From a virus (Duplodnaviria > Caudoviricetes), in IMG/VR virus record IMGVR_UViG_3300046779_001841, positions 160,001 to 224,000 of that record: a DNA stretch of 64,000 nucleotides; one strand, 5' to 3'. The notes beneath the pieces were generated by a model, which was not told the origin of the DNA, did no database searches, and saw nothing but the letters and a program-made list of their open reading frames with translations. This document shows positions 1 through 64,000 of this stretch, in pieces. Position 1 is the first letter of the stretch; each line of letters begins with the position of its first letter. Both the position numbers and the translations under genes were made by a program.

Positions 1-2
1 CT

Positions 3-1607
3 GCTGGTGTTACAGAAGTTTTTATTGCAAGTGCTGAATCACCATATCAATTTAGAGGTGATGGTAAAGTTGATGTTTGGATTCGTGGTATCAGTTTAGC
101 CACTGCTACTGATCTTTATGCTCCAAATTTCCAAACTCATAAAGATAGTCTTTTCATTCCGATTGCAGAAGGTATCTATCAATTTAAACTCGCAGATCTT
201 AATGCTACTCTTTATAAAATGATAGACAATCAAACTTTAGATTATGGTTTAAAAAATGCTACCACTGGTGAATGGTTTGATCTCACTAATCATACCATTA
301 CAAATGATAATATTGTTATCTTAGATACTTCTTTGACACAACCTGATTACAATATCACAGATGTTATCATAGGTGACTGGCAAGAAAATATTAGTGAAAT
401 CATTTATCTGACTAGACAACCTGTTGAAGCGATCACCTCTTTGATAGATGAAAATAATATTGAATACAATCAAGATACCGATTATTTCTTTAAGAAAACA
501 CAAGATCCTTTATTAGAAGGATATTCCACTAAAGCAAAAGACTATGTTTTAATTAATAATGGTGTTATCACTTCGGATTTTTACTTTACCAGTGAAGTCT
601 TTAGTTTTATAGGTTTCTATCCATATCAAATCACCAAGAAAGGTGTAGATGCTTTAAGTATTCAACTCCGACTTGATTCAAGTGGTGATGGTGAAAGTGA
701 ATATACTTTCTTTAATTCATCTTTTCAAGACAATCCAGATTTCATTATTGAAACTACTGATGATGGTTATACTACTTTAACACGAACATCTAATTCTACC
801 ATTCCAGAAAATGTTACAGTCAAAGTAAATTACAGTTATCTCTTAAATCTTGAAATCACATATACATACAATCAAGTCTTGCAAAATGTTCAAACACAAA
901 TCAATAATACAAAACACCTAACTGCAGATATACTTGTTAAAGAGTGTATTCCTTGTCCAATAGATATTAAAGCAAATATAGTAGTTAGAAAAGGTTATCA
1001 AGTCAGTGATCTTGATCTCACAATCCGAAACAATATCCAAAATTATATTTCTTATCTCAATCTTGGTGCGAATCTAAGAGTAAGTGATATTATTCGTGTG
1101 CTTGATAATGCAAATGGTGTTGCTTTTATTGAACTACCATTAACTCAACTTTCTTTTAGTGAAAACACTCCAGTCATTAGAGAAGAGATCATACCGAACA
1201 ATAATTACACACAAATTGTATCTTTAACCACTGGTGTTGCGATTGCATGGCTTATTGATGTAAATCTAAGCCAACCTGCAACTACTGATGGTGGTGAATT
1301 GGGTCGTGTTTATGGAAATGGTTTAGAATTTAATCTTGTTTCACAATCTCTTATCACTACCTTAGGTAATACTCCAAATAGTGTTTGTATTATTGGTAAT
1401 GCAGATCTTGTTATAGGTGGCAGTCCTATTACAAATAGTAAAAATAAAATCCTTGTTGCATTGCCTATTGGTAAATCACCTAGTGAATATACATTCTATG
1501 TGAATTATCAAACTGCTGATGGTGCTGGTTTTGTGAATAACTTATCTTTAAATCCATTCTCTTATTTCACTGTTGGCAACTTAAACTTCACTTACAGAGC
1601 AGAGTAA
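3..1607 (+). CDS. Baseplate wedge protein, baseplate J-like (5' truncated by window edge)
   Basis: Frame 3 is open from base 3 (AGVTEVFIAS...RGDGKVDVWIRG...) into the listed 219 ORF. GV..V....G.G.VDV and the C-terminal 'IDIKANIVVRKGY...I..YI..L.LG..L..SDII..L....GV' pattern are typical of gpJ-like wedge proteins. Confidence 0.7.
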   Translation, partial: AGVTEVFIASAESPYQFRGDGKVDVWIRGISLATATDLYAPNFQTHKDSLFIPIAEGIYQFKLADLNATLYKMIDNQTLDYGLKNATTGEWFDLTNHTITNDNIVILDTSLTQPDYNITDVIIGDWQENISEIIYLTRQPVEAITSLIDENNIEYNQDTDYFFKKTQDPLLEGYSTKAKDYVLINNGVITSDFYFTSEVFSFIGFYPYQITKKGVDALSIQLRLDSSGDGESEYTFFNSSFQDNPDFIIETTDDGYTTLTRTSNSTIPENVTVKVNYSYLLNLEITYTYNQVLQNVQTQINNTKHLTADILVKECIPCPIDIKANIVVRKGYQVSDLDLTIRNNIQNYISYLNLGANLRVSDIIRVLDNANGVAFIELPLTQLSFSENTPVIREEIIPNNNYTQIVSLTTGVAIAWLIDVNLSQPATTDGGELGRVYGNGLEFNLVSQSLITTLGNTPNSVCIIGNADLVIGGSPITNSKNKILVALPIGKSPSEYTFYVNYQTADGAGFVNNLSLNPFSYFTVGNLNFTYRAE

Positions 1608-1611
1608 TAAC

Positions 1612-4002
1612 ATGAGTGATAAAATTCCTTTTTATCCAAATTTTCCTATCGCTAATACAGACCCTGTTGGTAGTAAAAGTGAAGAAAAGAAAGCACTCCA
1701 AGATAGTCTTGTTGTTGCTTATGCTAATGCACTTTCTGGTTCTTTAGCTTCTAATTATCTTTCCGAATTTGGTAGCAACAATCGTCTTTTATATGAAGGT
1801 GTTAGTAAAATCTTATCTAATCTTTTACTCGATTGTTTAGATCTTGTTAATGAAGTCGATTACTCTCAAATTAGACCAGAATTTTTTAATGATAGACTTT
1901 ATAGTTTGCTTTTTCCCAAATCGGTAGATCGTCCAACTTTTAATAATGAAACAGAATTAAAACAAACCATTTTAAATCTTATTCAAGCATTACTGCAAGG
2001 TAGTAAAGGCTCTGCTATCCTTGAACTCTTAAATAAAATCCAACCTAATACTCTTGTTGAGATCACTGAAATTGGTGATTTCTTGATTGATTGTTTAATC
2101 TCTTCTTATACAATCACTACAGAAGTTAATGACCATAAACATTATGTTTATGCACCCATTTTAGGTTTAGGTAAAACTTCTGCACCTATCGGATATAAAT
2201 GGGGTGATGATATTCATCAACATGATGTTTTAGATGGTATTGTTCAAACTGCGAATGAACACACACATGAAGTTCTTTTTGGTTTCCAACAAGATGTCAT
2301 CACACTACAAGATAATCTTTACAAACTACTCTTAAAAACAAAACCTGCCCATGTGAATATTGGCAATAGACCAAGTAGTTTATTTAAAGAAATTTTTCCT
2401 GCACCTGCTTTTGATTTCTCTTTGACTGCTGGTTTAATGTTTCAAGAAGATTTAAGAAAGACTGATCAAGGTATTTATCTTTCCAGTGTCTATGGTTACA
2501 CTACTGCTAATTCTAAATTCCTTAGATTTTATGATAGTGGCTTTAAAATAAATGATCGTGTTCGCATTAACAATCAAGAAAGAAAAATCATTTCTGCATC
2601 TACTGTTTTAGCTGATGATATTCCAGAAGTTATCTATTCTGTACCAAGACTTGATCTCATTGGTGTTGGTCAAATTCTAAATCATTGTTTAATTGTACCA
2701 CCACCTGGTGGATTTGTTCTTACTACTTATGAAATGCAAGAAGGTGAATTAGTTCTGATAGGTTCATCTGCATATTTCATCTTAAAAGTAAATCCATACA
2801 CATATAAATTATCTGCTCAAGTTTTTACTTTAGATCGACCTTTGACTTCAACCACTGCAGGACTTTATCTTGTAGAAGACACTCAATCATCTTTTAAAAC
2901 ACGACCATTAAGATATAAAAAATACACACAAACATTTGAATATTTAACAAGCCAATTCACATTACCTTTCTCTACACCATACACAATACATGGTATGCCT
3001 ATTTTACCATCTGATTTTACTTGCTCTACACCTATTCTTGAATATAACACATATACTCGTGTTGTAAGTCTTACAACATCAGTTAATGAAATTGAGATCA
3101 CTTATCCATATGATGAAACAGATCAAGTGTGTTTTAATGCTCTAAATGATACCAGTTTTGTTCTCAATTCTTATAGACCAATAAATCAAAGACCAAATAC
3201 AAATTTATTGCCTACAAACAGAATTGAGAAAAGAAATGGACAAGTTTTATTTCATCATCGGAATAAATATCCTTTGGTCAAAGAATGGGTAAGGTCTTTT
3301 TATGCACATAGCGATACGAATACTCTAAATAACACTTCTTTGGTTTTAAATTCTAAGACGAAGTTAAACAGATATAATGTGATCAATGCAGTCCATAGAA
3401 TACTCGCACCATCTACTGCGAGTGTTAGTGTATTAGATGGCAAAATTATTTTACCTTTTGTAGTCAAACGAATTATTTCTGTTAAACAAGGAATGACAAA
3501 TATCACATCATTTAAAGTAAATGGCAATGCAATTACTTTTACTGGCATTGCAGATGGCATAGTGATAGATGTTGTTTGTTTAACAAATCGTACAGTTAGT
3601 CAAACAGGTGATTGGTTTAGACCCGAACAATTAAATGAAGGTATGATACCTTTTAAAAATATTGTTAAACAAGTAGCATTTGATGTAGATGAATTTATGG
3701 CAAATCCTTTGGGAAATGCAACAACAATAGAAAAGCCAAGACAAACAAAAATTAAAGAAACGATTACAGATAATAGTGGTGTTGCGAGTGAATTTAGTTT
3801 TTTTAAAGATGAGTGGATAGGATTAGAACAGACTTATGTATATGAAGAAGTGTGTCCAATTTTTAGAACAAGTGGAGTAAATAATGCACCATTCTTGTTA
3901 AATAGTGGCATACTTAATCTTACACAATATGTATTAAATAATAACACTCAAGTTATATATGATGGTAATGCTAGTGTTGAAATTTTACTCATAGAACTTT
4001 AA
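1612..4002 (+). CDS. Baseplate/tail structural protein with HxH repeats and LN-rich repeats
   Basis: Directly follows the gpJ-like gene. Three HxH motifs (DHKH, IHQH, EHTH) and repeated LNxxxxxLN motifs near the C-terminus. Confidence 0.55.
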   Translation: MSDKIPFYPNFPIANTDPVGSKSEEKKALQDSLVVAYANALSGSLASNYLSEFGSNNRLLYEGVSKILSNLLLDCLDLVNEVDYSQIRPEFFNDRLYSLLFPKSVDRPTFNNETELKQTILNLIQALLQGSKGSAILELLNKIQPNTLVEITEIGDFLIDCLISSYTITTEVNDHKHYVYAPILGLGKTSAPIGYKWGDDIHQHDVLDGIVQTANEHTHEVLFGFQQDVITLQDNLYKLLLKTKPAHVNIGNRPSSLFKEIFPAPAFDFSLTAGLMFQEDLRKTDQGIYLSSVYGYTTANSKFLRFYDSGFKINDRVRINNQERKIISASTVLADDIPEVIYSVPRLDLIGVGQILNHCLIVPPPGGFVLTTYEMQEGELVLIGSSAYFILKVNPYTYKLSAQVFTLDRPLTSTTAGLYLVEDTQSSFKTRPLRYKKYTQTFEYLTSQFTLPFSTPYTIHGMPILPSDFTCSTPILEYNTYTRVVSLTTSVNEIEITYPYDETDQVCFNALNDTSFVLNSYRPINQRPNTNLLPTNRIEKRNGQVLFHHRNKYPLVKEWVRSFYAHSDTNTLNNTSLVLNSKTKLNRYNVINAVHRILAPSTASVSVLDGKIILPFVVKRIISVKQGMTNITSFKVNGNAITFTGIADGIVIDVVCLTNRTVSQTGDWFRPEQLNEGMIPFKNIVKQVAFDVDEFMANPLGNATTIEKPRQTKIKETITDNSGVASEFSFFKDEWIGLEQTYVYEEVCPIFRTSGVNNAPFLLNSGILNLTQYVLNNNTQVIYDGNASVEILLIEL

Positions 4003-4009
4003 AGGATGA

Positions 4010-4642
4010 ATGATAAAAATGATGAATGAAAAAGTTAAAAAACCCCAAAGTTCAGTCGCTTTTGGATTAGGTTTTAATGAAAACACATATCGAGTAAAAG
4101 GTGAAGTCTTTATTAAACTTGATGATAATGAAATCAAGGTTGATAATGTTTATACTTTAGATGGCAGTCTTTTAGCTAGTATTCTTTTCTCTGGTCAATA
4201 TCCTACACGAACTGCTATCACTATGCTGGCAGTAGGTACAGGTGCAACAGGTACAAGTTTAGTTCCAAGTATTGCAGATCAAAGACAAAGACGATTAAAT
4301 ACCGAATTAGAAAGAAAAACTTTTGCAAGTGTTGTCTTTAGAAATCCTACAACATTTGCAGTTAGTACTATTCCTACGAATGTTGTAGATTTTACAACAG
4401 TCTTTAATGAAGGTGAAGCAGTAGGTGCTTTAAATGAAATGGGTTTATTAAGTCCATTTAGTAGTAGTCCAAGCACCACAACACCTTTGCTTGATGGTAG
4501 TGGAGATCCTGTTTCTTTTCCAGATTACGATACCACTTTAGATGTTAGCGATTATGACATTTTGATTAACTATTTAACTTTTCCAGTTATCAATAAACCA
4601 TCAAATTCAGTTCTAGCTATCACTTGGCGATTAACATTCTAA
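4010..4642 (+). CDS. Tail-fibre attachment / baseplate protein
   Basis: ITMLAVGTG...RLNTELERK...EGEAVGALNEMGL...FPVINKPSNSVLAITWRLTF resembles the fibre-proximal domain found after baseplate wedge genes. Confidence 0.6.
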   Translation: MIKMMNEKVKKPQSSVAFGLGFNENTYRVKGEVFIKLDDNEIKVDNVYTLDGSLLASILFSGQYPTRTAITMLAVGTGATGTSLVPSIADQRQRRLNTELERKTFASVVFRNPTTFAVSTIPTNVVDFTTVFNEGEAVGALNEMGLLSPFSSSPSTTTPLLDGSGDPVSFPDYDTTLDVSDYDILINYLTFPVINKPSNSVLAITWRLTF

Positions 4643-4652
4643 GAGGTTTAGC

Positions 4653-7547
4653 ATGGCAAAATATATCAACACGACTTCAAGAAATCTTGATCCAAGTTTG
4701 ACGAATTATGAAAGTGTAGTTTTTCAAACAGGTAAGCCTTTACTTGATAGCGAATTAAATTTAGTTCAAGACATCAGTTTATCTAATGTTAAACCTAGTG
4801 GTATTATTTCAAATAAAAAAGATATTTTCGATGACTATGTTTTTGATACTACACCAAACACTTTAAAAATGAGTGCTTTTGATGTTCGAGTAAATAACAA
4901 AGTTTTACGAATTGCATATTCAAATGATACCAGTGGTTCAAATCAAATCACTATTCCAAGTCCACCTGCATCTCAAAAATCATCAGTCTTTGTTTTTCTT
5001 GAAGTTTGGAGAGCATTAGTAAGTCCAGCGACTTTAGCTACTGCAAGACTTAGAATAGGTGATAATGTTCAAGTTGGAGATAGTATCACTATTGATAGCG
5101 ATACTTTTACTTGTGGTACAGATTTTGATCTAGGTAGCGATAAATATGTCACTGCTTTAAATATAGCTAATGCAGTTTCAAGTGGTAGTGCAGTTGTATC
5201 TGCAGATAGTAAAGGCACGGATTTTGTCTTCTTAACTTTAAATGATACAGTTCCTGTTAATACTACTTCACTTGCTATCACAATTACACCTGCATCTGGT
5301 TTCTCAAGTGGTACAAATATTCCAGCTACTAACAAAATTTATATCTATGGTAATGTTGAATCTGAAAGTTCAAATTGGTTGGATGATGATATTTATGATA
5401 CTACTTTAAATGCAGAATCTACAAAGCGTATTCAATATCAATATCGTTTTAGAACAGTGGATAATTTTGCAGTTGGAACATATCAAGATGGCTTTTCAGA
5501 TACTACAAATGTTAAAGCACAAGGAACAAATGGTTCGCCAACATCTTATTCTTTTAGTGCAAGTACAACAGATAATGGTTTATGGATAGCAGGTAGTGGT
5601 GATCAAACAAGTGCAACTGATTTAGGCACAATAGATGGTTATGTCTATGCTTTACCTATTTGTTTTGTGAATAGAAGAAATAGTAGTGGTTTTAATCCAG
5701 TCAATCCAAATGGTGGTTTATTATCTACACATACAGGTGCAAGTTCATATTGGTTGGATATTCCTGATCCATTTGTAATTCCTGCAGGTGTTAGTGATCG
5801 TCCTGATGGTTTGTTTGCAGATATAGTAGCTGATGTAGATGTTACAGATTTAAGAAAAAAAGTGATAGACATAATAGATAGTGAGAAACTTCTAACAGAA
5901 CAAACACAATATCTTTTTGACAATAATCTTAAGACAATTCAAAGAGATGGTAGAGATAGATTTTATATAGGCAATCAAATTACAGATGGTGATCGAAGTA
6001 CAACACCTTTAGTATGTGATGCGATAGAATATTATGGATATACACAACCAGACACTTATGGAAATTTGATTGGTTTTGCAGATAGTCTTAGAAGAAGATA
6101 TTCAAGTTATCCAAATGTAGAGAAAGTGATCGCAACAATTACTTTAAGTGATACAGATCCAACAGGATTTAGTTATGTAGATAAAGCATCGGGTACTAAA
6201 TGGTATGAAGGTGATGAGATCATTTTAGATTTTGCAAATTTTTATGTCACTGGTTTCTTTAATCCTGTTACCGATTCTTTTCCTATAGGCACAAAAATCA
6301 TAGATGTTTTAAGAGCATGGCATGATGATGGACATACTACAACAGCAGTTAGTCAAAATATTCAGTTTAAGAAAATAGAGTTTATCTCTGCAACAAAGGT
6401 TTCTTTGATATTAGATAAAAATGATTTCACTGTAAATGGTGGTTTGAGTGCAAATAGTAATTATCAAATGGTAGGCAATAGTTCGGATGGTGATGTTGGT
6501 AGTTCAAGAAATATTTTTATTGAACTTGCTTTGTGTTATCCAGAAGGTGAAGGCTTAAGAGCAACACCTATAATAATATATCCAGACAACAGTGTTTATC
6601 CAAATGGTAGTGTGATTAATGAAGCTAGTTTATTTTTCTCAGAATTTGAAACGGGTCCCATTTTTAGTTTTGAAGAAGAAAAAAGATCTGTTTCTTTAGA
6701 ATATGTTAAGAAAGAACAAACAATCGAACTTGTAAGTAAATCAGCCACTGAAATTTTAACACCTTTTAAATTCTATGGTGATGGTATTACATATTATGTT
6801 GAATATGAAGATCAAGAAGTTGGTGCAGGATATTCTAATGTACTAAACACATCAGATTACAATAAATCCGATGCGAGTGTTTTAGTCAATTCTTTAACAA
6901 ATGCAGGTCAAACATTAGTCAGTCTAAAATACTATTCTTTAATGGCAAATAAAGCAAGAGCAATGATTTACTATAGGTATCTAGCATCTCAAACAACAAT
7001 ACCATCAGGTTCAACAATCGAAGTTGAACCTATCTATATTTCTAAATCTATGTTTGCCATCCAAACAAGCAAAGGTAGTTTGAGTGAATCTTACCCATAC
7101 CCAAGTGCAAGTGATATGGTAGGTATTCATATTGATTTTGATATAGATGAATGGGATTTACGAGCAAATGCTCAAATTTCTATCAGTGATTTTAATATTG
7201 ATGCAGGTATGTTACAATTAAACAATTTCATGCCTATTGATCTTAATACAGATATGACATTAACAAGTAAAACAACAGATTCTCAAGGTAATACAATTTA
7301 TGTAGGTGGTACTGGATATTTACCAGTGACATATACATCACCATTTTCAAGTGAAGTTGGTCATAAAAATGTATTGCCTTTATTATGTAAAGCAAAAACA
7401 AACACATCATATTTTAGAAAAGGTGAAGTGTTATTGGTTTTGATTAGTCGATATGGTGAATTAGATAGTGAGAATAAAATCACATTAGGAAATAATTACA
7501 CTATTGCGAGTATCTACAACACTAAGAACAGATTGATCGTGGAGTAA
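4653..7547 (+). CDS. Large baseplate/fibre structural protein (paralogue of 10654-15816)
   Basis: VVFQTGKPLLDSELN, FLEVWRALVSP, TKRIQYQYR, ALPIC..RRN and RPDGLFAD blocks are all shared with the 1720-aa ORF. Structural gene context. Confidence 0.6.
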   Translation: MAKYINTTSRNLDPSLTNYESVVFQTGKPLLDSELNLVQDISLSNVKPSGIISNKKDIFDDYVFDTTPNTLKMSAFDVRVNNKVLRIAYSNDTSGSNQITIPSPPASQKSSVFVFLEVWRALVSPATLATARLRIGDNVQVGDSITIDSDTFTCGTDFDLGSDKYVTALNIANAVSSGSAVVSADSKGTDFVFLTLNDTVPVNTTSLAITITPASGFSSGTNIPATNKIYIYGNVESESSNWLDDDIYDTTLNAESTKRIQYQYRFRTVDNFAVGTYQDGFSDTTNVKAQGTNGSPTSYSFSASTTDNGLWIAGSGDQTSATDLGTIDGYVYALPICFVNRRNSSGFNPVNPNGGLLSTHTGASSYWLDIPDPFVIPAGVSDRPDGLFADIVADVDVTDLRKKVIDIIDSEKLLTEQTQYLFDNNLKTIQRDGRDRFYIGNQITDGDRSTTPLVCDAIEYYGYTQPDTYGNLIGFADSLRRRYSSYPNVEKVIATITLSDTDPTGFSYVDKASGTKWYEGDEIILDFANFYVTGFFNPVTDSFPIGTKIIDVLRAWHDDGHTTTAVSQNIQFKKIEFISATKVSLILDKNDFTVNGGLSANSNYQMVGNSSDGDVGSSRNIFIELALCYPEGEGLRATPIIIYPDNSVYPNGSVINEASLFFSEFETGPIFSFEEEKRSVSLEYVKKEQTIELVSKSATEILTPFKFYGDGITYYVEYEDQEVGAGYSNVLNTSDYNKSDASVLVNSLTNAGQTLVSLKYYSLMANKARAMIYYRYLASQTTIPSGSTIEVEPIYISKSMFAIQTSKGSLSESYPYPSASDMVGIHIDFDIDEWDLRANAQISISDFNIDAGMLQLNNFMPIDLNTDMTLTSKTTDSQGNTIYVGGTGYLPVTYTSPFSSEVGHKNVLPLLCKAKTNTSYFRKGEVLLVLISRYGELDSENKITLGNNYTIASIYNTKNRLIVE

Positions 7548-7550
7548 AAA

Positions 7551-9992
7551 ATGCCTACAAGTTCTTTTAATGGAAATGCTGGTAACGGTACTAATAAAAA
7601 CATAAATAATATCATTTATGTTCAAGATAATGGAAATAAAAATCTTGATGGTTATTTAAATGTTAGTGGTGATACATCTTTAGATAGTGATTTATATGTT
7701 GGTGGCAATACTACTTTAGATGGCAATTTAATTGTTAATGGTAGCACCACTACCATTGATAGTGTTACTTTAACGATTGAAGATCCTGTTATCACTTTAG
7801 CAAAAAATGCTAATCAACATACAACTGCATCTACAGATGCTGGACTATTTATCCAAAGAGGAAGCACAGAAAATCCAGCGATCTTGATTTGGAATGAAAA
7901 TTCTAATCAATTTGAAGTTTCAACAGTGACAGGTGCTACAAGTGCAACAACTAATTTTACTGGTGGTGGTGTTACAAAAACATTTGTACCTTTTAAAGCT
8001 GGTGATATTTATGGCAGTTCGCTAGATGTGACAAATCAAGTAATTTCTTCTAGTGTAAGCACGAGTGTTTTATCCATAGGCGAACATAATTTTGATATAA
8101 ATGGTTTATTTTTTGGTGAATATGGCAATTTGAATATTCATTCTGCTCAATCATCTTCTAGTATTCTTTTAAATTGGAATGTAAGTTCTGGTATTCCTAC
8201 TACAAATGCTACTATTGAAGTTAAAAGAGGTTCTCTCACAAGTGCATTATTAAAATGGGATGAAACTAATGATGCTTGGGATTTCAATAAAGACATTTCT
8301 TCTCAAAAAATAAAAATTAGAACGGATGAAACAAGTGGTTCTTCTTCAAGAGTTTATATTTATTTCTATTATGGTGTTGGTCTTCTTAGTGAATTAGTTT
8401 ATTTCTATATCTATAAAACATCTGATAGTGGTTTAACTCGTACTGTTGTTCCTATCTCTATCATTTCTACATCTAGGATAGAAGCATATACTTCTAGTGG
8501 TTACAATGCGATCAAATTCAATAGTAATTCAGCATATAGTACTCATGCAAATGCAGATGCTTTTATTGATTTTGAAGATGGTGCTTCTTACTACATTAAT
8601 GTTTATAGTCCAAATGCTTCTGTTACATTCTCACCAAGTATTTCTTTTAGTTTTAGATACACTTCAGATGTTGGTTTAAGTGCAAACTACACTACACTTA
8701 CAAATGCTAATTATATTGCATCTGGTGGTTATAATGGCTTAATCCAAGTAAATAATGTTACACCTTTGGTTTCTCAAGTTTTTAGTGCTGGTACTAATAT
8801 TTCAAATTCCATAGATAATGCACCTGCTTTGAGTTTAGAATATTCTAAAGGTATTGCCAGTATTGTTTTAAATGCTGGTACTACAAGCACACCTACAGAT
8901 GCTAGTCTTCTTGTTGATCGTGGTTTAAATAGTTCAGCTAAAATACTATGGGATGAATCACAAACAGGTTGGATTTTTAATCAAGATATTCGATTAAGTG
9001 ATTCCACAAATATTCCAAACTTATATTTAGAAGATACAAGTTCTTTATATTTAGTAGATAGTGGCAGTGTTTGGATCAATGATGGTATTCTTGCTCTTGA
9101 AAGTCGATCTTCTAACACTACTCGTATTTATTTAAATAGTGAATTAGGTGTTGGCGATACTCCTACTACAGATGCTCAAATTACTGTTAATCGTGGAAAT
9201 GAAACCGCATCTTACATTAATTGGAATGAAACTTCTGATGTTTGGCAATTCACACCTAATATTAAAGTCACCGATTTTTCTTCTAATGTTGCACTCCAAA
9301 CTGATAATACTTTTGTCTATACTTATAAACCTTTAAGTTTAAATAATAGCTTGTTCTACAAGATACAAAGAATATCTAGTGCGACCACTGACATTAATTC
9401 AGATGTTTCTTTTGTAGTGATTGAAAATGGTGCTTTGGGTTCTGCAGTTTTTCAACCATCGTTGCCAGATTTAGATAGTGATACCATAGGTGGTCGTGTT
9501 ATCAATATTGCAATTAAAAATGCAAACTATGCTGAAATTTATCCTGCTACTATTTCTCAATACATTAGACATGGTGGTACAACTTATTCTAGTGGTAGTC
9601 CTTTAGTTCTAAGTGGATATAGTTCTGTTCAATTAGTTTCACATATTGTAGGTAGTGTAAAAGACTGGTATGTAACAGCTATTTCTAATTCAGATATGGT
9701 AGATACTCTTACAACAAATGGTGCAATTACTATTTTTAATGGTAAAATTTATCATTGCAATCCAGCAGGTGCTATTGCATTAACATTAGGTATTGCACCT
9801 AATGGTACTACTCTTACTTTTAGATCTATTATAAATCAAACCACTACTATCACTACTGCATCTAATGGTATCGAAGGTAATCACAACACGATTACATTAA
9901 ATTCAAATTCGGAAGGCTTGACGATATATTATTATGGTACAAGCTGGTGGATTTCTAGTATGTATGGCAATGTTGGTATAACCACAGTTTAA
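7551..9992 (+). CDS. Tail fibre protein with four internal repeats
   Basis: G/S/T-rich. Four [DN]A.[LI].[IV].RG......W[DN]E.....F units. Fibre-like N-terminus (LNVSGD..LD..LYVGG...LDGNLIVNG). Confidence 0.65.
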   Translation: MPTSSFNGNAGNGTNKNINNIIYVQDNGNKNLDGYLNVSGDTSLDSDLYVGGNTTLDGNLIVNGSTTTIDSVTLTIEDPVITLAKNANQHTTASTDAGLFIQRGSTENPAILIWNENSNQFEVSTVTGATSATTNFTGGGVTKTFVPFKAGDIYGSSLDVTNQVISSSVSTSVLSIGEHNFDINGLFFGEYGNLNIHSAQSSSSILLNWNVSSGIPTTNATIEVKRGSLTSALLKWDETNDAWDFNKDISSQKIKIRTDETSGSSSRVYIYFYYGVGLLSELVYFYIYKTSDSGLTRTVVPISIISTSRIEAYTSSGYNAIKFNSNSAYSTHANADAFIDFEDGASYYINVYSPNASVTFSPSISFSFRYTSDVGLSANYTTLTNANYIASGGYNGLIQVNNVTPLVSQVFSAGTNISNSIDNAPALSLEYSKGIASIVLNAGTTSTPTDASLLVDRGLNSSAKILWDESQTGWIFNQDIRLSDSTNIPNLYLEDTSSLYLVDSGSVWINDGILALESRSSNTTRIYLNSELGVGDTPTTDAQITVNRGNETASYINWNETSDVWQFTPNIKVTDFSSNVALQTDNTFVYTYKPLSLNNSLFYKIQRISSATTDINSDVSFVVIENGALGSAVFQPSLPDLDSDTIGGRVINIAIKNANYAEIYPATISQYIRHGGTTYSSGSPLVLSGYSSVQLVSHIVGSVKDWYVTAISNSDMVDTLTTNGAITIFNGKIYHCNPAGAIALTLGIAPNGTTLTFRSIINQTTTITTASNGIEGNHNTITLNSNSEGLTIYYYGTSWWISSMYGNVGITTV

Positions 9993-10008
9993 ACAAAAGA
10001 GTAAATAA

Positions 10009-10644
10009 ATGATAATAATAAATAGAAAAAACGATAAAATCATTCAAAGATCAAGCGAAGATACTATCACTGATATGAATGGTAAATATCTTTTAGATGA
10101 ACCTGCAAATACTAAAGTTTCTTTAGTAGAAATTATTCCTAATATTCAAACAAATATTGAAGATAGTTTTCTTGCTATTTATTCTGATTATACAGGTATC
10201 ACTTTTAACACACTACCAGTGAAAACTGATTTTGATACAAGTGCAGTATATCTTACATATAGTTCAAGATGTCAATTAGGTGATGACTATAATCATTGTG
10301 CAATTTTATCTAAAAATGAAAATACAAATGATCCAGGTGTTCTTATCACTGATACTATCACTATTCCAAGTTCAGATAAATTTCTTGTTTATTGGAAAGT
10401 AGCAGTTATTAGTTATGGTCAAGAACAATCTGTTACGGCTAATATTCCCAGTGAAATGATTTATAGTATTTTAGAACCAACTGACATCTCAGTGTATATT
10501 TCTAATGATGATGGTGTATCTTATACCGAAGCGACTTATTTGACACCTGTAAGTTTTTCAAGTGGTTCTACTACTATGCGAATTGCTTTCGTCAATAATT
10601 CATTAAATAAAATACACTTATTAGGATATGCAATACTATACTAG
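10009..10644 (+). CDS. Hypothetical virion/fibre-associated protein
   Basis: 211-aa beta-rich ORF between two structural genes. Function not recognised. Confidence 0.45.
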   Translation: MIIINRKNDKIIQRSSEDTITDMNGKYLLDEPANTKVSLVEIIPNIQTNIEDSFLAIYSDYTGITFNTLPVKTDFDTSAVYLTYSSRCQLGDDYNHCAILSKNENTNDPGVLITDTITIPSSDKFLVYWKVAVISYGQEQSVTANIPSEMIYSILEPTDISVYISNDDGVSYTEATYLTPVSFSSGSTTMRIAFVNNSLNKIHLLGYAILY

Positions 10645-10653
10645 GAGATTAAC

Positions 10654-13600
10654 ATGGCTGATAATTTTGGAATTGATGTCAGTAGAGTTCTAAATAATGA
10701 TAACACTAAATTTACTCATCTCATTTGGCAATCTGGCAAACCACCTTTAGATTCTGAACTAAATTTTGTTGGGCAAATCGCTAACGATTCACTTAGAGAT
10801 GCAATTAAACAAACTACACCAAGTGGTTTTCTTGCTGACCCTATCACTGCGATTGATTTTGAATGTAATGCTTTAGATAGCAACCAATTCAAATTAAATT
10901 CTATTGATGCTATCGTTAATGGTATGCCTATTCAAATTCGTGGTTGTAACACTAATGATGAAACTACAAATGTCATTAAACTATCCGCACCACCTGCTAC
11001 TAGCAATCGTGTAGATTTTGTTTTCTTAGAAGTTTGGAGATCTCTTGTTAGTCCAAATCCATCTACAGATTTTAAACCCAGTGCTATCACTTTCTTTAAA
11101 TATGGTAACACTCAATTTGGTGGCACTAATATTACTGATGATCTTATTGATAATGATATTGGTTTTGAAACCACTAAAAGAGTTCAAATCCAATATCGTT
11201 TAAGAGTTGAAACTAATATTGATATTGATACTTATCCTCAAGGTTTAGGTGATCCTTCTGTTTTTGGTCAAGGCAACTCTGCTAATCCTGTTACCAGTGC
11301 AACATATACTAATATGGCAAATGATGGTGATCCTTCTTGTTGGAAAGCTACATCTGTTGATTTTGATTCAGTAGATAATATTTCTTATGCTATTCCTATT
11401 TGTGCAGTCTTTAGAAGAAATACATCTTCTTATGTTGCAGTGCTTAATGGTTCATCACCTACTCATAATGGTGCTTCTTTAAGATCTACATCTACACCTA
11501 AAACTTTAACACAAGCTACTTTAAGTGCAAACCTTACTGATACTGCGACCACTCTCAATTTAAGCACTTCTATTGTAGGTAGTGGTTTAGATGAAGGCAA
11601 TTCTGTTGGTGATTATCTTGTCTTAAATACAGGTATCAATAAAGAAATTGTTCAGATTACCAATGTTAATGTAGGCACAGGTGCAGTCATTATTACTCGT
11701 GGTCAATTAGGTACTCAAGCTAAATCTCATCTAGCTACTACAACAGTCAGTTTATATAATCCAAGACCTGATGGTTTATATGCAGATCAAATTCATGAAC
11801 AAGATATTTTAGATTTGATGAATACAATCTCTTTATCTGGATTTGATTATTCCCAACTACTTCAAAATGCACTTAATGAATTATTGTCTAATAATTTAAG
11901 AACATCTTGGAAATCTAGTGCTACTGGTAGTGATAGCAAAGGCATCACTTTAACTCAAGTTGATATTATTGGTGATCCTAATACATCAAGACCATATACT
12001 GAAATTTTAGATGCTCCAAATGGTATCCGAACTGTTTGGTCTGATAGTGCAGTCATTGAGAAGAATGTTAATATCATTATTGATCCTGCTACTGCTTTAA
12101 ATGATGATGGTACTACTGTTGGTTATTTTGATAGTGGTTTAACTGATAATTGGACTATCAGTGCTGATTTGAAACCTACTGGTTTTATGCCAAGTGTTGA
12201 TATTGGTGGTGGTACTTATCAACAAGCATGGTCAAGTGGTGCTGTTATCTTCTTAAATTTAGGTGGTGCTGATGGTATCTCTGGTGCAAGAAAAGGTTTT
12301 AAAAATAATCAAAAAGCAGTTCGCTTCTTAACAGAAAATGAAGAAGATTTAAAAATCTATCTTATTAATGATAATGGTTATACAGACCCTTTCACTAAAA
12401 CAAATCTCTTACCTATTCTTTCTACTTTTGTTGGTTATCCATCTAAAATGGAAATCTTTGGTGGTCTTGTTCATTCATCTTTAAAAGTCACTGGAATTTC
12501 TACAGTTTCTGCAGATAATCAAATCAAAAGAATTACTAATAGTGCTGATGTCAATCTTGAATATTTTTATGAAATTGATTTAGGTGTTAGTCTTGCATCT
12601 TTTCTTGATGGTACAACACAAGTTCTTGGTAATGAAACTATTCCAGATCTTCTTACAAATTATGGTAAAGATAATACAGGTTTCTCTTCAGAACTTTATG
12701 CGATTGTTTATGGTTCGCCTAAAACATCTAACAATCAATGTTTTAGAATTATTGGTATGGGTAAAGATGGTTTAACTTTTAATGAAACTAATGGTAGTGA
12801 TGGTGGTTTAAATACAGATACCACTATTCGACTGCTTCGTTTAAATGGTGCTTTCTCAAATTGGACTGAAGATACAGATGGCAATACTTTAACAGTAGAA
12901 ATTAGAACAAGACGAACTTATGCTTTTGATGGTTCAACTGCAACAGATCCTTCTTTATGTATCGTTTTGCCATATCACACAATTTATGACATTACAACAA
13001 ATACACCTACTCAAATCTATTCAACTGAAGGCACTTACTCAACATCTAAACTTTTAATTAATGCTACTTTACAATATGCACCTGGACATAGTGGTGTTGC
13101 TCGTGTTCCTGATCAAATCCATAATGTTTCTCTTAGAAATAAAAGCACTGCTTATCTTAGAAATGCTATTAGTGATTTAGATGCTACACAAACAATCTTT
13201 GAAACAGATCTTGTTAAATATGATGCAAATACTCATATTCAATTATGGAATGCTTTAAAATCTAAGAATGTTGACCCAAGTCCAACAGGCAATGTTAATG
13301 ACTTTGGTGGACATATTATTGGTGGTGCAGATATAGATAGGAATAATGAAATCTTTGCAGACCCAAGTTCTAAAACACTTGTGCTTAGACCTTTCAAACA
13401 ACAAAATTTATTGTTGCAATCTTTTCGTGCTGGTGCATCCACTGATCTTCTTTTAAGTCAATTCTATCAAGATGGTATCACTACTAAAGATGGTGCGGGT
13501 CTTTTCACTGGCAGTGGTTTGCCACAAGATTATTTTGAATTTCCTCCAATGCACTTACCTAAATTTGGTCGTCAAGATATTCCTTTCCATACAAACAATG

Positions 13601-15816
13601 GTATTGCTGATCCTTTCTTAAATGGTTTGCATCACTTGTTTATTGATACAAATACAAATACAGATGATGTTTACAATATTATTGGTGGTGATAGTAATGA
13701 AGGTTCTGCTGGTATTGAAGCTATGCTTTTCTACACTGCGATTGATTATGGTTCAAGTGATGATATTACAGTTGGTCATCCAAGTCTTGGTGCTAGAAAA
13801 GTTTCTCTTGAAATTCCCAGCACAGATTTTGGCAATATCTTAAATGGTATTGAATTACCACCTTATCATGGTTTTGCTAGAGTTTATGGTGTCTATGAAA
13901 AAGTTGATTATCTTGCCAAAGTTGGTTCTTCAGTCGCAGGTGGTCATGAATCTGATCGTGTTACACCTATTGCCAATCCACCTATCAATCTTTTAAGAAC
14001 AGATGCTACTAAATACACCATGTATATTAGACAAGATGGTGCTTCTGATGTTGCTGATGCTACTGGTAGTCATACATATATTTTAACAGAACATTCTCTT
14101 GATATTCGCAAAATTCCTACTTATACAACAGGTGATGAATTTGCAGATTTTGATTATGTGGTTGAGTGTTGTGTGTTTGGTTTTGCGAATGGATTTATCA
14201 ATAAAAATAGTTTTATTCTTGTTCGTCAATATGATGGTGCGGGTGTGGAGAATGTAAATCTTACTACATTGCCAACAGAATTACAAAATGTTGATGTTGT
14301 CATTCCTTCACCTTTTGGTAGTGCAGATGAACTTTTTGTTGAATATTCCAGAACTGCATATCAAGGTGATGTTTATCATACAAGAGGTGGTACAGTTGCA
14401 AATTATAATGATGAAATTATTCGATCAGGACAACTTAATCCAAACGATCATTATTATGGTGGACTTACAAGAAAACAATTTAATACAGATGGTTCATCAG
14501 CTATTACAATCACTAATCCAAGAGCATTTACAGTTTTGGCTTCTATGGATTTCTATTTAACATTAGGTACTGGCAATATTGGTGGTACTTTATATGAAAA
14601 CACTATTACAGATGTTGGTTATGAAGAAACACATATTCCACCCAGTGCTTTAAATCAAGAATTAATCCATGTAAAACCTAAAGCATTTCATGAAAATGAA
14701 ATTGGTTTAACAAATGCAACTGCGACTTTAACTTTTGTTAAAAATAAAATCGTGGATGGTGTTTTACAAGTTAATGCTTGTTATATCACTATCTATTTGC
14801 CAGATGGTACAATTAAAGCTGATGACTTTGTTATTACTTCAAGTTTTAGTGATGAAGATTTAGGTAATTCGATCATTGAAATGGTAGGCACTTTATCAAA
14901 TTATATTATCAGTGGGTCTTATACTACAGATAGTGTACAAAATAGAATTGTCTTTACTTATCTTGAAAAAGGTATTATTGGCAATCAAGCACAAATCTCT
15001 ATCTATTTCACTTATCCTGCAAATCAAAATAAATTTACCTACAAATTAGGAACAGACACTTTATTTTCAACAACTAAAGTTTATATGACTGGTGGTAGTG
15101 GTATTCAAAATAATGCAGGTTCTGGATCTCTTGATCCTTCTTTGATTGGTCTATCTTCAAGACTTCCTTTAGGTTTGCTTGTAAATGATTATGATTTCTT
15201 AGGTGAAGATATTTTAAATGATGGTTCGAGTTATCTACAATCATCTTTAGGTAGTGTTAAGACTGCTAACATTTCTTTACCGATCAGTAGTAATGGTCTT
15301 GTTTATTCTAAAGTAAATGGTGTGGCTGGTGATACTTTAATCATGTGTGAAGCAGTAAATGATACCTATATTGCTTTTACAGACATTAGTCCATCTGGAA
15401 CAAAAACATATAGAACACATCGTGGTGCAGTTGTTTATGGTGCGAGTGGTAAAGTTAAAGGTAGTCCAGTGTCTTATGTTGTGAATAGCTTTCCTACAAG
15501 TGTTCAACCTGTTCTTAAAGGTGGTGTTTTAGCTTGTAAAGCAATGCTTGTACAAAACTTTAATGAAACTGCATTTACGACTAATGATGAAGTATCTTAT
15601 GGTAGTGAATTACAATTAGTAGTCATTACACAAGCGATTTACAGATCAGATGTAAATCAACCTATCACACTACAAGGCAATATTTCACCAAGTGGTTATG
15701 GTGAAGGTTATGCGAGTGCAGATAGATTTATCATTAAAGGTAGACCAGTTGTAAAAAATAAGATAGCAGATCCAAGTCTTGCAATTACACCAGCACCATA
15801 TCAAACATCAAATTAA
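10654..15816 (+). CDS. Very large baseplate/receptor-binding structural protein (1720 aa)
   Basis: AGGAG RBS. LIWQSGKPPLDSELN N-terminus and further blocks paralogous to 4653-7547. T/G/S/N-rich beta composition. Confidence 0.6.
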   Translation: MADNFGIDVSRVLNNDNTKFTHLIWQSGKPPLDSELNFVGQIANDSLRDAIKQTTPSGFLADPITAIDFECNALDSNQFKLNSIDAIVNGMPIQIRGCNTNDETTNVIKLSAPPATSNRVDFVFLEVWRSLVSPNPSTDFKPSAITFFKYGNTQFGGTNITDDLIDNDIGFETTKRVQIQYRLRVETNIDIDTYPQGLGDPSVFGQGNSANPVTSATYTNMANDGDPSCWKATSVDFDSVDNISYAIPICAVFRRNTSSYVAVLNGSSPTHNGASLRSTSTPKTLTQATLSANLTDTATTLNLSTSIVGSGLDEGNSVGDYLVLNTGINKEIVQITNVNVGTGAVIITRGQLGTQAKSHLATTTVSLYNPRPDGLYADQIHEQDILDLMNTISLSGFDYSQLLQNALNELLSNNLRTSWKSSATGSDSKGITLTQVDIIGDPNTSRPYTEILDAPNGIRTVWSDSAVIEKNVNIIIDPATALNDDGTTVGYFDSGLTDNWTISADLKPTGFMPSVDIGGGTYQQAWSSGAVIFLNLGGADGISGARKGFKNNQKAVRFLTENEEDLKIYLINDNGYTDPFTKTNLLPILSTFVGYPSKMEIFGGLVHSSLKVTGISTVSADNQIKRITNSADVNLEYFYEIDLGVSLASFLDGTTQVLGNETIPDLLTNYGKDNTGFSSELYAIVYGSPKTSNNQCFRIIGMGKDGLTFNETNGSDGGLNTDTTIRLLRLNGAFSNWTEDTDGNTLTVEIRTRRTYAFDGSTATDPSLCIVLPYHTIYDITTNTPTQIYSTEGTYSTSKLLINATLQYAPGHSGVARVPDQIHNVSLRNKSTAYLRNAISDLDATQTIFETDLVKYDANTHIQLWNALKSKNVDPSPTGNVNDFGGHIIGGADIDRNNEIFADPSSKTLVLRPFKQQNLLLQSFRAGASTDLLLSQFYQDGITTKDGAGLFTGSGLPQDYFEFPPMHLPKFGRQDIPFHTNNGIADPFLNGLHHLFIDTNTNTDDVYNIIGGDSNEGSAGIEAMLFYTAIDYGSSDDITVGHPSLGARKVSLEIPSTDFGNILNGIELPPYHGFARVYGVYEKVDYLAKVGSSVAGGHESDRVTPIANPPINLLRTDATKYTMYIRQDGASDVADATGSHTYILTEHSLDIRKIPTYTTGDEFADFDYVVECCVFGFANGFINKNSFILVRQYDGAGVENVNLTTLPTELQNVDVVIPSPFGSADELFVEYSRTAYQGDVYHTRGGTVANYNDEIIRSGQLNPNDHYYGGLTRKQFNTDGSSAITITNPRAFTVLASMDFYLTLGTGNIGGTLYENTITDVGYEETHIPPSALNQELIHVKPKAFHENEIGLTNATATLTFVKNKIVDGVLQVNACYITIYLPDGTIKADDFVITSSFSDEDLGNSIIEMVGTLSNYIISGSYTTDSVQNRIVFTYLEKGIIGNQAQISIYFTYPANQNKFTYKLGTDTLFSTTKVYMTGGSGIQNNAGSGSLDPSLIGLSSRLPLGLLVNDYDFLGEDILNDGSSYLQSSLGSVKTANISLPISSNGLVYSKVNGVAGDTLIMCEAVNDTYIAFTDISPSGTKTYRTHRGAVVYGASGKVKGSPVSYVVNSFPTSVQPVLKGGVLACKAMLVQNFNETAFTTNDEVSYGSELQLVVITQAIYRSDVNQPITLQGNISPSGYGEGYASADRFIIKGRPVVKNKIADPSLAITPAPYQTSN

Positions 15817-15818
15817 TC

Positions 15819-16349
15819 TTATTGTTTTTTATCATTTGCATTGATAGTGAAAAACATCTTTGGATCATTTAAAACATTTTTAATTTCTTCACAGAAAGCA
15901 TGAATATCTTCTAAAGAAGAAGTATTGTCTTTGGCAATATCATTTAACAAATCTATTTTTTCTAAGATATTTGCCTTTAACATTTCATGTTCATCAAAAA
16001 GTTGAGAAATTAAAGAAAGTAGAATTTCTTTCTTTAAGATCATTTGATCTGGTAGAGCTTCCATAAACAATTCTAAAGAATTGCTATTCAGATCTAATTG
16101 TATTGAAAAGATAGCATCATATGGTATTAAAACTTCAAATGGTTTTCCATTGAATGTTAAAATAGTTTGCACACAATCATCATTGAGATATGTTGGACTT
16201 GCAAATTTATATGATAGACTTAATCCTACATCATACTTGTTTTGCAAATGACTTGGGAGTTTAACATCTTTATGGCAACCATTTAGATGGATAATGGTTT
16301 TACCTTGACTTAGATAGTCAATCAAAATTTGTTTTTTCATTTCAGACAT
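15819..16349 (-). CDS. sspB: SspB-like ClpXP adaptor (stringent starvation protein B family)
   Basis: IHLNG...VKLPSHL....VGLSLSYKF......DD.VQTILTFNGKPFEVLIPYDAIFSI matches the SspB substrate-binding fold pattern. Confidence 0.7.
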   Translation of the reverse strand: MSEMKKQILIDYLSQGKTIIHLNGCHKDVKLPSHLQNKYDVGLSLSYKFASPTYLNDDCVQTILTFNGKPFEVLIPYDAIFSIQLDLNSNSLELFMEALPDQMILKKEILLSLISQLFDEHEMLKANILEKIDLLNDIAKDNTSSLEDIHAFCEEIKNVLNDPKMFFTINANDKKQ

Positions 16350-16398
16350 AACTTTTTCCTTTAAGTTTAATGTTGTTTGGTTTTAATGTTGTGAAGAT

Positions 16399-17181
16399 TT
16401 ATTCTGGAATGCTTGTTTTAGCTTGTTGTCTAGCTTGTCTTTCTTCTTTTCTTTGTGCTTTTACTTGTTCTGTATATGAAACACACCATTTAGACAATAA
16501 ACAAGCAGTGCAATCACTCTTATTATAATTGCCATAACAAGCAGTGTTTTCTATCAAAGAATTTCTAAAACTATCACAAGCAAGTAATTTTTCTTCTCTT
16601 GTTTCTTCAACAATTAAAGATCTTGTTTCAATCACAAGTGTTGGTTCAATTTCAATGATAGGTTGAGTTTTTACTACCATTGATGGTTCTTCAATCTCAA
16701 TGATAGGTTGTGTTTCTATTGTAGTTTCTTCAATCATTACAGGTTCAGGTTGTGTTTCTACTACCATTACAGGTGCTTCATTAACCACTTCTTCAATCTC
16801 AATGAAAGTCATAGGAATGATATGTCTTTTAGGTTGAGTTTGGATTGAAACCATAGGTTGTGTTTCTACTGCAGGTTTTTCAATCTCAATAGTAGGTTCA
16901 ACAATCATGATATTTGATTGATTTGCAATCAACCATGTAGTTCCATTTTGAGTAGTTTTACCTTCTTGTTTTAATTTCCAAAATTCATCACTAATAAACT
17001 TTTCAAGTTTAGAAACATTGCTACCAGAAACAAATCCAAATTGATCTCTTGTAAATCCTAAAGAAGAGATTAATTGTTGTTTGTAATCTGCACTCTTGAT
17101 TGGTGACAATGTTTCTAACATTGGCAACATAGCTTGTTTAATGGAGATTTTGATTTCTTTAGTAAAGTCTTGCATTTGCAT
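16399..17181 (-). CDS. Hypothetical protein with (V/I)ETQP repeats and C-terminal Cys cluster
   Basis: AAAGGA RBS, directly downstream of the conserved promoter-like motif. Imperfect ETQP(II)EIE repeats. CYG...CxxC...C motif near the end. Confidence 0.5.
   Translation of the reverse strand: MQMQDFTKEIKISIKQAMLPMLETLSPIKSADYKQQLISSLGFTRDQFGFVSGSNVSKLEKFISDEFWKLKQEGKTTQNGTTWLIANQSNIMIVEPTIEIEKPAVETQPMVSIQTQPKRHIIPMTFIEIEEVVNEAPVMVVETQPEPVMIEETTIETQPIIEIEEPSMVVKTQPIIEIEPTLVIETRSLIVEETREEKLLACDSFRNSLIENTACYGNYNKSDCTACLLSKWCVSYTEQVKAQRKEERQARQQAKTSIPE
16620..16900. repeat. Imperfect coding tandem repeats (ttcaatctcaatgataggttg-like)
   Basis: Near-identical ttcaat(c/t)tcaat(g/a)(a/g)tagg units, translating as ETQPIIEIE-type repeats. 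Confidence 0.6.
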
Positions 17182-17203
17182 TTTCCTTTTTTTTAGGTCT
17201 AGT

Positions 17204-17250
17204 CGTTATCGACATTCTTATAACACTTGTCACTTAGCTATCTTTGCAAC
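17204..17250 (-). promoter_or_regulatory. Conserved phage promoter-like motif, copy 1
   Basis: Minus strand GTTGCAAAGATAGC-taagtga-CAAGTGTTATA-aga-ATGTCGATAACG, ~20 nt upstream of the 17181 start. Confidence 0.7.
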
Positions 17251-17268
17251 GGATATGAAAAAAAATTT

Positions 17269-19098
17269 TTACATCAACATATTTAGAAAATCTTGTTCTG
17301 TAATCACTTTAATTCCAAGTGCATTTGCCTTATCTAGTTTAGATCCTGCTTTTTCACCAGCCACTAGATAATTTAAATTCTTGCTTACTGATGATGCTAC
17401 ATTCCCACCAAGTTCTAAAACCTTAGCTTCTGCATCATTTCTTTTCAATGTTGTCAATGTACCAGTGAATAAGAAAGACATACCTTTAAAGATACCAGTC
17501 TTTTCACTACCATTGTCTATCACAATGTATTGCAAGAGATCATTGATAAGACTTTCATTTGCTTTTAATCCATTCACAATATCTTGTGCAGTAACATTAC
17601 CAAAGCCATCAATCTTTTCAAGATCATCAGTCTTTAATGTTTTGATTACATCTAAAGTCTTGAATTGACTTGCTAAAACTTCACTGGCTTTTCTACCTAA
17701 GCTATCAATACCTAATCCAGATAAGAATTTATCTAAAGATAGTCTTGTGCTTTTAGTAATGCTAGATAACCAATTATCTGCTCTAGTTTCACCTACACTT
17801 TCAATCTTGAGTAAATCTTCTCTTTTAAGTCTGTATAGATCAGCAAAGCTATTCACTAAACCACTTTCAATTAATTTCTCAATCCATACATTACCTATAC
17901 CTTCAATTCCTACTCTTTCCATGTAATGAGAAACCTTTGTGGATAATGAACAATTTGCAGTGCAATAAAGAAAATCATCTCTTTGTTCTGTTACAGATGA
18001 ACAAAATGGACAATTTGATGGAATTTGAATTTCTTGATCACCTGCATTGATTACTTTTTCAAGATGTGGAATAACACCACCTCTTCTAATAGCTAAAACA
18101 TCTGCATTGAGTGTTAAACCTTTTGTCTTAATCATACCTGCATGATGAAGAGAAATCCTACCTACCATAGCACCACTCAATTTAACTGGTTGAACAATAG
18201 CTACTGGTGTTAAGATACCTGTTCTGCTTACTTGCCATTCAACATTTAAAAGTTTAGTAGTGCCAAATTCACCTTGAAATTTATATGCCATAGCACCTTT
18301 AGGATGGTGACTTGTATATCCAGCATTTTCATATTCTTGATTTGAATTTGCTCTAAAGACAACACCATCTAATTCATAATCTAAACTATCTTTGATATTG
18401 AGAATATGATCATATCCAGCTTGATGATTATCATCTTTATTGAGAATGAAAAATGGAGTAGTTTCAAATCCTAAAGTCTTTAATGTTTCTAGTCTATCAG
18501 AAAAAAGATTGAGATCACTACCTATCAAATCATAAGCAAGAAATTTGATACCTTGAACATTACCATCTTTTCTTTTTACCATACCAGCTACTGCATTTCT
18601 TGGATTGGCAAATACATCTTTTTGTGTTTCAAAAATAGACACTGGCATATACAATTCACCTCTTATTTCAAGAGATGTTGTGATAGCAATTTGTTTAGGT
18701 ACAATGTTGATGATATTTTGTGTTATATCTTCACCTTTAGAACCATCACCTCTTGTAGCACCTTGAACAAGAAGTCCATTCTCATATTTAATAGAACAAG
18801 CCATACCATCAATTTTAGGAGTATAGACAAGACTTGAGAAAGATTTAGACCACTTGATCAAATCTTCTTCATTATAGCATTTATCTAAACTTAACATAGG
18901 TTTAGAATGAGAAACTTCATTACCAAGTTCTGCAAAATTTTCACCTAATGATGAAAGCACTGGTGAATTTGGAGCAAGTGATCTTAATTGCTCTACAAGA
19001 GCATCAAATTCAATATCACTTATTTCTGGAGCATTTAAGTCCCAATAAAGTGCATTATGTTTGGCAACTAAATTTTCTAAATCTTGAACTGAATACAT
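17269..19098 (-). CDS. ligA: NAD-dependent DNA ligase
   Basis: HNALYW...ISDIEFD (domain Ia), MLSLDK, KIDG adenylation motif, ATRGDG.GEDIT, RGELYM, DGVV, AYKF, WQVSRTG.LTPVA, C4 zinc finger, HhH repeats, C-terminal BRCT (GEKAGSKLDKA). Confidence 0.97.
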   Translation of the reverse strand: MYSVQDLENLVAKHNALYWDLNAPEISDIEFDALVEQLRSLAPNSPVLSSLGENFAELGNEVSHSKPMLSLDKCYNEEDLIKWSKSFSSLVYTPKIDGMACSIKYENGLLVQGATRGDGSKGEDITQNIINIVPKQIAITTSLEIRGELYMPVSIFETQKDVFANPRNAVAGMVKRKDGNVQGIKFLAYDLIGSDLNLFSDRLETLKTLGFETTPFFILNKDDNHQAGYDHILNIKDSLDYELDGVVFRANSNQEYENAGYTSHHPKGAMAYKFQGEFGTTKLLNVEWQVSRTGILTPVAIVQPVKLSGAMVGRISLHHAGMIKTKGLTLNADVLAIRRGGVIPHLEKVINAGDQEIQIPSNCPFCSSVTEQRDDFLYCTANCSLSTKVSHYMERVGIEGIGNVWIEKLIESGLVNSFADLYRLKREDLLKIESVGETRADNWLSSITKSTRLSLDKFLSGLGIDSLGRKASEVLASQFKTLDVIKTLKTDDLEKIDGFGNVTAQDIVNGLKANESLINDLLQYIVIDNGSEKTGIFKGMSFLFTGTLTTLKRNDAEAKVLELGGNVASSVSKNLNYLVAGEKAGSKLDKANALGIKVITEQDFLNMLM

Positions 19099-19124
19099 AG
19101 GTTTTTCCTTTTTGTTTTGTTTAT

Positions 19125-19171
19125 CGTTATCGACATATCTATAACACTTGACGAATTGCTATCTTTGCAAC
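19125..19171 (-). promoter_or_regulatory. Conserved phage promoter-like motif, copy 2
   Basis: Minus strand GTTGCAAAGATAGC-aattcgt-CAAGTGTTATA-gat-ATGTCGATAACG upstream of the ligase gene. Confidence 0.7.
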
Positions 19172-19186
19172 AGACTGCAAATTTTT

Positions 19187-19555
19187 TTAGAATGATCTAT
19201 TATTATTATCAAAATCATTCTTGTTTCTTTTTAACCATAATGCAAATGTTGAGAGTTGATCATCTTTATTAAAATTAGGATTTCTCAAATCTCTTGCTAG
19301 AACATTATGAACTACATTTAGATTTGAAGATATTCTATAATCTCTTGCATATTTAAGAACTAAATATTCCCATTTTTTGCTATTACCATCAGTGAATAAC
19401 AATGCACATATATGTTTACAAGGAATACCTTCTTTCATTGCATTTTGCCATCCACTACAATCACAAGAAAAATTTTCTTGACCATTTTCAAAGACTGTTT
19501 TTGTGCAAGTTTGATTATCAACATGAGCAGTAAATTTTTGCTTTGTCATTTTCAT
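19187..19555 (-). CDS. SWIM zinc-finger protein
   Basis: FSCDC...W.......PCKHICALL is the CxCx(n)CxH SWIM signature. AAAGGA RBS. Confidence 0.8.
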   Translation of the reverse strand: MKMTKQKFTAHVDNQTCTKTVFENGQENFSCDCSGWQNAMKEGIPCKHICALLFTDGNSKKWEYLVLKYARDYRISSNLNVVHNVLARDLRNPNFNKDDQLSTFALWLKRNKNDFDNNNRSF

Positions 19556-19585
19556 TTTCCTTTGTTTTTTGGTTTATCATCAATC

Positions 19586-19624
19586 ACATATATATAACAC
19601 TTGTGACTTAGCTACCTTTGCAAC
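19586..19624 (-). promoter_or_regulatory. Conserved phage promoter-like motif, copy 3
   Basis: Minus strand GTTGCAAAGGTAGC-taagtca-CAAGTGTTATA-tat-ATGTG upstream of the SWIM gene. Confidence 0.7.
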
Positions 19625-19726
19625 ATAGGATAAAAAATGTTAAAATTTATTTTACTTGGATTTGTTCTCTACTTCATTAATGCAGAAGCCTTATACATAT
19701 ATATAGTGTGTATGCTAGGTGGATAT

Positions 19727-20881
19727 TTAAAACATTTGAGCAATAGCTTTAGCTAATGGTGGTGGAACTGCATTTCCTATTTGTCTATACATAGAATTTA
19801 AAGATCCTGTAAAAATAAAGTCGATTGGGAAACCTTGTAGTATTGCACACTCTCTTACAGATAATCGTCTTTGTTTATTTGGATGGATTTCTGGAATTGA
19901 TGCAGTAATTGTATCACTTGGTGTTTCCCAATTACACACTCTTAACATTTGATCAAATGTTATTTTTCTTTCTTCAAATGTTAGCATTACTTTATCATAA
20001 GTATCATCTAAATTTAATATTTGTTTTAAAGCTAACCAATCTTCTCTATTTGGCAAACTACCATAATCATCTTTTCTAAACCAATGTTCTGCAGTATGTG
20101 TATATCCTAAAATCTCATTTATTTTTTTCATACTCTTAGTTTTATATTTATCTAAATATACTGCGATCTCTTTTTGACAAACATCATATTTTCTTTTCAT
20201 AAAAGTATCTTCAACATTCGTACTCGCAACATGATTATATATCATTTGACCATTATGTTCAAATGGCAAATCTCTTGTTCTTACACCAGCTAAAAATCCT
20301 ATCGCTTCTTTTGTTGTGATATGAAGTTGTTGTGAAAATAAAGAATATTCAGATTGATGTGTTGGTATAGGAAAAGAAACAGGTTTATTTATATTATTGC
20401 CAATAATGATAACTCTTTCTCTATTTTGTGGTACACCATAATCACTGGCTTTTACTAATTTGTAATTTACATTATATCCAATATCTTTAAAATCTTTAAG
20501 AATGTTTTCAAAGATTTTACCACCACTTAAAGACAAAATACCTTTAACATTTTCTGCCACAAAATATTTAGGTTGCTTATCTTTTATTATTCTAAGCATT
20601 TCTTTATACAAGAAATTTCTTTTATCCATTTCATTTCTATTTGCATTAGATATACTGAAACCTTGACAAGGAAAACCACCCACTACTATATCTATATCAT
20701 TTGGCAAATCTTCCGATTTAACTTGTTGTATATCTTGAAGAAGAGTATGTTTGCCAATATTCAATTCATAAGTGTTTAGTGCATCTTTGTAGAAATCCAA
20801 AGCTAAAACAATTTCATGTCCTGCTTGAATGAAACCTAAATCAAAACCACCACATCCAGAAAATAAACTCAAAACTTTCAT
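19727..20881 (-). CDS. C5-cytosine DNA methyltransferase (orphan)
   Basis: Motifs I (LFSGCGG), IV (GGFPCQGFS), VI (ENVKG), VIII (PQNRER), IX (RRLSVRECAILQGFP) and X (YRQIGNAVPP) in canonical order. No adjacent endonuclease. Confidence 0.97.
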   Translation of the reverse strand: MKVLSLFSGCGGFDLGFIQAGHEIVLALDFYKDALNTYELNIGKHTLLQDIQQVKSEDLPNDIDIVVGGFPCQGFSISNANRNEMDKRNFLYKEMLRIIKDKQPKYFVAENVKGILSLSGGKIFENILKDFKDIGYNVNYKLVKASDYGVPQNRERVIIIGNNINKPVSFPIPTHQSEYSLFSQQLHITTKEAIGFLAGVRTRDLPFEHNGQMIYNHVASTNVEDTFMKRKYDVCQKEIAVYLDKYKTKSMKKINEILGYTHTAEHWFRKDDYGSLPNREDWLALKQILNLDDTYDKVMLTFEERKITFDQMLRVCNWETPSDTITASIPEIHPNKQRRLSVRECAILQGFPIDFIFTGSLNSMYRQIGNAVPPPLAKAIAQMF

Positions 20882-21718
20882 TTATAGTGCAGACCATTTT
20901 TCTTCATTGTTAGGTGCATTATCTACTATTGTTGGATATGCACTTTGTTGTGTGGAAATTCTAGGATTATTGAAATCTCTACTCATACTAGAATCTAAGT
21001 TTGGATATATTATATTATCTATGTTATTTACAATAAAACTTAAATGATGACTTTCTGAATATGATTCACTATCAAATAAAAGACTTGGTACAACTCCTCC
21101 GACTGCACCTAATAATATCTCATCTCTCTCTTTCACTAATTGTTCTCTTAGATCGCAAAGTTTTATTATTCTTGCTTCAAGATCGTTTCTCAATTCTTTG
21201 ATTTCTTGTGGCAACCATCTCTTTGCAGATTCTATCGCATCACTAATCTCTTTACCAAAATCATAGATATTCAAATTCTTTCCAAATTTTCTTGGTGGAA
21301 ATTTCCATAATGGCAACCAACCACCAGTGCTTAAAACTCCTGTTTGTGGATTCTTATCTGGTAGTGGTGCAATCACACCAGTGTATGGTTGTGTTTCAAT
21401 GATTTGTTCTTCTGCATAGTAATATGAATCAGGTTTTAAGAACATAGATATATCAAAAGGATTGCCACCTTGTACAACATAAGCAATAATAAGTTTATGC
21501 AAACTCGAACCTTTATTGACTTCAAATCCTAATCTCTTTTCAGTCATTTTACTTGTAGCAGTATCTTGTTGAAAAGTTATCCGAACATATCCAATTTGTG
21601 AAAGTTCATTGTTAATCACTTTTAATCGTGCTTCTACATTTCTTCTTTGATTTAAAGCAAAGTTTCTAAATTCATACCATGAACCTTCTCTAAAATATAC
21701 ACACCATGCGAATGACAT
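20882..21718 (-). CDS. Hypothetical protein
   Basis: 278-aa ORF with coiled-coil stretches, tightly packed with its neighbours. Confidence 0.55.
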   Translation of the reverse strand: MSFAWCVYFREGSWYEFRNFALNQRRNVEARLKVINNELSQIGYVRITFQQDTATSKMTEKRLGFEVNKGSSLHKLIIAYVVQGGNPFDISMFLKPDSYYYAEEQIIETQPYTGVIAPLPDKNPQTGVLSTGGWLPLWKFPPRKFGKNLNIYDFGKEISDAIESAKRWLPQEIKELRNDLEARIIKLCDLREQLVKERDEILLGAVGGVVPSLLFDSESYSESHHLSFIVNNIDNIIYPNLDSSMSRDFNNPRISTQQSAYPTIVDNAPNNEEKWSAL

Positions 21719-21720
21719 TT

Positions 21721-24201
21721 TTATCCTCCAAAGATTGCAGAGAAAAGATCAATAATGATTTGTGGTGGTCCAGGTATCACTACACATTGACCCATACCTA
21801 AAGATGGTGCTTCTGGCTTTTTAGTTGAAGATAGAAAATCAGACAATACACCATCTGTACCTTGTGAAGTAACAAATAACATTCCAACAGTCGCACCTAA
21901 ATCCAAAGTGAAATTTAAGATCGCATCAATAAATGCTTTTAGTTTCGCAATTATTCTCTGGATCTCTTGGATTCTCTTTTGAAGAACTTCTATGAAATCT
22001 TTAATTGCTCTTATTAAACCTTCTAAACCTAATGTTAAGTTTTCTACAAAAGCAACAATTTCATTTAGGTATGCAGTGAAATCTGGAAAACCATCTATAA
22101 AGAATTTTACATTATACCAAGCACCTGTTTCATTTAAGACTTTCTGTGGTAATGCACTTAACATTCTTCTTGCATTTGTTATCATGTCTTGATTTACAAG
22201 ATCATACATAATAGACAATTTAGAAATCGTCTTGACCTGTTCTTTATCTGATACTCCAAGTTTCTTTTCTGTATATGCAGTTGGAAATACAGGTTCTATT
22301 CTTCTTTCAAGACCTGATGTTAAATATAAAAGTGTATTTCCTGCAGTTCTTGATCGTGATACTTTATTTGCACTTATTGCAAGATCAAAAGATGAATCGC
22401 CAAAACTACCAAAATTATTTACATTCGCATGAACACCATACATACTATCTTCATTTAAGAAATCATAAAAACTTTTCTTTTCAATATTACCATCCACTAC
22501 CACTTCTATTCTTTTTTGACTAAGATATTCAATCGTGTCTTTTAAAGCATCTAATTGTGACAAGGTAGGAAAAGGTATACGATTTATAATATTCTGAATG
22601 ACTGCTAAAACATCACTTCTAAAATCACTCGCATCTTGATCAAATTTAACTAAACTTGTTGCGGATGCTGAACGATTTGCATAAGCCATAAGATTAAATC
22701 TTACTTGTGATGGCAAATTGAAAAAGTAAAACTTATCAGAACCATATAGAAAGGGTTTGGCAAATTCTGCACTTGAAACACCAGGTTGTTGACCATTTAG
22801 ATAATTCTTTTCGTTTAGATAATCGCCTAATATAAAAATTGCTAATGCTTCTTTTAAAGCATTGATATAATCCACTCGATCATATTTAGGCATCTTTATA
22901 CCAGATCGTGATGGTGTTATAGATACTGTATCTGTTGTTAAACCAAAAGACACTACACTATTCCATGTATATAAACTTTTATTCTCTACTACATCACCAT
23001 CAGATAAACCTAAATCTTTACTTAAAGATAAGACTTCTATATATAAATCTTCTGCATCACTTTCTGTTACTTTATCTAAGATAGTGATACCATTTGTGGT
23101 ATCACCATCCACTTCGTAAGGCTGACTAGAATATGTGATCTTTTTTGGTAGTTGATCTAATGGTATTGTCAAGCTATATGAATTACCTGTTAAGAAAGCA
23201 CCTAGTGCAAATGGATTATAATAAAATGTTTTATTTGTTTTTTCTACAAGTGCTTGTGTTAAGACTACTTTGTCATCTTTAAAAAAGTATTGATAGTTTG
23301 ATGGATTGCCTTCAAGAATGATTGCATCCATATTATCTGCATAAGGCAATACTCTATTACTTTGAATGAGATTTGGACTGCCATACAATGTAAAAGATTT
23401 ATTATTTACAGATACTGATTTATATAAAGTACTCGCTATTTCTCTGGCAAGTTCAATATTGGTAGATGTTTGTGCAGATTTAGTTCTTCTTAATAAACCT
23501 ACTTGCACTGGCATTGTTGTTATGTTTATTAAGAAAGCATCGGGTGGTACAACAAAAGAAGGAAAGAAACTATCTTGACTATTTGCAGGTGGTGATAATT
23601 CCCAAGTGATTTTTAAACCTTCAGGTGCTTTCATTTTTGAATTATTAAAAGGTATTCCAAACTTAGTAACAAGAGTAGCATTTACACCAGAAGGCACTGG
23701 CAATCCAGTGTCTTGTAAAATACCAGTGAATAACTTTCTTAATTGTATAAATGCACGGATTACTGCGAAGATACCTTCTGTGTTTGCACCTGCAAATTGA
23801 AATATAGCAAGAACTGCACTATCTTTACTAATAACAGGTCGTGTTGTATCTGCAGGGTTTGTAAATTTATTTACCATTCTTTGTTCAAATGCAGAATACC
23901 CACCTGCAAATACTTTATAACCATCATCAAAAACTTTAGGTATCAAATCAAGATCTGTAGTTAGATAGATACCTAAATTTTGAAAATCGGAAATAAGATT
24001 TTTAATGAGTGCAATAAGTTCTTTTAAAAGTAAAAGCAATGGATTACTAAAATCAATAAGAAATGCTTTAACAAATTCCAGAACATTGTTTAAAAAAGTT
24101 AAGAAGATATTAAGAGTAGCAAAGATGTTATCTACTATAGGTCTTACATTTTCAAAAATGTCTGGAATTTTAGGTGTTTTGACAACTGACCATTCTGCCA
24201 T
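21721..24201 (-). CDS. Hypothetical protein with N- and C-terminal amphipathic helical domains (possibly virion)
   Basis: 826 aa. Long Leu/Ile/Phe amphipathic helices at both ends, beta-rich centre. Confidence 0.55.
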   Translation of the reverse strand: MAEWSVVKTPKIPDIFENVRPIVDNIFATLNIFLTFLNNVLEFVKAFLIDFSNPLLLLLKELIALIKNLISDFQNLGIYLTTDLDLIPKVFDDGYKVFAGGYSAFEQRMVNKFTNPADTTRPVISKDSAVLAIFQFAGANTEGIFAVIRAFIQLRKLFTGILQDTGLPVPSGVNATLVTKFGIPFNNSKMKAPEGLKITWELSPPANSQDSFFPSFVVPPDAFLINITTMPVQVGLLRRTKSAQTSTNIELAREIASTLYKSVSVNNKSFTLYGSPNLIQSNRVLPYADNMDAIILEGNPSNYQYFFKDDKVVLTQALVEKTNKTFYYNPFALGAFLTGNSYSLTIPLDQLPKKITYSSQPYEVDGDTTNGITILDKVTESDAEDLYIEVLSLSKDLGLSDGDVVENKSLYTWNSVVSFGLTTDTVSITPSRSGIKMPKYDRVDYINALKEALAIFILGDYLNEKNYLNGQQPGVSSAEFAKPFLYGSDKFYFFNLPSQVRFNLMAYANRSASATSLVKFDQDASDFRSDVLAVIQNIINRIPFPTLSQLDALKDTIEYLSQKRIEVVVDGNIEKKSFYDFLNEDSMYGVHANVNNFGSFGDSSFDLAISANKVSRSRTAGNTLLYLTSGLERRIEPVFPTAYTEKKLGVSDKEQVKTISKLSIMYDLVNQDMITNARRMLSALPQKVLNETGAWYNVKFFIDGFPDFTAYLNEIVAFVENLTLGLEGLIRAIKDFIEVLQKRIQEIQRIIAKLKAFIDAILNFTLDLGATVGMLFVTSQGTDGVLSDFLSSTKKPEAPSLGMGQCVVIPGPPQIIIDLFSAIFGG

Positions 24202-24387
24202 TTATTTTTTCTCTCTTTGATTTCTTTTTTGTGCTTCTAATCTTTCCAATTCCATTTGTGCTTTACTCAATTCTATTAAGTCTTTATCAAGCATCGATTG
24301 AAACATTTGCTTCAAGTTTTCTAATTGGTCTGTAAAAGATTTAACTTTTTCTTGATCTGGATTGATCTTGTTTTTCCATTCTGCCAT
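24202..24387 (-). CDS. Small coiled-coil hypothetical protein
   Basis: 61 aa, abuts the next gene, begins MAEW as does 21721-24201. Confidence 0.45.
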   Translation of the reverse strand: MAEWKNKINPDQEKVKSFTDQLENLKQMFQSMLDKDLIELSKAQMELERLEAQKRNQREKK

Positions 24388-24440
24388 ATTGCACCATACT
24401 TTTTTAAAAGAAGAAAAAATTATAAATAATATACAATCTA

Positions 24441-24487
24441 TTGCAAAGATTGCTCAATAACAAGTGTTATAAGTATGTCAATAATGA
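24441..24487 (+). promoter_or_regulatory. Conserved phage promoter-like motif, copy 4
   Basis: Plus strand TTGCAAAGATTGC-tcaataa-CAAGTGTTATA-agt-ATGTCAATAATGA, followed by AAAAAGGA RBS and ATG at 24510. Confidence 0.7.
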
Positions 24488-24509
24488 CATACTCAAAAAG
24501 GAACTCAAA

Positions 24510-25118
24510 ATGAGATCAATTCTACTTTTTCTTTTTCTCTTCTCTTTCTCTAACACTGCTTTTGCTCAAAATAAAATCCAGTCAATAGATATTCTATATA
24601 CTATGATGGAAATGCTTGATGAAGAAAATGCAAATGTTGGGAATGATGAAATATGTAGATTAAGTCAATTATCAAATACCATTTATGAGTATAGTGTAGA
24701 AAACAAATATTTTACACAAGAACAAAGTGTAGAACATTTACTGGCATTAGCTTGGAATGAAACAAGATTTAGTTTTGAAACAGATCATATCACTTCAAAT
24801 TATTATGGTCATGCTTGTGGTTACTATCAACAAACAGATGCTTTCTCTATCAATAAATATGATTGTAGAGAATTGCTTTATCCAAACAATGCAACACAAG
24901 AAGCACTTGATCAAATGCAATCTATTAAAGAAAGATGGAATGGTAAATTAGATCAAACCATTTGTCATTATTTTAGTGGTAATAGATGTGGAGATAAAGC
25001 TAGTCAAAAATATGCCAGTAATCATAAAAATGCAAGACTTAAAGCTAAAGAATATTTAAAGAAATCTAAAAACCAAGACCACTCAAATGTTAAAAAAGTG
25101 ATTGCTACTTGTCTTTAA
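24510..25118 (+). CDS. Secreted lytic transglycosylase / lysozyme-like protein
   Basis: Likely true start is ATG 24510 (RBS AAAGGA). Signal peptide MRSILLFLFLFSFSNTAFA. LALAWNETRF (putative catalytic Glu), ACGYYQ, ICHYFSG and KYA match the SLT-like pattern. Confidence 0.65.
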   Translation: MRSILLFLFLFSFSNTAFAQNKIQSIDILYTMMEMLDEENANVGNDEICRLSQLSNTIYEYSVENKYFTQEQSVEHLLALAWNETRFSFETDHITSNYYGHACGYYQQTDAFSINKYDCRELLYPNNATQEALDQMQSIKERWNGKLDQTICHYFSGNRCGDKASQKYASNHKNARLKAKEYLKKSKNQDHSNVKKVIATCL

Positions 25119-25131
25119 GGAGTATAAATAA

Positions 25132-25752
25132 ATGAAACATACTGTAATAGACATTCTTTTTACAATTCTAGGTTTCCTAACTGACCTTGAACTTGGTGGT
25201 AGTTCAAGAATGGAGTATATTGAAAAGAAATATGATATTTGTGTATTACATAAATTTGCAAATATTCTTCAATCTACATCACATTTAGAAGGCAAGGGCG
25301 ATGAAGATATTGAAAATTTATTATCTGTTCTCTCTAATAAAGATATAGAACATTTATACAAGTATCCCAAATATCCAACATTAGGTTGTGGTGTATTTGG
25401 GACATCACCTAAACTTTCTTTAATGAAGTTAAGTTGCGATCAATTACAAGACACTATCTTTGCAACAAGAGAAGCATTAGTGAGATTTAGTCTTATTAAA
25501 AAAAAATTCTTTGAAAAGAATTTTTATGATAATAAAGGAAATATAAACGAAGATAAACAAGTTGAACTATCTGTAATTTGGATGATGGGAAGTGGCTGTA
25601 AGAAATCAAGTAAATCTTGTGATAGAGAAAGAAGATATATTAAGAAAAAAATAAGATATATAAAATCTGTATCTCATTCAAAGATTTCATCATCACAGGA
25701 ATATAAAAAAATTCATGATTGGATAAAAAACAAAATATCAAAATGTCTTTAA
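25132..25752 (+). CDS. Degenerate paralogue of the upstream SLT-like protein
   Basis: IENLLSVLSNKD aligns with VEHLLALAWNET, GCGVFG with ACGYYQ, CDQL....ATREAL with CREL....ATQEAL, GSGC with SGNRC. Confidence 0.5.
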   Translation: MKHTVIDILFTILGFLTDLELGGSSRMEYIEKKYDICVLHKFANILQSTSHLEGKGDEDIENLLSVLSNKDIEHLYKYPKYPTLGCGVFGTSPKLSLMKLSCDQLQDTIFATREALVRFSLIKKKFFEKNFYDNKGNINEDKQVELSVIWMMGSGCKKSSKSCDRERRYIKKKIRYIKSVSHSKISSSQEYKKIHDWIKNKISKCL

Positions 25753-25787
25753 TATAAGAAGAAAGAAAAACAAAGGAGTATAAATAA

Positions 25788-25955
25788 ATGAATTGCACTA
25801 TCTGTGGTAGGAAATTTCAAGAACTACCAAATGCTATTAAATGGTCTGAAAGAGATGGTGGTGCTTGTGAACCTTGTGTTCATAGACTTAGAAAAACATT
25901 TGGTAAATACCATGAACAATTTATTCCACATAAACCAAAGAAAGATCGAAAATGA
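25788..25955 (+). CDS. Small CxxC...CxxC zinc-finger protein (55 aa, below ORF-track cutoff)
   Basis: AAGGAG RBS. Translates as MNCTICGRKFQELPNAIKWSERDGGACEPCVHRLRKTFGKYHEQFIPHKPKKDRK*. Stop overlaps the primase start (ATGA). Confidence 0.7.
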   Translation: MNCTICGRKFQELPNAIKWSERDGGACEPCVHRLRKTFGKYHEQFIPHKPKKDRK

Positions 25956-26629
25956 ATTGGTTAAACGATTTTATTCCTATACTACCTTTGAGTATAGAAC
26001 ACCAACTTTATTTAAAGAAAAGAGGTGTAGATGATAACTCGAATGTTATGTTTAAAACTTTTGATATTGTTAATTTTAATATTCCTTGTGATAGGTTCAA
26101 ATCCAATTTTGGCAAATCTGGAGAAAAATTAAAAGATTGTCTGATTATTCCAGCTACTTGTCCTCGTGGTGATATTTATGGTTTTGAAGCTAGATCTTGG
26201 GATGCTAATGGCAATAAAAGAGTTTTCAAATATATGCTTGATCGCAGTCAATGGTTACCATCATTATTAAATGCACATGAAGTTGCAGAAGCATTATGGT
26301 CTAATGGTGATGTTTATTTTGTTGAAGGTGTTTTTGATATGGTTGCACTTAAAAAAGTCATTACATATCCAAATGCAGTAGGTTGCACTATGAGAGCAGG
26401 TGTAGATGATTTAACAATTAATCTTATCCAAAGATTTGCAAACAAGATCAGTACAATTTACATGGCTTATGATAATGATGCGACTGGAAAAATGAAATCC
26501 AATGAAGCTATTTTCAAGTTTAAGAAATTAGGTATTCGTGCAGTCGAATCTAAATATCGTGGTAAAGATCCTAATGATTTATGGACACAACAAGGTGAAG
26601 CGGGTCTTAAAAAATATTTTTTATTTTAG
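25952..26629 (+). CDS. DNA primase catalytic/TOPRIM subunit (no Zn-binding domain)
   Basis: GDIYGFEARS, FVEGVFD, MAYDND.TG and GKDPND are DnaG-type motifs. No N-terminal CHC2 finger. Confidence 0.85.
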   Translation: MNWLNDFIPILPLSIEHQLYLKKRGVDDNSNVMFKTFDIVNFNIPCDRFKSNFGKSGEKLKDCLIIPATCPRGDIYGFEARSWDANGNKRVFKYMLDRSQWLPSLLNAHEVAEALWSNGDVYFVEGVFDMVALKKVITYPNAVGCTMRAGVDDLTINLIQRFANKISTIYMAYDNDATGKMKSNEAIFKFKKLGIRAVESKYRGKDPNDLWTQQGEAGLKKYFLF

Positions 26630-26696
26630 CGAAAAAATTTGTTCAGATAATATAAGCATATATGAGATCCACACACACTTTTTAAAAGGAAAAACT

Positions 26697-27746
26697 ATGG
26701 AAATTCATTTTCATGTTAAACCAAACAGACAACATCTCAGATCATTGATCAATTTGTCTAAAAAGAATAAAACAACAAGAGCAATCAAATTTGAATGTTT
26801 TGATAACACCATTAAAGCCACTGCTACAAATAATGATTTCATGTTATCATGCTTACTAGAAGGTTCTATTTATGAAGATGGTGAAGTCTTTTTACCTACC
26901 GAATCTTTAGATAAAGTGATGAAATCATCTACAATTATCTTAAGAGATACTTCTATTACACATGGTGAAGAACCTGAAGGTCTTTTTTCTCAAGGTGATA
27001 CTGAAACACTTAATTTCACTGAAACACCATTTATCCTAGATGATGATACTTTTGAAACATTTTCTGGTAAAAAGATTACACAAGCACAAGCTATTGAACT
27101 TGGATATGCACTTAAAAATGCAGTAAGGTTCTTATCTAAAGAAGAAGGCAAAAACAAAACCACTGGTGTTTATTATGATCATTTAAATCGTAATGTTGTT
27201 TCTACAGATGGGACTAAACTCTTTACTCAAAAAATCTCATTTGATTTTTTAAATGCTAAAGCACTTATACCTGCAGATGCTATTCCTATTCTTGTTGATA
27301 ATCTTATCAATGCGAATGCGAATGTTAAAGACAATCATTTGAATATTCAAAATGCTACTACAAGATATTCAATTTTATTGATCAATGATGTATTTCCTAA
27401 TTATCAAGTGATTATGCCAAAAGATACTGATTTGGAAAAAATCAATATCTCTGCAAGAGGTAAACAAGCATTGTATGAAAGTGAAAAAGTCATTGATACA
27501 CCTATTATGAAAATAGATGTAGATGAAAGATCAACACTAAGATTGACCAATACAGAAAGTCAGTATGTTTGGCAAGAAAATGAATTTCAAGGTAAAGAAC
27601 GATCTGTTACTTTTAATATTAACAATCTCACTCAAGTTCTTGCATTGACTGAAAACATTTATTGCAATCCTAAAAATTTCTCATCCGCACCATTCTTATT
27701 TACCAAAGATAGTGTTAAAATTTTATTGATGCCTACTAAGGTTTAA
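26697..27746 (+). CDS. dnaN: DNA polymerase sliding clamp (beta-clamp-like)
   Basis: Likely start is ATG 26697 (RBS AAAGGA). ATNND, VSTDGTKL, LIDxVFPNYQVIMP-like and VTFNINNL repeats match the three-domain DnaN pattern, ending LLMP. Confidence 0.8.
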   Translation: MEIHFHVKPNRQHLRSLINLSKKNKTTRAIKFECFDNTIKATATNNDFMLSCLLEGSIYEDGEVFLPTESLDKVMKSSTIILRDTSITHGEEPEGLFSQGDTETLNFTETPFILDDDTFETFSGKKITQAQAIELGYALKNAVRFLSKEEGKNKTTGVYYDHLNRNVVSTDGTKLFTQKISFDFLNAKALIPADAIPILVDNLINANANVKDNHLNIQNATTRYSILLINDVFPNYQVIMPKDTDLEKINISARGKQALYESEKVIDTPIMKIDVDERSTLRLTNTESQYVWQENEFQGKERSVTFNINNLTQVLALTENIYCNPKNFSSAPFLFTKDSVKILLMPTKV

Positions 27747-30700
27747 GATCACCTTTTAATTCTTTAATTTCTTTTTTAAGATTTAATACTTTTTCTTGTT
27801 CATTTACATTTAATGAGATTGCAGTAAGAATATCGCTATCTTGTTCTGCAATACCATACATCATTTGTTCATAAGTCTTATATTGTTTTTCTGATGCTTT
27901 TTTCTTTCTGGCAACTCTAGTAATAAGATTTACTTTCGTTTTCTTCCTATCAAAAACAACAGGCACTTTAAGATTAAATTTAGCTTCAAATTCAGCAATC
28001 ATAGCAAGAGCAGATTCTAAGACAAGTTTTAAATCTTTTGATGTTTTTACTTTAAGTGAACGACTCTTAAAAGCATTTTTTAGATTTTCTTCATAGGTTT
28101 TTAAGATCATTTGTTTTTCTTCTATGGTAGTATGATCTAAAATCTCTTCTCTAAAGAAATCCAACCAACAATTAAGACTATCCACATCAAAAGGTTCAAC
28201 AGGTGAAGATAGATATTCTTCTAATGTTTCATATCCTGCTTCTGCAACCTTAAACTTAACATATTGATTCAATTTCTTAAATGATTTACTTTTGTCATCC
28301 AGATTTAAAGTGTAATCCTGACCTGTACCTACTAATTTCCACCACTCTTCTCCTGCTTTGATAGTTTTACCATTCTCATCTTTAAATGTTATTTCATATA
28401 AACTTAAAATATCATCTATTTTAAAACCACCTTCTATCTTTTTTTGGATATAATATGCACAACGAGCATAACTCATAAGATACCAACTAGAACCGCTTGT
28501 TAAGAAAAATCTTTGATCTTGTTCAAAGACTTTATCTTGAATTGCTTGTTGAATAGTTATTTTATCCACTGGCAAAATAAAAGCATTAAACATTTCTTCT
28601 TGTTTTTCATATTCTATAAGTTTTTCTTCATATTCTCTTTTTCTAATCTGAAATTGTTTTTCTTCTTTCTCATAAGCATCTAGTTTTTGATAATATTCAT
28701 CTAAGGCTTGTGAAAATAATTCTTCTTTAGAATCTTCATCTGTAAAAATACCATTAGAAATATCATTGAGTTTCTGCATTGCTTGATGATGACCTTTCAT
28801 AGCCCATTTAACAATTAGATCATTCCATATATCTAAATTATGATCTTCCAATTTTAAAATTTCACTATTCTTCTCATAAATATATTCAGTTGTTTTATCA
28901 TCAAGAAATCTACCATTTCCCAATTCAATACTTTCAGGTTTCAATAAATTCTTTTCATGGTATGGAAAAACATTATTATGTCTTTCCATGAAATGAAGCA
29001 CCAAACGATTCTTCATAGCATATGCAAATTCTTCATCTAGCTCTCTTGGCTTGAAATAACAATATTTATCTATTTGGTCTTTCCAGTATTGTGGTGTATT
29101 TCCAAAATTTGCAATCAAATCTGTAGTACAGTCATTATAAAATGAAGTAAGATATTTTAGCTTGAAATCAAAATTTTCTAGTACAGGTGGATTGCCAGGG
29201 TGCATTAACTTTAAAGGTTGTAAAACAGGTTGTGGAATAGCTTGAGATGGAAGTGCATCTTTGAAATAAGATTTCCTAGCTTTTATATAATGATTAGCAT
29301 ATTCTTTCAATGCAAATTCATTTAATTGATAACCAATAGGTGCATTATATCCGAATTTTGGCCACACATAATATCCAATAAAAGCAGATGGTTTACCTAT
29401 TCCTGTTTCTGGATCAATTTGAGTAAAATCACCTGCACCATGAGTATATAAGTCAGTGGCACCTTCTTTTTTCATTGCAATAAGTTGAGTGAATAAAGCA
29501 CGATTACCTAGACTATTTGGCGCACATGAAGAAGTCTTAAATAATTTGTTTTCCACTACCATTGCATCCCAATCATCTATATGTCTACTAAGACCATCCA
29601 ACCAGTCACTCTTACTACCAGAACCAGTAAGTTTATTAAAATAAAGATCTAGCATATTACTGGTAACATTTACACTTTGATCAATATCTCCAACATTGAT
29701 ATGTTCAGATGCGACATTTAAGATACCACTAAAACCAGTTAAATCTAACATCTTTTTTAGTTCTTCTTGTCTTCCAGGTTCAAAATTTAATATTTTCTTA
29801 GCTACTGGATGATTAAAACGATTTGGATCTAATGTTGTGTTTGTTAATGGTCTTTCTCTTTTACTTTTTTGAACAGATTCTATCACTGACAATTCTTTTT
29901 TTGTAGGCATTAATGCTCTTTTGAATTTGGATATAGATGTAGAATCGCTTACATTTACTTGTTCGCTAAATTGCACTGGAACATTACCCACAATAATCTT
30001 ATCTACCACTTCATTATAAAATTTTGGTGTGATTGCGATCTCAATATCATCTCCTTCTGTTGCACCTTCTTCTGCATAAACAGAATTGATAAAACGCTCT
30101 TGTTCAAAATCACCACTTAATTTTCTTCTCATCACAATATTATTGTCCCAACCACCTTCATCTAAATGTATCAAGACTTTAAATTTGTTTAATTTAAAAT
30201 CGGTATAAGATGAATTACAAACCATTGTTGCGACTTGATAATTGTCTATAATAAATTCTTTGATTGTCTTATTTGCCCAAGTCATTGATTTTGGATTTGC
30301 AGTCCTTAAAACAAAATTCTGTAAATTTGTTTCTCTTGTCACTTTACCTTTTTTCAATGGCATACCATTTTGATAAAACTGAATATAGTTTGTTAAACAT
30401 AAGACATGGATCTTACCTTTAATCTTATGTGATAAAGATATAACTGTTTCTTTTGCTAAATCATCATCTTGTGTGTAATAAACCACTCTTTTAGAATCAT
30501 TGATAAATTGAATACCTTGTTCGACTGCAGAAATCACTTTACTATTATCTTGTTCAAATTTTTGATCTGGCTTACCTTTCATTCTCAAGTATTTTGCCAT
30601 CGCTTTATTTGGATTAATATTAAACTGGTTCAAGAGATCGATCTTTTCACTTAGTTCATATTTTGCTTTTTCTTTTTCACTTCTGATCGCATCAGTGTCT

Positions 30701-33351
30701 TCTAATTCTAAATATGCTTCTTGCATATCTGTAATTTGTTTATGAACTGATTTTGCAATTTCTCTATATGCTTTAGTAATATCTTTAGACATTGTTGCGA
30801 AGATATAAACATTATTTGTATATGGATAGATTTGACCATCTCTTATCACTATTTGAGTAATGGTGTCTTTTGTAGTTTCAATATCGTTCATTAAATGAAG
30901 ATTGTCTTTTAACCAAACACTAAAAGCCTTACTAAATTCGGGTTTAATACCAACAAACTTACCACCTATATTTATCGCATACCTGTTTAGAAATTCACTT
31001 TCTTTCTCTACATCCAATTTCTGATTATTAGCTAACAATGAAAGTCGATATACTTGTTTAGGTGAACTTTCTAAATTTTTCTTGAGAGTTAAGAAAATCT
31101 TTCTTGGATGTTCTAAAGTTTCAATTTCTTTTCCAATATGGTCAATCAAGATCGCATAATATTCTTTTTTGAAATCAAATTTGTCTTTTAGCATTTGCTT
31201 AAATTTAGTATAACCAATTTCTGTGGTTGCACTTGCGACTACATCTGCATCTTTTAGATTTGCATACATAGATGCTTTAAAATCGCCTACATTTCTATCG
31301 CTTGTGATGATTAAAATTTTGGCACTGGCTTTCTTCTTTAAACTTAATTTAATTGCACCTAGACCAACTAACATCTTATCATAATTATCAGATACACCAC
31401 ATAGACCTTTTAAATCATTCCCATCTAACCATGATAATGCTAGACTTTGTTCTGGTGTTAAATCTGTATAAAAACCACCTAAAGCTATTGCAGAGTATTT
31501 CTTTAAATTTTCTTCATTTTCGGAATGTTCAAGTTCTTCAAATCTTGTGAAATATTTTTGTAATTCTTCATGTGCTTTTTTAGATAACAAACATGAACCT
31601 AAACAATCTTTAATAGTGGCATAGTCATTTGCTTGGAATAAGTAATTGCCATTTTCATTAGTCTTTAATTTTAATCTTTTTAAAGACGATCTTTCATTTG
31701 TTGCATTGACTGGCAAACCTAAAACAAATTTACCATTATTCCAAGTGATATATGGTTCTGCAAGAACATCGGTATTAATAATAAGACTACCATCACTTTG
31801 TTTTAATGTTTCAAAAGTTGAAATCATTTGACCTGTTTTACTCGCTGAGTAGCTTTTACCTTCACCTAAGAATTTACCCATAACATTAACCAAAGGATCT
31901 AGCTGAAAACCTTTAAATTTACCACTAGACACGATATAAATTTTATCTTGTTCAGGTCTTTCAACAGTAACCACTTTTACCATCATTGTTAATTTATATG
32001 GATTAGTAGATGTGTCATTTGAAATCTCTACTTCTCTTTCACTGGAAATATTATCTTCGATTAGGCTTTCCCAATCATCTTCTTTCTCAACTGTGACTTG
32101 AAGATTTTGAAAGCTAAAAGAGATCGTATCATCAATTAAAATAGGTTCTGCTTTTTTAAGAAATTTAGACATCAAATAAGCATTAGCTTTCATTTCTTGA
32201 TAAATTTGATAAGCATTTTTATCCGCAGTGCTTTGAATTTTGCCAAAATTTTCACTATATAGAACTGCTATGTTCTTATTGTTTTCTTCTTGGATCTTTT
32301 TAACTTCTTCAGTCATCTCTGGACTGTTAGTGAAAGATACCGAATCATAATATGAAAGTTCATTAACAAGATCTTTAACTTGTTGAAAAACAAATTCATC
32401 GTCTACATCCAATTCATTTATTGATGATGGTGTTAAACTTAAAAAAATATCAGTAGAGATAAAAACACCACTTTCTATTTCAAAATGAGAACTCGTTTCA
32501 TCAAAACCAGAAAACTTTTCCATAAGTTTCTTAATTTTAGCTTTCTTGATAATCTCTTGTTTATCACTTTTATTTGGAACAAAAGATGTATGATATGCGA
32601 CTTCTAAAGTATCATCTGTTTCTTTTATCGTTTCTGTGAAAGCACCATTTTTTGACAATTCTAGTTTCATTAATGATTTTTCATATTCTATATACTTTTG
32701 TTTGATCTGCTGGATATTTTCAGATTGAACTTTTAAATTACTCTTTTTAGGTTTGATTGTGAAAATATCATATTTTAAACCTTGTAGTGTTGTTCTTGAT
32801 TCCACTTCAATATTTAAATCTCTAATTTTAGCAACTACTTGTATCCATTTAGATACAAGTTGCATAGTCTTTTTGAAAAAGGATTGCAACATCAATTCTT
32901 TGTTCATTTTGATTGCATCTAAATAAACTTTTTCAAAATAAGTATCTTCATCTTTCATTGCTTGTTCGTGTGATGCTTTCATCTTTTCTTCAACAAAAGA
33001 ATCTGTTCGTCTAGCAAGTAAATTTAATTCTTCCCAGATCGCATTTAATTCACTTTCAAGATCACCTTTTTGTAGTTTGATACGATAATAAATAAAGCAA
33101 GATTTCAAATCTTCATAAAAATCCCATTTAATCACATCGTCTTTTTTAGATTGCATTTTTTCTTTGAAGTAATTCACAACATAGTCATCTAAGCCAATTA
33201 GTTGTTCATAATATGTGAAAACAAATTTGCCTTCTTTAGGTAAACGACCTTTAAGAACATTGCTACCATGATTATAAATTTGAATTAAAAATTGTCCCTT
33301 AAAAGGGTTCATACTTCTATTTGGATTATTTACAAGTTTTACCACTGGCAT
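27736..33351 (-). CDS. Giant SNF2-like (degenerate ATPase) + GNAT protein, paralogue A
   Basis: Likely start MPVVKL at 33351 by homology to B and C. Walker A position reads GVSDNYDKM and Walker B LIDHIG (both decayed). GNAT-like APNSLGNRALF...GAG...GYYVWPKFGYNA is retained. Confidence 0.75.
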   Translation of the reverse strand: MPVVKLVNNPNRSMNPFKGQFLIQIYNHGSNVLKGRLPKEGKFVFTYYEQLIGLDDYVVNYFKEKMQSKKDDVIKWDFYEDLKSCFIYYRIKLQKGDLESELNAIWEELNLLARRTDSFVEEKMKASHEQAMKDEDTYFEKVYLDAIKMNKELMLQSFFKKTMQLVSKWIQVVAKIRDLNIEVESRTTLQGLKYDIFTIKPKKSNLKVQSENIQQIKQKYIEYEKSLMKLELSKNGAFTETIKETDDTLEVAYHTSFVPNKSDKQEIIKKAKIKKLMEKFSGFDETSSHFEIESGVFISTDIFLSLTPSSINELDVDDEFVFQQVKDLVNELSYYDSVSFTNSPEMTEEVKKIQEENNKNIAVLYSENFGKIQSTADKNAYQIYQEMKANAYLMSKFLKKAEPILIDDTISFSFQNLQVTVEKEDDWESLIEDNISSEREVEISNDTSTNPYKLTMMVKVVTVERPEQDKIYIVSSGKFKGFQLDPLVNVMGKFLGEGKSYSASKTGQMISTFETLKQSDGSLIINTDVLAEPYITWNNGKFVLGLPVNATNERSSLKRLKLKTNENGNYLFQANDYATIKDCLGSCLLSKKAHEELQKYFTRFEELEHSENEENLKKYSAIALGGFYTDLTPEQSLALSWLDGNDLKGLCGVSDNYDKMLVGLGAIKLSLKKKASAKILIITSDRNVGDFKASMYANLKDADVVASATTEIGYTKFKQMLKDKFDFKKEYYAILIDHIGKEIETLEHPRKIFLTLKKNLESSPKQVYRLSLLANNQKLDVEKESEFLNRYAINIGGKFVGIKPEFSKAFSVWLKDNLHLMNDIETTKDTITQIVIRDGQIYPYTNNVYIFATMSKDITKAYREIAKSVHKQITDMQEAYLELEDTDAIRSEKEKAKYELSEKIDLLNQFNINPNKAMAKYLRMKGKPDQKFEQDNSKVISAVEQGIQFINDSKRVVYYTQDDDLAKETVISLSHKIKGKIHVLCLTNYIQFYQNGMPLKKGKVTRETNLQNFVLRTANPKSMTWANKTIKEFIIDNYQVATMVCNSSYTDFKLNKFKVLIHLDEGGWDNNIVMRRKLSGDFEQERFINSVYAEEGATEGDDIEIAITPKFYNEVVDKIIVGNVPVQFSEQVNVSDSTSISKFKRALMPTKKELSVIESVQKSKRERPLTNTTLDPNRFNHPVAKKILNFEPGRQEELKKMLDLTGFSGILNVASEHINVGDIDQSVNVTSNMLDLYFNKLTGSGSKSDWLDGLSRHIDDWDAMVVENKLFKTSSCAPNSLGNRALFTQLIAMKKEGATDLYTHGAGDFTQIDPETGIGKPSAFIGYYVWPKFGYNAPIGYQLNEFALKEYANHYIKARKSYFKDALPSQAIPQPVLQPLKLMHPGNPPVLENFDFKLKYLTSFYNDCTTDLIANFGNTPQYWKDQIDKYCYFKPRELDEEFAYAMKNRLVLHFMERHNNVFPYHEKNLLKPESIELGNGRFLDDKTTEYIYEKNSEILKLEDHNLDIWNDLIVKWAMKGHHQAMQKLNDISNGIFTDEDSKEELFSQALDEYYQKLDAYEKEEKQFQIRKREYEEKLIEYEKQEEMFNAFILPVDKITIQQAIQDKVFEQDQRFFLTSGSSWYLMSYARCAYYIQKKIEGGFKIDDILSLYEITFKDENGKTIKAGEEWWKLVGTGQDYTLNLDDKSKSFKKLNQYVKFKVAEAGYETLEEYLSSPVEPFDVDSLNCWLDFFREEILDHTTIEEKQMILKTYEENLKNAFKSRSLKVKTSKDLKLVLESALAMIAEFEAKFNLKVPVVFDRKKTKVNLITRVARKKKASEKQYKTYEQMMYGIAEQDSDILTAISLNVNEQEKVLNLKKEIKELKGDLKP

Positions 33352-33410
33352 TTTTATCAAATCCTTTGTTTTGTTTTTAATAACATACAAAGGATTTGAT
33401 AATTTAAAAA

Positions 33411-33680
33411 CTATTCACCATCTTCTGGCAAGATAGGATTTAAAAGTGCTTTATAATCTACAAGAATATCATCATACATTGGAATACGAAATCCATTATC
33501 TCTAAACTTTAAAGCGAAAGCCTTATGAATAGTTGTGATCTCATCCATTGTTAAACCATCTTCTGTAAGCATATCAATGAAGTTTTGTGTACCTGCAAAC
33601 TTTGCTTGAACAATTAAATCTTCATCTGCAATTTGGGAAACATATAAAACCCATTCTTTAAGTGTTTTTGGTTCTGACAT
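33411..33680 (-). CDS. Small hypothetical protein between giant paralogues B and A
   Basis: 89 aa. Starts 1 nt after the stop of B, so probably co-translated. Confidence 0.55.
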   Translation of the reverse strand: MSEPKTLKEWVLYVSQIADEDLIVQAKFAGTQNFIDMLTEDGLTMDEITTIHKAFALKFRDNGFRIPMYDDILVDYKALLNPILPEDGE

Positions 33681-33681
33681 T

Positions 33682-36600
33682 TTATTTGCCTTTCTTTTTA
33701 GTAAATGGATTTGAAACAGGTTTCAAATCACCTTTTAATACAGAAATTTCTTTTTGAATTTCTTTAACTTTTTCTTCATTTGCAAGTTCTTGATCAATAG
33801 AAGAAAGAAGTTCGCTATCTTGTTCTGCACTCTCAGCCATCATTTGTTCATAGGATTGAAATTCTTCATCTGCAAATTTCTTTTTTGCCACACGAATATT
33901 TGATGCTTCAGGATTTCGTTCTTTCCATGTTCTAATTTTCTTTAACAACTCTATTCTTTTACTTTCTTCCATTTTTAAAAGAACATCTTTCAAGTCTTTA
34001 CTATAAGACTTGAGAATTTGAATTTGGTCAGATTTTGGTAAACGACCAACACTTGGCAAATCGTCTTCAAAAAATCTTCTCCAGCAATTTTCTCTTGTTG
34101 TGTTAAAAGGTTCGACTGGTGATGCTAGATATTGTTCTAGTGTTTCAAATCCTGCTTCTTTAGCTTTTTGGTTCATATATTTTGTTAGTTTCTTATATGA
34201 CTTAGAATTTGAATTTAAATCTAGTTCATAATGTTGTGAAGATCCATATCTCTTCCAATATTCTTCACCTGCTCTAAAAGTTTTACCATTCTCATCTCTT
34301 GATGTTATATCATATAAATCTACAATATCAATATAACCATTGGGTGAGATTTTACCTGATTTTTGAATAATATAGGCCGCCTTAGCATATCTTACATCAT
34401 AAGCAGTTGCACCATCATTTCCCAACCAATTTTTAATCTCTGATGAATAGACACCTGCCTGAATATCAGATCTAATTTCTTTTAGATCTAGCGAAAACGC
34501 ATTTATAAATTTATATGATTCAGCTTCAAATCTTTGCTTTTCAGCATCATAATTTGCAAGACTTTGATTATAAATCACCATTGCTTGATTGTACTCTTCC
34601 ATTTTCACTTCATATTCAGCTAACTTTCTTGAAAAATCAATATTGGCTTCTTCTGTTCTTTGAACAGCAAGATCATATACATCTTGAATCTCTGCTTGAT
34701 CCAAGGGTCTTTTTGTGTCTTGAATCTTATTAAAGAGTGTTATTAATACAGAATTTTGTTGAGTCAATAGAGGTGTTACAAACTGATTAAAAAGATTTAA
34801 TCGGTTTGTAAATTCATTCAACGCACCTTGTCTTTGAGTATTATTATAATGAACCATATAAGCACGATCTCTATGGTCATAAAATCTACCACTTCCTGGT
34901 TCTAGTGTCATTGGATCGATTGTATTAAATGTTGTAAGAGGATATAAATTGTTTCTATATGCTTGATTGATAACAAGTCTTAGATTAATATGTTTTTCTT
35001 TTTCTTCATCTATATTTCTTTTGGCGAAATACATATAATTAAGAAAATCAGAAACATTTGATCCAAGACTACGCTCAATGCGTCTTTTTAATTCATCATA
35101 ATTACTCACACCAAAAATCCCTATTGCTAAAGATTTTTTTTGTTCCAACATTGCATCACCTGTAGATCTTTGTCCAATCAAAGTATTTGGATCTATACCA
35201 GTAGTTATTCTTTCGGGTCTTACAGGTTTTTGTGGTTGAACAGGTACAACCAAATTAAATGTAGTATTACTAACACTCGAAGATCCTAATTTTTCTATTA
35301 CCATCTTTTCAAACTTTTTTGCTCTTTCTTTCATAGAATCCACCTGTATTCCAACTTGAGCATTATAACCGAATTTTGGCCATACATAATATCCTATAAA
35401 CTCATTAGTTTCTGATAGACCTGTTTCTGGATTAAAAGAACCCCAACCACCTGCACCTAAAGTTTTTAAAGTAGATTTACCTTCTTTTTTCATGGATATA
35501 AGTTGAGTGAATAAAGCACGATTGCCTATACTATTTGGCGCACACTTAGATGTTTTAAAGATGTTGTTCTTTACATAATCATTATTAATAGTTCTTTCCA
35601 TAGTAAGAATCCAATCACCATAACTAGAAGCATTCCCATAGTTAAATTGAATATGTTCAGGTGCGACATTTGCAATACCAGAAAGACCCATTAAATCTAC
35701 AGTTTTCTTTGAAGATGCACTTAAATTTTGGAAACTTGGATGATTAAAACGATTTGGATCTAGTTGTGTATATTTGACTGGATCTTCTCTTAATCCTCTT
35801 TCTCTTTCTTCTATCTTTAATTGCATTTCTCTAGTAGGTGCTAATGCTCTAGCAAAATTTTCCAAGTTTGGTTTAGTTGCCTTTTCAGTAACTTTACTAT
35901 GTTCAATACTATCATAATTTGCAGATAAATTAATCGCACCACTTGTAGTGATAATATCACTGAAAAACTTTTGATCTACTTCATGTACAAGTCCTCTTAA
36001 TTTATCTATTGTAATATCTCCTGCCATCTCTTGTGGCATCACTGCATCTACCATTACTTCAATTACTGCATCTTCTTGTCCTTGTCTAAAAGCACGAGCA
36101 GTCCTTTGCTTTAATTCTTCACTATCCCACCCATCTCTATCTAAATGCACAACAGCCTTAAATTGTTGTAAATTAAATCCTCTTGCATAAGATGAGTTCG
36201 CTACCATTGTTGAAACTTGATTATTCTTAGCAATAAATTTCTTTACTGTATTTACTGCCCAAGTCATATCTTCTTCTTGTGGTTCAACTGTTGCGGCCGC
36301 AGTTCTTCCCATTCTCTTTTCAATTTGTTCTGTAGTCAAACCTGCTTGTTCTAATCTTTCTTTGATTTGTTCTTCAGTAAGTTCTTTTACCATGAAATTT
36401 TGAATCTTGGTCTTCTTTGTTACACGACCTTTTGTTAAAGGCTTACCTGCTTGATAGAACACAATCGCATTTGATAAACAAAGAGCATGGACTTTGGTTG
36501 GGATTCTTAAAGACAATTTAATAACTGTTTTCTTTGCAACATCATTATCTTCTGTGAAATACAATGTTCTCTTAGGTGCATTCCCTGTTAAGAATTGAAC

Positions 36601-39600
36601 TGCAAGTTCTTCAGCTTGATCTATCTTTGGATTACTGAAAGTGTATTCTTTAGGTGGATTACCTTTCATCTTATTAAACTTTTCCATTGCTTTATGTGGG
36701 TTCAAACTGAACATATGCAAGAGAGAAATCTTATCTTTCAAATTACCGACTGCAAAATCTTTTTCTCTTTGTACAGATGCTGGGATTTCTTCTATTGGTG
36801 TGTCCGCCAATAATAAAGAATATCTATCTTTAATCTGGTTCATTTGAACAGAGATAATATCTGAAATTTCTTTATAAGCAACTGCCACTTCTTTTGGCAT
36901 ATTCACATTTGTTGTCAATTTTTGTAATGGTTGTAAAGCTACTTGACCTGCTTCTTCATAATCAACATCCATCTTATCTGCAAAATAAGCATTTTGTTTC
37001 ACCCAGTTATTAAATTGATGTCTTACTTCAGGTTTAACACCTACAAACTTGCCACCAATATTTACTGCATACTTATCCATAAATGCTTTTTCTTTAGTAG
37101 GATCGACTGGATTACCTGTTGATAAAGAAACAAATCTAAACAAATCCATAGGTGATTTTTCTAAAGCACTACCTGTTAATAAAATCTTTCTTGGATGTTT
37201 TACATTACTGATAGCTTGTGCTTTCTTTCCTTTAAGTGCTTCATTGACTTCATCAAAGATCATGCAATAATATTGTTTGAAATCAGCACCTTCTTCATAC
37301 ATTCTAACAAATTCGGTATATCCAATTTCTGTTGTTCGATTTGTTAAATTTTCAGCTACTGCTTCTTCTAAGAAGAATTTCAATTCACCCATGAAGTTAC
37401 CAACAAGACGATCTGGACCCACAATTAAAAACTTTGCATTTGGTTTTTCTTTACTTGCAAGTTGCATAGATGCAACACCAACTAAAGTCTTACCAACACC
37501 AGTATCTAATGCCATCACACCTTTAAGACCATTAGATTGTAACCATGCTAATGCTTCAATTTGTTTATTGTTAAACTTTAATGGTTTATTTGGCAATACT
37601 TCTGCTTTGAAACCACCGATTGCTTGTGGTGTAAATTTTGCTAAATTCTCTGGTTGTAAAGCACGATCTTTTTGTAAAAGCATCTTGTAGTATTTTTGTA
37701 ATTCTTCATGTGCTTTCTTAGACATTAAGCATGAACCAAGACAATCCTTGATAGCTTCATAATCATCACCTTCAAAATAGAAAGACCACCTGCGTTTTTC
37801 ACTACCAGGAACTACTTCCATTGATGCTCTTGTGTCGGATAATTTTTTAATCGCTTTTCTTTCTGGAGTATGTTTAATATCATTTGGCAAACCAATTAAG
37901 AAACGATCTCTTGCCCATGTAATATATGGTTCTTCTAAAGCATCATAATTTACTTTTACTTCACCACTATCTGTTTCGATACTTTCATAAATAGATACAA
38001 TCTCACCATTTGAACTTACAGAATAACATTTACCATCACCTGTTAATCTACCTGTTGCATTTGCCAAGTCTTCAACAGAAAATCCTTTAAAGGGTCCTCT
38101 AGTAATAATATCTTTAGTGATACCATTAATAGTAGTAGTCTTTACTTTGACCATGTGTGCAAATTTTAATGGATTTGTTCTTTTAACTGCAGTATCGTCT
38201 GATAATTCAATTTCTCTTTCAACACCAGGAATAGCATCTACCATTTCATCAGATAACTTTTCTACAGTTACAGATGGTATATTTAATTTAACTTCTGTAA
38301 AGATTGGAATAGTGTTGTTTAAAGAATCCAACTTTGGATTGCCATCACTACCCATTTCAATTTCTTGAACTGGTTGTCCATCTACCATTAAAACATTTCC
38401 TGCATTGTCTTTCTTATATACAGGCACTTTTTTAATATGTTTAAAGACGAGTTCGTGTTTCTTTACTCTTTGACCTGCTTCATTTGTAACAGTTCTTGTA
38501 ACAATCTCTGGCAAAGCATCTCTTATACTCTTATTCTTCAAATCGCTTTCTAAACGCTTTTGTTGATAAACTTCATAAGCACTTAAACGATTTTCACCTT
38601 CTATAGTGCCAAGATGTTGACTATAAATGATATTTGCTTTCTTTAAAAACTCTTCTTGTTTTTCTTTGATTTCTTGTTGAAGTGTTTTCCCATTCACGAT
38701 AGAATTTGGTTTTTCTAATTCTTTTAATTTTTTATAAGCATCAGAAATGTTTTTCTTCTTATCGTTTAACCATTCTTGTCTTTCTTGTTTTTTGGCTTGT
38801 GCAAAATTTACCCAAGACATAAGATCTTCATATCGTTCTTCTGTCTTAAGAACAGCAGAAAGGTTATTAAAAATCTCTTTATATGGTTCAAGTTCAATAT
38901 CAAAGCCCTGTGCATTAAACCATTGTTTCAAAATAAATTGATATTTACTCGCACTATCAATCTTTGATTGTTTCAATTTAGTCAATAAAGATTTTAGTGA
39001 AAATTGAACACCTGTTGGAATGCGAGGAGATATTAGATAATAATTCATTTCAATATAATTATAGATTGTTAAATCAAATTTATCGTTTTTCTCAATAATT
39101 GATTGGATGAATAAGCCTACTTGAGAATACCTTCTTTCAGTTTCTTCTTTAAGACTTCTTGTTATGGCTTTTTGATTAAAAGATAGTGCTTTATCAAGTG
39201 CAACAGATTCAGTGTCTGTAGTAAAATCTATACCTGTACCTGCTCTTGTCATGAGAGCAAGTACAGCATCGTTTTCTATAAACTTTTTCTTTCTTTGTTT
39301 TAAAACATCAGATGGAGAGATATTTTGTTCTTTATTGTTGAAATAGAGATCTAACATATCACCATCAACAGATTTATAATCTGTATATGCACCACTTCTT
39401 GATAGTTTGTCTTTAATCAAAGATTGTTCATATTGTGAATACTTTTCTTTGAGTTCTCTTACTCGTTCAAGTTGTAATACTGCATCTGTTTTTGTTTCAT
39501 GTAATGTGAAAACATCAAATTTAGCACCACTTGTTGTAAATTTCTCACTAATTTCATATGGAATATTTTTAGCTTTACAAACTAACTGAATCCATGCAGA

Positions 39601-40107
39601 CAATAATCTTAAACTTTCCTTGAAGAATGGCTTCTTATTCAAGGTCTTGATCATTTCATATGCAGGTGATGTAACAGTTTCTAATTTTGCATCTGGATCG
39701 TTTGTAAAATTTGTCCAAATCTTCTTTAATTCTTCTTCAATAAAAGCATCCACTTTATTGACTTGAATACGCAAATCAGTCCAAATATCTGTTAAGACAT
39801 CATCATCTTCTCTATTGATGAAAAAAGTCTTATACCACAAATATGCTTTTGCCAAATTCTCATCCAAAGGATACTTGGAAAAAGAAGTATCTATCTTTTT
39901 AGATGCTACTTTTTCTGTTAATTCATCAATCAGATATTCTTCAAGTTCAATCAATTCTACATAATGATTAAACAAATAAGCACCTGCACCTTGTACTTTA
40001 CCTTTGGTTTGGTCATTTCGACTTGGATTTTTGACATACCATAAGAATTGACCCTTAAATGGATTTCGACTTCTATTTGGATTACTGATAAGTTTTACAA
40101 CAGGCAT
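33682..40107 (-). CDS. Giant SNF2-family ATPase + GNAT protein, paralogue B (intact ATPase motifs)
   Basis: QIEALAWL, ALDTGVGKT (Walker A), LIVGP, IFDEVN (Walker B), LLTGS, SSYARGFNLQ, QRTARAFRQGQ. GNAT-like APNSIGNRALF...GAGG...GYYVWPKFGYNA. Confidence 0.85.
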   Translation of the reverse strand: MPVVKLISNPNRSRNPFKGQFLWYVKNPSRNDQTKGKVQGAGAYLFNHYVELIELEEYLIDELTEKVASKKIDTSFSKYPLDENLAKAYLWYKTFFINREDDDVLTDIWTDLRIQVNKVDAFIEEELKKIWTNFTNDPDAKLETVTSPAYEMIKTLNKKPFFKESLRLLSAWIQLVCKAKNIPYEISEKFTTSGAKFDVFTLHETKTDAVLQLERVRELKEKYSQYEQSLIKDKLSRSGAYTDYKSVDGDMLDLYFNNKEQNISPSDVLKQRKKKFIENDAVLALMTRAGTGIDFTTDTESVALDKALSFNQKAITRSLKEETERRYSQVGLFIQSIIEKNDKFDLTIYNYIEMNYYLISPRIPTGVQFSLKSLLTKLKQSKIDSASKYQFILKQWFNAQGFDIELEPYKEIFNNLSAVLKTEERYEDLMSWVNFAQAKKQERQEWLNDKKKNISDAYKKLKELEKPNSIVNGKTLQQEIKEKQEEFLKKANIIYSQHLGTIEGENRLSAYEVYQQKRLESDLKNKSIRDALPEIVTRTVTNEAGQRVKKHELVFKHIKKVPVYKKDNAGNVLMVDGQPVQEIEMGSDGNPKLDSLNNTIPIFTEVKLNIPSVTVEKLSDEMVDAIPGVEREIELSDDTAVKRTNPLKFAHMVKVKTTTINGITKDIITRGPFKGFSVEDLANATGRLTGDGKCYSVSSNGEIVSIYESIETDSGEVKVNYDALEEPYITWARDRFLIGLPNDIKHTPERKAIKKLSDTRASMEVVPGSEKRRWSFYFEGDDYEAIKDCLGSCLMSKKAHEELQKYYKMLLQKDRALQPENLAKFTPQAIGGFKAEVLPNKPLKFNNKQIEALAWLQSNGLKGVMALDTGVGKTLVGVASMQLASKEKPNAKFLIVGPDRLVGNFMGELKFFLEEAVAENLTNRTTEIGYTEFVRMYEEGADFKQYYCMIFDEVNEALKGKKAQAISNVKHPRKILLTGSALEKSPMDLFRFVSLSTGNPVDPTKEKAFMDKYAVNIGGKFVGVKPEVRHQFNNWVKQNAYFADKMDVDYEEAGQVALQPLQKLTTNVNMPKEVAVAYKEISDIISVQMNQIKDRYSLLLADTPIEEIPASVQREKDFAVGNLKDKISLLHMFSLNPHKAMEKFNKMKGNPPKEYTFSNPKIDQAEELAVQFLTGNAPKRTLYFTEDNDVAKKTVIKLSLRIPTKVHALCLSNAIVFYQAGKPLTKGRVTKKTKIQNFMVKELTEEQIKERLEQAGLTTEQIEKRMGRTAAATVEPQEEDMTWAVNTVKKFIAKNNQVSTMVANSSYARGFNLQQFKAVVHLDRDGWDSEELKQRTARAFRQGQEDAVIEVMVDAVMPQEMAGDITIDKLRGLVHEVDQKFFSDIITTSGAINLSANYDSIEHSKVTEKATKPNLENFARALAPTREMQLKIEERERGLREDPVKYTQLDPNRFNHPSFQNLSASSKKTVDLMGLSGIANVAPEHIQFNYGNASSYGDWILTMERTINNDYVKNNIFKTSKCAPNSIGNRALFTQLISMKKEGKSTLKTLGAGGWGSFNPETGLSETNEFIGYYVWPKFGYNAQVGIQVDSMKERAKKFEKMVIEKLGSSSVSNTTFNLVVPVQPQKPVRPERITTGIDPNTLIGQRSTGDAMLEQKKSLAIGIFGVSNYDELKRRIERSLGSNVSDFLNYMYFAKRNIDEEKEKHINLRLVINQAYRNNLYPLTTFNTIDPMTLEPGSGRFYDHRDRAYMVHYNNTQRQGALNEFTNRLNLFNQFVTPLLTQQNSVLITLFNKIQDTKRPLDQAEIQDVYDLAVQRTEEANIDFSRKLAEYEVKMEEYNQAMVIYNQSLANYDAEKQRFEAESYKFINAFSLDLKEIRSDIQAGVYSSEIKNWLGNDGATAYDVRYAKAAYIIQKSGKISPNGYIDIVDLYDITSRDENGKTFRAGEEYWKRYGSSQHYELDLNSNSKSYKKLTKYMNQKAKEAGFETLEQYLASPVEPFNTTRENCWRRFFEDDLPSVGRLPKSDQIQILKSYSKDLKDVLLKMEESKRIELLKKIRTWKERNPEASNIRVAKKKFADEEFQSYEQMMAESAEQDSELLSSIDQELANEEKVKEIQKEISVLKGDLKPVSNPFTKKKGK

Positions 40108-40192
40108 TTTAAACCCCTTTTCTTTCTAAAAAAAAGTAATCTTTCTATGATACATACATTCCATAAATTTAATAATTATTAAACCACCAACA

Positions 40193-43100
40193 CTATTTCT
40201 TTTTTCCAAATGGATTTGTTACTGGTTTCAAATCACCTTTTAATACTGATATTTCTTTTTCTACTTGTTTCACTTTTTCTTCATTCGCTAGTTGTTCATC
40301 TAAAGCAACCATCATATCGCTATCTTGCTCTGCCATTTCATACATCATTTGTTCATAAGTCTTTGTACCACTCTCTATTGAAGCAAAACGAATATTTTCA
40401 GTAATGCGATTGAGCATCTTCCATTTTTTAAAAGTTTCTAAAAACTCTCCTACATAATATTGAGTTTCATTCATAAGAACATATTTTAAATCATTGCGAT
40501 AAGCCTTAATTACTTGTAACTTTTCTTCTCTGTTCATTTTAATATTGCCATCATTCAAGAAAGAAATCCAGCAAGTAATCTTTTTAGTATTAAATGGTTC
40601 AATAGGTAAGGATAAGTATTCTTCCAAGTTTTCACAACCAGCTTCTTTGACTTTATGATTCACATACTTTGTTAGTTTTTTATATGACTTGGAATTTGGA
40701 TCTACACTTAACTCGTATTCTGTACCCGTACCTACAAATTTCCACCACTCTTCTCCTGCTTTAAAGATTTTCCCATCGGATTCTTTAAATGTTATTTCAT
40801 ATAAGTCTAAGATTTCTATCAAACGACTTATTTTATTTGATAATTTTAGATAGAACGCAGACTTAGCATATCTTACTTTCCACCAATCTTTACCATTTCC
40901 CAACCATGATTTAATTTCTGATGTATATACATCTGCATCAAGATCTGCTTGAATTTCTTTTTTATCTATTTTGAAACTTGAGATGTCATTAATTTTTTGT
41001 TGAAAAAATCCATTAAATTCTTTCTCATATCTTGCATGAATTTGTTCATATACACTCACTGCTTGATTATACTCTTCTAAATCTTTTTGATATTTCTCTA
41101 CTCTCTCATCATAGATTTTCATCGTTTCTTCATATTCAATATTATTTTCTATTTGCACTTGCTTCATGTCTTCATAAATAGGTTGCATTTCTTCTACCGA
41201 TAATGGCATATCGGTATCTTGGATCTTATTGAATAATGCTATTTTTTCTGGATAATTTTTCATCAATGGTGTTGCAAAAAAATCCCATTGACTATTTAGT
41301 CTTTTTTCCCTTTCTATATCCTGTAAAACAGCATTGTGTAATTGCCAATCTACCATATCTTGAGGATATTTAGGTGTTTCTGTTTTTTTGAGATTCTTTT
41401 TATGAAAGGGAAAAAATTGTATTTCAAATCCAGAATAATAAGCAATTCTATTTTCTATATGATATGCTACATCTTCTGAATAGTTCTTTTTTTTAAAATA
41501 TCCATAATCTCTTACAATTTTAAAATCATCTTTTGCAAATTGAGAACCCATAGCACCTAGTCTTTGATCAACATATAAAGCAAATGCACGAACAGTTTTT
41601 TGTGGTGTAGTCGAAGCCAGTATCGCTTTTAATTGTAATTGTTTTCTTTCTTCACTAGAACCACTATTTGTCATCAATTCTTCTATGTCTAAATCTAATT
41701 CATAGTTTTCTTTGTATGGTCGTTCTCCTACATCTAGTGGATCAGGTGCTATGGGTTTTACTCCATCTGTAATCGCTTCAGTCCATTTTAATTTTTGGCT
41801 TACCATCTTTGCAAAGATGTTCGCAAATTCTTCTATTTGATCTAAATTAAGAAGAACTTCAGCATTATAACCAAATTTCGGCCACACATAATATCCTATG
41901 TAATTTTGACCTTTTGCTTCTCCTGTTTCAGGATCAAAAGAATTAAAACTACCTGCACCTAAACAAGCGATAGCATCTAATTTAGCTTTTTTGACTGCAA
42001 CAAGTTGACTAAATAACACATGAGTTCCTAATCCATTTGGCGCACAATAATTTGTTGTAAAAGCATCATTCCAAATATAATTCTCACCATAATATTTTCT
42101 TCTATCTGTACCATGTAGTGTAGTAATCCAATCTCCAACAGATTTCATTTCATTTTCTCTATCCGATGTCAATCTAAATTTAATATGTTCTGATGCAATA
42201 TTCGTAATACCTGTAAATCCTGTTAAATCTAGCATTTCTTTTTCATGTTCTGATAGATTTTCCATCGATGGATGGTTAAAACGATTTGGATCTAATTGTG
42301 TATATTTAATTGGATCTTCTCTTAATCCTTTTTCTCTCTCTTCTATCTTTGCCAACATTTCTCTTGTTGGCAATAATGCTCTAGTAAAATTCTCTAAATT
42401 CACTTTCTTGCTTGTTGTTAATTTTTCTATCGCTTCATATTTTTTTGTCAAATCCAAAGCACCACTTTCTCTAAGAATTTCACTAAAGAACTTTTGATCT
42501 ACCTCTTGCACTCGATCTCTTAGTTCATCTATTGATGTTGATCCTCCTACCACTGCATCCAAGATATATTCTGTTACAGGTTCTTCTTTTCCTACACCTT
42601 GTAGTCTTGCAGTTCTTTGCTTTAATTCTTCGCTATCCCATCCATCTCTATCTAAATGCACCACTGCATTGAATTGTTGTAAATTAAATCCCCTTGAATA
42701 AGATGAATTGGCAACCATCGTTGCGACTTGATTATTCTTAGCAATAAATTCCTTTACAGTCTTTACTGCCCAAGTTACATCTTCTTCTCCTATTTCATCT
42801 TCTTCTCTTGCCACTCTTCTCATTCTATCGTCTATCTCAACTTGTGATAATCCAGACCTTGACAAATTCTTTAGAATTTCTTCATCTTTAAGTTCTTCCA
42901 ACATAAAATTTTGAAGTTTGGTATTCTTATTCACAACACCTTTCTTTAAAGGCTTTCCTGCTTGATAAAAGACAATACTATCAGATAAACATAGTGCATG
43001 GATCTTGGTCGGTATTCTTAATGAAATCTTAATGATTGTCTTTTTTGCCACATCTGCATCTTCAGTGAAATATACTGTTCTCTTTGAATTTTCTACTAAA

Positions 43101-46100
43101 TGAACTGCAAGTTCTTCAGCTTGGTCAATTTTAGGATTACTGAATGTATATTCTTTTGGTCTATTTCCTTTTAATCTATCATACTGCACCATTGCTTTAT
43201 GTGGATTTAAACTAAATAGATGTAGTAATCCAATCTTATCTTTCAAGTTTCCTAATGCAAAATCTTTTTCTTTTTGTAAATCAGCTGGCATATCCATCTG
43301 GTTGAAAGAAAGATTAGAATATCTAACTGACATCTCTGTTAAAACTTCTTGAATTTCTTGAGCAATATCTTGATATGCACTCGCTACTTCGTCTGGCATA
43401 TTTACAGTTTGTGTTGTTTTATATAGATTTGTATAAATATACTTTTCCATAAAATGAATGTTTTGTTTCATCCATGTATAAAACTCATCTTTCACTTCAG
43501 GTTTAATGCCTACAAACTTACCACCTATCTCAACTGCATATTTCTCAACAAATGCTTTCTCTTTGTCTTTATCTACTACATTTCCAGTCGATAAATATAC
43601 AAGCCTAAATAAATCCAAAGGTGAAGATTGAATTGCACTATCTGTTAATAAAATCTTTCTTGGATGTTTTACATTTGTAATCGCTTCAACTTTATCACTA
43701 TTCATTTCTATATTCGCATCATCTAACACTAAACAATAATATTGTTTGAAATTAAAGTTTTGCTTATATCTCTGGATATATTCCGAATATCCTATCTCTT
43801 CTATGCTTTGTCTTAAATTAAAAATATAAAGATATTCTATATATTCTTCTATTCCAGAGATATATGAACCTACAAAACGATCTGTATTTACTATTAAAAA
43901 CTTCACATCAGGTAGCTTCTGTGTTGCAAGTATCAAACTTAATATAAAAAAAATCTTATTCTCTCCATATTCTCTAGGTAGTGATACAACTCCTTTGTAA
44001 TCATTTTTCTCTAACCATGCTAAAGCATTAATCTCACCTGTTGAAAACGCTAAGTATGGATTAATTCCTTTTAATTTTTCTTCTTGATAGTTTTCTCTCT
44101 CAGTAATACTTAATTTTAATTTTAACATCTCATAATACTTACGCAACTCTTCATGTGCTTTCTTAGACATTAAACATGAACCTAAACTATCTTTTATCAC
44201 TTCATAATCACTACCACCAAAATAAAAAGATAGATGACTACCTGCAACCATCTCCATTGATGTTCTATACCGAACTAAATTTTTTAATGTCTTAATTTCT
44301 GGTGCATACTTCTTATCTTTTGGCAAACATATCAAGAAACGATCTCTTGCCCAAGTAATATATGGTTCTTCTAACACATCAATATTTACTTTTACTTCTC
44401 CACTATCTATATCTATACTCTCATACCTAGACACTATCTCACCTTTTGTATTCATAGAATAACTTTTACCATCACCTATGATGCGACCTGTAATATTTGA
44501 TAAATCTTCAACAGAAAATCCTTTGAAGGGTCCTCTAGTAATAATATCTTTAGTGATACCATTAATAGTGGTGGTCTTTACCTTCACCATGTGTGTAAAT
44601 CTTAATGGATTATCTGTATGATCGTCTGATAACTCGATTTCTCTTTCTACACCAGGAATAGCATCTATCATTTCATCAGATAGTCTATCTACTGAATATG
44701 ATATTGTATCTAAGACTACATCTTTAAATACTGGTATAAGATTGCCTTTACTATCAAGTATGGTTTCTTGAACAGGTTGTCCATCTACCATTAAAACATT
44801 TCCTGCATTGTCTTGCTTATATACAGGTATCTTGTTTAAGTTTCTAAATACCAATTCATGTTTCTTTACTTTTTGACCTGCTTCATTAACTGTTCTTGTA
44901 ACAATCTCTGGCATATTGTTTTTTGAAAATGTTTTTCGTAATTCACTTTTCAATTTAATTTGCAGATAAACATCATAGGCACTTTGATTATAGTCAGGTT
45001 CGATCACACCAAATTTTTCACTATATATAGTTTTCGCTTTCTTTAAATACTCTTCTTGTTTCTCTTGAACTTCTTGTTGAAGTGTTTTCCCATCTACAAC
45101 AAGACTTGAATTTTCAAATTTTTTCAATTTTTGATAGAAGGATTGTACATTTTCTCTTACTTCATTAAACTTTTCATCTTCTCTTGCTTTTACACTACGA
45201 GCATAAGATTGCATATCAAGAAGGATTAAAAAATCATCTTGTGATGGTATTATATCTTTCAACATTAACCAAGTATTGGTATGTGGTTCTTGATTTATAT
45301 TCCAACCTTGTTCTGCCATCCATTCTGTTAAAATATCATAATAAGCATCTGCACTACCTATTTTAGATTTTCTCAATTTACCCATCAAAGATTTTTGTGC
45401 GGATACACTACTAAGTAGTTTTTTATTGACTATCCTATATTCAATAAAATTGAGAATGGACACAAACATTTTATTTTGTATCGCAAATCTTAGATTTTTA
45501 GTCATTTCACTATCTTGTTTTGAACCTATTTCACCTATACAAGCCGACCAAACTCGTTCGTTCTTTTCTCTTTCTAAAAATGAAATTGCTTCTTTCTCAC
45601 TAGATAATAATCTTTCAGATGTCATTCTATATTCATTTGAAAAATCTATTTCATCTCTTTCATTTACTAGATTGCTAATATATGTTTGTTTTCTTTCTTT
45701 GATTAGATCTTCTCTTTTCACTTGAATATTCGTTTGATCAAAATACAATTCCAAGAAATCATCATCAAGTCTTTTTGTTTGTGTAAATGCACCTGTTCTT
45801 AATAATTTCTCTTTAATCAAAGATTTCTCATACTCACTATATTTCTTTTTGATCTCTTTTACTTGTTTTACTTGCACATCCACAGGCACTGATTTACTTG
45901 ATACCTTGAAAGTATCAAATTTTGCACCACCAGGTAAAATTCTTTCGGTAATCTCATATTGAATATTTTTATATTTGCATACCAACTGAATCCATGCAGA
46001 CATCAGTTTTAAACTTTCCTTGAAGAATGGCTTCTTATTCAAAGTATTGATAAAAGGATAGATCTTCTCTTTTATATAATTATCACCAGTCCAAATCTTC

Positions 46101-46465
46101 TTCAATTCTTCTTCAATGAAAGCATCTACTTTGTTGATATTGATTCGCAAATCAGTCCAAATATCTGTTAATTCATTATCGTATTCTTCATTCTTAAAGA
46201 AAGTCTTATACCATAGATATGCCTTAGACATATCTTCATCCAAAGGATACTTTGAAACATTTGTAAAATCACCATTTTCTACTTTTTTTGTTAAGTAGTC
46301 ATTAAGATGATCTTCAAGTTCAATCAATTCTACATAATGATTGAATAAGAAATTCCCAGCACCTTGCACAACACCATTATTATGGTTTCGCATAGCGAGT
46401 AGGAATTGACCTTTAAATGGATTTAAACTTCTATTTGGATTACCAATAAGTTTTACAACAGGCAT
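40193..46465 (-). CDS. Giant SNF2-like (degenerate ATPase) + GNAT protein, paralogue C
   Basis: Collinear with B. Walker A position SLPREYGEN, Walker B LDDAN, motif III LLTDS, motif VI QRTARLQG. GNAT-like APNGLGTHVLF...GAG...GYYVWPKFGYNA is retained. Confidence 0.8.
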   Translation of the reverse strand: MPVVKLIGNPNRSLNPFKGQFLLAMRNHNNGVVQGAGNFLFNHYVELIELEDHLNDYLTKKVENGDFTNVSKYPLDEDMSKAYLWYKTFFKNEEYDNELTDIWTDLRININKVDAFIEEELKKIWTGDNYIKEKIYPFINTLNKKPFFKESLKLMSAWIQLVCKYKNIQYEITERILPGGAKFDTFKVSSKSVPVDVQVKQVKEIKKKYSEYEKSLIKEKLLRTGAFTQTKRLDDDFLELYFDQTNIQVKREDLIKERKQTYISNLVNERDEIDFSNEYRMTSERLLSSEKEAISFLEREKNERVWSACIGEIGSKQDSEMTKNLRFAIQNKMFVSILNFIEYRIVNKKLLSSVSAQKSLMGKLRKSKIGSADAYYDILTEWMAEQGWNINQEPHTNTWLMLKDIIPSQDDFLILLDMQSYARSVKAREDEKFNEVRENVQSFYQKLKKFENSSLVVDGKTLQQEVQEKQEEYLKKAKTIYSEKFGVIEPDYNQSAYDVYLQIKLKSELRKTFSKNNMPEIVTRTVNEAGQKVKKHELVFRNLNKIPVYKQDNAGNVLMVDGQPVQETILDSKGNLIPVFKDVVLDTISYSVDRLSDEMIDAIPGVEREIELSDDHTDNPLRFTHMVKVKTTTINGITKDIITRGPFKGFSVEDLSNITGRIIGDGKSYSMNTKGEIVSRYESIDIDSGEVKVNIDVLEEPYITWARDRFLICLPKDKKYAPEIKTLKNLVRYRTSMEMVAGSHLSFYFGGSDYEVIKDSLGSCLMSKKAHEELRKYYEMLKLKLSITERENYQEEKLKGINPYLAFSTGEINALAWLEKNDYKGVVSLPREYGENKIFFILSLILATQKLPDVKFLIVNTDRFVGSYISGIEEYIEYLYIFNLRQSIEEIGYSEYIQRYKQNFNFKQYYCLVLDDANIEMNSDKVEAITNVKHPRKILLTDSAIQSSPLDLFRLVYLSTGNVVDKDKEKAFVEKYAVEIGGKFVGIKPEVKDEFYTWMKQNIHFMEKYIYTNLYKTTQTVNMPDEVASAYQDIAQEIQEVLTEMSVRYSNLSFNQMDMPADLQKEKDFALGNLKDKIGLLHLFSLNPHKAMVQYDRLKGNRPKEYTFSNPKIDQAEELAVHLVENSKRTVYFTEDADVAKKTIIKISLRIPTKIHALCLSDSIVFYQAGKPLKKGVVNKNTKLQNFMLEELKDEEILKNLSRSGLSQVEIDDRMRRVAREEDEIGEEDVTWAVKTVKEFIAKNNQVATMVANSSYSRGFNLQQFNAVVHLDRDGWDSEELKQRTARLQGVGKEEPVTEYILDAVVGGSTSIDELRDRVQEVDQKFFSEILRESGALDLTKKYEAIEKLTTSKKVNLENFTRALLPTREMLAKIEEREKGLREDPIKYTQLDPNRFNHPSMENLSEHEKEMLDLTGFTGITNIASEHIKFRLTSDRENEMKSVGDWITTLHGTDRRKYYGENYIWNDAFTTNYCAPNGLGTHVLFSQLVAVKKAKLDAIACLGAGSFNSFDPETGEAKGQNYIGYYVWPKFGYNAEVLLNLDQIEEFANIFAKMVSQKLKWTEAITDGVKPIAPDPLDVGERPYKENYELDLDIEELMTNSGSSEERKQLQLKAILASTTPQKTVRAFALYVDQRLGAMGSQFAKDDFKIVRDYGYFKKKNYSEDVAYHIENRIAYYSGFEIQFFPFHKKNLKKTETPKYPQDMVDWQLHNAVLQDIEREKRLNSQWDFFATPLMKNYPEKIALFNKIQDTDMPLSVEEMQPIYEDMKQVQIENNIEYEETMKIYDERVEKYQKDLEEYNQAVSVYEQIHARYEKEFNGFFQQKINDISSFKIDKKEIQADLDADVYTSEIKSWLGNGKDWWKVRYAKSAFYLKLSNKISRLIEILDLYEITFKESDGKIFKAGEEWWKFVGTGTEYELSVDPNSKSYKKLTKYVNHKVKEAGCENLEEYLSLPIEPFNTKKITCWISFLNDGNIKMNREEKLQVIKAYRNDLKYVLMNETQYYVGEFLETFKKWKMLNRITENIRFASIESGTKTYEQMMYEMAEQDSDMMVALDEQLANEEKVKQVEKEISVLKGDLKPVTNPFGKKK

Positions 46466-46536
46466 TTTACCAAGTCCTTGAATTTTATACTTGAATGAAG
46501 ATTATTTTAAACAATAGGATATAAATATAAATAGTA

Positions 46537-46917
46537 TTAAATCTTTTCGATCTCATTTGTAATGGATAATTTATCTGTTCTATCCATCATAAACCATTCA
46601 ACACTCACTGGTTCAAATTGTGCAAATTTACCAAATACTGTTTCTTTATCAAATTCTTTACATGAATATACATCTAATTGAATAAGACCAGGACTATCTT
46701 CATCCCACACATGAATTGCAATATGTGATGTTTCAATAATTGTAACAGCTGTTAAACCTCTGTTGCCTGCTTTGTCTAAATACACTGCATGGGGTCCACT
46801 TAAAATTTTCATATCAATCGCATTGATTAAATCTTTTAACCATGTTTCAATAATATCTGTTGCCATAGGTGGCTTATTTACATAAGCACGGATTACGATA
46901 TGTTGATGTTGTAACAT
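46537..46917 (-). CDS. speD: S-adenosylmethionine decarboxylase-like proenzyme (pyruvoyl)
   Basis: H..I, GLTAV.IIETSHIAIHVWDE and QLDVYSC match class 1 AdoMetDC. The Ser of TSH is the putative self-cleavage site. Confidence 0.85.
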   Translation of the reverse strand: MLQHQHIVIRAYVNKPPMATDIIETWLKDLINAIDMKILSGPHAVYLDKAGNRGLTAVTIIETSHIAIHVWDEDSPGLIQLDVYSCKEFDKETVFGKFAQFEPVSVEWFMMDRTDKLSITNEIEKI

Positions 46918-46976
46918 CTATACCTTCTTTCTTAAAAAATGTTTTTTTAAGATATACAAAAAAGTTTTAATCATTA

Positions 46977-47408
46977 TTAAAATTCTAACATTCTTACTAC
47001 AATATATCCTCGCCTCCATGCTTCAATTAAATTTCTCTTTATTAAATTCATATCACCATCTACAATAAAACACTCTGGACAATCTTTATTCCTAAAATCA
47101 CACTTATTCGTATATGATGGACAACCTTTCTTTTCTACACATACACTATTCTTTATAGGCACTAATTTCAAACATCCTTTTGGATCTCTTAATCCACTCT
47201 GCATTAAACTTTTTGCATCACCTCTTAATGCACGATCTATATCTTCTTCTGATAGAACAGGCACTAACTTTTCCCAATCTTTTTCTTTTTCTAAGTCTTT
47301 ATACTCACCCCAATTACTATCATCTTTTGGTATTATTCTAGCTAGTTTTGGATTGCCATATCTTTCATCTGGTATCACACAAAAGATCATTCCATTTTCT
47401 CTATACAT
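46977..47408 (-). CDS. Hypothetical protein with Cys-rich motif
   Basis: C.....C......C......CPEC cluster. Function unknown. Confidence 0.5.
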   Translation of the reverse strand: MYRENGMIFCVIPDERYGNPKLARIIPKDDSNWGEYKDLEKEKDWEKLVPVLSEEDIDRALRGDAKSLMQSGLRDPKGCLKLVPIKNSVCVEKKGCPSYTNKCDFRNKDCPECFIVDGDMNLIKRNLIEAWRRGYIVVRMLEF

Positions 47409-47777
47409 TTAATTGTATCCTTTTTTCTTTTCTTCTATTTCTTTTACTGATTGCTCCACCATGTCTTGATCAAATATATCATGATCTGTAATTTGTTCTA
47501 AGACTTTCTTACTCGCACATAAGATATAAGATAAAATCTTTGTTTGATTTTCATCATTATTCACAATCAGTTTATGGTGTGGCAAAATATGAAACACATT
47601 TAATAACTGACCAATCTTAATCCATACTTTTAAAAGATCTTCTTCATTATCAAAATCGTTTGAACCAAAATAATATGTTTGTGCGAGTTGGCTTATTAGA
47701 TACTCAAATCCATCTTGATTAAATACATTGCTTGGCAATAAATCTCTATCATCTTCATTCTTGTCTTTCATTTTCAA
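47409..47777 (-). CDS. Hypothetical protein
   Basis: 122-aa acidic ORF within the tightly packed minus-strand operon. Confidence 0.5.
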   Translation of the reverse strand: MKMKDKNEDDRDLLPSNVFNQDGFEYLISQLAQTYYFGSNDFDNEEDLLKVWIKIGQLLNVFHILPHHKLIVNNDENQTKILSYILCASKKVLEQITDHDIFDQDMVEQSVKEIEEKKKGYN

Positions 47778-48279
47778 GTTTCCTGTATATCTTTAACCAT
47801 AGTTCTGGATCTGTTTTTTTGGCAAACAATAAAAAATCGACTGCTTCCCACAACTTTAAACATTCCTTTAAAGATAATACTTTTTCTTTTGAGATTCTTG
47901 ACAATTTATTTATTGTTTTTGTTTGCCAATCTACATCTTCATCTTCAAGATCGGTATCTTGAAACACATCTGGCTTTTCATATTCTTTCCATTCGCTTAA
48001 TCCAAATTTCTTTTCTAGCATCCTACAAGCGATACCAAAATCTACACCTTCTTTTTCCATTACTGTTGAAACAACATCTCTTACTTTTCCACAAGCAAAA
48101 CAATACCATGTTTTTGTTGAATGATAGTATCTAGCACTTGGCTTTGTATCTACACCACTACCATGCAAATCACATGAAAATTGTTGATCTGCACCATTTG
48201 TTCTTACATTATATCCATATGCACTTAGAATTTGGTCTAGTGGTACTTGATTTTTAAGTCTTTCTGCTCTTTTACTCAT
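47755..48279 (-). CDS. Primase zinc-binding (CHC2) domain protein
   Basis: FSCDLH...DTKPSA.......WYCFACG...DVV..VM..EGVDF..A...L is the DnaG CHC2 Zn-finger pattern. No TOPRIM domain. Confidence 0.85.
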   Translation of the reverse strand: MSKRAERLKNQVPLDQILSAYGYNVRTNGADQQFSCDLHGSGVDTKPSARYYHSTKTWYCFACGKVRDVVSTVMEKEGVDFGIACRMLEKKFGLSEWKEYEKPDVFQDTDLEDEDVDWQTKTINKLSRISKEKVLSLKECLKLWEAVDFLLFAKKTDPELWLKIYRKLENERQE

Positions 48280-48523
48280 CTTCCCTTCCTATAAATACAT
48301 TGTTAGAATTGACCCATGTGTGTTTTGGCAATGATCTTATACTAAATAAGATCATAGACTTTCTTATATTATCAGAATATATATAATAACCTTTTCCTTG
48401 TATATCACCAATACCATTTCTTTTTTGTGTAGATGATGTACTTGATAGAAATGTTGTAAATTGTTTAGCTGAATACAAACTATTAGTATCCCAATAAATA
48501 AAACAAAAAGGGTAGTTATCCAT
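48272..48523 (-). CDS. Small tandem-paralogue protein 1 (FIGRE family)
   Basis: 83 aa. Shares AK..T...S, G..IY..N, R.S..LF..RSL.KH.W and FIGRE with the next two ORFs. Confidence 0.65.
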   Translation of the reverse strand: MDNYPFCFIYWDTNSLYSAKQFTTFLSSTSSTQKRNGIGDIQGKGYYIYSDNIRKSMILFSIRSLPKHTWVNSNNVFIGREDE

Positions 48524-48796
48524 TCACTCATCTTCCCTTCCTATAAATCTATCATGGTCAGTTATCCATGTGTGTTTAGCTAAAGACCTTATGGCAAATA
48601 AAGTTATTGATCTTCTTAGGTTTTCTATATTATTCTCATATATAAGGACACCTTTACCTTTAATCCTATTATCTTTATGTTGCATAGTATGGGTAGAGAA
48701 GATACTTGTATATTTTTTAGCATGGTATATGTCGTTATTCTCATAATACACAGAGAAGATAGCTTTAGACATAGGTGTTATTCCCTTCCTATAAAT
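48281..48796. repeat. Three exact copies of ttcccttcctataaat at ~250-bp spacing
   Basis: Copies at 48281-48296, 48533-48548 and 48781-48796. They encode the FIGRE C-termini and supply a GGAAGGGA RBS for the following gene. Confidence 0.85.
48524..48772 (-). CDS. Small tandem-paralogue protein 2 (FIGRE family)
   Basis: 82 aa, same motifs as its neighbours. Confidence 0.65.
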   Translation of the reverse strand: MSKAIFSVYYENNDIYHAKKYTSIFSTHTMQHKDNRIKGKGVLIYENNIENLRRSITLFAIRSLAKHTWITDHDRFIGREDE

Positions 48797-49023
48797 TTGT
48801 TATTGTCATTTATCCAATTATGCTTAGGTAGAGATCTTGCACTAAATAATGCGATTGATCGCCTTATGCTATCTGTATTTGTCTTGTATATAAACACACC
48901 ATTTGTATAGCTTGACTGTTTGGCGTGTGTAGTATGGTTATTTGAAAAAAGACAAGTCCATTGTTTTGCCTCAAATAAACCATTAGCATTGCAATAAAAG
49001 AAAGCAATAGGATGATTATCCAT
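48778..49023 (-). CDS. Small tandem-paralogue protein 3 (FIGRE family)
   Basis: 81 aa, same motifs as its neighbours. Confidence 0.65.
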   Translation of the reverse strand: MDNHPIAFFYCNANGLFEAKQWTCLFSNNHTTHAKQSSYTNGVFIYKTNTDSIRRSIALFSARSLPKHNWINDNNKFIGRE

Positions 49024-49043
49024 AGTGTTTATTCACTTTCTCA

Positions 49044-50552
49044 TTAAATCACATCTGTTAATGGATCTGCTTTTGCATTACCTGTTAATGGCAATAAAGT
49101 CAAATTATCACTATTCGTGATTTTACCTGCTGGAAATAAAATGTTCGCATTAAATGTTGGAAATCCTGCTTGATCTCTACTCTTTAAACATTGATACTTA
49201 ATTTGCTTCTGCTCTCTTACATCATTCCCAAACCAATTCGCTATCACTATATCTGCACTTCTTTCTGCTTCATTCGCATAAGACAAGTGTGTTAATTGAT
49301 ACTCTCCATTCTTTTTAAGTGCATCATTATAACCATCACGACTGATTTGGAATAAACATAAAACAGGTATTCCTTGACCACGATTAAAATTCATTGCCAT
49401 TCTCTTCAAATCTCTAATCACTTCATTTAATCGTTCTGTAGTAGATCCATATTTTGTTCTACTTGCCAATAACAAAGCATGATCGACTACTATCAAGTCT
49501 ATCTTTTCTTTTTGACTTAACAATTCTGCTTTTGCTCTTAAATCTTCTACTGTAAAATCAAAGCTATCTGGATTATCACCTTCAATATGGATTGCTCCAT
49601 ATTCTCCACTTTCTCTACATTTCTTTAAATCTGGTACAACATGATTAAAAAAGAAATCTTTTTCTTCTGGTGTTAATTTACCACCACGAACTTTAGATGG
49701 GTCAATACCTTCATAGACTTCTACATTAGGTTTTTGTAAACCTAATGCTATTCTTACATTCTTAAATTTCGCATGACAAGAATGAATACAATAGATAGAT
49801 CGTCTTACTTGTGGATAGTGCATTTCTAATGAGAAATATAGTGTATTGGTTTTATCCCAAGTTGCTTGACTATATGCCCAATTTAATGCTGTTTTAGATT
49901 TAGCATGACCTGTAAATCCTGCAAGAATATACAATTCTTTCTTTCTAAATCCACCTATCGCATCATCTATGATTTTAATTCCTGTTGTAGGAATAACTTC
50001 TCTACCGGCCTCTTCAGCTTTGGTATATTCTTCTGCAAGATCATCTACATCTGTTAAAACTTCACCACCTAATTTTGATCCAAATGTTGGGGTCATAACA
50101 TCTACAAGTTTATTCGATAAGAAACGACCAGCATCTCTTGCACCTTTAAGTAGTGTTTTATGATTGCCTTTTTCTTTAATTTCCAATCCACTTTTAATAA
50201 TGGTTTTCACATCTGTGATGGTATTAGAAAGTTTAATAATTCTTGCTTCTTCTACATGGTTTTCGATTTCTGTTAAAAAATTTCCTTTGTAGATAGGTGT
50301 TATTGATGCTAATGCACGAACACGATCTGAACATTCAAATTCATTTTGTGTTTCAAAAAATTGAATAATGGTTTGATGATCTGGCAAATGTCCATGATTT
50401 GACATAAATCCTTTGATATAAGACCAAATCGCATTATCTTCTTTTGCTTCAAAATTAAATATGCTCTCTCTCAATGCCATGTAATTCATTTGCATTTGAT
50501 TAATATCATCACCTAGTCTTTGATCAGGTAAAATACTTCTTAAGATTTTCAT
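49044..50552 (-). CDS. dnaB: Replicative DnaB-like helicase
   Basis: LYILAGFTGHAKS (variant Walker A), FSLEM, IVVDH, LFQISR, LSYANEAERSADIV, KSRD. Confidence 0.9.
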   Translation of the reverse strand: MKILRSILPDQRLGDDINQMQMNYMALRESIFNFEAKEDNAIWSYIKGFMSNHGHLPDHQTIIQFFETQNEFECSDRVRALASITPIYKGNFLTEIENHVEEARIIKLSNTITDVKTIIKSGLEIKEKGNHKTLLKGARDAGRFLSNKLVDVMTPTFGSKLGGEVLTDVDDLAEEYTKAEEAGREVIPTTGIKIIDDAIGGFRKKELYILAGFTGHAKSKTALNWAYSQATWDKTNTLYFSLEMHYPQVRRSIYCIHSCHAKFKNVRIALGLQKPNVEVYEGIDPSKVRGGKLTPEEKDFFFNHVVPDLKKCRESGEYGAIHIEGDNPDSFDFTVEDLRAKAELLSQKEKIDLIVVDHALLLASRTKYGSTTERLNEVIRDLKRMAMNFNRGQGIPVLCLFQISRDGYNDALKKNGEYQLTHLSYANEAERSADIVIANWFGNDVREQKQIKYQCLKSRDQAGFPTFNANILFPAGKITNSDNLTLLPLTGNAKADPLTDVI

Positions 50553-50564
50553 TTGTAAAAAGCC

Positions 50565-51233
50565 TTAGATTTTAAGTGTTGTCACTTTTTTGTTTTCTGT
50601 TTCTTGTTGTTCTACAAGTCTTATATTATTCCATCCTAATAATACATCATCTACACCTCTTGACCATGCAATATGTCCTTCACATAATGGTCTGTTTGGA
50701 TCAACCACAATCCAAGTAGGTTTATTTAGATGTTGTCTTAACTCGATTGTTTCTATCAACACTTCTGGCATTGCTGAATTTCTTGCCATCTTCACACCTA
50801 ATCTTACTATCAAGAGTGCTGGTGCTTCTGCCATATCTTCTAAACCACGAACTGTAATTTCTCTTGTGAAATCTGGATCTACTATTTCAGATTGTGATGC
50901 AGAAATATTAGAAAGCCATGCACTCATTAAATTCGCATCAGATACTACTTTAATAAACAATGCTGGATTTTTTTCTAAGAAAATTGCACCTTTTAAATGA
51001 GAACACAATTCTGTTTTCTCTGCATGAATAATGATGTTCTCTTTTAATTTGCCTTTTAGTGGTGTTGTCTTTTTCGCAGGAAATTGACTTAACCCAGTCC
51101 ATGCTTTTTCACATTGGTTTTTCAAATGTATTTTAAACACACAAGAACATTGTGACATGATAGGTTCATCTCTATAAAATTGACCACTTGGAACTATTCC
51201 TATACCACCACATTTTTCACAAACTTTACTCAT
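50565..51233 (-). CDS. DnaC/DnaI-like helicase loader, degenerate ATPase
   Basis: N-terminal CxxC...CxC, placed directly upstream of dnaB. LLIVRLG and IELR...KPTWI resemble the loader fold, but Walker A/B residues are missing. Confidence 0.55.
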   Translation of the reverse strand: MSKVCEKCGGIGIVPSGQFYRDEPIMSQCSCVFKIHLKNQCEKAWTGLSQFPAKKTTPLKGKLKENIIIHAEKTELCSHLKGAIFLEKNPALFIKVVSDANLMSAWLSNISASQSEIVDPDFTREITVRGLEDMAEAPALLIVRLGVKMARNSAMPEVLIETIELRQHLNKPTWIVVDPNRPLCEGHIAWSRGVDDVLLGWNNIRLVEQQETENKKVTTLKI

Positions 51234-52834
51234 TCTTTTGCATCCTCTAGTAGACCATTGAAAATATCTTTGAGTTCTGTATCAGACACTCCTTGTATCT
51301 TATCACTTTCTTCATCATTTTTTAGTCTTTTTCCTAAAACATTTTCAATTAAATCCATTTTATTTGCTAATGCTTTCATTACTCGATCATCTATTGTCTT
51401 TGGACAAACTAAATGATAGCAAAATACACGATCATGTATACTACCAATACGAATCATACGACCAATAATCTGTAAATAATCTCCTGCACTCCAAGGACTA
51501 TCATAAAAAATCACTGCTTTTGCTAATTGTAAATTTACACCTTCTGCGGCCGCCATCGTAATTAACACCACTTTCACATCTGATTTCTCATCTTGAAATG
51601 CTTCTTGTGATTTCTTCCTCTCATCATCTTTCTCACCACCAGTAATTCTTACACTTTTAATTTTCTTCGCAGTCAATTCTCTTTCTAAAATATCTACCAT
51701 CTTTCTAAATCTTGAGAAAATGATAACTTTCTCACCATCCAATTCATCTTCTAGTAATTCAAACAAAGCATCTATTTTTCCACTATCACCTACACCATCT
51801 ACAAGTTCAAGATGATTTACTATCTGTTGGCAATACATGACTGCTGTTAGTTTTGTTACTTCTTTTTGTTTAATTTCACCAGTATTCGCATCATATTGTT
51901 CTAGTAATCCACTTAATGCTTCTTTATATTTTGATCTTTGAACATCTGATAATTCACATTCAATTCTCTTAGTAGTCAATGGTGGTAATTCACTCGCTAC
52001 TTCATGTTTTGGTCTACCTACAAAGAATGGATCTATCTTATCTTTAAATGCTTCAATATCTGATTTACGATGTCCAACTACAAACTTAATTCTTTTTCTA
52101 CCTATTTGCTTATCTACACATACACAATAGTTAGACATGAAAACATTTTTACTTGGCATAAGACCAGGTACAGTCACCTTGTAAATTGCCCAAGCCTCCA
52201 TAAGTCTATTCTTAATAATCGTTGCAGATAAAGACCAAACCTTTTCTGCACTACCAGATAAATGAGAACACACTTGATGAATTTGAGATGTATCATTTTT
52301 AAATGCAGTGGCTTCATCAAATACCATAACATTGCCAGTGATATTTTGTAGATTTTCAAAATCTATAACTGCAGTACGATAACCTAAGATCAAAACTTTA
52401 ATGGATGTACAAGCAAAGAAAGCATCATAAGTCTTTTGTCTTTTCTTTTTATCACCAGTAACAACAAAGCAATTAATACCACCATTGGTAAATTTTTCAA
52501 ATTCACTCGCCCACTGATTTAATGCAGATTTAGTAGTGCATATAACTGCTGGCATATCTGGTTTCTTTTCCCAAACATAACACAATGTAGCAATAACCTG
52601 CAAAGTTTTACCTAAACCCGTATCATCGCCAAGAACAAATCGTGGCATTGCAAGTAAATGTAAAATACCTTGTAGCTGGTAGTTTCTCAAAGTTAAAGGT
52701 TTGCCATTTGATAAGTGTGTTCTCAAGAAAGAATTTGCTGGCATCTTGATTTCTTGTTTAACACGGACTTCTCTTAATTTTTCAATAGTGGCAAGAAGTT
52801 TTGGATCTTTTAAATAATTCATATAAGTAGTCAT
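51230..52834 (-). CDS. Stand-alone SNF2-family helicase/ATPase
   Basis: LRNYQ..G, LGDDTGLGKT, VFDEAT, LSATIIKN, EKVIIFS, AEGVNLQ.A, PWS...YLQIIGRM.RIG. Confidence 0.93.
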   Translation of the reverse strand: MTTYMNYLKDPKLLATIEKLREVRVKQEIKMPANSFLRTHLSNGKPLTLRNYQLQGILHLLAMPRFVLGDDTGLGKTLQVIATLCYVWEKKPDMPAVICTTKSALNQWASEFEKFTNGGINCFVVTGDKKKRQKTYDAFFACTSIKVLILGYRTAVIDFENLQNITGNVMVFDEATAFKNDTSQIHQVCSHLSGSAEKVWSLSATIIKNRLMEAWAIYKVTVPGLMPSKNVFMSNYCVCVDKQIGRKRIKFVVGHRKSDIEAFKDKIDPFFVGRPKHEVASELPPLTTKRIECELSDVQRSKYKEALSGLLEQYDANTGEIKQKEVTKLTAVMYCQQIVNHLELVDGVGDSGKIDALFELLEDELDGEKVIIFSRFRKMVDILERELTAKKIKSVRITGGEKDDERKKSQEAFQDEKSDVKVVLITMAAAEGVNLQLAKAVIFYDSPWSAGDYLQIIGRMIRIGSIHDRVFCYHLVCPKTIDDRVMKALANKMDLIENVLGKRLKNDEESDKIQGVSDTELKDIFNGLLEDAKE

Positions 52835-52891
52835 CCTTTAGAATAATGAACAATCTACTTATAAGATATTTATCTATGTTTTACATATAAA

Positions 52892-53338
52892 TTATAGAAC
52901 TTGTTTTTTCACAACACCAGTAAATGGTTTCCAATTCTCAATAAGATTAAATAAGATCGCATATTGTATATGTAGAGGCTTACCAGAATTTAAAAGTTTA
53001 GTCGTCTGTAAGCGAATGTTTTCCGAATTAAGTTGGATTTGTAAATGTCTTGCTTTCATCCATGTTCTTTGTATCCAGATAACAATTTTGCGAACTGCTT
53101 TCATGGCTTTCAAATAGACTTCACCTGTATATACAGGTTTTCTTTTTACTGAACCAAATTTAAGTTTAGCAATTCTTGTTAAAACTTTATATGTTTCTGT
53201 TTGATAGTTAAGACCAATTTTTCTTTTAGTAAAGAAATACCAAGCTACATTTGCTGATTCTGTATCACGATTAAAAAATTCTAAAATAAAATCAAATAAA
53301 GAATCTGTATGTTCATCTATATAAGTCATTACATTCAT
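52892..53338 (-). CDS. Hypothetical protein
   Basis: 148-aa basic ORF. Confidence 0.5.
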   Translation of the reverse strand: MNVMTYIDEHTDSLFDFILEFFNRDTESANVAWYFFTKRKIGLNYQTETYKVLTRIAKLKFGSVKRKPVYTGEVYLKAMKAVRKIVIWIQRTWMKARHLQIQLNSENIRLQTTKLLNSGKPLHIQYAILFNLIENWKPFTGVVKKQVL

Positions 53339-53339
53339 T

Positions 53340-53837
53340 TTAAGCTACCATCCTTAATCCAAGTTTATTGATAAATCGAATATAAAGATTTTTTACTTCG
53401 ATCACGACTTCTTTACTTTTTGGATGATCTGCTTGATCTAATGCTTCATCCCATTCACCAGCTAGTAAAAGTTGAATAACTACATCACCATTCATAGGTT
53501 CATGTATCATAATCTTATTTTGTCTTTTTTCATTAAGTATCATTGCAATAATTTTATCTCTTGCTTGTTTTACTCTTGCACTATGTTTTATTAAACTACC
53601 AATTAGATTTCTACTTGTCTTATGACTTGCCATTTTTAATGCAGTATCATAGTCATTTTCCATTAAGACATCTACTATCTTTGGATCATCAAATTTTTCT
53701 ATGGTTGCATATATATCTAATAAGGTAGCAATATTTTCTTCTGCATTTCGTGTTGGCAAAGAATGTGTTGAATATCCACCATAAGATTTATCTGATTTGT
53801 TCATTTTAAAACTCCTTTTACACAAATAGCTTTTCAA
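53340..53837 (-). CDS. Hypothetical protein
   Basis: 165 aa, likely start near 53804 (AGGAG RBS). Two similar halves (LMENDYDTALKMA / LLAGEWDEALDQA). Confidence 0.5.
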   Translation of the reverse strand: MKSYLCKRSFKMNKSDKSYGGYSTHSLPTRNAEENIATLLDIYATIEKFDDPKIVDVLMENDYDTALKMASHKTSRNLIGSLIKHSARVKQARDKIIAMILNEKRQNKIMIHEPMNGDVVIQLLLAGEWDEALDQADHPKSKEVVIEVKNLYIRFINKLGLRMVA

Positions 53838-53895
53838 TAAATATTTTATTATTTTTTAAGTATAAAGATACTCTTATTTAAAAGGATAGATCATC

Positions 53896-54669
53896 ATGTC
53901 TAAAAATCCAGATCAAAATCCACAAAATGTTGGTGGCTTTGATGTTCAAGGTACTAGTGAACTTTACAAATTTAATACATCACCAAATACTCGTGTTGCT
54001 CTTTCTCAAAAGGTTAGAATACTTGCACCTTCTTATGGTAAAACAGGTCAATCTGCTTTAAAGAAATATCAATTAGGTGTTGTAGAATCTTTTTCTTATG
54101 AAGGTAACAGTAGATCTACTGAAGCTAGACGCGGTATTGGTTTCGGTGATCAAATTGCAGAACTTGTTCCAGGTTTAACAGACCCACCAACCATTTCTTT
54201 TACTCGTGCTTTATTCTATCTTTCAAATGCTTTTCAAACTATTGGTTTTGCTGGTGGTGTTGATGGACCCGTAAGAAGTGTAAAACATACAAGATGGCCG
54301 TTCGATGTTGAAGAACAACTTGTATTTAGTGATATTGCAGATAATCAATCAGATGGTACTGATGGCAACACTTATACACAAGGTATTGTTAAAGTAGATT
54401 ACTCTGCTCAAAATGTTACCGAACCTGATGTAGAAGCATTTAAATATAAGCAAAAAGTCCATAAAGCAATCTTAACTTATTTTGAAACTTGCTGGTTACA
54501 TTCTATCGACCACTCTGTTGATATTGGTACTGCACATATTATGGAAAGTGTTGCTTGTGGTGTTACAGATGTTCATGATGGTCTATCTACTTATGGTGAA
54601 TTTTTATCCACAGGTAATAATCCATATCTTGGTCAAGTCGCATCTAAACGATTCCCAGGCACTCGTTAA
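53896..54669 (+). CDS. Tail tube protein
   Basis: GVVESFS...RSTEARRGIGFGDQIAELVPG...ISFTR and FETCWL.S pattern. Lies upstream of the chaperones and tape measure. Confidence 0.65.
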   Translation: MSKNPDQNPQNVGGFDVQGTSELYKFNTSPNTRVALSQKVRILAPSYGKTGQSALKKYQLGVVESFSYEGNSRSTEARRGIGFGDQIAELVPGLTDPPTISFTRALFYLSNAFQTIGFAGGVDGPVRSVKHTRWPFDVEEQLVFSDIADNQSDGTDGNTYTQGIVKVDYSAQNVTEPDVEAFKYKQKVHKAILTYFETCWLHSIDHSVDIGTAHIMESVACGVTDVHDGLSTYGEFLSTGNNPYLGQVASKRFPGTR

Positions 54670-54718
54670 TATTTTTTTGTATGATTAAGATGACGATCTA
54701 TAAACGGAGAATATTAAA

Positions 54719-55324
54719 ATGTTTTTAAATGAAATCGAATCAGCTTTTAATGATCTTATTCAAATTGGCAATCTTGAAAAACAAGTTTCCATTGGCAATA
54801 TTTCTTTAGTGCTTAAAACACTCACACCTTCTGATGAAATTGAAATCCAAAAAGTCATTTCTTCTTTTAGAAATGATGATACACTCGCAGTTGAGTTTAT
54901 TGATCTTTTTAGAAAAGAAACTCTTTCCAGAGGAATTGTTGAAGTCAATGGTAAAAACTTGAGAAATGTTAGTGTTGTAGAAACTGATGAAAAATTAGAT
55001 AATGGTGTTTCTATTAAGATTACCAAACAAGAAGCACTTTATAAAATGCTGGATAAAATGCCTAAAGGTATTCTTGCACATCTTTTTAGTGAAATGACTG
55101 CTTTAACAGAACTTTCCGAAAAACAAGTAGAAAAATTGTTAAACATTAAAGAAAAAGACAATCTTGTTGAAGCTGACATTCTGGAAACTCGTGCAAATAA
55201 TTTAAGACAAGAAGATACTATTAAAAAGAATGAAGAAAAAACTAAACAAAGTCTGGCAACTTTGAATAATGTTAAGCAACCAAATTTTAGTGATGCTTTA
55301 AAGGAAATTGGATCTGTTGAATAA
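54719..55324 (+). CDS. Tail assembly chaperone
   Basis: LVLKTLTP.DE...ETLSRGIVEVNG pattern. Located between tube and tape measure. Confidence 0.6.
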   Translation: MFLNEIESAFNDLIQIGNLEKQVSIGNISLVLKTLTPSDEIEIQKVISSFRNDDTLAVEFIDLFRKETLSRGIVEVNGKNLRNVSVVETDEKLDNGVSIKITKQEALYKMLDKMPKGILAHLFSEMTALTELSEKQVEKLLNIKEKDNLVEADILETRANNLRQEDTIKKNEEKTKQSLATLNNVKQPNFSDALKEIGSVE

Positions 55325-55326
55325 AA

Positions 55327-56382
55327 ATGATAGATCATTATCAAGATTTAAGACAAGTCATTGAACAAGGCTTTCTTTCTTTTAAAATTCTTGTCAATCA
55401 CAAATATATTGTTTTCCGATCTCCATCTCTAAAAGATTTAGAAATTATGGAATCCTATTCTCTTAGACCTATGAGAGATATTATTCTCATGGCAAGATGT
55501 ATCTATTCTATTGGTTATGTTAAAATCAATCAAGATCGAGATTTCTACTATCTGATTGATTTCTGTAAAACTATTCCTATGTCTTGTTTTAATAAGATTG
55601 TGTTTTATCTTTATTCCATTACAAATAGATTACGAAGTGCTGGTACTTTACTTGAAGGATTTTGCTATGAAACAGAATCAAGACAAATTTGGAAAACATG
55701 GTTATCTAAAAATAAATTTCATAAATCCATAACCACTGATGAATTTGATACACTCCAAATCGCTTGGATTATCTGGAATGAAAGTGAAGATACTAAACAA
55801 ATTGAAGATGCACACTGGCAAAGGTCTTTATTTGTAGCAAGTGCTATGGCTTCTGGTGTAGATAAAATTAAAAAGAAATGGAAAGACCAAGAAGATTTAG
55901 AAAACAAGAGAAGAGAAGAAGTTAAGAAATATGCAAGGATGGGAAAGCCTATGCCTAAAGATGCCAAAGATATTATGTTAGACAATAATGAGAAATTAGT
56001 AGAAGAAATGAGAAGATGGTTAGCTGGTGAAGAAGATGAACATGATCGAGTGATAAGAGAACATAAAGAGTTTATGAAAGAACAGATCAATAATGCTAGA
56101 GTATATGCAGAAGAACAAAGGCAAATGGCAATAGAAAGAAAAGATGAAATACAAGCGATACCGATAGTCGGATATACTTTAGATGATATTAAACAAAAAG
56201 TAGTTACACAATCCACAACGATAGGTATTCAATTTGGCAAAGATACAGAAGCAGTATTGAATAAAATCATGGCAGATGTGATAGCACCAGAACCATTAAA
56301 TCCAGAACAAGATTCAATTTTCAATCAATCAAAAACATCTTTAATGGATAAAATTACACAAAGGCAACCTAAGATAGAATAA
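55327..56382 (+). CDS. Second tail assembly chaperone-like protein
   Basis: Position immediately before the tape measure gene, charged helical C-terminus. Confidence 0.5.
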   Translation: MIDHYQDLRQVIEQGFLSFKILVNHKYIVFRSPSLKDLEIMESYSLRPMRDIILMARCIYSIGYVKINQDRDFYYLIDFCKTIPMSCFNKIVFYLYSITNRLRSAGTLLEGFCYETESRQIWKTWLSKNKFHKSITTDEFDTLQIAWIIWNESEDTKQIEDAHWQRSLFVASAMASGVDKIKKKWKDQEDLENKRREEVKKYARMGKPMPKDAKDIMLDNNEKLVEEMRRWLAGEEDEHDRVIREHKEFMKEQINNARVYAEEQRQMAIERKDEIQAIPIVGYTLDDIKQKVVTQSTTIGIQFGKDTEAVLNKIMADVIAPEPLNPEQDSIFNQSKTSLMDKITQRQPKIE

Positions 56383-56397
56383 AAGGTGGTATTTCAA

Positions 56398-59300
56398 ATG
56401 GCAATTCCACAAATGCAATTAACAATAGATGAACTTAGAAAATTAGCAGACACTATCAGTAAAACAGATGATTCTCTTGCTAAAGTAATGGGTAATTTGG
56501 TTAAACAAACTGAAATTGTGGATCAATCAAAAACATCTTTTCAAACTACACTTGCCAAAGTTGCTCAACGAACTTTAGGTGATTATAAAGCACAAAAGAA
56601 ACAACTTGATGTAATCAATGCAAAAAATGAAGAATTTCGTAAAAGAGAAATTGAACGACTACAAGAAATCAATAGACTTCAAGATGCTGGTGCGGAAGCT
56701 AATAAAAATGAAATCCAAAATCAAAAAAGATTACTTGAGAGTTTACATAAAGAACATAAATTAATGCTTCAAGAAGAAAGAAAAATCTATGATGATATTG
56801 CGAAAAAAAATCTCAAGATAATTAAAGATTTTGAAATCGGTATTGAAAATATAAGAGATGATTTAGATAAAGCATTAACAGGTGGTAGTGTTTTTAAGAA
56901 AATATCATATATTGGTGGTGAATTACAAGAAACTTTAGAATCTGCTATGGAAGGTGGTGTTCGAGGTTTACAAACAATTCTTAAAAGTTCTTTAAGTGGT
57001 GTTACTCAAATTTTTCAAATGCAGGCTTTAAAACTAGCTGAACAAGGTCAAAAAGATATTGCTAGAATTGAAGAATTAAAATCTAAAGGTGCTGTTGCTG
57101 GTGGTGGTACTGATGAAGATAAAGAATTAACAAATCTTGAAACTAGAAGAGTTAGTTCTGAAAGTTCTGCTCAAGGCTTTCTTGCTATGAGTAAAGGATT
57201 GCAAGTTTTAAGCACCAGTATCATGGGTGTGGTTAGTGTTTTCCAAATGCTGATTGATGCAGAAGCTAAAGTTAAAGAATTTAATAAAGATATGTTAGAA
57301 GATGCTGGTGGTTCTTTATCTTTTCTTCGTTCTGGTCAAGAAAGTTTAGCTGAAAGTCTTAATACCTATCGTGAAGGGTTTGCTTCAATGTCAAACACTG
57401 TAGGTATGAAAGCTGAAGAAATTAAATCTCAATTTATTGCACTACAAGATACTAATTTATTCAATAAAGAAAAACTTAAAGATTTTGGTGGTTTTGAAAG
57501 AGCATTTAAAACTCTCTCTACTTATTCCAAAGGTTTTGGTCTTAGTATCACTGAAACCACAGAACTTACCGAATCTTTTGCTAGTAGTCTTGCTATTGAT
57601 ACTTCTACTCAACATGGTATGGAAACAATATCTGATAGTTTTCAAAATATCGGTTTCTATGCTAGTAAAACAAATATCTCTACTAAAGCATTTGCCAACC
57701 AACTTAAAGAAGTCAATGAGAAATCTACCACTTTCAATAAGTCCATTACTCAAACTGCTTCTGTTATGTTTAAATTAAATAAAACTCTTGGTGCAAGTAG
57801 AGCAAAAGATTTTTTTGAAGGTTTTGAAGATCTTAAAGAAAAAGAATTTGGTGATTTAATTAAGATGTCTGCTATGGCTGGTGGACCTGGTGGTGAAACT
57901 ATACAAAAAATCTTAAAACAAAATGCTTTAACTGCAACATCTGCACTCCAAAAGACTTTAGGTGGTAAAGAAGAAAAAGAAGCATTTGCCAAAGCATCTG
58001 CAGAATCAGGTCTTAATATTGATTTCACTTTGCCACTCGAACAAATTGTGGATCAACTTAAAGGTGTAGATATGAGTGGTGATGCTTTTATTAAATTATC
58101 TGGTAGCTTAGAAGATTCTGGATTATCAAATGCACCACAAATTCTCGAAAAACTTAAAGCATCCATAACTGCTACTCAAGGTTTAGGTAAAGAGAAAGGT
58201 TATGAAGAAGTTGCACCTGCATTAAAAGAATTAAGTATTGGTGGTCAATATGCTATGAAATTTGCTGAAATTAAAGCGATCATTGAAGCTGGAACAGATA
58301 AAGGTAAAACGATTAGTAATCTTGGACAAAAAAATTTAGAAATCGTTAAAACTGCTCTTAAAGGTACAGGTAAAACAGAAAAAGAAATCAATTCTTTAAT
58401 TGCTTTAGATATGAGAGCAAGAAGTGATTTTATGAAAGCACAAGATTTACAAAAAAAGTATGCAGGTGCTTCAAATGAAGATCGTAAAAAAATTGATGAA
58501 GAATTAAGTAAAATAGGTGTTATGATTAATGATGAAGGCAAACTTGTTACTAAAAACACTAAAGAACTTGTTTCTAATGTAGAAGATATGTATGTCGCAA
58601 CAGGTGAAATTTTTAGTGAAGAAGAAAAACTTAAACAACCACAAGTTAAATCTGAACAAGAACTTATGCAAGATCAAGTTGATGCTACTTGGGGTGTAGG
58701 TGATCGTCTTTCTGCATCTTTTGGTGTTTATCTTGAACAACTTAATTCTTATGTTGCTCGTATTTTAAGTTATATTTCTTCTTGGTTTGGTTCGCAATCA
58801 AATGAAGAAATGAAAACACAACAAAGACTTCAAGAAGAAAAAATTAAAGAACAAGAAAATATTAGAGATCAGATGAAAGCTGAAAAGAGAAAGATTGATG
58901 AACTTAATAAAAAAGGCAAAAATTTAACAGATCAAGAGAAAGCACAATTACAAGAAAGCACTGATAAATATAAAGCACTCGAACAACAATCTTTAGCGAG
59001 TGAAAAATCTTTAGAAATGTTGAAAAAAGGTATTGAACTTAAAGGTAGTAAAATAGCACAAGAACAAGAACTTGCTACTTCAAGTAAAGCATTAGCAGAA
59101 TTAGAATATGGTAAAGGTAGTACAGGTGCGGGTATTGGTCAATTAAAAGAATCTCTTGGTGTTAGTAGTAATGAACAAATTCTAAAAACACTCGATCAAA
59201 TGAGAGATATTTTTGAAGCACAAAGATCTGGTAAAGCTAGTGAAGGAGAAATTAAACTTCTTGATGAATTTAAAAAGAAAGTATCAGGTGCGGGTTTAGA

Positions 59301-60171
59301 ACTACAATTAGATAAAACATTGTTAGGTACTGATTATGCTAAAATCAAATCCAAAGAAGGCAAAGACTTATTTGAATCTATTGAAGGAACTATTTCTGAT
59401 ACTAATAAAACAAAAGTTAATTTAGGTGCTACAAAAACTCAAAAAAACAAACTCGCTTCTTTCTATAAAGACTTAGGTATTACTAATCAAGATGAACTCA
59501 GATCTAAAATTGAAGAGTATAGACAAATTCTTGAACAAGAAAATGATCTCATTTTTAATGATTTAACTGAAGAACAAAAAAAGAAAAAAACTCAAATCGA
59601 AGAAGCGATGGCAAAACATAATATCACTAAGTCTTTTGAATCGGGTTTGACACAATCAGATCTTGAATTTAGAACCGATGGTATGAGAATAGGGTATGCA
59701 GGTATTGGTAGTGGAAAAATAGAACAATATGGTGCGGATGCTTTCACTTCCGAAAATATTAATGCTCAAGCACAAGCTAATGCCAAAGCACAATCTGAAG
59801 AAGATAAAAAAAATGAACAAGCTAAAATAGATGCTAATGCTAAAGGTGTTCAACAAGGTCTTGAACAACATGATTTAGCTAAATCTACTATGATGATGCC
59901 TACTACACCTATGAACGATTTTATTTGGCGTGAAAAAGGTGGTCTTCAATCTTTCTCTCCACAAGATAATGTTATTGGTTTTAAAGATAATGGTATCATG
60001 GGTCAAGCTGTAAATAATATGATGGCTGGCAATACTACTACTAACAACAATAATAATAGAGCATTGTTTAATATCAATATTAATGGTGGTAATAAAGATG
60101 AAGTTCTTAAAACTATCACTGATGCTCTTAAACGAGCAGGTGTTGTTACCGAACGAACTTCCTATGCTTAA
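56398..60171 (+). CDS. Tape measure protein
   Basis: Likely start is ATG 56398 (RBS AAGGTGG). ~1250 aa of coiled-coil A/K/E/S-rich sequence. C-terminal NDFIWR.....F..QD..IG.K...NININGG pattern. Confidence 0.8.
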   Translation: MAIPQMQLTIDELRKLADTISKTDDSLAKVMGNLVKQTEIVDQSKTSFQTTLAKVAQRTLGDYKAQKKQLDVINAKNEEFRKREIERLQEINRLQDAGAEANKNEIQNQKRLLESLHKEHKLMLQEERKIYDDIAKKNLKIIKDFEIGIENIRDDLDKALTGGSVFKKISYIGGELQETLESAMEGGVRGLQTILKSSLSGVTQIFQMQALKLAEQGQKDIARIEELKSKGAVAGGGTDEDKELTNLETRRVSSESSAQGFLAMSKGLQVLSTSIMGVVSVFQMLIDAEAKVKEFNKDMLEDAGGSLSFLRSGQESLAESLNTYREGFASMSNTVGMKAEEIKSQFIALQDTNLFNKEKLKDFGGFERAFKTLSTYSKGFGLSITETTELTESFASSLAIDTSTQHGMETISDSFQNIGFYASKTNISTKAFANQLKEVNEKSTTFNKSITQTASVMFKLNKTLGASRAKDFFEGFEDLKEKEFGDLIKMSAMAGGPGGETIQKILKQNALTATSALQKTLGGKEEKEAFAKASAESGLNIDFTLPLEQIVDQLKGVDMSGDAFIKLSGSLEDSGLSNAPQILEKLKASITATQGLGKEKGYEEVAPALKELSIGGQYAMKFAEIKAIIEAGTDKGKTISNLGQKNLEIVKTALKGTGKTEKEINSLIALDMRARSDFMKAQDLQKKYAGASNEDRKKIDEELSKIGVMINDEGKLVTKNTKELVSNVEDMYVATGEIFSEEEKLKQPQVKSEQELMQDQVDATWGVGDRLSASFGVYLEQLNSYVARILSYISSWFGSQSNEEMKTQQRLQEEKIKEQENIRDQMKAEKRKIDELNKKGKNLTDQEKAQLQESTDKYKALEQQSLASEKSLEMLKKGIELKGSKIAQEQELATSSKALAELEYGKGSTGAGIGQLKESLGVSSNEQILKTLDQMRDIFEAQRSGKASEGEIKLLDEFKKKVSGAGLELQLDKTLLGTDYAKIKSKEGKDLFESIEGTISDTNKTKVNLGATKTQKNKLASFYKDLGITNQDELRSKIEEYRQILEQENDLIFNDLTEEQKKKKTQIEEAMAKHNITKSFESGLTQSDLEFRTDGMRIGYAGIGSGKIEQYGADAFTSENINAQAQANAKAQSEEDKKNEQAKIDANAKGVQQGLEQHDLAKSTMMMPTTPMNDFIWREKGGLQSFSPQDNVIGFKDNGIMGQAVNNMMAGNTTTNNNNNRALFNININGGNKDEVLKTITDALKRAGVVTERTSYA

Positions 60172-60189
60172 CAGAAAGGATTTGTTTAA

Positions 60190-60783
60190 ATGCCTAGCTT
60201 ATTAGATCTCAATAATGGATCTGGTGTTAAACCTGTTATTTTTGATATTGTTGCTCCAGATGGATACACTTCTCTCTTAAATGATGGTCAATCAGATCTT
60301 AGACTTGTTCTTCAAGTCAATCCCACTTCACTTAAATTCTCTTACACTAAAAAAATCACTCGTACTCAAACATTCGGTGGTTTTATTGAAACTCATTGGG
60401 GTGATGAACCTATTACTACTACTATTGATACTGCTACTGGTGGTTTTATTCGTGTTGGCACTGGTCTTTCTGCTATCACTGGTTCAGTCCCAAGTGTTGG
60501 TGGTTCTGATAAAAATGATGGCACTCGCATGGATACTTTAGCTTATGATAAATACCTAGATTTCCTTGCTCTTTTCCATAACAATGGTGCTTTATATGAT
60601 GCTTATGGCAATATCGTTGTTCATGGTCGCATTAAAATGTCTTTTAATGGTGGTACTTGGTTTGGTTGGTTTCAATCTTTTACTGTTACTGATAGTGCAG
60701 AAACTCCTTTTAGTTTTGCTTTAAGTGCTAATTTCCAAGTCGAAAGAGAAGTCCATGAAATTAGAACACAGATGGGAATATAA
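60190..60783 (+). CDS. Tail tube initiator / baseplate tube-like protein
   Basis: LQVNPTSLKFSY.K...TQT.GG....WG pattern following the tape measure gene. Confidence 0.6.
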   Translation: MPSLLDLNNGSGVKPVIFDIVAPDGYTSLLNDGQSDLRLVLQVNPTSLKFSYTKKITRTQTFGGFIETHWGDEPITTTIDTATGGFIRVGTGLSAITGSVPSVGGSDKNDGTRMDTLAYDKYLDFLALFHNNGALYDAYGNIVVHGRIKMSFNGGTWFGWFQSFTVTDSAETPFSFALSANFQVEREVHEIRTQMGI

Positions 60784-60786
60784 AAT

Positions 60787-61854
60787 ATGAAACCTACTCT
60801 TGATATTAGTCAATTTACTCAACTCGCTACAGGCGAACTTTTTCAAATGTACAGTAATGAAGTTTCTAATGGTGCTTATCCTGTTGATACTTCTGATCCT
60901 GTTGCTCGATCTTATTCTCCTTTTGTTCTTTATATTGAACCACCAGATGTTATCTTTCCTAGAGTAGTTAGGAAACAAAGTGAAATCTCTTCTACTAAAA
61001 TTCCACCTTTTGCATCACCTTTACGAAATCGTGCTTATCTTGCCACGAATGTTAATTCTCTCAATGGTGCTTCTATTTCTTCTAATGCTAGAAATCCTAT
61101 CTATTCTTTTAATAGTCAAGTTACTGAAAATAATACTTCTCAAGCTGGGCTTTCCGATAGAGATGTTGCACTAGATATTATTGATCAATACAAACAACTT
61201 AGAGATTTACCTCCAATGGTCTTTTTAGTCAATCCACAATCTTTAGGCTTGTCATATAATAAAGTTCAACAATATAGTGAAAGAACTCGATTTGGTTATG
61301 TCTTTCAAGCATGGGGTGAAGAATTACCTGATCTTGATGTTCAATGTAAATCAGGTGCTTATATTGCTTATGGTGATTCTAGTAAAACTGCTACTGGTTT
61401 ACAATTCGCATCTATGAGAGATAGTGCTAGTTTTAGACAAATCCTTGCTATCCTTGCCATGTATCGCAATGGTGCTACTATTCGTGATCGTGTTGGTAGA
61501 TCTGAAGTCATACATGAAGTCGGTCGCTTTGTTATTGAATATGATGGTACTCGATATAAAGGCACTCTTGAATCCTTTGAATATGGTTATGATGAAACAC
61601 AAATGTTAGGTGGTATGGATTTTTCTTTTAAAATGAAAGTCCATGAAATGACTTATTTTGAACCAACTAAGATACAGAATAAAGCTACACCTAAAATTTC
61701 TTTTGATTCAGAAAACATCGAACTCAATCAAGATATTCTTGAAGATAATCAAACTACTAAACCTGTTGGTACAGGTGTTTTACTTCCTACTGAAGAAAGC
61801 CAACAAACTCAAGTTAATGCTTTGTTTAATTCTTCTTTCCAACAAGGACAATAA
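60787..61854 (+). CDS. Second tube-initiator-like protein (paralogue of 60190-60783)
   Basis: FLVNPQSL..SY.K.......R.G.....WG and LAMYRNGA..D align with the upstream gene. Confidence 0.55.
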   Translation: MKPTLDISQFTQLATGELFQMYSNEVSNGAYPVDTSDPVARSYSPFVLYIEPPDVIFPRVVRKQSEISSTKIPPFASPLRNRAYLATNVNSLNGASISSNARNPIYSFNSQVTENNTSQAGLSDRDVALDIIDQYKQLRDLPPMVFLVNPQSLGLSYNKVQQYSERTRFGYVFQAWGEELPDLDVQCKSGAYIAYGDSSKTATGLQFASMRDSASFRQILAILAMYRNGATIRDRVGRSEVIHEVGRFVIEYDGTRYKGTLESFEYGYDETQMLGGMDFSFKMKVHEMTYFEPTKIQNKATPKISFDSENIELNQDILEDNQTTKPVGTGVLLPTEESQQTQVNALFNSSFQQGQ

Positions 61855-61855
61855 T

Positions 61856-64000
61856 ATGAGTACAACCACTAAAGGCACTAGCTTTATCAATACTTCAAGA
61901 ATTGAAAATAGACCTTATGCTGGATCTTGGAAACCTAATTTTAGAAAAGTCCATACTTGGTCACCCGATGCTCTTGTTTATATTAATGGTGATACTGCTT
62001 TAATTGGTTGCCAAGAATGTAAAAACAAAATCGATTTTCAACCTTTCATCACTTCTGTTAATGTTGAAGCTGGTAACACATCTTCATCTTCTTCATCTTC
62101 TATTAATTTCTCTATTCCCAAGCATCATGGTGATAGCATTTTTAAAGATGGTACTTTTATCTTATGTGTTGGTCTTGAAGTCAATGTTTATTATCGTGGT
62201 TATTTTAATGTTCAAAACCTTTTAGAATCCGAAACACTTGATTATGGTGATGAAGTTTATGATTTAGCTGATCTACAAATGAAACCTTATTATCCTGTTT
62301 TTCATGGTGTTGTCACTAATGTTTCTTATTCTTATAGTGGTGGCTTTTATACTGGTTCTCTTTCTTGTAATGGTTTGTTACACTTTTGGCAATATCAACA
62401 TATTGTCACTCAAGCGGCCGCACTCGAATCTATTCCAAATGCTCAAATGCAACCAACAGGTCATGTTTTCACTGGATGGACACCACATCAAATTATCAAA
62501 TATTTGTTTAAAGATCGTGGTGGCGCTCAAAAAAATGATCTTGGCTTTGGTATCAATAATGCTACTAATTTGTCTTCTCAAGGTGGTGATGAACTTTGGC
62601 AACAAGCACTTCAATATTGGGAAACTAGATTTTCTCAAGGTCTTTATAATTTAAGAATGTATGGTGCAAGTGGTAATCTTCTTTCTAATGGTGCAGATGC
62701 TTATATTGATACTCTTATTGTTCAAAGTGGTGCTTTAAGTCCAAGATCTCAAAATGGTCTTCCATCTATGAACTCGCAACAAAAAATTGAAAATACACTC
62801 GATCCTAAAGTTCTTAGACAATATGATTTAATTGAAATTCCTTTGACTGGTACAGATCCAGAACAAATCCAACCTTTCACTTTAGATGTTGGTCAAGTTG
62901 GTCAATTAGATTCTTATCAATCTACTTATGAAACTAAACTTGGTATTGCAGATACTGTTGTTGAAAAAACTAATTGGGAATTTTTTCAAGATGTAGATGG
63001 TGATCTTGTCTTTAAACCACCTATGTTTAATCTTAATGTTAAAGGCAATCGTGTCTATACTATTAAACCTGAAGATATTATTGATATTGGTTTTTCACAA
63101 AAAGAACCTAATGCTACTTATGTTGTTTGTAAAGGTAGTGTTATGGGAAACATGGGTGGTGTTGTAGATAATCAACAAATTACACCACAAGCACAATATG
63201 TTGATTATCGTCTTGTTGCTAAATTTGGTTGGCGTGAAAACCAATTCGATGCTACTCATATCAAAGATCCTAAATCTGCTTTTTATATGGCAAGTGCAAG
63301 ACTTGATCTTTTAAATAAAGATGTAGAAGGTTGTACTTTAACTATTCCACTTAGACCAGAATTAAAACCAGGCTATCCTATCTATATTGAACACATTGAT
63401 TGTTTCTATTATGTAGATTCAGTCAGTCATTCTTTTTCATTTGGTGGTGATTGCAATACATCTTTAACACTTGTATGTAGACGAAAGAAATTTATATTGC
63501 CTGGTAGTGCAAATACATCTTATGCACAAGATAGCAGTAAAGCGATTGATCTTGCTAATATTTCTCAACCAAGTAAATATCTAAACACTTTAGATTCTGA
63601 AGGTAATATTCGTGTTACTGGATTTCCTAATGTTGTTATGGCAATAGATCAAACTAAAATCAATCCTGCATCTTTACCTAGTGGTCAAGATAATATTGAA
63701 ATCACTACTCCAGAACATCTTAATATGCTTATTCTTGAAGCACACAATGCTGGTATTTTACAAATCGCACCACAAGCAAGTAGTGATTTAGGTAAAGGCA
63801 ATCCTTTATTTACGGGTCCATTCTTTGTTAGAAATCCTGCATCTACAGATGGTGAAGGTGAAATCATTGGTATTCTTGATCTTAAAGACACATCAAATCA
63901 AATATCATCACAAGCGAACATAACACCAAATAGTAATAATAATGCAGTGCAACCTAAAGACACTTCTATTAAAGCGAATGATAAAGATCTAAATGAAATC
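61856..64000 (+). CDS. Baseplate hub protein (3' truncated, absent from the ORF track)
   Basis: Frame open from ATG 61856 to the window end (MSTTTKGTSF...). FFQDVDGDLVFKPPMFN and LRPELKPGYPIYI....YYVDSVSHSF are gp27/gpD-like hub features. Confidence 0.75.
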   Translation, partial: MSTTTKGTSFINTSRIENRPYAGSWKPNFRKVHTWSPDALVYINGDTALIGCQECKNKIDFQPFITSVNVEAGNTSSSSSSSINFSIPKHHGDSIFKDGTFILCVGLEVNVYYRGYFNVQNLLESETLDYGDEVYDLADLQMKPYYPVFHGVVTNVSYSYSGGFYTGSLSCNGLLHFWQYQHIVTQAAALESIPNAQMQPTGHVFTGWTPHQIIKYLFKDRGGAQKNDLGFGINNATNLSSQGGDELWQQALQYWETRFSQGLYNLRMYGASGNLLSNGADAYIDTLIVQSGALSPRSQNGLPSMNSQQKIENTLDPKVLRQYDLIEIPLTGTDPEQIQPFTLDVGQVGQLDSYQSTYETKLGIADTVVEKTNWEFFQDVDGDLVFKPPMFNLNVKGNRVYTIKPEDIIDIGFSQKEPNATYVVCKGSVMGNMGGVVDNQQITPQAQYVDYRLVAKFGWRENQFDATHIKDPKSAFYMASARLDLLNKDVEGCTLTIPLRPELKPGYPIYIEHIDCFYYVDSVSHSFSFGGDCNTSLTLVCRRKKFILPGSANTSYAQDSSKAIDLANISQPSKYLNTLDSEGNIRVTGFPNVVMAIDQTKINPASLPSGQDNIEITTPEHLNMLILEAHNAGILQIAPQASSDLGKGNPLFTGPFFVRNPASTDGEGEIIGILDLKDTSNQISSQANITPNSNNNAVQPKDTSIKANDKDLNEI

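Follow-up and report, generated by a model that had tools for sequence, protein, structure and literature searches.

The window analysed here is a stretch of 64,000 nt (positions 1..64000) from the genome of a freshwater phage; genome-wide counts refer to its full 316,221 bp. The window contains neither GCAGC nor GCTGC (0 sites each, GCWGC 0), and GCSGC occurs seven times at only four loci (34376; 36293/36296; 51546/51549; 62414/62417), all of which overlap GGCC. The window proteome has 7 Ala-Ala pairs versus 62 expected. Ala-Ala is absent from the 1884-aa and 2090-aa proteins, and none is possible in the 1720-, 964- and 813-aa ORFs, because GCNGC does not occur there. A preliminary description of the window had claimed that GCAGC and GCTGC are missing and that GCNGC has been purged so strongly that Ala-Ala is nearly gone; both statements hold by count.

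The first locus, GGCCGC at 34375..34380 (minus strand), is located in a 2141-aa SNF2-like protein and reads GCG GCC TAT within Lys-Ala-Ala-Tyr. The other three loci are NotI sites, GCGGCCGC, at each of which GCG-GCC-GCA encodes Ala-Ala-Ala (in the 2141-aa, 534-aa and 62-kb ORFs). The NotI site at 36293..36300 (minus strand) lies in the same 2141-aa protein and specifies Thr-Ala-Ala-Ala-Thr. The site at 51546..51553 (minus strand) encodes the three Ala of an invariant helicase motif, M-AAA-EG, a triplet spelled GCGGCGGCA, GCTGCAGCT, GCTGCCGCA and in other forms in relatives. At 62414..62421 (plus strand), Gln-Ala-Ala-Ala-Leu is encoded; its counterpart in the nearest relative is Gln-Ser-Ala-Ser-Leu (TCA GCA TCA). 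This position is variable among relatives (S, A, G, T). The four loci had been described as Ala-Ala written GCG-GCC and overlapping GGCC, and this was confirmed in frame.

Genome-wide purge of GCNGC and loss of Ala-Ala

Two codon-aware nulls were used, a synonymous shuffle and a codon-order shuffle. The genome contains one GCWGC in 316 kb and none in coding DNA, where 37.3±3.7 copies were expected from the synonymous shuffle and 298±15 from the codon-order shuffle. GCWGC is thus under-represented against a null that preserves protein and codon usage, as in restriction-site avoidance. Most of the GCWGC loss (298 to 37) occurred at the amino-acid level. Genome-wide, 31 Ala-Ala pairs were found versus 290 expected (O/E 0.107), the lowest ratio of the 400 dipeptides. 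Since Ala-Ala is always GCN-GCN, GCNGC cannot be removed from it silently, and the purge has therefore stripped about 90% of the Ala-Ala pairs from the proteins. The dipeptides unable to avoid an XYNY'X' palindrome (AA, GP, PG, TV and VT) rank 1, 3, 6, 10 and 16 of 400 in rarity. In this lineage, selection has acted against the word that GCNGC-cutting restriction enzymes of hosts recognise.

About two thirds of the relatives (n = 33, 31-50% GC) contain only 0-3 GCWGC per 21 kb. Their hosts are presumably different, which would fit self-avoidance of a nuclease encoded by the phage family (e.g., for host DNA destruction) in place of avoidance of host enzymes. This explanation is very improbable. 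The purge is patchy, with 10-18 copies kept in relatives at 81% identity, and more than 20 words are purged, with turnover between 83%-identical genomes as expected if host enzymes change. The neighbourhoods of the methylases yielded no nuclease candidate, and the GGCC rule described below would be left unexplained. In homologous proteins of the family, the Ala-Ala O/E ranges from about 1.0 down to none and tracks only the GCNGC purge of the lineage. Relatives that purged GCWGC kept GCSGC; therefore, what appears here as GCNGC may be two pressures.

Codon spelling of the surviving sites

GCSGC survives 34 times in the genome, and 32 of these sites overlap GGCC. By locus, the proportion is 24 of 26 (binomial P < 1e-12 even with p0 = 0.25), compared with a background overlap rate of about 9% in relatives. 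GCSGC without GGCC was found twice, versus 10.8 in the synonymous shuffle and 40.5 in the codon-order shuffle, and the hexamer GGCCGC/GCGGCC 29 times, versus 1.5 and 3.7. Eight NotI sites are present genome-wide (7 versus 0.1 in the codon-aware null). All 22 overlap loci within genes are in-frame Ala-Ala, indicating that the sites are due to protein need and not to DNA signals. The preliminary description had proposed a codon-aware word count, a list of the flanks of every GCNGC and dipeptide ratios, and all three agree with its account of the purge. The GCG-GCC spelling that it gave for every survivor is correct for the window; genome-wide, 14 survivors are GCC-GCN after a codon ending in G.

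Outside Ala-Ala-Ala, six of the seven GCC-GCN pairs are preceded by a G-ending codon, a class that makes up 9.3% of codons overall. These codons include TCG three times (TCG is 2% of Ser codons) and ACG once. At the same Ala-Ala positions, the nearest relative (83% identical) has GCGGCG, GCCGCC or TCC-GCC-GCT, whereas 6-7 of 12 orthologous sites in this phage read GCGGCC or TCG-GCC-GCT. The synonymous switch thus took in the Ser codon alongside as well, with TCC replaced by TCG. Overlap and plain loci number 24 and 2 in this phage versus 1 and 9 in the relative (Fisher P = 5e-6). Where Ala-Ala is kept, its codons and the preceding codon are chosen to set GCSGC inside GGCCGC/GCGGCC, or inside the NotI site for Ala-Ala-Ala. 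This GGCC-overlap rule is the new part of the finding. The DNA of the 83%-identical relative includes GCGGCGGC. A further contig, L083, shows 91-94% identity to this phage.

When the helicase motif in its NotI-coded form was sought in viral and metagenome collections, only four short contigs were returned. Two of them, L016 and L077, follow the rule and represent unrelated low-GC lineages (36-37% GC) in which GCWGC is 0 and GGCC is not depleted; they hold four overlap loci versus one plain GCSGC locus. In the other two (42-46% GC), overlap loci and other loci number 1 versus 3 and 2 versus 3.

NotI linkers are classically read in frame as GCG GCC GCA, and this resemblance is what could be said for chance, assembly artefact or cloning linkers as the source of the sites. 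Such an origin was rejected as having a negligible probability. It is contradicted by the binomial P value, by the location of the NotI-bearing sites in conserved protein motifs common to 31 relatives and by near-identical DNA in freshwater metagenomes of at least nine studies, beyond two runs that are possibly the source sample. The runs with this phage carry the labels freshwater or lake metagenome and, in one case, marine metagenome. When 20 kb of the phage was compared with assembled contigs from four runs, no change at the two NotI sites was among those listed, which proves nothing. A megablast search against the phage database and a search for NblA, a cyanophage marker, gave no match.

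Avoided words, phage methylases and the state of GGCC

The purge of GCNGC is real, as had been claimed, and it is one of more than 20 in this genome. ACGT was found 0 times versus 318 expected, GATATC 0 versus 119 and GAGAC/GTCTC 3 versus 158; GAATTC, GCGC, CCGG and CGCG are likewise depleted. The set of avoided words has turned over between close relatives, as in an arms race. This phage and its 83%-identical relative differ in CCWGG (91 versus 1), GATATC (0 versus 31), CAATTG (0 versus 44), ACTGG (414 versus 3) and GCGC (24 versus 0).

The GGCC-overlap spelling suggests that GGCC methylation shelters the surviving sites. GGCC in the phage DNA would be methylated on its inner cytosine. This base also forms the first C of GCCGC in the overlap, and that site would then be hemimethylated at the protective position and escape cutting. 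Because GGCC cannot overlap GCWGC in that way, GCWGC would be lost and GCSGC would persist only in the overlap form. By sequence logic the base that would be methylated falls at the protective position of the second site, and the observed pattern matches. Methylation of the first C of GCCGC on one strand was reported to be sufficient to block Fnu4HI (PMC8936443). The combined reading, in which the purge and the GGCC-overlap codon choice go together with sheltering by methylated GGCC, has about an even chance of being correct, judged from the DNA sequence.

The tolerance of GCSGC through GGCC methylation had been put forward in the preliminary description. The depth of the purge, the overlap rule, the chemistry, the synonymous enforcement and the GGCC overlap of two of the five CCGG sites that survive genome-wide (one of them CCGGCC at 50005..50010) speak for it; the depletion of GGCC itself does not. 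GGCC occurs 37 times in 316 kb, 13 times outside overlaps, where it is about 7-fold depleted. Trp-Pro, which always contains TGGCC, has an O/E of 0.30. A conserved Trp-Pro codon junction carries GGCC outside any GCSGC in three giant paralogs, at 29360..29363 (minus strand), 35378 and 41880. Under a fully protective GGCC methylase GGCC should be neutral, so the depletion counts against such an enzyme unless it was recently gained. The levels of GGCC, GCGC and CGCG are similar (14-21% of expectation here versus 0-4% in the relative), consistent with restriction at GGCC having been lifted recently.

The phage has five orphan C5-cytosine methylase genes (PF00145; M1-M5, 369-424 aa). M1, the methylase within the window (19727..20881, minus strand), had been suggested as the GGCC protector, and this part of the earlier account was not upheld. 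In bacteria, homologs with 57-60% identity to M1 overlap a gene for a 250- to 267-aa nuclease with the Pfam domain MwoI_N; M1 is therefore probably not GGCC-specific. Only the catalytic parts of M1 (residues 1-170 and 336-382) align with M.HaeIII. The variable region scored -2.6 bits against HaeIII and has an insert of about 85 residues, unlike a HaeIII-like recognition domain. Among M1 homologs, neither pairing with a GGCC nuclease nor tolerance of GGCC alongside the gene was found, and a phage relative with a 70%-identical M1 ortholog has no GGCC in 21 kb.

No assignment to GGCC or GCNGC was obtained for any of the five methylases. PDB sequence searches matched catalytic domains only and revealed no HaeIII-like target-recognition domain in any of them, and NCBIfam and PADLOC returned only generic names. 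In operons resembling Type IIS systems, members of the M3/M5 family occur together with an Eco57I-type adenine methylase. Only one close homolog of M2 was found, the variable region of M4 is unusual, and no nuclease family was found adjoining either. Relatives with orthologs of M1, M2, M3, M4 and M5 have no GGCC in the 4-21 kb of DNA sampled for each. For the source of the methyl group, a host methylase ('borrowed' methylation) is slightly favored over the five orphan C5 methylases of the phage.

The spelling rule might also arise without methylation, if enzymes cutting GGCC are no longer met and GCG-GCC is the least harmful way to write Ala-Ala, other spellings hitting purged words or adding CpG. 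CGGCA/TGCCG is purged (2 versus 53 expected here; 18 in the relative), which excludes T-GCC-GC and by itself removes the GCG-GCA option, and the CpG O/E is 0.34. CG-flanked GGCC outside overlaps, exemplified by GGCCG at 54296..54299 (plus strand), is only mildly depleted (5 versus 12), but WGGCCW (6 versus 62) and GGSCC (1 versus 13) are purged; the threat may therefore come from HaeI-like and GGNCC enzymes and not from GGCC enzymes. However, placing GGCC before GCC-GCN, with TCG or ACG, costs an extra CpG and runs counter to any saving of CpG. The 13 copies of CGGCT show that this word escaped the purge, yet GCGGCT was found once. More CpG is tolerated here than in the relative, yet the GCGGCG favored by the relative was abandoned, and no known enzyme word distinguishes GCGGCD from GCGGCC. 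An origin without methylation is considered unlikely.

A methylase with a site longer than GGCC (e.g., CGGCC/GGCCG or GGCCGC) might mark the composite only, with GGCC and GCNGC restricted elsewhere. This would account for GGCC alone not being tolerated: a CG flank is present on 29 of the 37 GGCC sites, and GGCC lacking such a flank shows the same depletion as in the relative (O/E about 0.05-0.1). That M2 is almost without close relatives and the variable region of M4 unusual would also suit such an enzyme. The CG-flanked sites outside overlaps are few, however, and ortholog-bearing relatives have no such sites. To our knowledge, no C5 methylase with either site has been described, and this variant is rather improbable. 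As the tolerated word, YGGCCR, CGGCCG and CGGCCR were rejected, each failing at several of the 24 loci. A flank-dependent nuclease (HGCNGCD) was ruled out by the absence of GGCWGC and GCWGCC as well, and CpG methylation as the protector was ruled out since every GCSGC would be treated alike, with or without a GGCC overlap.

Relation to known systems and meaning

Restriction-site avoidance in virulent dsDNA phages is well documented (Sharp 1986; Karlin 1992; Rocha 2001; Rusinov 2018; reviewed in PMC8410138), and it is described as being reached via synonymous changes that leave the protein intact (PMC8410138). Unlike the avoidance in that review, most of the GCWGC loss here is at the amino-acid level and there is a defined exception class. 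As in short-palindrome avoidance in dsDNA phages, words of Type II-like form are strongly under-represented and the set varies by lineage.

In vitro, cross-protection in which a GGCC methylase blocks NotI reportedly goes back to Nelson and McClelland and to Hanish and McClelland in 1990. In that case, as in the proposed sheltering, the methyl group for one site falls inside the overlapping site of another enzyme. Cross-protection in vitro is a laboratory mapping trick, whereas in this phage it would serve in nature as a way of escape, evolved through the choice of codon pairs and flanking codons.

The phages or prophages SPR, phi3T and rho11 encode orphan C5 methylases that are multispecific and counter restriction of the GGCC and GCNGC types. 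These Bacillus-phage enzymes are longer and have tandem recognition modules. With such an enzyme neither word would be avoided; this phage has 1 GCWGC and 37 GGCC in 316 kb. M.BatI (GCDGC) is a further phage-borne orphan C5 methylase, and hemimethylated GCSGC resists Fnu4HI (PMC8936443). Orphan C5 methylases are common to all these phages. The phages with SPR/phi3T/rho11-type enzymes and M.BatI protect GCNGC directly and need no purge, but this phage purges GCNGC.

It is possible, at somewhat less than even confidence on the present sequence data, that this is the first natural 'methylation shadow', in which GCNGC in indispensable Ala-Ala is sheltered inside GGCC by a methyl group, possibly the host's, made for another site. 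If true, the choice of codon pairs, of the codon next to them and of the dipeptides allowed in a proteome would be set by the overlap of two unrelated modification systems. Restriction avoidance is usually viewed as a silent, codon-level adaptation. The Ala-Ala content of homologous proteins depends only on the GCNGC purge of the lineage, indicating that host nucleases edit protein sequence. If the overlap rule holds, protection by overlapping sites would be a real evolutionary escape route, and motif statistics could reveal host cutting and methylation in uncultivated phage-host pairs.

Loss of GCNGC and of Ala-Ala

The window contains no GCAGC and no GCTGC, and its proteome has 7 Ala-Ala dipeptides versus 62 expected. 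The purge of GCNGC and the loss of Ala-Ala, proposed in the preliminary description, are real and very strong, and they extend over the whole source genome, a single viral contig of 316,221 bp with 31% G+C, of which the window is bases 160,001 to 224,000. The only GCWGC, at 119,860, lies between genes, and Ala-Ala is the lowest of the 400 dipeptides (31 versus 290 expected in 330 ORFs totaling 97,733 aa). Two null models were applied to the coding DNA, a synonymous-codon shuffle, which preserves the proteins, and a codon-order shuffle, which does not. GCWGC was absent from the coding DNA but occurred 37 and 298 times, respectively, in the shuffled sequences, indicating that the purge acts mostly at the amino acid level.

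The window encodes an NAD-dependent ligase, a DnaB-like helicase, an SF2 helicase, tail-like proteins, and three giant paralogs. No close match to its DNA was found among deposited phages. Freshwater metagenomes from at least nine studies contain near-identical DNA, besides two runs that are possibly the source sample. In contigs of three other metagenomes, the second and third giant SNF2-like paralogs (35293 to 41904) are joined by skips of about 6.5 kb or by back-jumps, which suggests strains differing in paralog number or recombination between copies.

Surviving sites and their overlap with GGCC

All seven GCSGC sites in the window, at four loci, overlap GGCC, and three of these loci are GCGGCCGC. 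GCG GCC GCA encodes Ala-Ala-Ala in frame in the 2141-aa protein, the 534-aa helicase, and the ORF at 61.7 kb; GCG GCC TAT is in frame at 34375. The claim that the survivors overlap GGCC held for the whole genome as well, where 32 of 34 GCSGC sites are in GGCCGC or GCGGCC. There are eight NotI sites in the genome, and all seven copies of Ala-Ala-Ala (15.8 expected) carry one.

The codon-aware controls agreed. In coding DNA, GGCCGC/GCGGCC occurred 29 times (1.5 after synonymous shuffle and 3.7 after codon-order shuffle), NotI sites 7 times (0.1 and 0.1), and GCSGC without GGCC only twice (10.8 and 40.5). GGCC itself occurred 34 times (89 and 132). GGCC overlaps 24 of 26 GCSGC loci (P < 1e-12 even with a quarter expected); the rate in GCWGC-purging relatives is about 9%. 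In-frame Ala-Ala is encoded at all 22 overlap loci within called genes, indicating that protein requirements account for these loci. Just two overlap sites (118604 and 119061 of the genome) fall outside called genes; they and the sole GCWGC sit in spacers no more than 1.3 kb apart, some 40 kb ahead of the window.

The codon preceding GCC-GCN ends in G in six of the seven pairs outside Ala-Ala-Ala (three TCG, 2% of Ser codons, and one ACG among them); G-ending codons are 9.3% of the genome's codons. Such a flank makes GGCC but costs a second CpG, and the CpG observed/expected ratio of the genome is 0.34.

A helicase search yielded 33 related viral loci. All 31 loci covering the helicase motif M-AAA-EG preserve it without variation, with codons that vary by lineage. 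On a shared 21-kb stretch, the Ala-Ala observed/expected ratio is 1.0 to 1.1 in lineages keeping GCWGC and ranges down to 0.07 or 0.00 in others. Many relatives (40 to 47% G+C) have purged GCWGC yet retain 10 to 20 GCSGC without GGCC overlap, indicating a family-wide pressure on GCWGC.

The nearest long relative (L039-L056; two syntenic contigs of 196 and 147 kb, about 83% identical) has one GCWGC, six GGCC, an Ala-Ala ratio of 0.07, and 12 + 4 GCSGC, one overlapping GGCC. Twelve orthologous sites were compared. Five are GCGGCC in this phage versus GCGGCG or GCCGCC in the relative, one is TCG-GCC-GCT versus TCC-GCC-GCT, one overlaps GGCC in both genomes in different registers, and four encode AA or AAA versus AS, SAS, AVA, or TA. 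Overlap and plain loci number 24 and 2 in this phage versus 1 and 9 in the relative (Fisher's test, P = 5e-6). L083, a contig 91 to 94% identical to this phage, encodes Ala-Ser (GCA TCA) at a position that reads GCG GCC in this phage, indicating a recent origin for at least some of the switches. In two unrelated low-GC lineages (L016 and L077), GCWGC is absent, there are four overlap loci versus one plain, and GGCC is not depleted.

Other purged words and the phage methylases

ACGT is missing from the entire 316 kb (0 versus 318 expected) and from many relatives. Besides ACGT, more than 20 Type II-like words are absent or nearly so, including GATATC (0 versus 119), GAATTC (1 versus 77), and GAGAC/GTCTC (3 versus 158); CCGG, CGCG, GCGC, CAATTG, ATGCAT, TCTAGA, AAGCTT, GTGCAC, GDGCHC, RCATGY, TTCGAA, CCWWGG, and others are purged as well. 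GATC and TGCA are not purged and are slightly overrepresented. Low dipeptides correspond to words without silent escape: AA (GCNGC, rarity rank 1), GP (GGNCC, 3), PG (CCNGG, 6), TV (ACNGT, 10), and VT (GTNAC, 16). WP (TGGCC), PW, HM, and MH are also low. The purge of CGGCA/TGCCG (2 versus 53) and CTGTC/GACAG (24 versus 373) is confined to this phage, and no enzyme recognizing either was found.

The purge lists of this phage and its 83%-identical relative largely differ, with respective counts of 91 and 1 for CCWGG, 414 and 3 for ACTGG/CCAGT, 24 and 0 for GCGC, 0 and 31 for GATATC, 0 and 44 for CAATTG, 5 and 31 for CCGG, and 24 and 344 for CTGTC/GACAG. The relative presents a parallel case: CCWGG is purged, and CCSGG and CCCGGG are 3.8- and 12-fold overrepresented because Pro-Gly is spelled CCS-GGN. 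Five of its six GGCC sites are GGGCC/GGCCC.

The phage encodes five orphan C5-cytosine methylases (M1 to M5); no PF01555 or PF02086 gene was found in its genome. M1 (19727 to 20881, minus strand) is 57 to 60% identical to a very large bacterial family whose overlapping downstream partner gene encodes a nuclease of 250 to 267 aa with the Pfam domain MwoI_N, suggesting that M1 more likely marks an interrupted GC...GC site than GGCC. The M3 and M5 family is accompanied by an Eco57I-type adenine methylase in operons resembling Type IIS systems, M2 is nearly unique, and the variable region of M4 is conserved and unusual. An M.HaeIII-like variable region was absent from all five methylases compared, and relatives with orthologs of M1 (70%), M2 (61%), M3 (68% and 87%), M4 (55%), and M5 (66% and 87%) have no GGCC in 4 to 21 kb each. 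These results do not support a GGCC methylase encoded by the phage. A changed specificity in this phage's own copies is possible, and a host methylase may be the source of any GGCC methylation.

The methylase repertoire is highly variable across this phage family. In the contigs of the nearest long relative, corresponding to bases 78.9 to 301 kb of this genome, the M1 and M4 slots are empty; the M2, M3, and M5 slots lie outside this span. In L072 (9552 to 11173), an M1 ortholog occupies the same slot, inverted and adjoining a T5orf172/GIY-YIG-like gene, and in another phage (L062) it adjoins a LAGLIDADG gene; M1 looks like a mobile cassette. The relative L080 has a weak N6_N4 methylase match (13036 to 14193) besides a C5 pair.

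Methylation of GGCC as a possible shelter for GCNGC

The inner C of GGCC coincides, within GGCCGC, with the first C of GCCGC, and a methyl group there would leave the overlapping GCNGC hemimethylated. Methylation of the first C, even on a single strand, is reported to shield GCSGC from Fnu4HI (PMC8936443). GCWGC cannot be overlapped by GGCC in this way, which predicts the observed pattern exactly. A small second signal comes from CCGG, which survives at five sites, two of them CCGGCC or GGCCGG.

GGCC is tolerated incompletely in coding DNA. Sites overlapping GCSGC number 22 (1.5 after synonymous shuffle), whereas WGGCCW (6 versus 62) and GGSCC (1 versus 13) are depleted, and CG-flanked GGCC outside overlaps is mildly so (5 versus 12). 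GGCC, GCGC, and CGCG are at 14 to 21% of expectation in this phage versus 0 to 4% in the nearest long relative. The residual depletion may reflect a recent release from GGCC restriction, or it may be attributed to ongoing pressure by HaeI-like and GGNCC enzymes.

Sheltering of GCNGC by a methyl group made for GGCC is the sole mechanism found that predicts all details of the overlap rule, but all of its methylation steps are inferred. We give it about an even chance of being correct. That restriction avoidance extends into protein sequence is well supported, and the new element is the GGCC-overlap rule.

Follow-up and report, generated by a model that had tools for sequence, protein, structure and literature searches.

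Tandem-duplicated giant SNF2–GNAT-like proteins of an uncultured jumbo phage probably form one polyvalent-type protein family

The cited archetype of SNF2-containing polyvalent proteins is DarB of phage P1, a head-packaged anti-restriction methyltransferase-helicase. Phage effectors of the GNAT type include Rac, through which phiKMV-like phages acetylate RNAP alpha, and AcrVA5, which acetylates Cas12a. GNATs have furthermore been described in the polyvalent proteins of phages and conjugative elements, among them a GNAT family neighbouring ART domains that is also present in an uncultured marine phage (Iyer, Burroughs, Anand, de Souza, Aravind 2017, PMC5512222).

Here, we analysed a stretch of 64,000 nucleotides (the window) from the genome of an uncultured jumbo phage (316,221 bp, or 316 kb; 30% GC). 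Three collinear paralogues on the minus strand—termed A, B, and C—fill positions 27736–46465, and the only long open reading frames called in this interval are 27736..33390, 33682..40107, and 40193..46465, all on the minus strand (Table 1). Pairwise identities amount to 36–38% (A–B), 35–36% (A–C), and 51% (B–C), and tblastn across the whole 316,221-bp genome revealed no fourth copy. An earlier note on this DNA had described three collinear paralogues occupying ~18.7 kb, which reading frames, identities, and genome-wide search confirm; the motifs it quoted were all found in place. For gene A, whose open reading frame begins at a TTG, the true start is most likely the ATG at 33351 (MPVVKL..., preceded by an AAAGGA ribosome-binding site), 13 codons inside that frame. 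Every copy starts with an N-terminal region of ~800 residues opened by the family-wide signature NR[ST]xxP[FYW][KR]G, followed by a two-lobed SNF2-like ATPase, a split GNAT-like domain, and a conserved helical tail. Gene C retains the N-terminal signature, the GNAT-like module, and the C-terminal tail, and the product of gene A ends in KGDLKP, with the VSNPFxKKKG tail absent. Relatives of the N-terminal 800 residues outside the family were not detected: PDB profile searches matched only de novo helical bundles, and feature searches of the ESM Atlas returned no usable match for N1 (1–260) or N2 (600–840).

Table 1 Features of the A/B/C locus in window coordinates.
Feature	Position	Strand	Remarks
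Gene C	40193..46465	-	2090 aa; window-specific duplicate of B with degenerate ATPase motifs
Gene B	33682..40107	-	2141 aa; ancestral-type copy with intact SF2/SNF2 motifs
Gene A	27736..33351	-	1871 aa from ATG 33351 (most likely start); A-type pseudo-ATPase paralogue
89-aa acidic ORF	33411..33680	-	Between B and A; ATG 1 nt after the B stop codon
RNA hairpin	33354..33402	-	Between small ORF and gene A
SF2/SNF2-like ATPase region of B	35908..37602	-	Residues 836-1400; Pfam, motif alignment
Degenerate ATPase regions, equivalents of B's	A 29965-31464; C 42431-44056	-	Motif alignment
GNAT-like domain of B	34018..35697	-	AlphaFold models, fold matches, homologues, conserved positions
B GNAT-like N-half	35338-35697	-	CAPNSIGN...GYYVWPKFGYNA
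B GNAT-like helical insert	34303-35337	-	~345 aa
B GNAT-like C-half	34018-34302	-	AGEEYWK...KSYKKL
GNAT-like domain equivalents	A 28108-29745; C 40514-42229	-	

A, B, and C probably arose by tandem duplication and make up the family of a single giant phage protein with several domains, of the polyvalent type. Like polyvalent proteins, each is a giant polypeptide (1871–2141 aa) that joins unrelated modules, namely a SWI2/SNF2-type ATPase and a GNAT-like domain, and homologues of the latter are themselves fused to MuF, portal, ART, zincin/ATLF, or InPase domains. The comparison with polyvalent proteins, already drawn in the earlier note, is apt because homologues of the module occur in fusions with MuF, portal, ART, ATLF, and SNF2 domains. 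Unlike polyvalent proteins, however, the family has a fixed architecture and is encoded by a single-copy core gene of a jumbo-phage clade, located in a replication block; methyltransferase, MuF, and Pfam LPD domains are absent, its N-terminal 800 residues are unmatched, its GNAT-like domain is split by a 330-residue insert, and it includes ATPase-dead tandem paralogues. The likeness to DarB, also proposed previously, extends to a very large size and an SF2 helicase-like module, but fails on DarB's defining feature, as no methyltransferase family was matched in A, B, or C among Pfam, PHROGs, and NCBIfam. Membership of the DarB family was consequently rejected for want of an N6-adenine methyltransferase domain upstream of the SNF2 module. 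The trio further lacks a tblastn match in 50,697 phage records, which yielded neither a DNA nor a protein match to B and no cultured relative of the trio. Rac and AcrVA5, in turn, are small single-domain proteins with no sequence similarity to the trio, no motor domain, and no WW subdomain.

With respect to the ATPase, B is the only member of the trio in which SF2 motifs I, II, III, and VI are intact (I, LDTGVGKT, with DTGVGKT at 37486–37506; II, FDEVN; III, LLTGSA; VI, QRTARAFRQGQ). The same SF2/SWI2-SNF2 motifs (LDTG[VI]GKT, FDE[VI]N, LLT[GA]SA, QRTARA[FY]RxGQ) are present in all 14 B-type or single-copy homologues. In A, they are replaced by SDNYDKM (31372–31392), LIDHIG, and FLTLKK, and motif VI is deleted, the segment being 6 residues shorter; C carries PREYGEN (43958–43978), LDDAN, LLTDSA, and QRTARLQGVGK. 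Consistently, B alone exceeds the Pfam cut-offs for SNF2-rel_dom (29.9 bits; cut-off 24.9), Helicase_C (24.1; 23.5), and ResIII (22.6; 22.5). C reaches a sub-threshold 17.1 bits for Helicase_C (cut-off 23.5), and A matches no SNF2 or helicase model of Pfam, lacking even a sub-threshold Helicase_C hit. Both the assignment of an intact SNF2-type site to B alone and the loss of Walker A and further motifs from A and C, as put forward earlier, are thereby borne out. B shares motifs I–VI with SWI2/SNF2 ATPases (SsoRad54, HELLS, SMARCA5, bacterial RapA), and where these carry the SNF2 helical insert, ~175 residues separate its motifs III and IV. Its PDB sequence matches are HELLS, SsoRad54, and SMARCA5, yet the similarity is weak (E 7e-5 at best) and mainly confined to lobe 1, and A and C, unlike these enzymes, lack the nucleotide-binding residues. 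In PHROGs, NCBIfam, and PADLOC, A, C, and the small ORF had no match at all, and B only trivial ones at the helicase level.

All three paralogues retain the "GYYVWPKFGY" module and have GYYVWPKFGYNA in common. After ~330 further residues, past the helical insert that splits the domain throughout the SNF2–GNAT giant family, there follows a second conserved half (AGEEWWK...KSYKKL..Y...K), so that the domain is longer than the earlier note had it. Since no GNAT model of Pfam, NCBIfam, or PHROG matches A, B, or C, the GNAT assignment rests on fold and remote-homology evidence, and PF00583 was absent from the whole phage genome even at E<=10. Foldseek lists for the module are GNAT-rich, and its matches among AFDB clusters include N-acetyltransferase entries at a probability of 0.99–1.00. 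The second AlphaFold model (pLDDT 92.4) has the element order beta-beta-alpha-beta-alpha-beta. When a 621-residue model was used for fold searches (PDB Foldseek, VIA-wide), the helical insert dominated the results, which told nothing about the GNAT core, and a first GNAT-region alignment gave nothing meaningful in the PDB profile search; among PDB profiles, the module matched two GNATs only, both at motif A. A comparison with one RimI sequence by hhalign placed motifs A and B in canonical register at a non-significant P of 0.069. The only link to a GNAT sequence profile is transitive: in P0022, a protein with three GNAT-like domains, one homologous domain copy contains a PF00583 (Acetyltransf_1) match of 21.3 bits (cut-off 20.7). 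Fold searches, motif register, and this one transitive Pfam match thus support a GNAT fold for the module. In other words, the module proposed in the earlier note is present in all three proteins and probably GNAT-like by fold, but is matched by no GNAT sequence model. The module itself has 423 homologues and no Pfam model, and some homologues are fused to MuF, portal, ADP-ribosyltransferase (ADPrib_exo_Tox), ATLF, InPase, DRAT, or SNF2 domains.

We then compared the window with thirteen related loci. Eleven of these harbour one ATPase-intact copy followed by a tightly coupled small ORF; the other two (L003 and L007) encode B together with a dead A-type copy, and a C-like copy is confined to the window. 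The dead copies are therefore additions peculiar to certain lineages, whereas elsewhere the protein works without them, and the trio is a gene-family expansion of a known multi-domain phage protein type rather than a fixed three-part machine. This census does not support the previously suggested stoichiometry of one motor to two scaffolds, and only part of the expected pattern of active and inactive copies recurs in relatives: dead A-type copies in L003 and L007, none in the other eleven loci, and C in none. The A-type orthologues (P0018 in L003, P0020 in L007) bear the same degenerate motifs as A, and the B orthologues P0004–P0006 are 59–61% identical. Phylogenetically, C is the sister of B (SH-aLRT 99) on a longer branch (0.84 vs 0.30), and the A-type and B-type subtrees are mirror images of each other, with branches of similar length. 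An origin of the A-type inside the B subclade was rejected (AU test, p 1.4e-6, with a long-branch caveat). The clade was assembled from diverse metagenomes, Tara Oceans samples included.

In this clade, the usual state is one ATPase-competent gene in translational coupling with a small ORF of 84–100 residues. In the sub-lineage of the window, an older A-type duplicate has lost its nucleotide-binding motifs yet has been inherited together with B and preserved by purifying selection; in the window only, B was duplicated again, giving rise to C, which lost the same motifs and is evolving fast. B may use ATP to track or remodel double-stranded DNA and thereby carry its GNAT module, which is probably a transferase dependent on acyl-CoA, to targets associated with DNA; against this reading, no catalytic residue could be assigned. 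A and C would be motor-less derivatives with the GNAT module and terminal regions, most likely serving as specialised or differently regulated variants and not as obligate subunits.

The gene neighbourhood bears on where such a protein might act. The trio is located at the end of a replication-gene block, not amid head genes. In the window and in L001, L003, L004, L006, and L007, the gene lies between a SAM decarboxylase-primase-DnaB block and the clamp gene; in L005, L008, and L010, it directly follows genes for the clamp loader, a KOW/NusG-like protein, and a protein with a faint sigma70_r4 match. Neither variable polyvalent effectors nor packaged proteins expressed late are typically encoded by such a gene, a conserved single-copy core gene next to those for clamp, clamp loader, primase, and DnaB. 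The giant protein might hence be an intracellular remodeller of DNA coupled to replication or transcription, akin to RapA or UvsW and not injected, with a GNAT module that modifies polymerase, clamp, or nucleoid proteins on phage DNA, and with A and C as regulatory paralogues. A role in recombination or in RNAP recycling has been proposed for the SNF2 helicases of jumbo phages (PMC7824862), and P0022 occupies the same position in a 204-kb contig. However, the other architectures of the domain (MuF, portal, ART, ATLF) point to packaged effectors, and in L009 the gene comes after two giant genes, one with an Mtd_N domain; overall, we regard an exclusively intracellular role as possible, without favouring it.

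Somewhat more doubtful is that the module, albeit GNAT-like in fold, is no acetyltransferase and serves instead as a binding module or as an enzyme with another acyl or aminoacyl donor. Such a role would fit the missing GNAT HMM matches, the Ser that replaces the first Gly of the Q/RxxGxG/A loop in most giants, an additional conserved, WW-containing C-terminal subdomain foreign to canonical GNATs, and the 2–4 tandem copies in many homologues, which would be unusual for enzymes. Against it, the CoA pyrophosphate-loop positions and the alpha4 Tyr are conserved family-wide (PxGxG, GYYxWPxxGY), as are R1505 and N1514, and the register agrees with that of RimI and the two PDB GNATs.

In each of the related loci examined, the ATPase-intact copy is followed by a small ORF of 84–100 aa. 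The 89-aa ORF between B and A belongs to the unit; it matched no family, and the predicted complex of its product with B 1440–2060 scored 0.04, which speaks neither for nor against binding. The hairpin downstream (dG -21.5 kcal/mol, z -7.6) holds the Shine-Dalgarno sequence of gene A (AAAGGA) in its 3' arm, which ends 2 nt before the ATG. It recurs at the same position in L003 (z -8.1) and L007 (z -5.9), three pairs of the stem change on both sides between the window and L003, and the C–B spacer has no comparable structure (z -0.2). This suggests that A is translated under separate, probably lower, control. A scan of the trio for sigma-70 promoters and terminators found sites no more numerous than in shuffled sequence. 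Conceivably, B and its 89-aa partner form the motor of a hetero-oligomeric DNA-tracking acyltransferase in which A-type copies (and C) are pseudo-ATPase subunits throttled by the hairpin, though we consider this unlikely. It is likewise improbable that A, B, and C form an obligate heteromeric machine—one motor, two dead scaffolds, and three acetyltransferases—which is packaged into the virion, injected, and acetylates host nucleoid or defence proteins. The joint inheritance of A-type copies with B, the selection acting on A, and the near-identical N-terminal signatures and conserved C-terminal helices of all paralogues, which could mediate assembly, are in line with such a machine, as are the homologous GNAT-like domains on head-associated MuF and portal fusions. 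Yet the single ATPase-intact copy of eleven loci, none of which has C, argues that the protein functions without dead partners, the sequestered ribosome-binding site of A argues against equimolar co-translation, and the genes are located in a replication block.

Returning to our preferred reading of a duplicated family, the dead copies are constrained. The A-type is old, is co-inherited with B in three phages, and evolves under purifying selection at about the rate of B. Between A and P0018, the dead RecA lobes are 61% and 70% identical (57% over the whole protein), and omega is 0.235 in the dead SF2 region compared with 0.245 for the live B/P0004 pair; these values are rough since dS is about 1 and saturated, and are given by NG86 only, as YN00 mostly failed by saturation. 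The evolution of C is ~2.8 times faster than that of B and affects mainly the ATP-binding lobe (RecA1 identity to P0004, 44% vs 88% for B; NG86 omega of the B/C pair, 0.56 in RecA1 and 0.93 in the helical insert), and its N1, GNAT C-half, and tail are as conserved as those of B. The dead copies are thus not decaying, as the earlier note had implied. Despite the motif losses in A and C and the fast evolution of the latter, it is very improbable that the two are pseudogene-like copies in decay that lack a function of their own: their frames run without interruption for 1871 and 2090 codons although the genome has 30% GC, A-type orthologues have identical degenerate motifs in three phages, and regions of C are preserved.

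Collectively, our analysis defines an unannotated core protein of ~2000 residues and its coupled small ORF for an uncultured jumbo-phage clade, and indicates that a widespread domain is GNAT-like and part of the polyvalent-effector repertoire. The locus clearly illustrates how selection in nature can maintain pseudo-enzymes of a motor domain next to the active parent, here in duplicates that differ in age, and its three-gene arrangement is the expansion of one phage rather than a conserved machine. Should a hetero-oligomeric acyltransferase nevertheless exist, it would give phages an equivalent of the ATPase/pseudo-ATPase pairs described in other systems and would serve the whole jumbo-phage clade as a core function.

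The giant genes A, B, and C are tandem paralogues of one domain architecture, an SNF2-like ATPase and a GNAT-like module, in which two copies have lost ATPase motifs and remain under constraint; copy number varies among related phages. Exactly three copies were detected by tblastn in the complete 316,221-bp genome, and their translations are collinear over the whole length at 36-38% (A-B), 35-36% (A-C), and 51% (B-C) identity. The ORF of A is real, but the extent first assigned to it is too long: instead of the TTG, we favor the ATG at 33351, because it is preceded by an AAAGGA ribosome-binding site and yields an N-terminus (MPVVKL...) matching those of B and C.

Features of the giant genes and of their surroundings (positions in the window unless a related locus is named)
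Feature	Location	Strand	Remark
Gene A ORF	27736-33390	-	Long ORF as called, TTG start
Gene B ORF	33682-40107	-	Long ORF
Gene C ORF	40193-46465	-	Long ORF
N-terminal signature, B	40048-40107		NR[ST]xxP[FYW][KR]G
C-terminal tail, B	33685-33717		V[ST]NPFxKKKG, after conserved KGDLKP
C-terminal tail, C	40196-40222		V[ST]NPFxKKKG, after conserved KGDLKP
Clamp (processivity factor) gene	26538-27746		Convergent; its 3′ end overlaps that of gene A by 11 bp (27736-27746)
Three tandem 81-83-aa ORFs	48272-49023	-	Between DnaB and primase-finger genes
Stand-alone SNF2-like helicase	51230-52834		534 aa
Stand-alone SNF2-like helicase, 350-kb relative	L001, 3816-5984		722 aa; Pfam Intein_splicing match
Stand-alone ART-PolyVal protein	L010, 1324-2373		PF18760

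At the motif level, the earlier note's reading of one intact ATPase and two pseudo-ATPases was correct, and every motif it quoted lies where it had been placed. In Pfam, B scored above cut-off with SNF2-rel_dom, Helicase_C, and ResIII, and the SNF2 enzymes HELLS, SsoRad54, and SMARCA5 are its closest solved sequences; in the Pfam search, C matched Helicase_C only, below threshold, and A gave no ATPase or helicase match at all. In a family alignment of 18 proteins, LDTG[VI]GKT, FDE[VI]N, LLT[GA]SA, and QRTARA[FY]RxGQ are kept in all B-type and single-copy homologues, while A and C carry, respectively, SDNYDKM and PREYGEN at motif I, DHIG and DDAN at motif II, LTLKK and LTDSA at motif III, and a six-residue deletion and LQGVGK at motif VI.

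Judging from its sequences, the A-type (window A, P0018 of L003, and P0020 of L007) is a maintained pseudo-enzyme under constraint, since its subtree (A,(L003,L007)) parallels that of B with similar branch lengths, its dead RecA lobes are well kept (61% and 70% identity between A and P0018, against 57% for the whole protein), and NG86 omega of the dead SF2 region (0.235) is close to that of the live pair of B and its homologue P0004 (0.245), the values being rough at a saturated dS of ~1. The degenerate motifs are identical in kind in all three proteins. Nesting of the A-type inside the B subclade was rejected (AU test, p 1.4e-6), which implies that the duplication is older and that copies were later lost, unless long branches have misled the test. 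C and B are sister copies (SH-aLRT 99) with branch lengths of 0.84 and 0.30. Divergence of C is centered on RecA1 (44% identity to P0004, versus 88% for B), and N1 (the N-terminal segment), the C-terminal half of the GNAT-like module, and the tail are as conserved as in B; its frame is open over 2090 codons at 30% GC, which argues against neutral decay.

The GNAT-like module is a widespread domain without a Pfam model: a profile of the region retrieved 423 proteins (E<=1e-3) among 1.84 billion, frequently with 2-4 tandem copies. A, B, and C have no match among the GNAT models of Pfam, PHROGs, and NCBIfam, and PF00583 found nothing in the whole 316-kb genome, even at E<=10; the evidence for the fold is accordingly indirect, but its lines agree. 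In short homologues, GYYxWPxLGYD is followed after 20-40 residues by the block G..WW...G......FDL...S.S...L..Y...K; in the giants these blocks lie about 285-350 residues apart, and the domain is therefore split by a ~330-residue helical insert. AlphaFold pLDDT was 68.8 from 17 sequences and 92.4 from a 107-sequence alignment spanning the insert. The order of the modelled elements—alpha-alpha, beta-beta, alpha (past the APNSIGN loop), beta, alpha (GYYVWPKF), beta—agrees with GNAT beta3-beta4-alpha3-beta5-alpha4-beta6. Two GNATs, aligned at motif A, were the sole matches in a PDB profile search (E 1-2); hhalign placed motifs A and B of E. coli RimI in canonical register, but with P 0.069; and Acetyltransf_1 exceeded its Pfam cut-off within one domain copy of the homologue P0022. 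A and B keep all family-wide conserved positions (N-half: G1474, R1505, N1514, P1524, G1528, Q1535, G1572, Y1573, W1576, G1580; C-half: G1947, W1951, G1955, S1968, Y1977, K1981), and C deviates at R1505, which adjoins an indel, and at G1543. We consider a GNAT fold highly probable and acyltransferase activity rather likely.

The source genome (an IMG/VR record rated complete, ~30% GC) has no close cultured relative that we could find; its DnaB shares 49% identity with the DnaB of an uncultured phage of 485 kb. With the trio, a replication block on the minus strand comes to its end (SNF2-like helicase, DnaB, primase finger, SAM decarboxylase), and the trio converges on the clamp gene. In L005, L008, and L010, the giant gene follows genes for a clamp loader, a KOW/NusG-like protein, and a protein with a faint sigma70_r4 match. 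P0022 (976 aa, three tandem GNAT-like domains; 204-kb contig, NCBI GCA_041447055.1) occupies the same slot, immediately preceded by genes for a clamp loader, a NusG-like protein, and a protein of 202 aa. An intracellular role coupled to replication or transcription is a candidate reading whose standing ranges from doubtful to nearly even. InPase and IS605 OrfB genes lie near P0022. The tandem ORFs between DnaB and the primase finger had no match in PHROG searches, and L007 has ORFs of 85, 84, and 67 aa at the corresponding position. The Pfam match in the longer stand-alone helicase indicates an intein insertion in L001.

Delivery of the giants from the virion, as polyvalent proteins, is likewise a candidate reading, somewhat less likely than not. 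The GNAT-like module is co-carried with SNF2/ResIII, ADPrib_exo_Tox, ATLF, Phage_Mu_F, Phage_portal_3, InPase, and DRAT, the same repertoire as that of polyvalent proteins (Iyer et al. 2017), for which that paper lists SWI2/SNF2 ATPases together with two families of GNATs, one of them adjoining ART domains and present in an uncultured marine phage (PMC5512222). Among viral structures, the module is matched best by a protein labelled "phage head morphogenesis domain". A, B, and C are a variant of the known polyvalent SNF2-GNAT proteins. In L010, a D12 methyltransferase gene and the ART-PolyVal gene sit a few kb upstream of the giant gene; this phage clade hence also encodes polyvalent-type modules in genes of their own.

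Copies were counted on the DNA of related loci (contigs up to 350 kb), because a 5.8-billion-protein collection yielded B yet neither A nor C, though all share one contig; absence of a C-like copy from that collection is thus weak evidence. One ATPase-intact copy is present in L001, L002, L004, L005, L006, L008, L009, L010, and L012-L014, two in L003 and L007 (B-type, small ORF, A-type, in order), and three in the window only. At all loci examined downstream of the intact copy, a small ORF of 84-100 residues starts 0-3 nt after that copy. Between this ORF and the A-type gene, all three phages with an A-type carry a 16-17-bp hairpin (z -7.6, -8.1, and -5.9 in the window, L003, and L007), with three stem pairs in which both partners differ between window and L003 and a 3′ arm containing the Shine-Dalgarno of A; translation of A is probably controlled separately from that of B. 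The heteromer of one motor and two scaffolds put forward in the earlier note is disfavored as an obligate assembly, both by single-copy relatives and by this separate control.

The N-terminal signature lies within the first ~20 residues of the giants (nucleotides 1-60 of each gene) and is seen in P0016, P0026, P0034, and P0093 too. Its persistence in members just 22-25% identical overall suggests a peptide used in recognition or targeting; packaging or partner binding would be further candidate roles. B and C carry the C-terminal tail, as do nearly all of the single-copy homologues, and all three A-type proteins end exactly at KGDLKP without it; in B, the region has sub-threshold matches to the MatP C-terminus (Pfam E 0.03; NCBIfam E 0.003). 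B would be an ATP-driven enzyme that tracks dsDNA and carries an acyltransferase, and A and C would be derivatives of the same protein without the motor.
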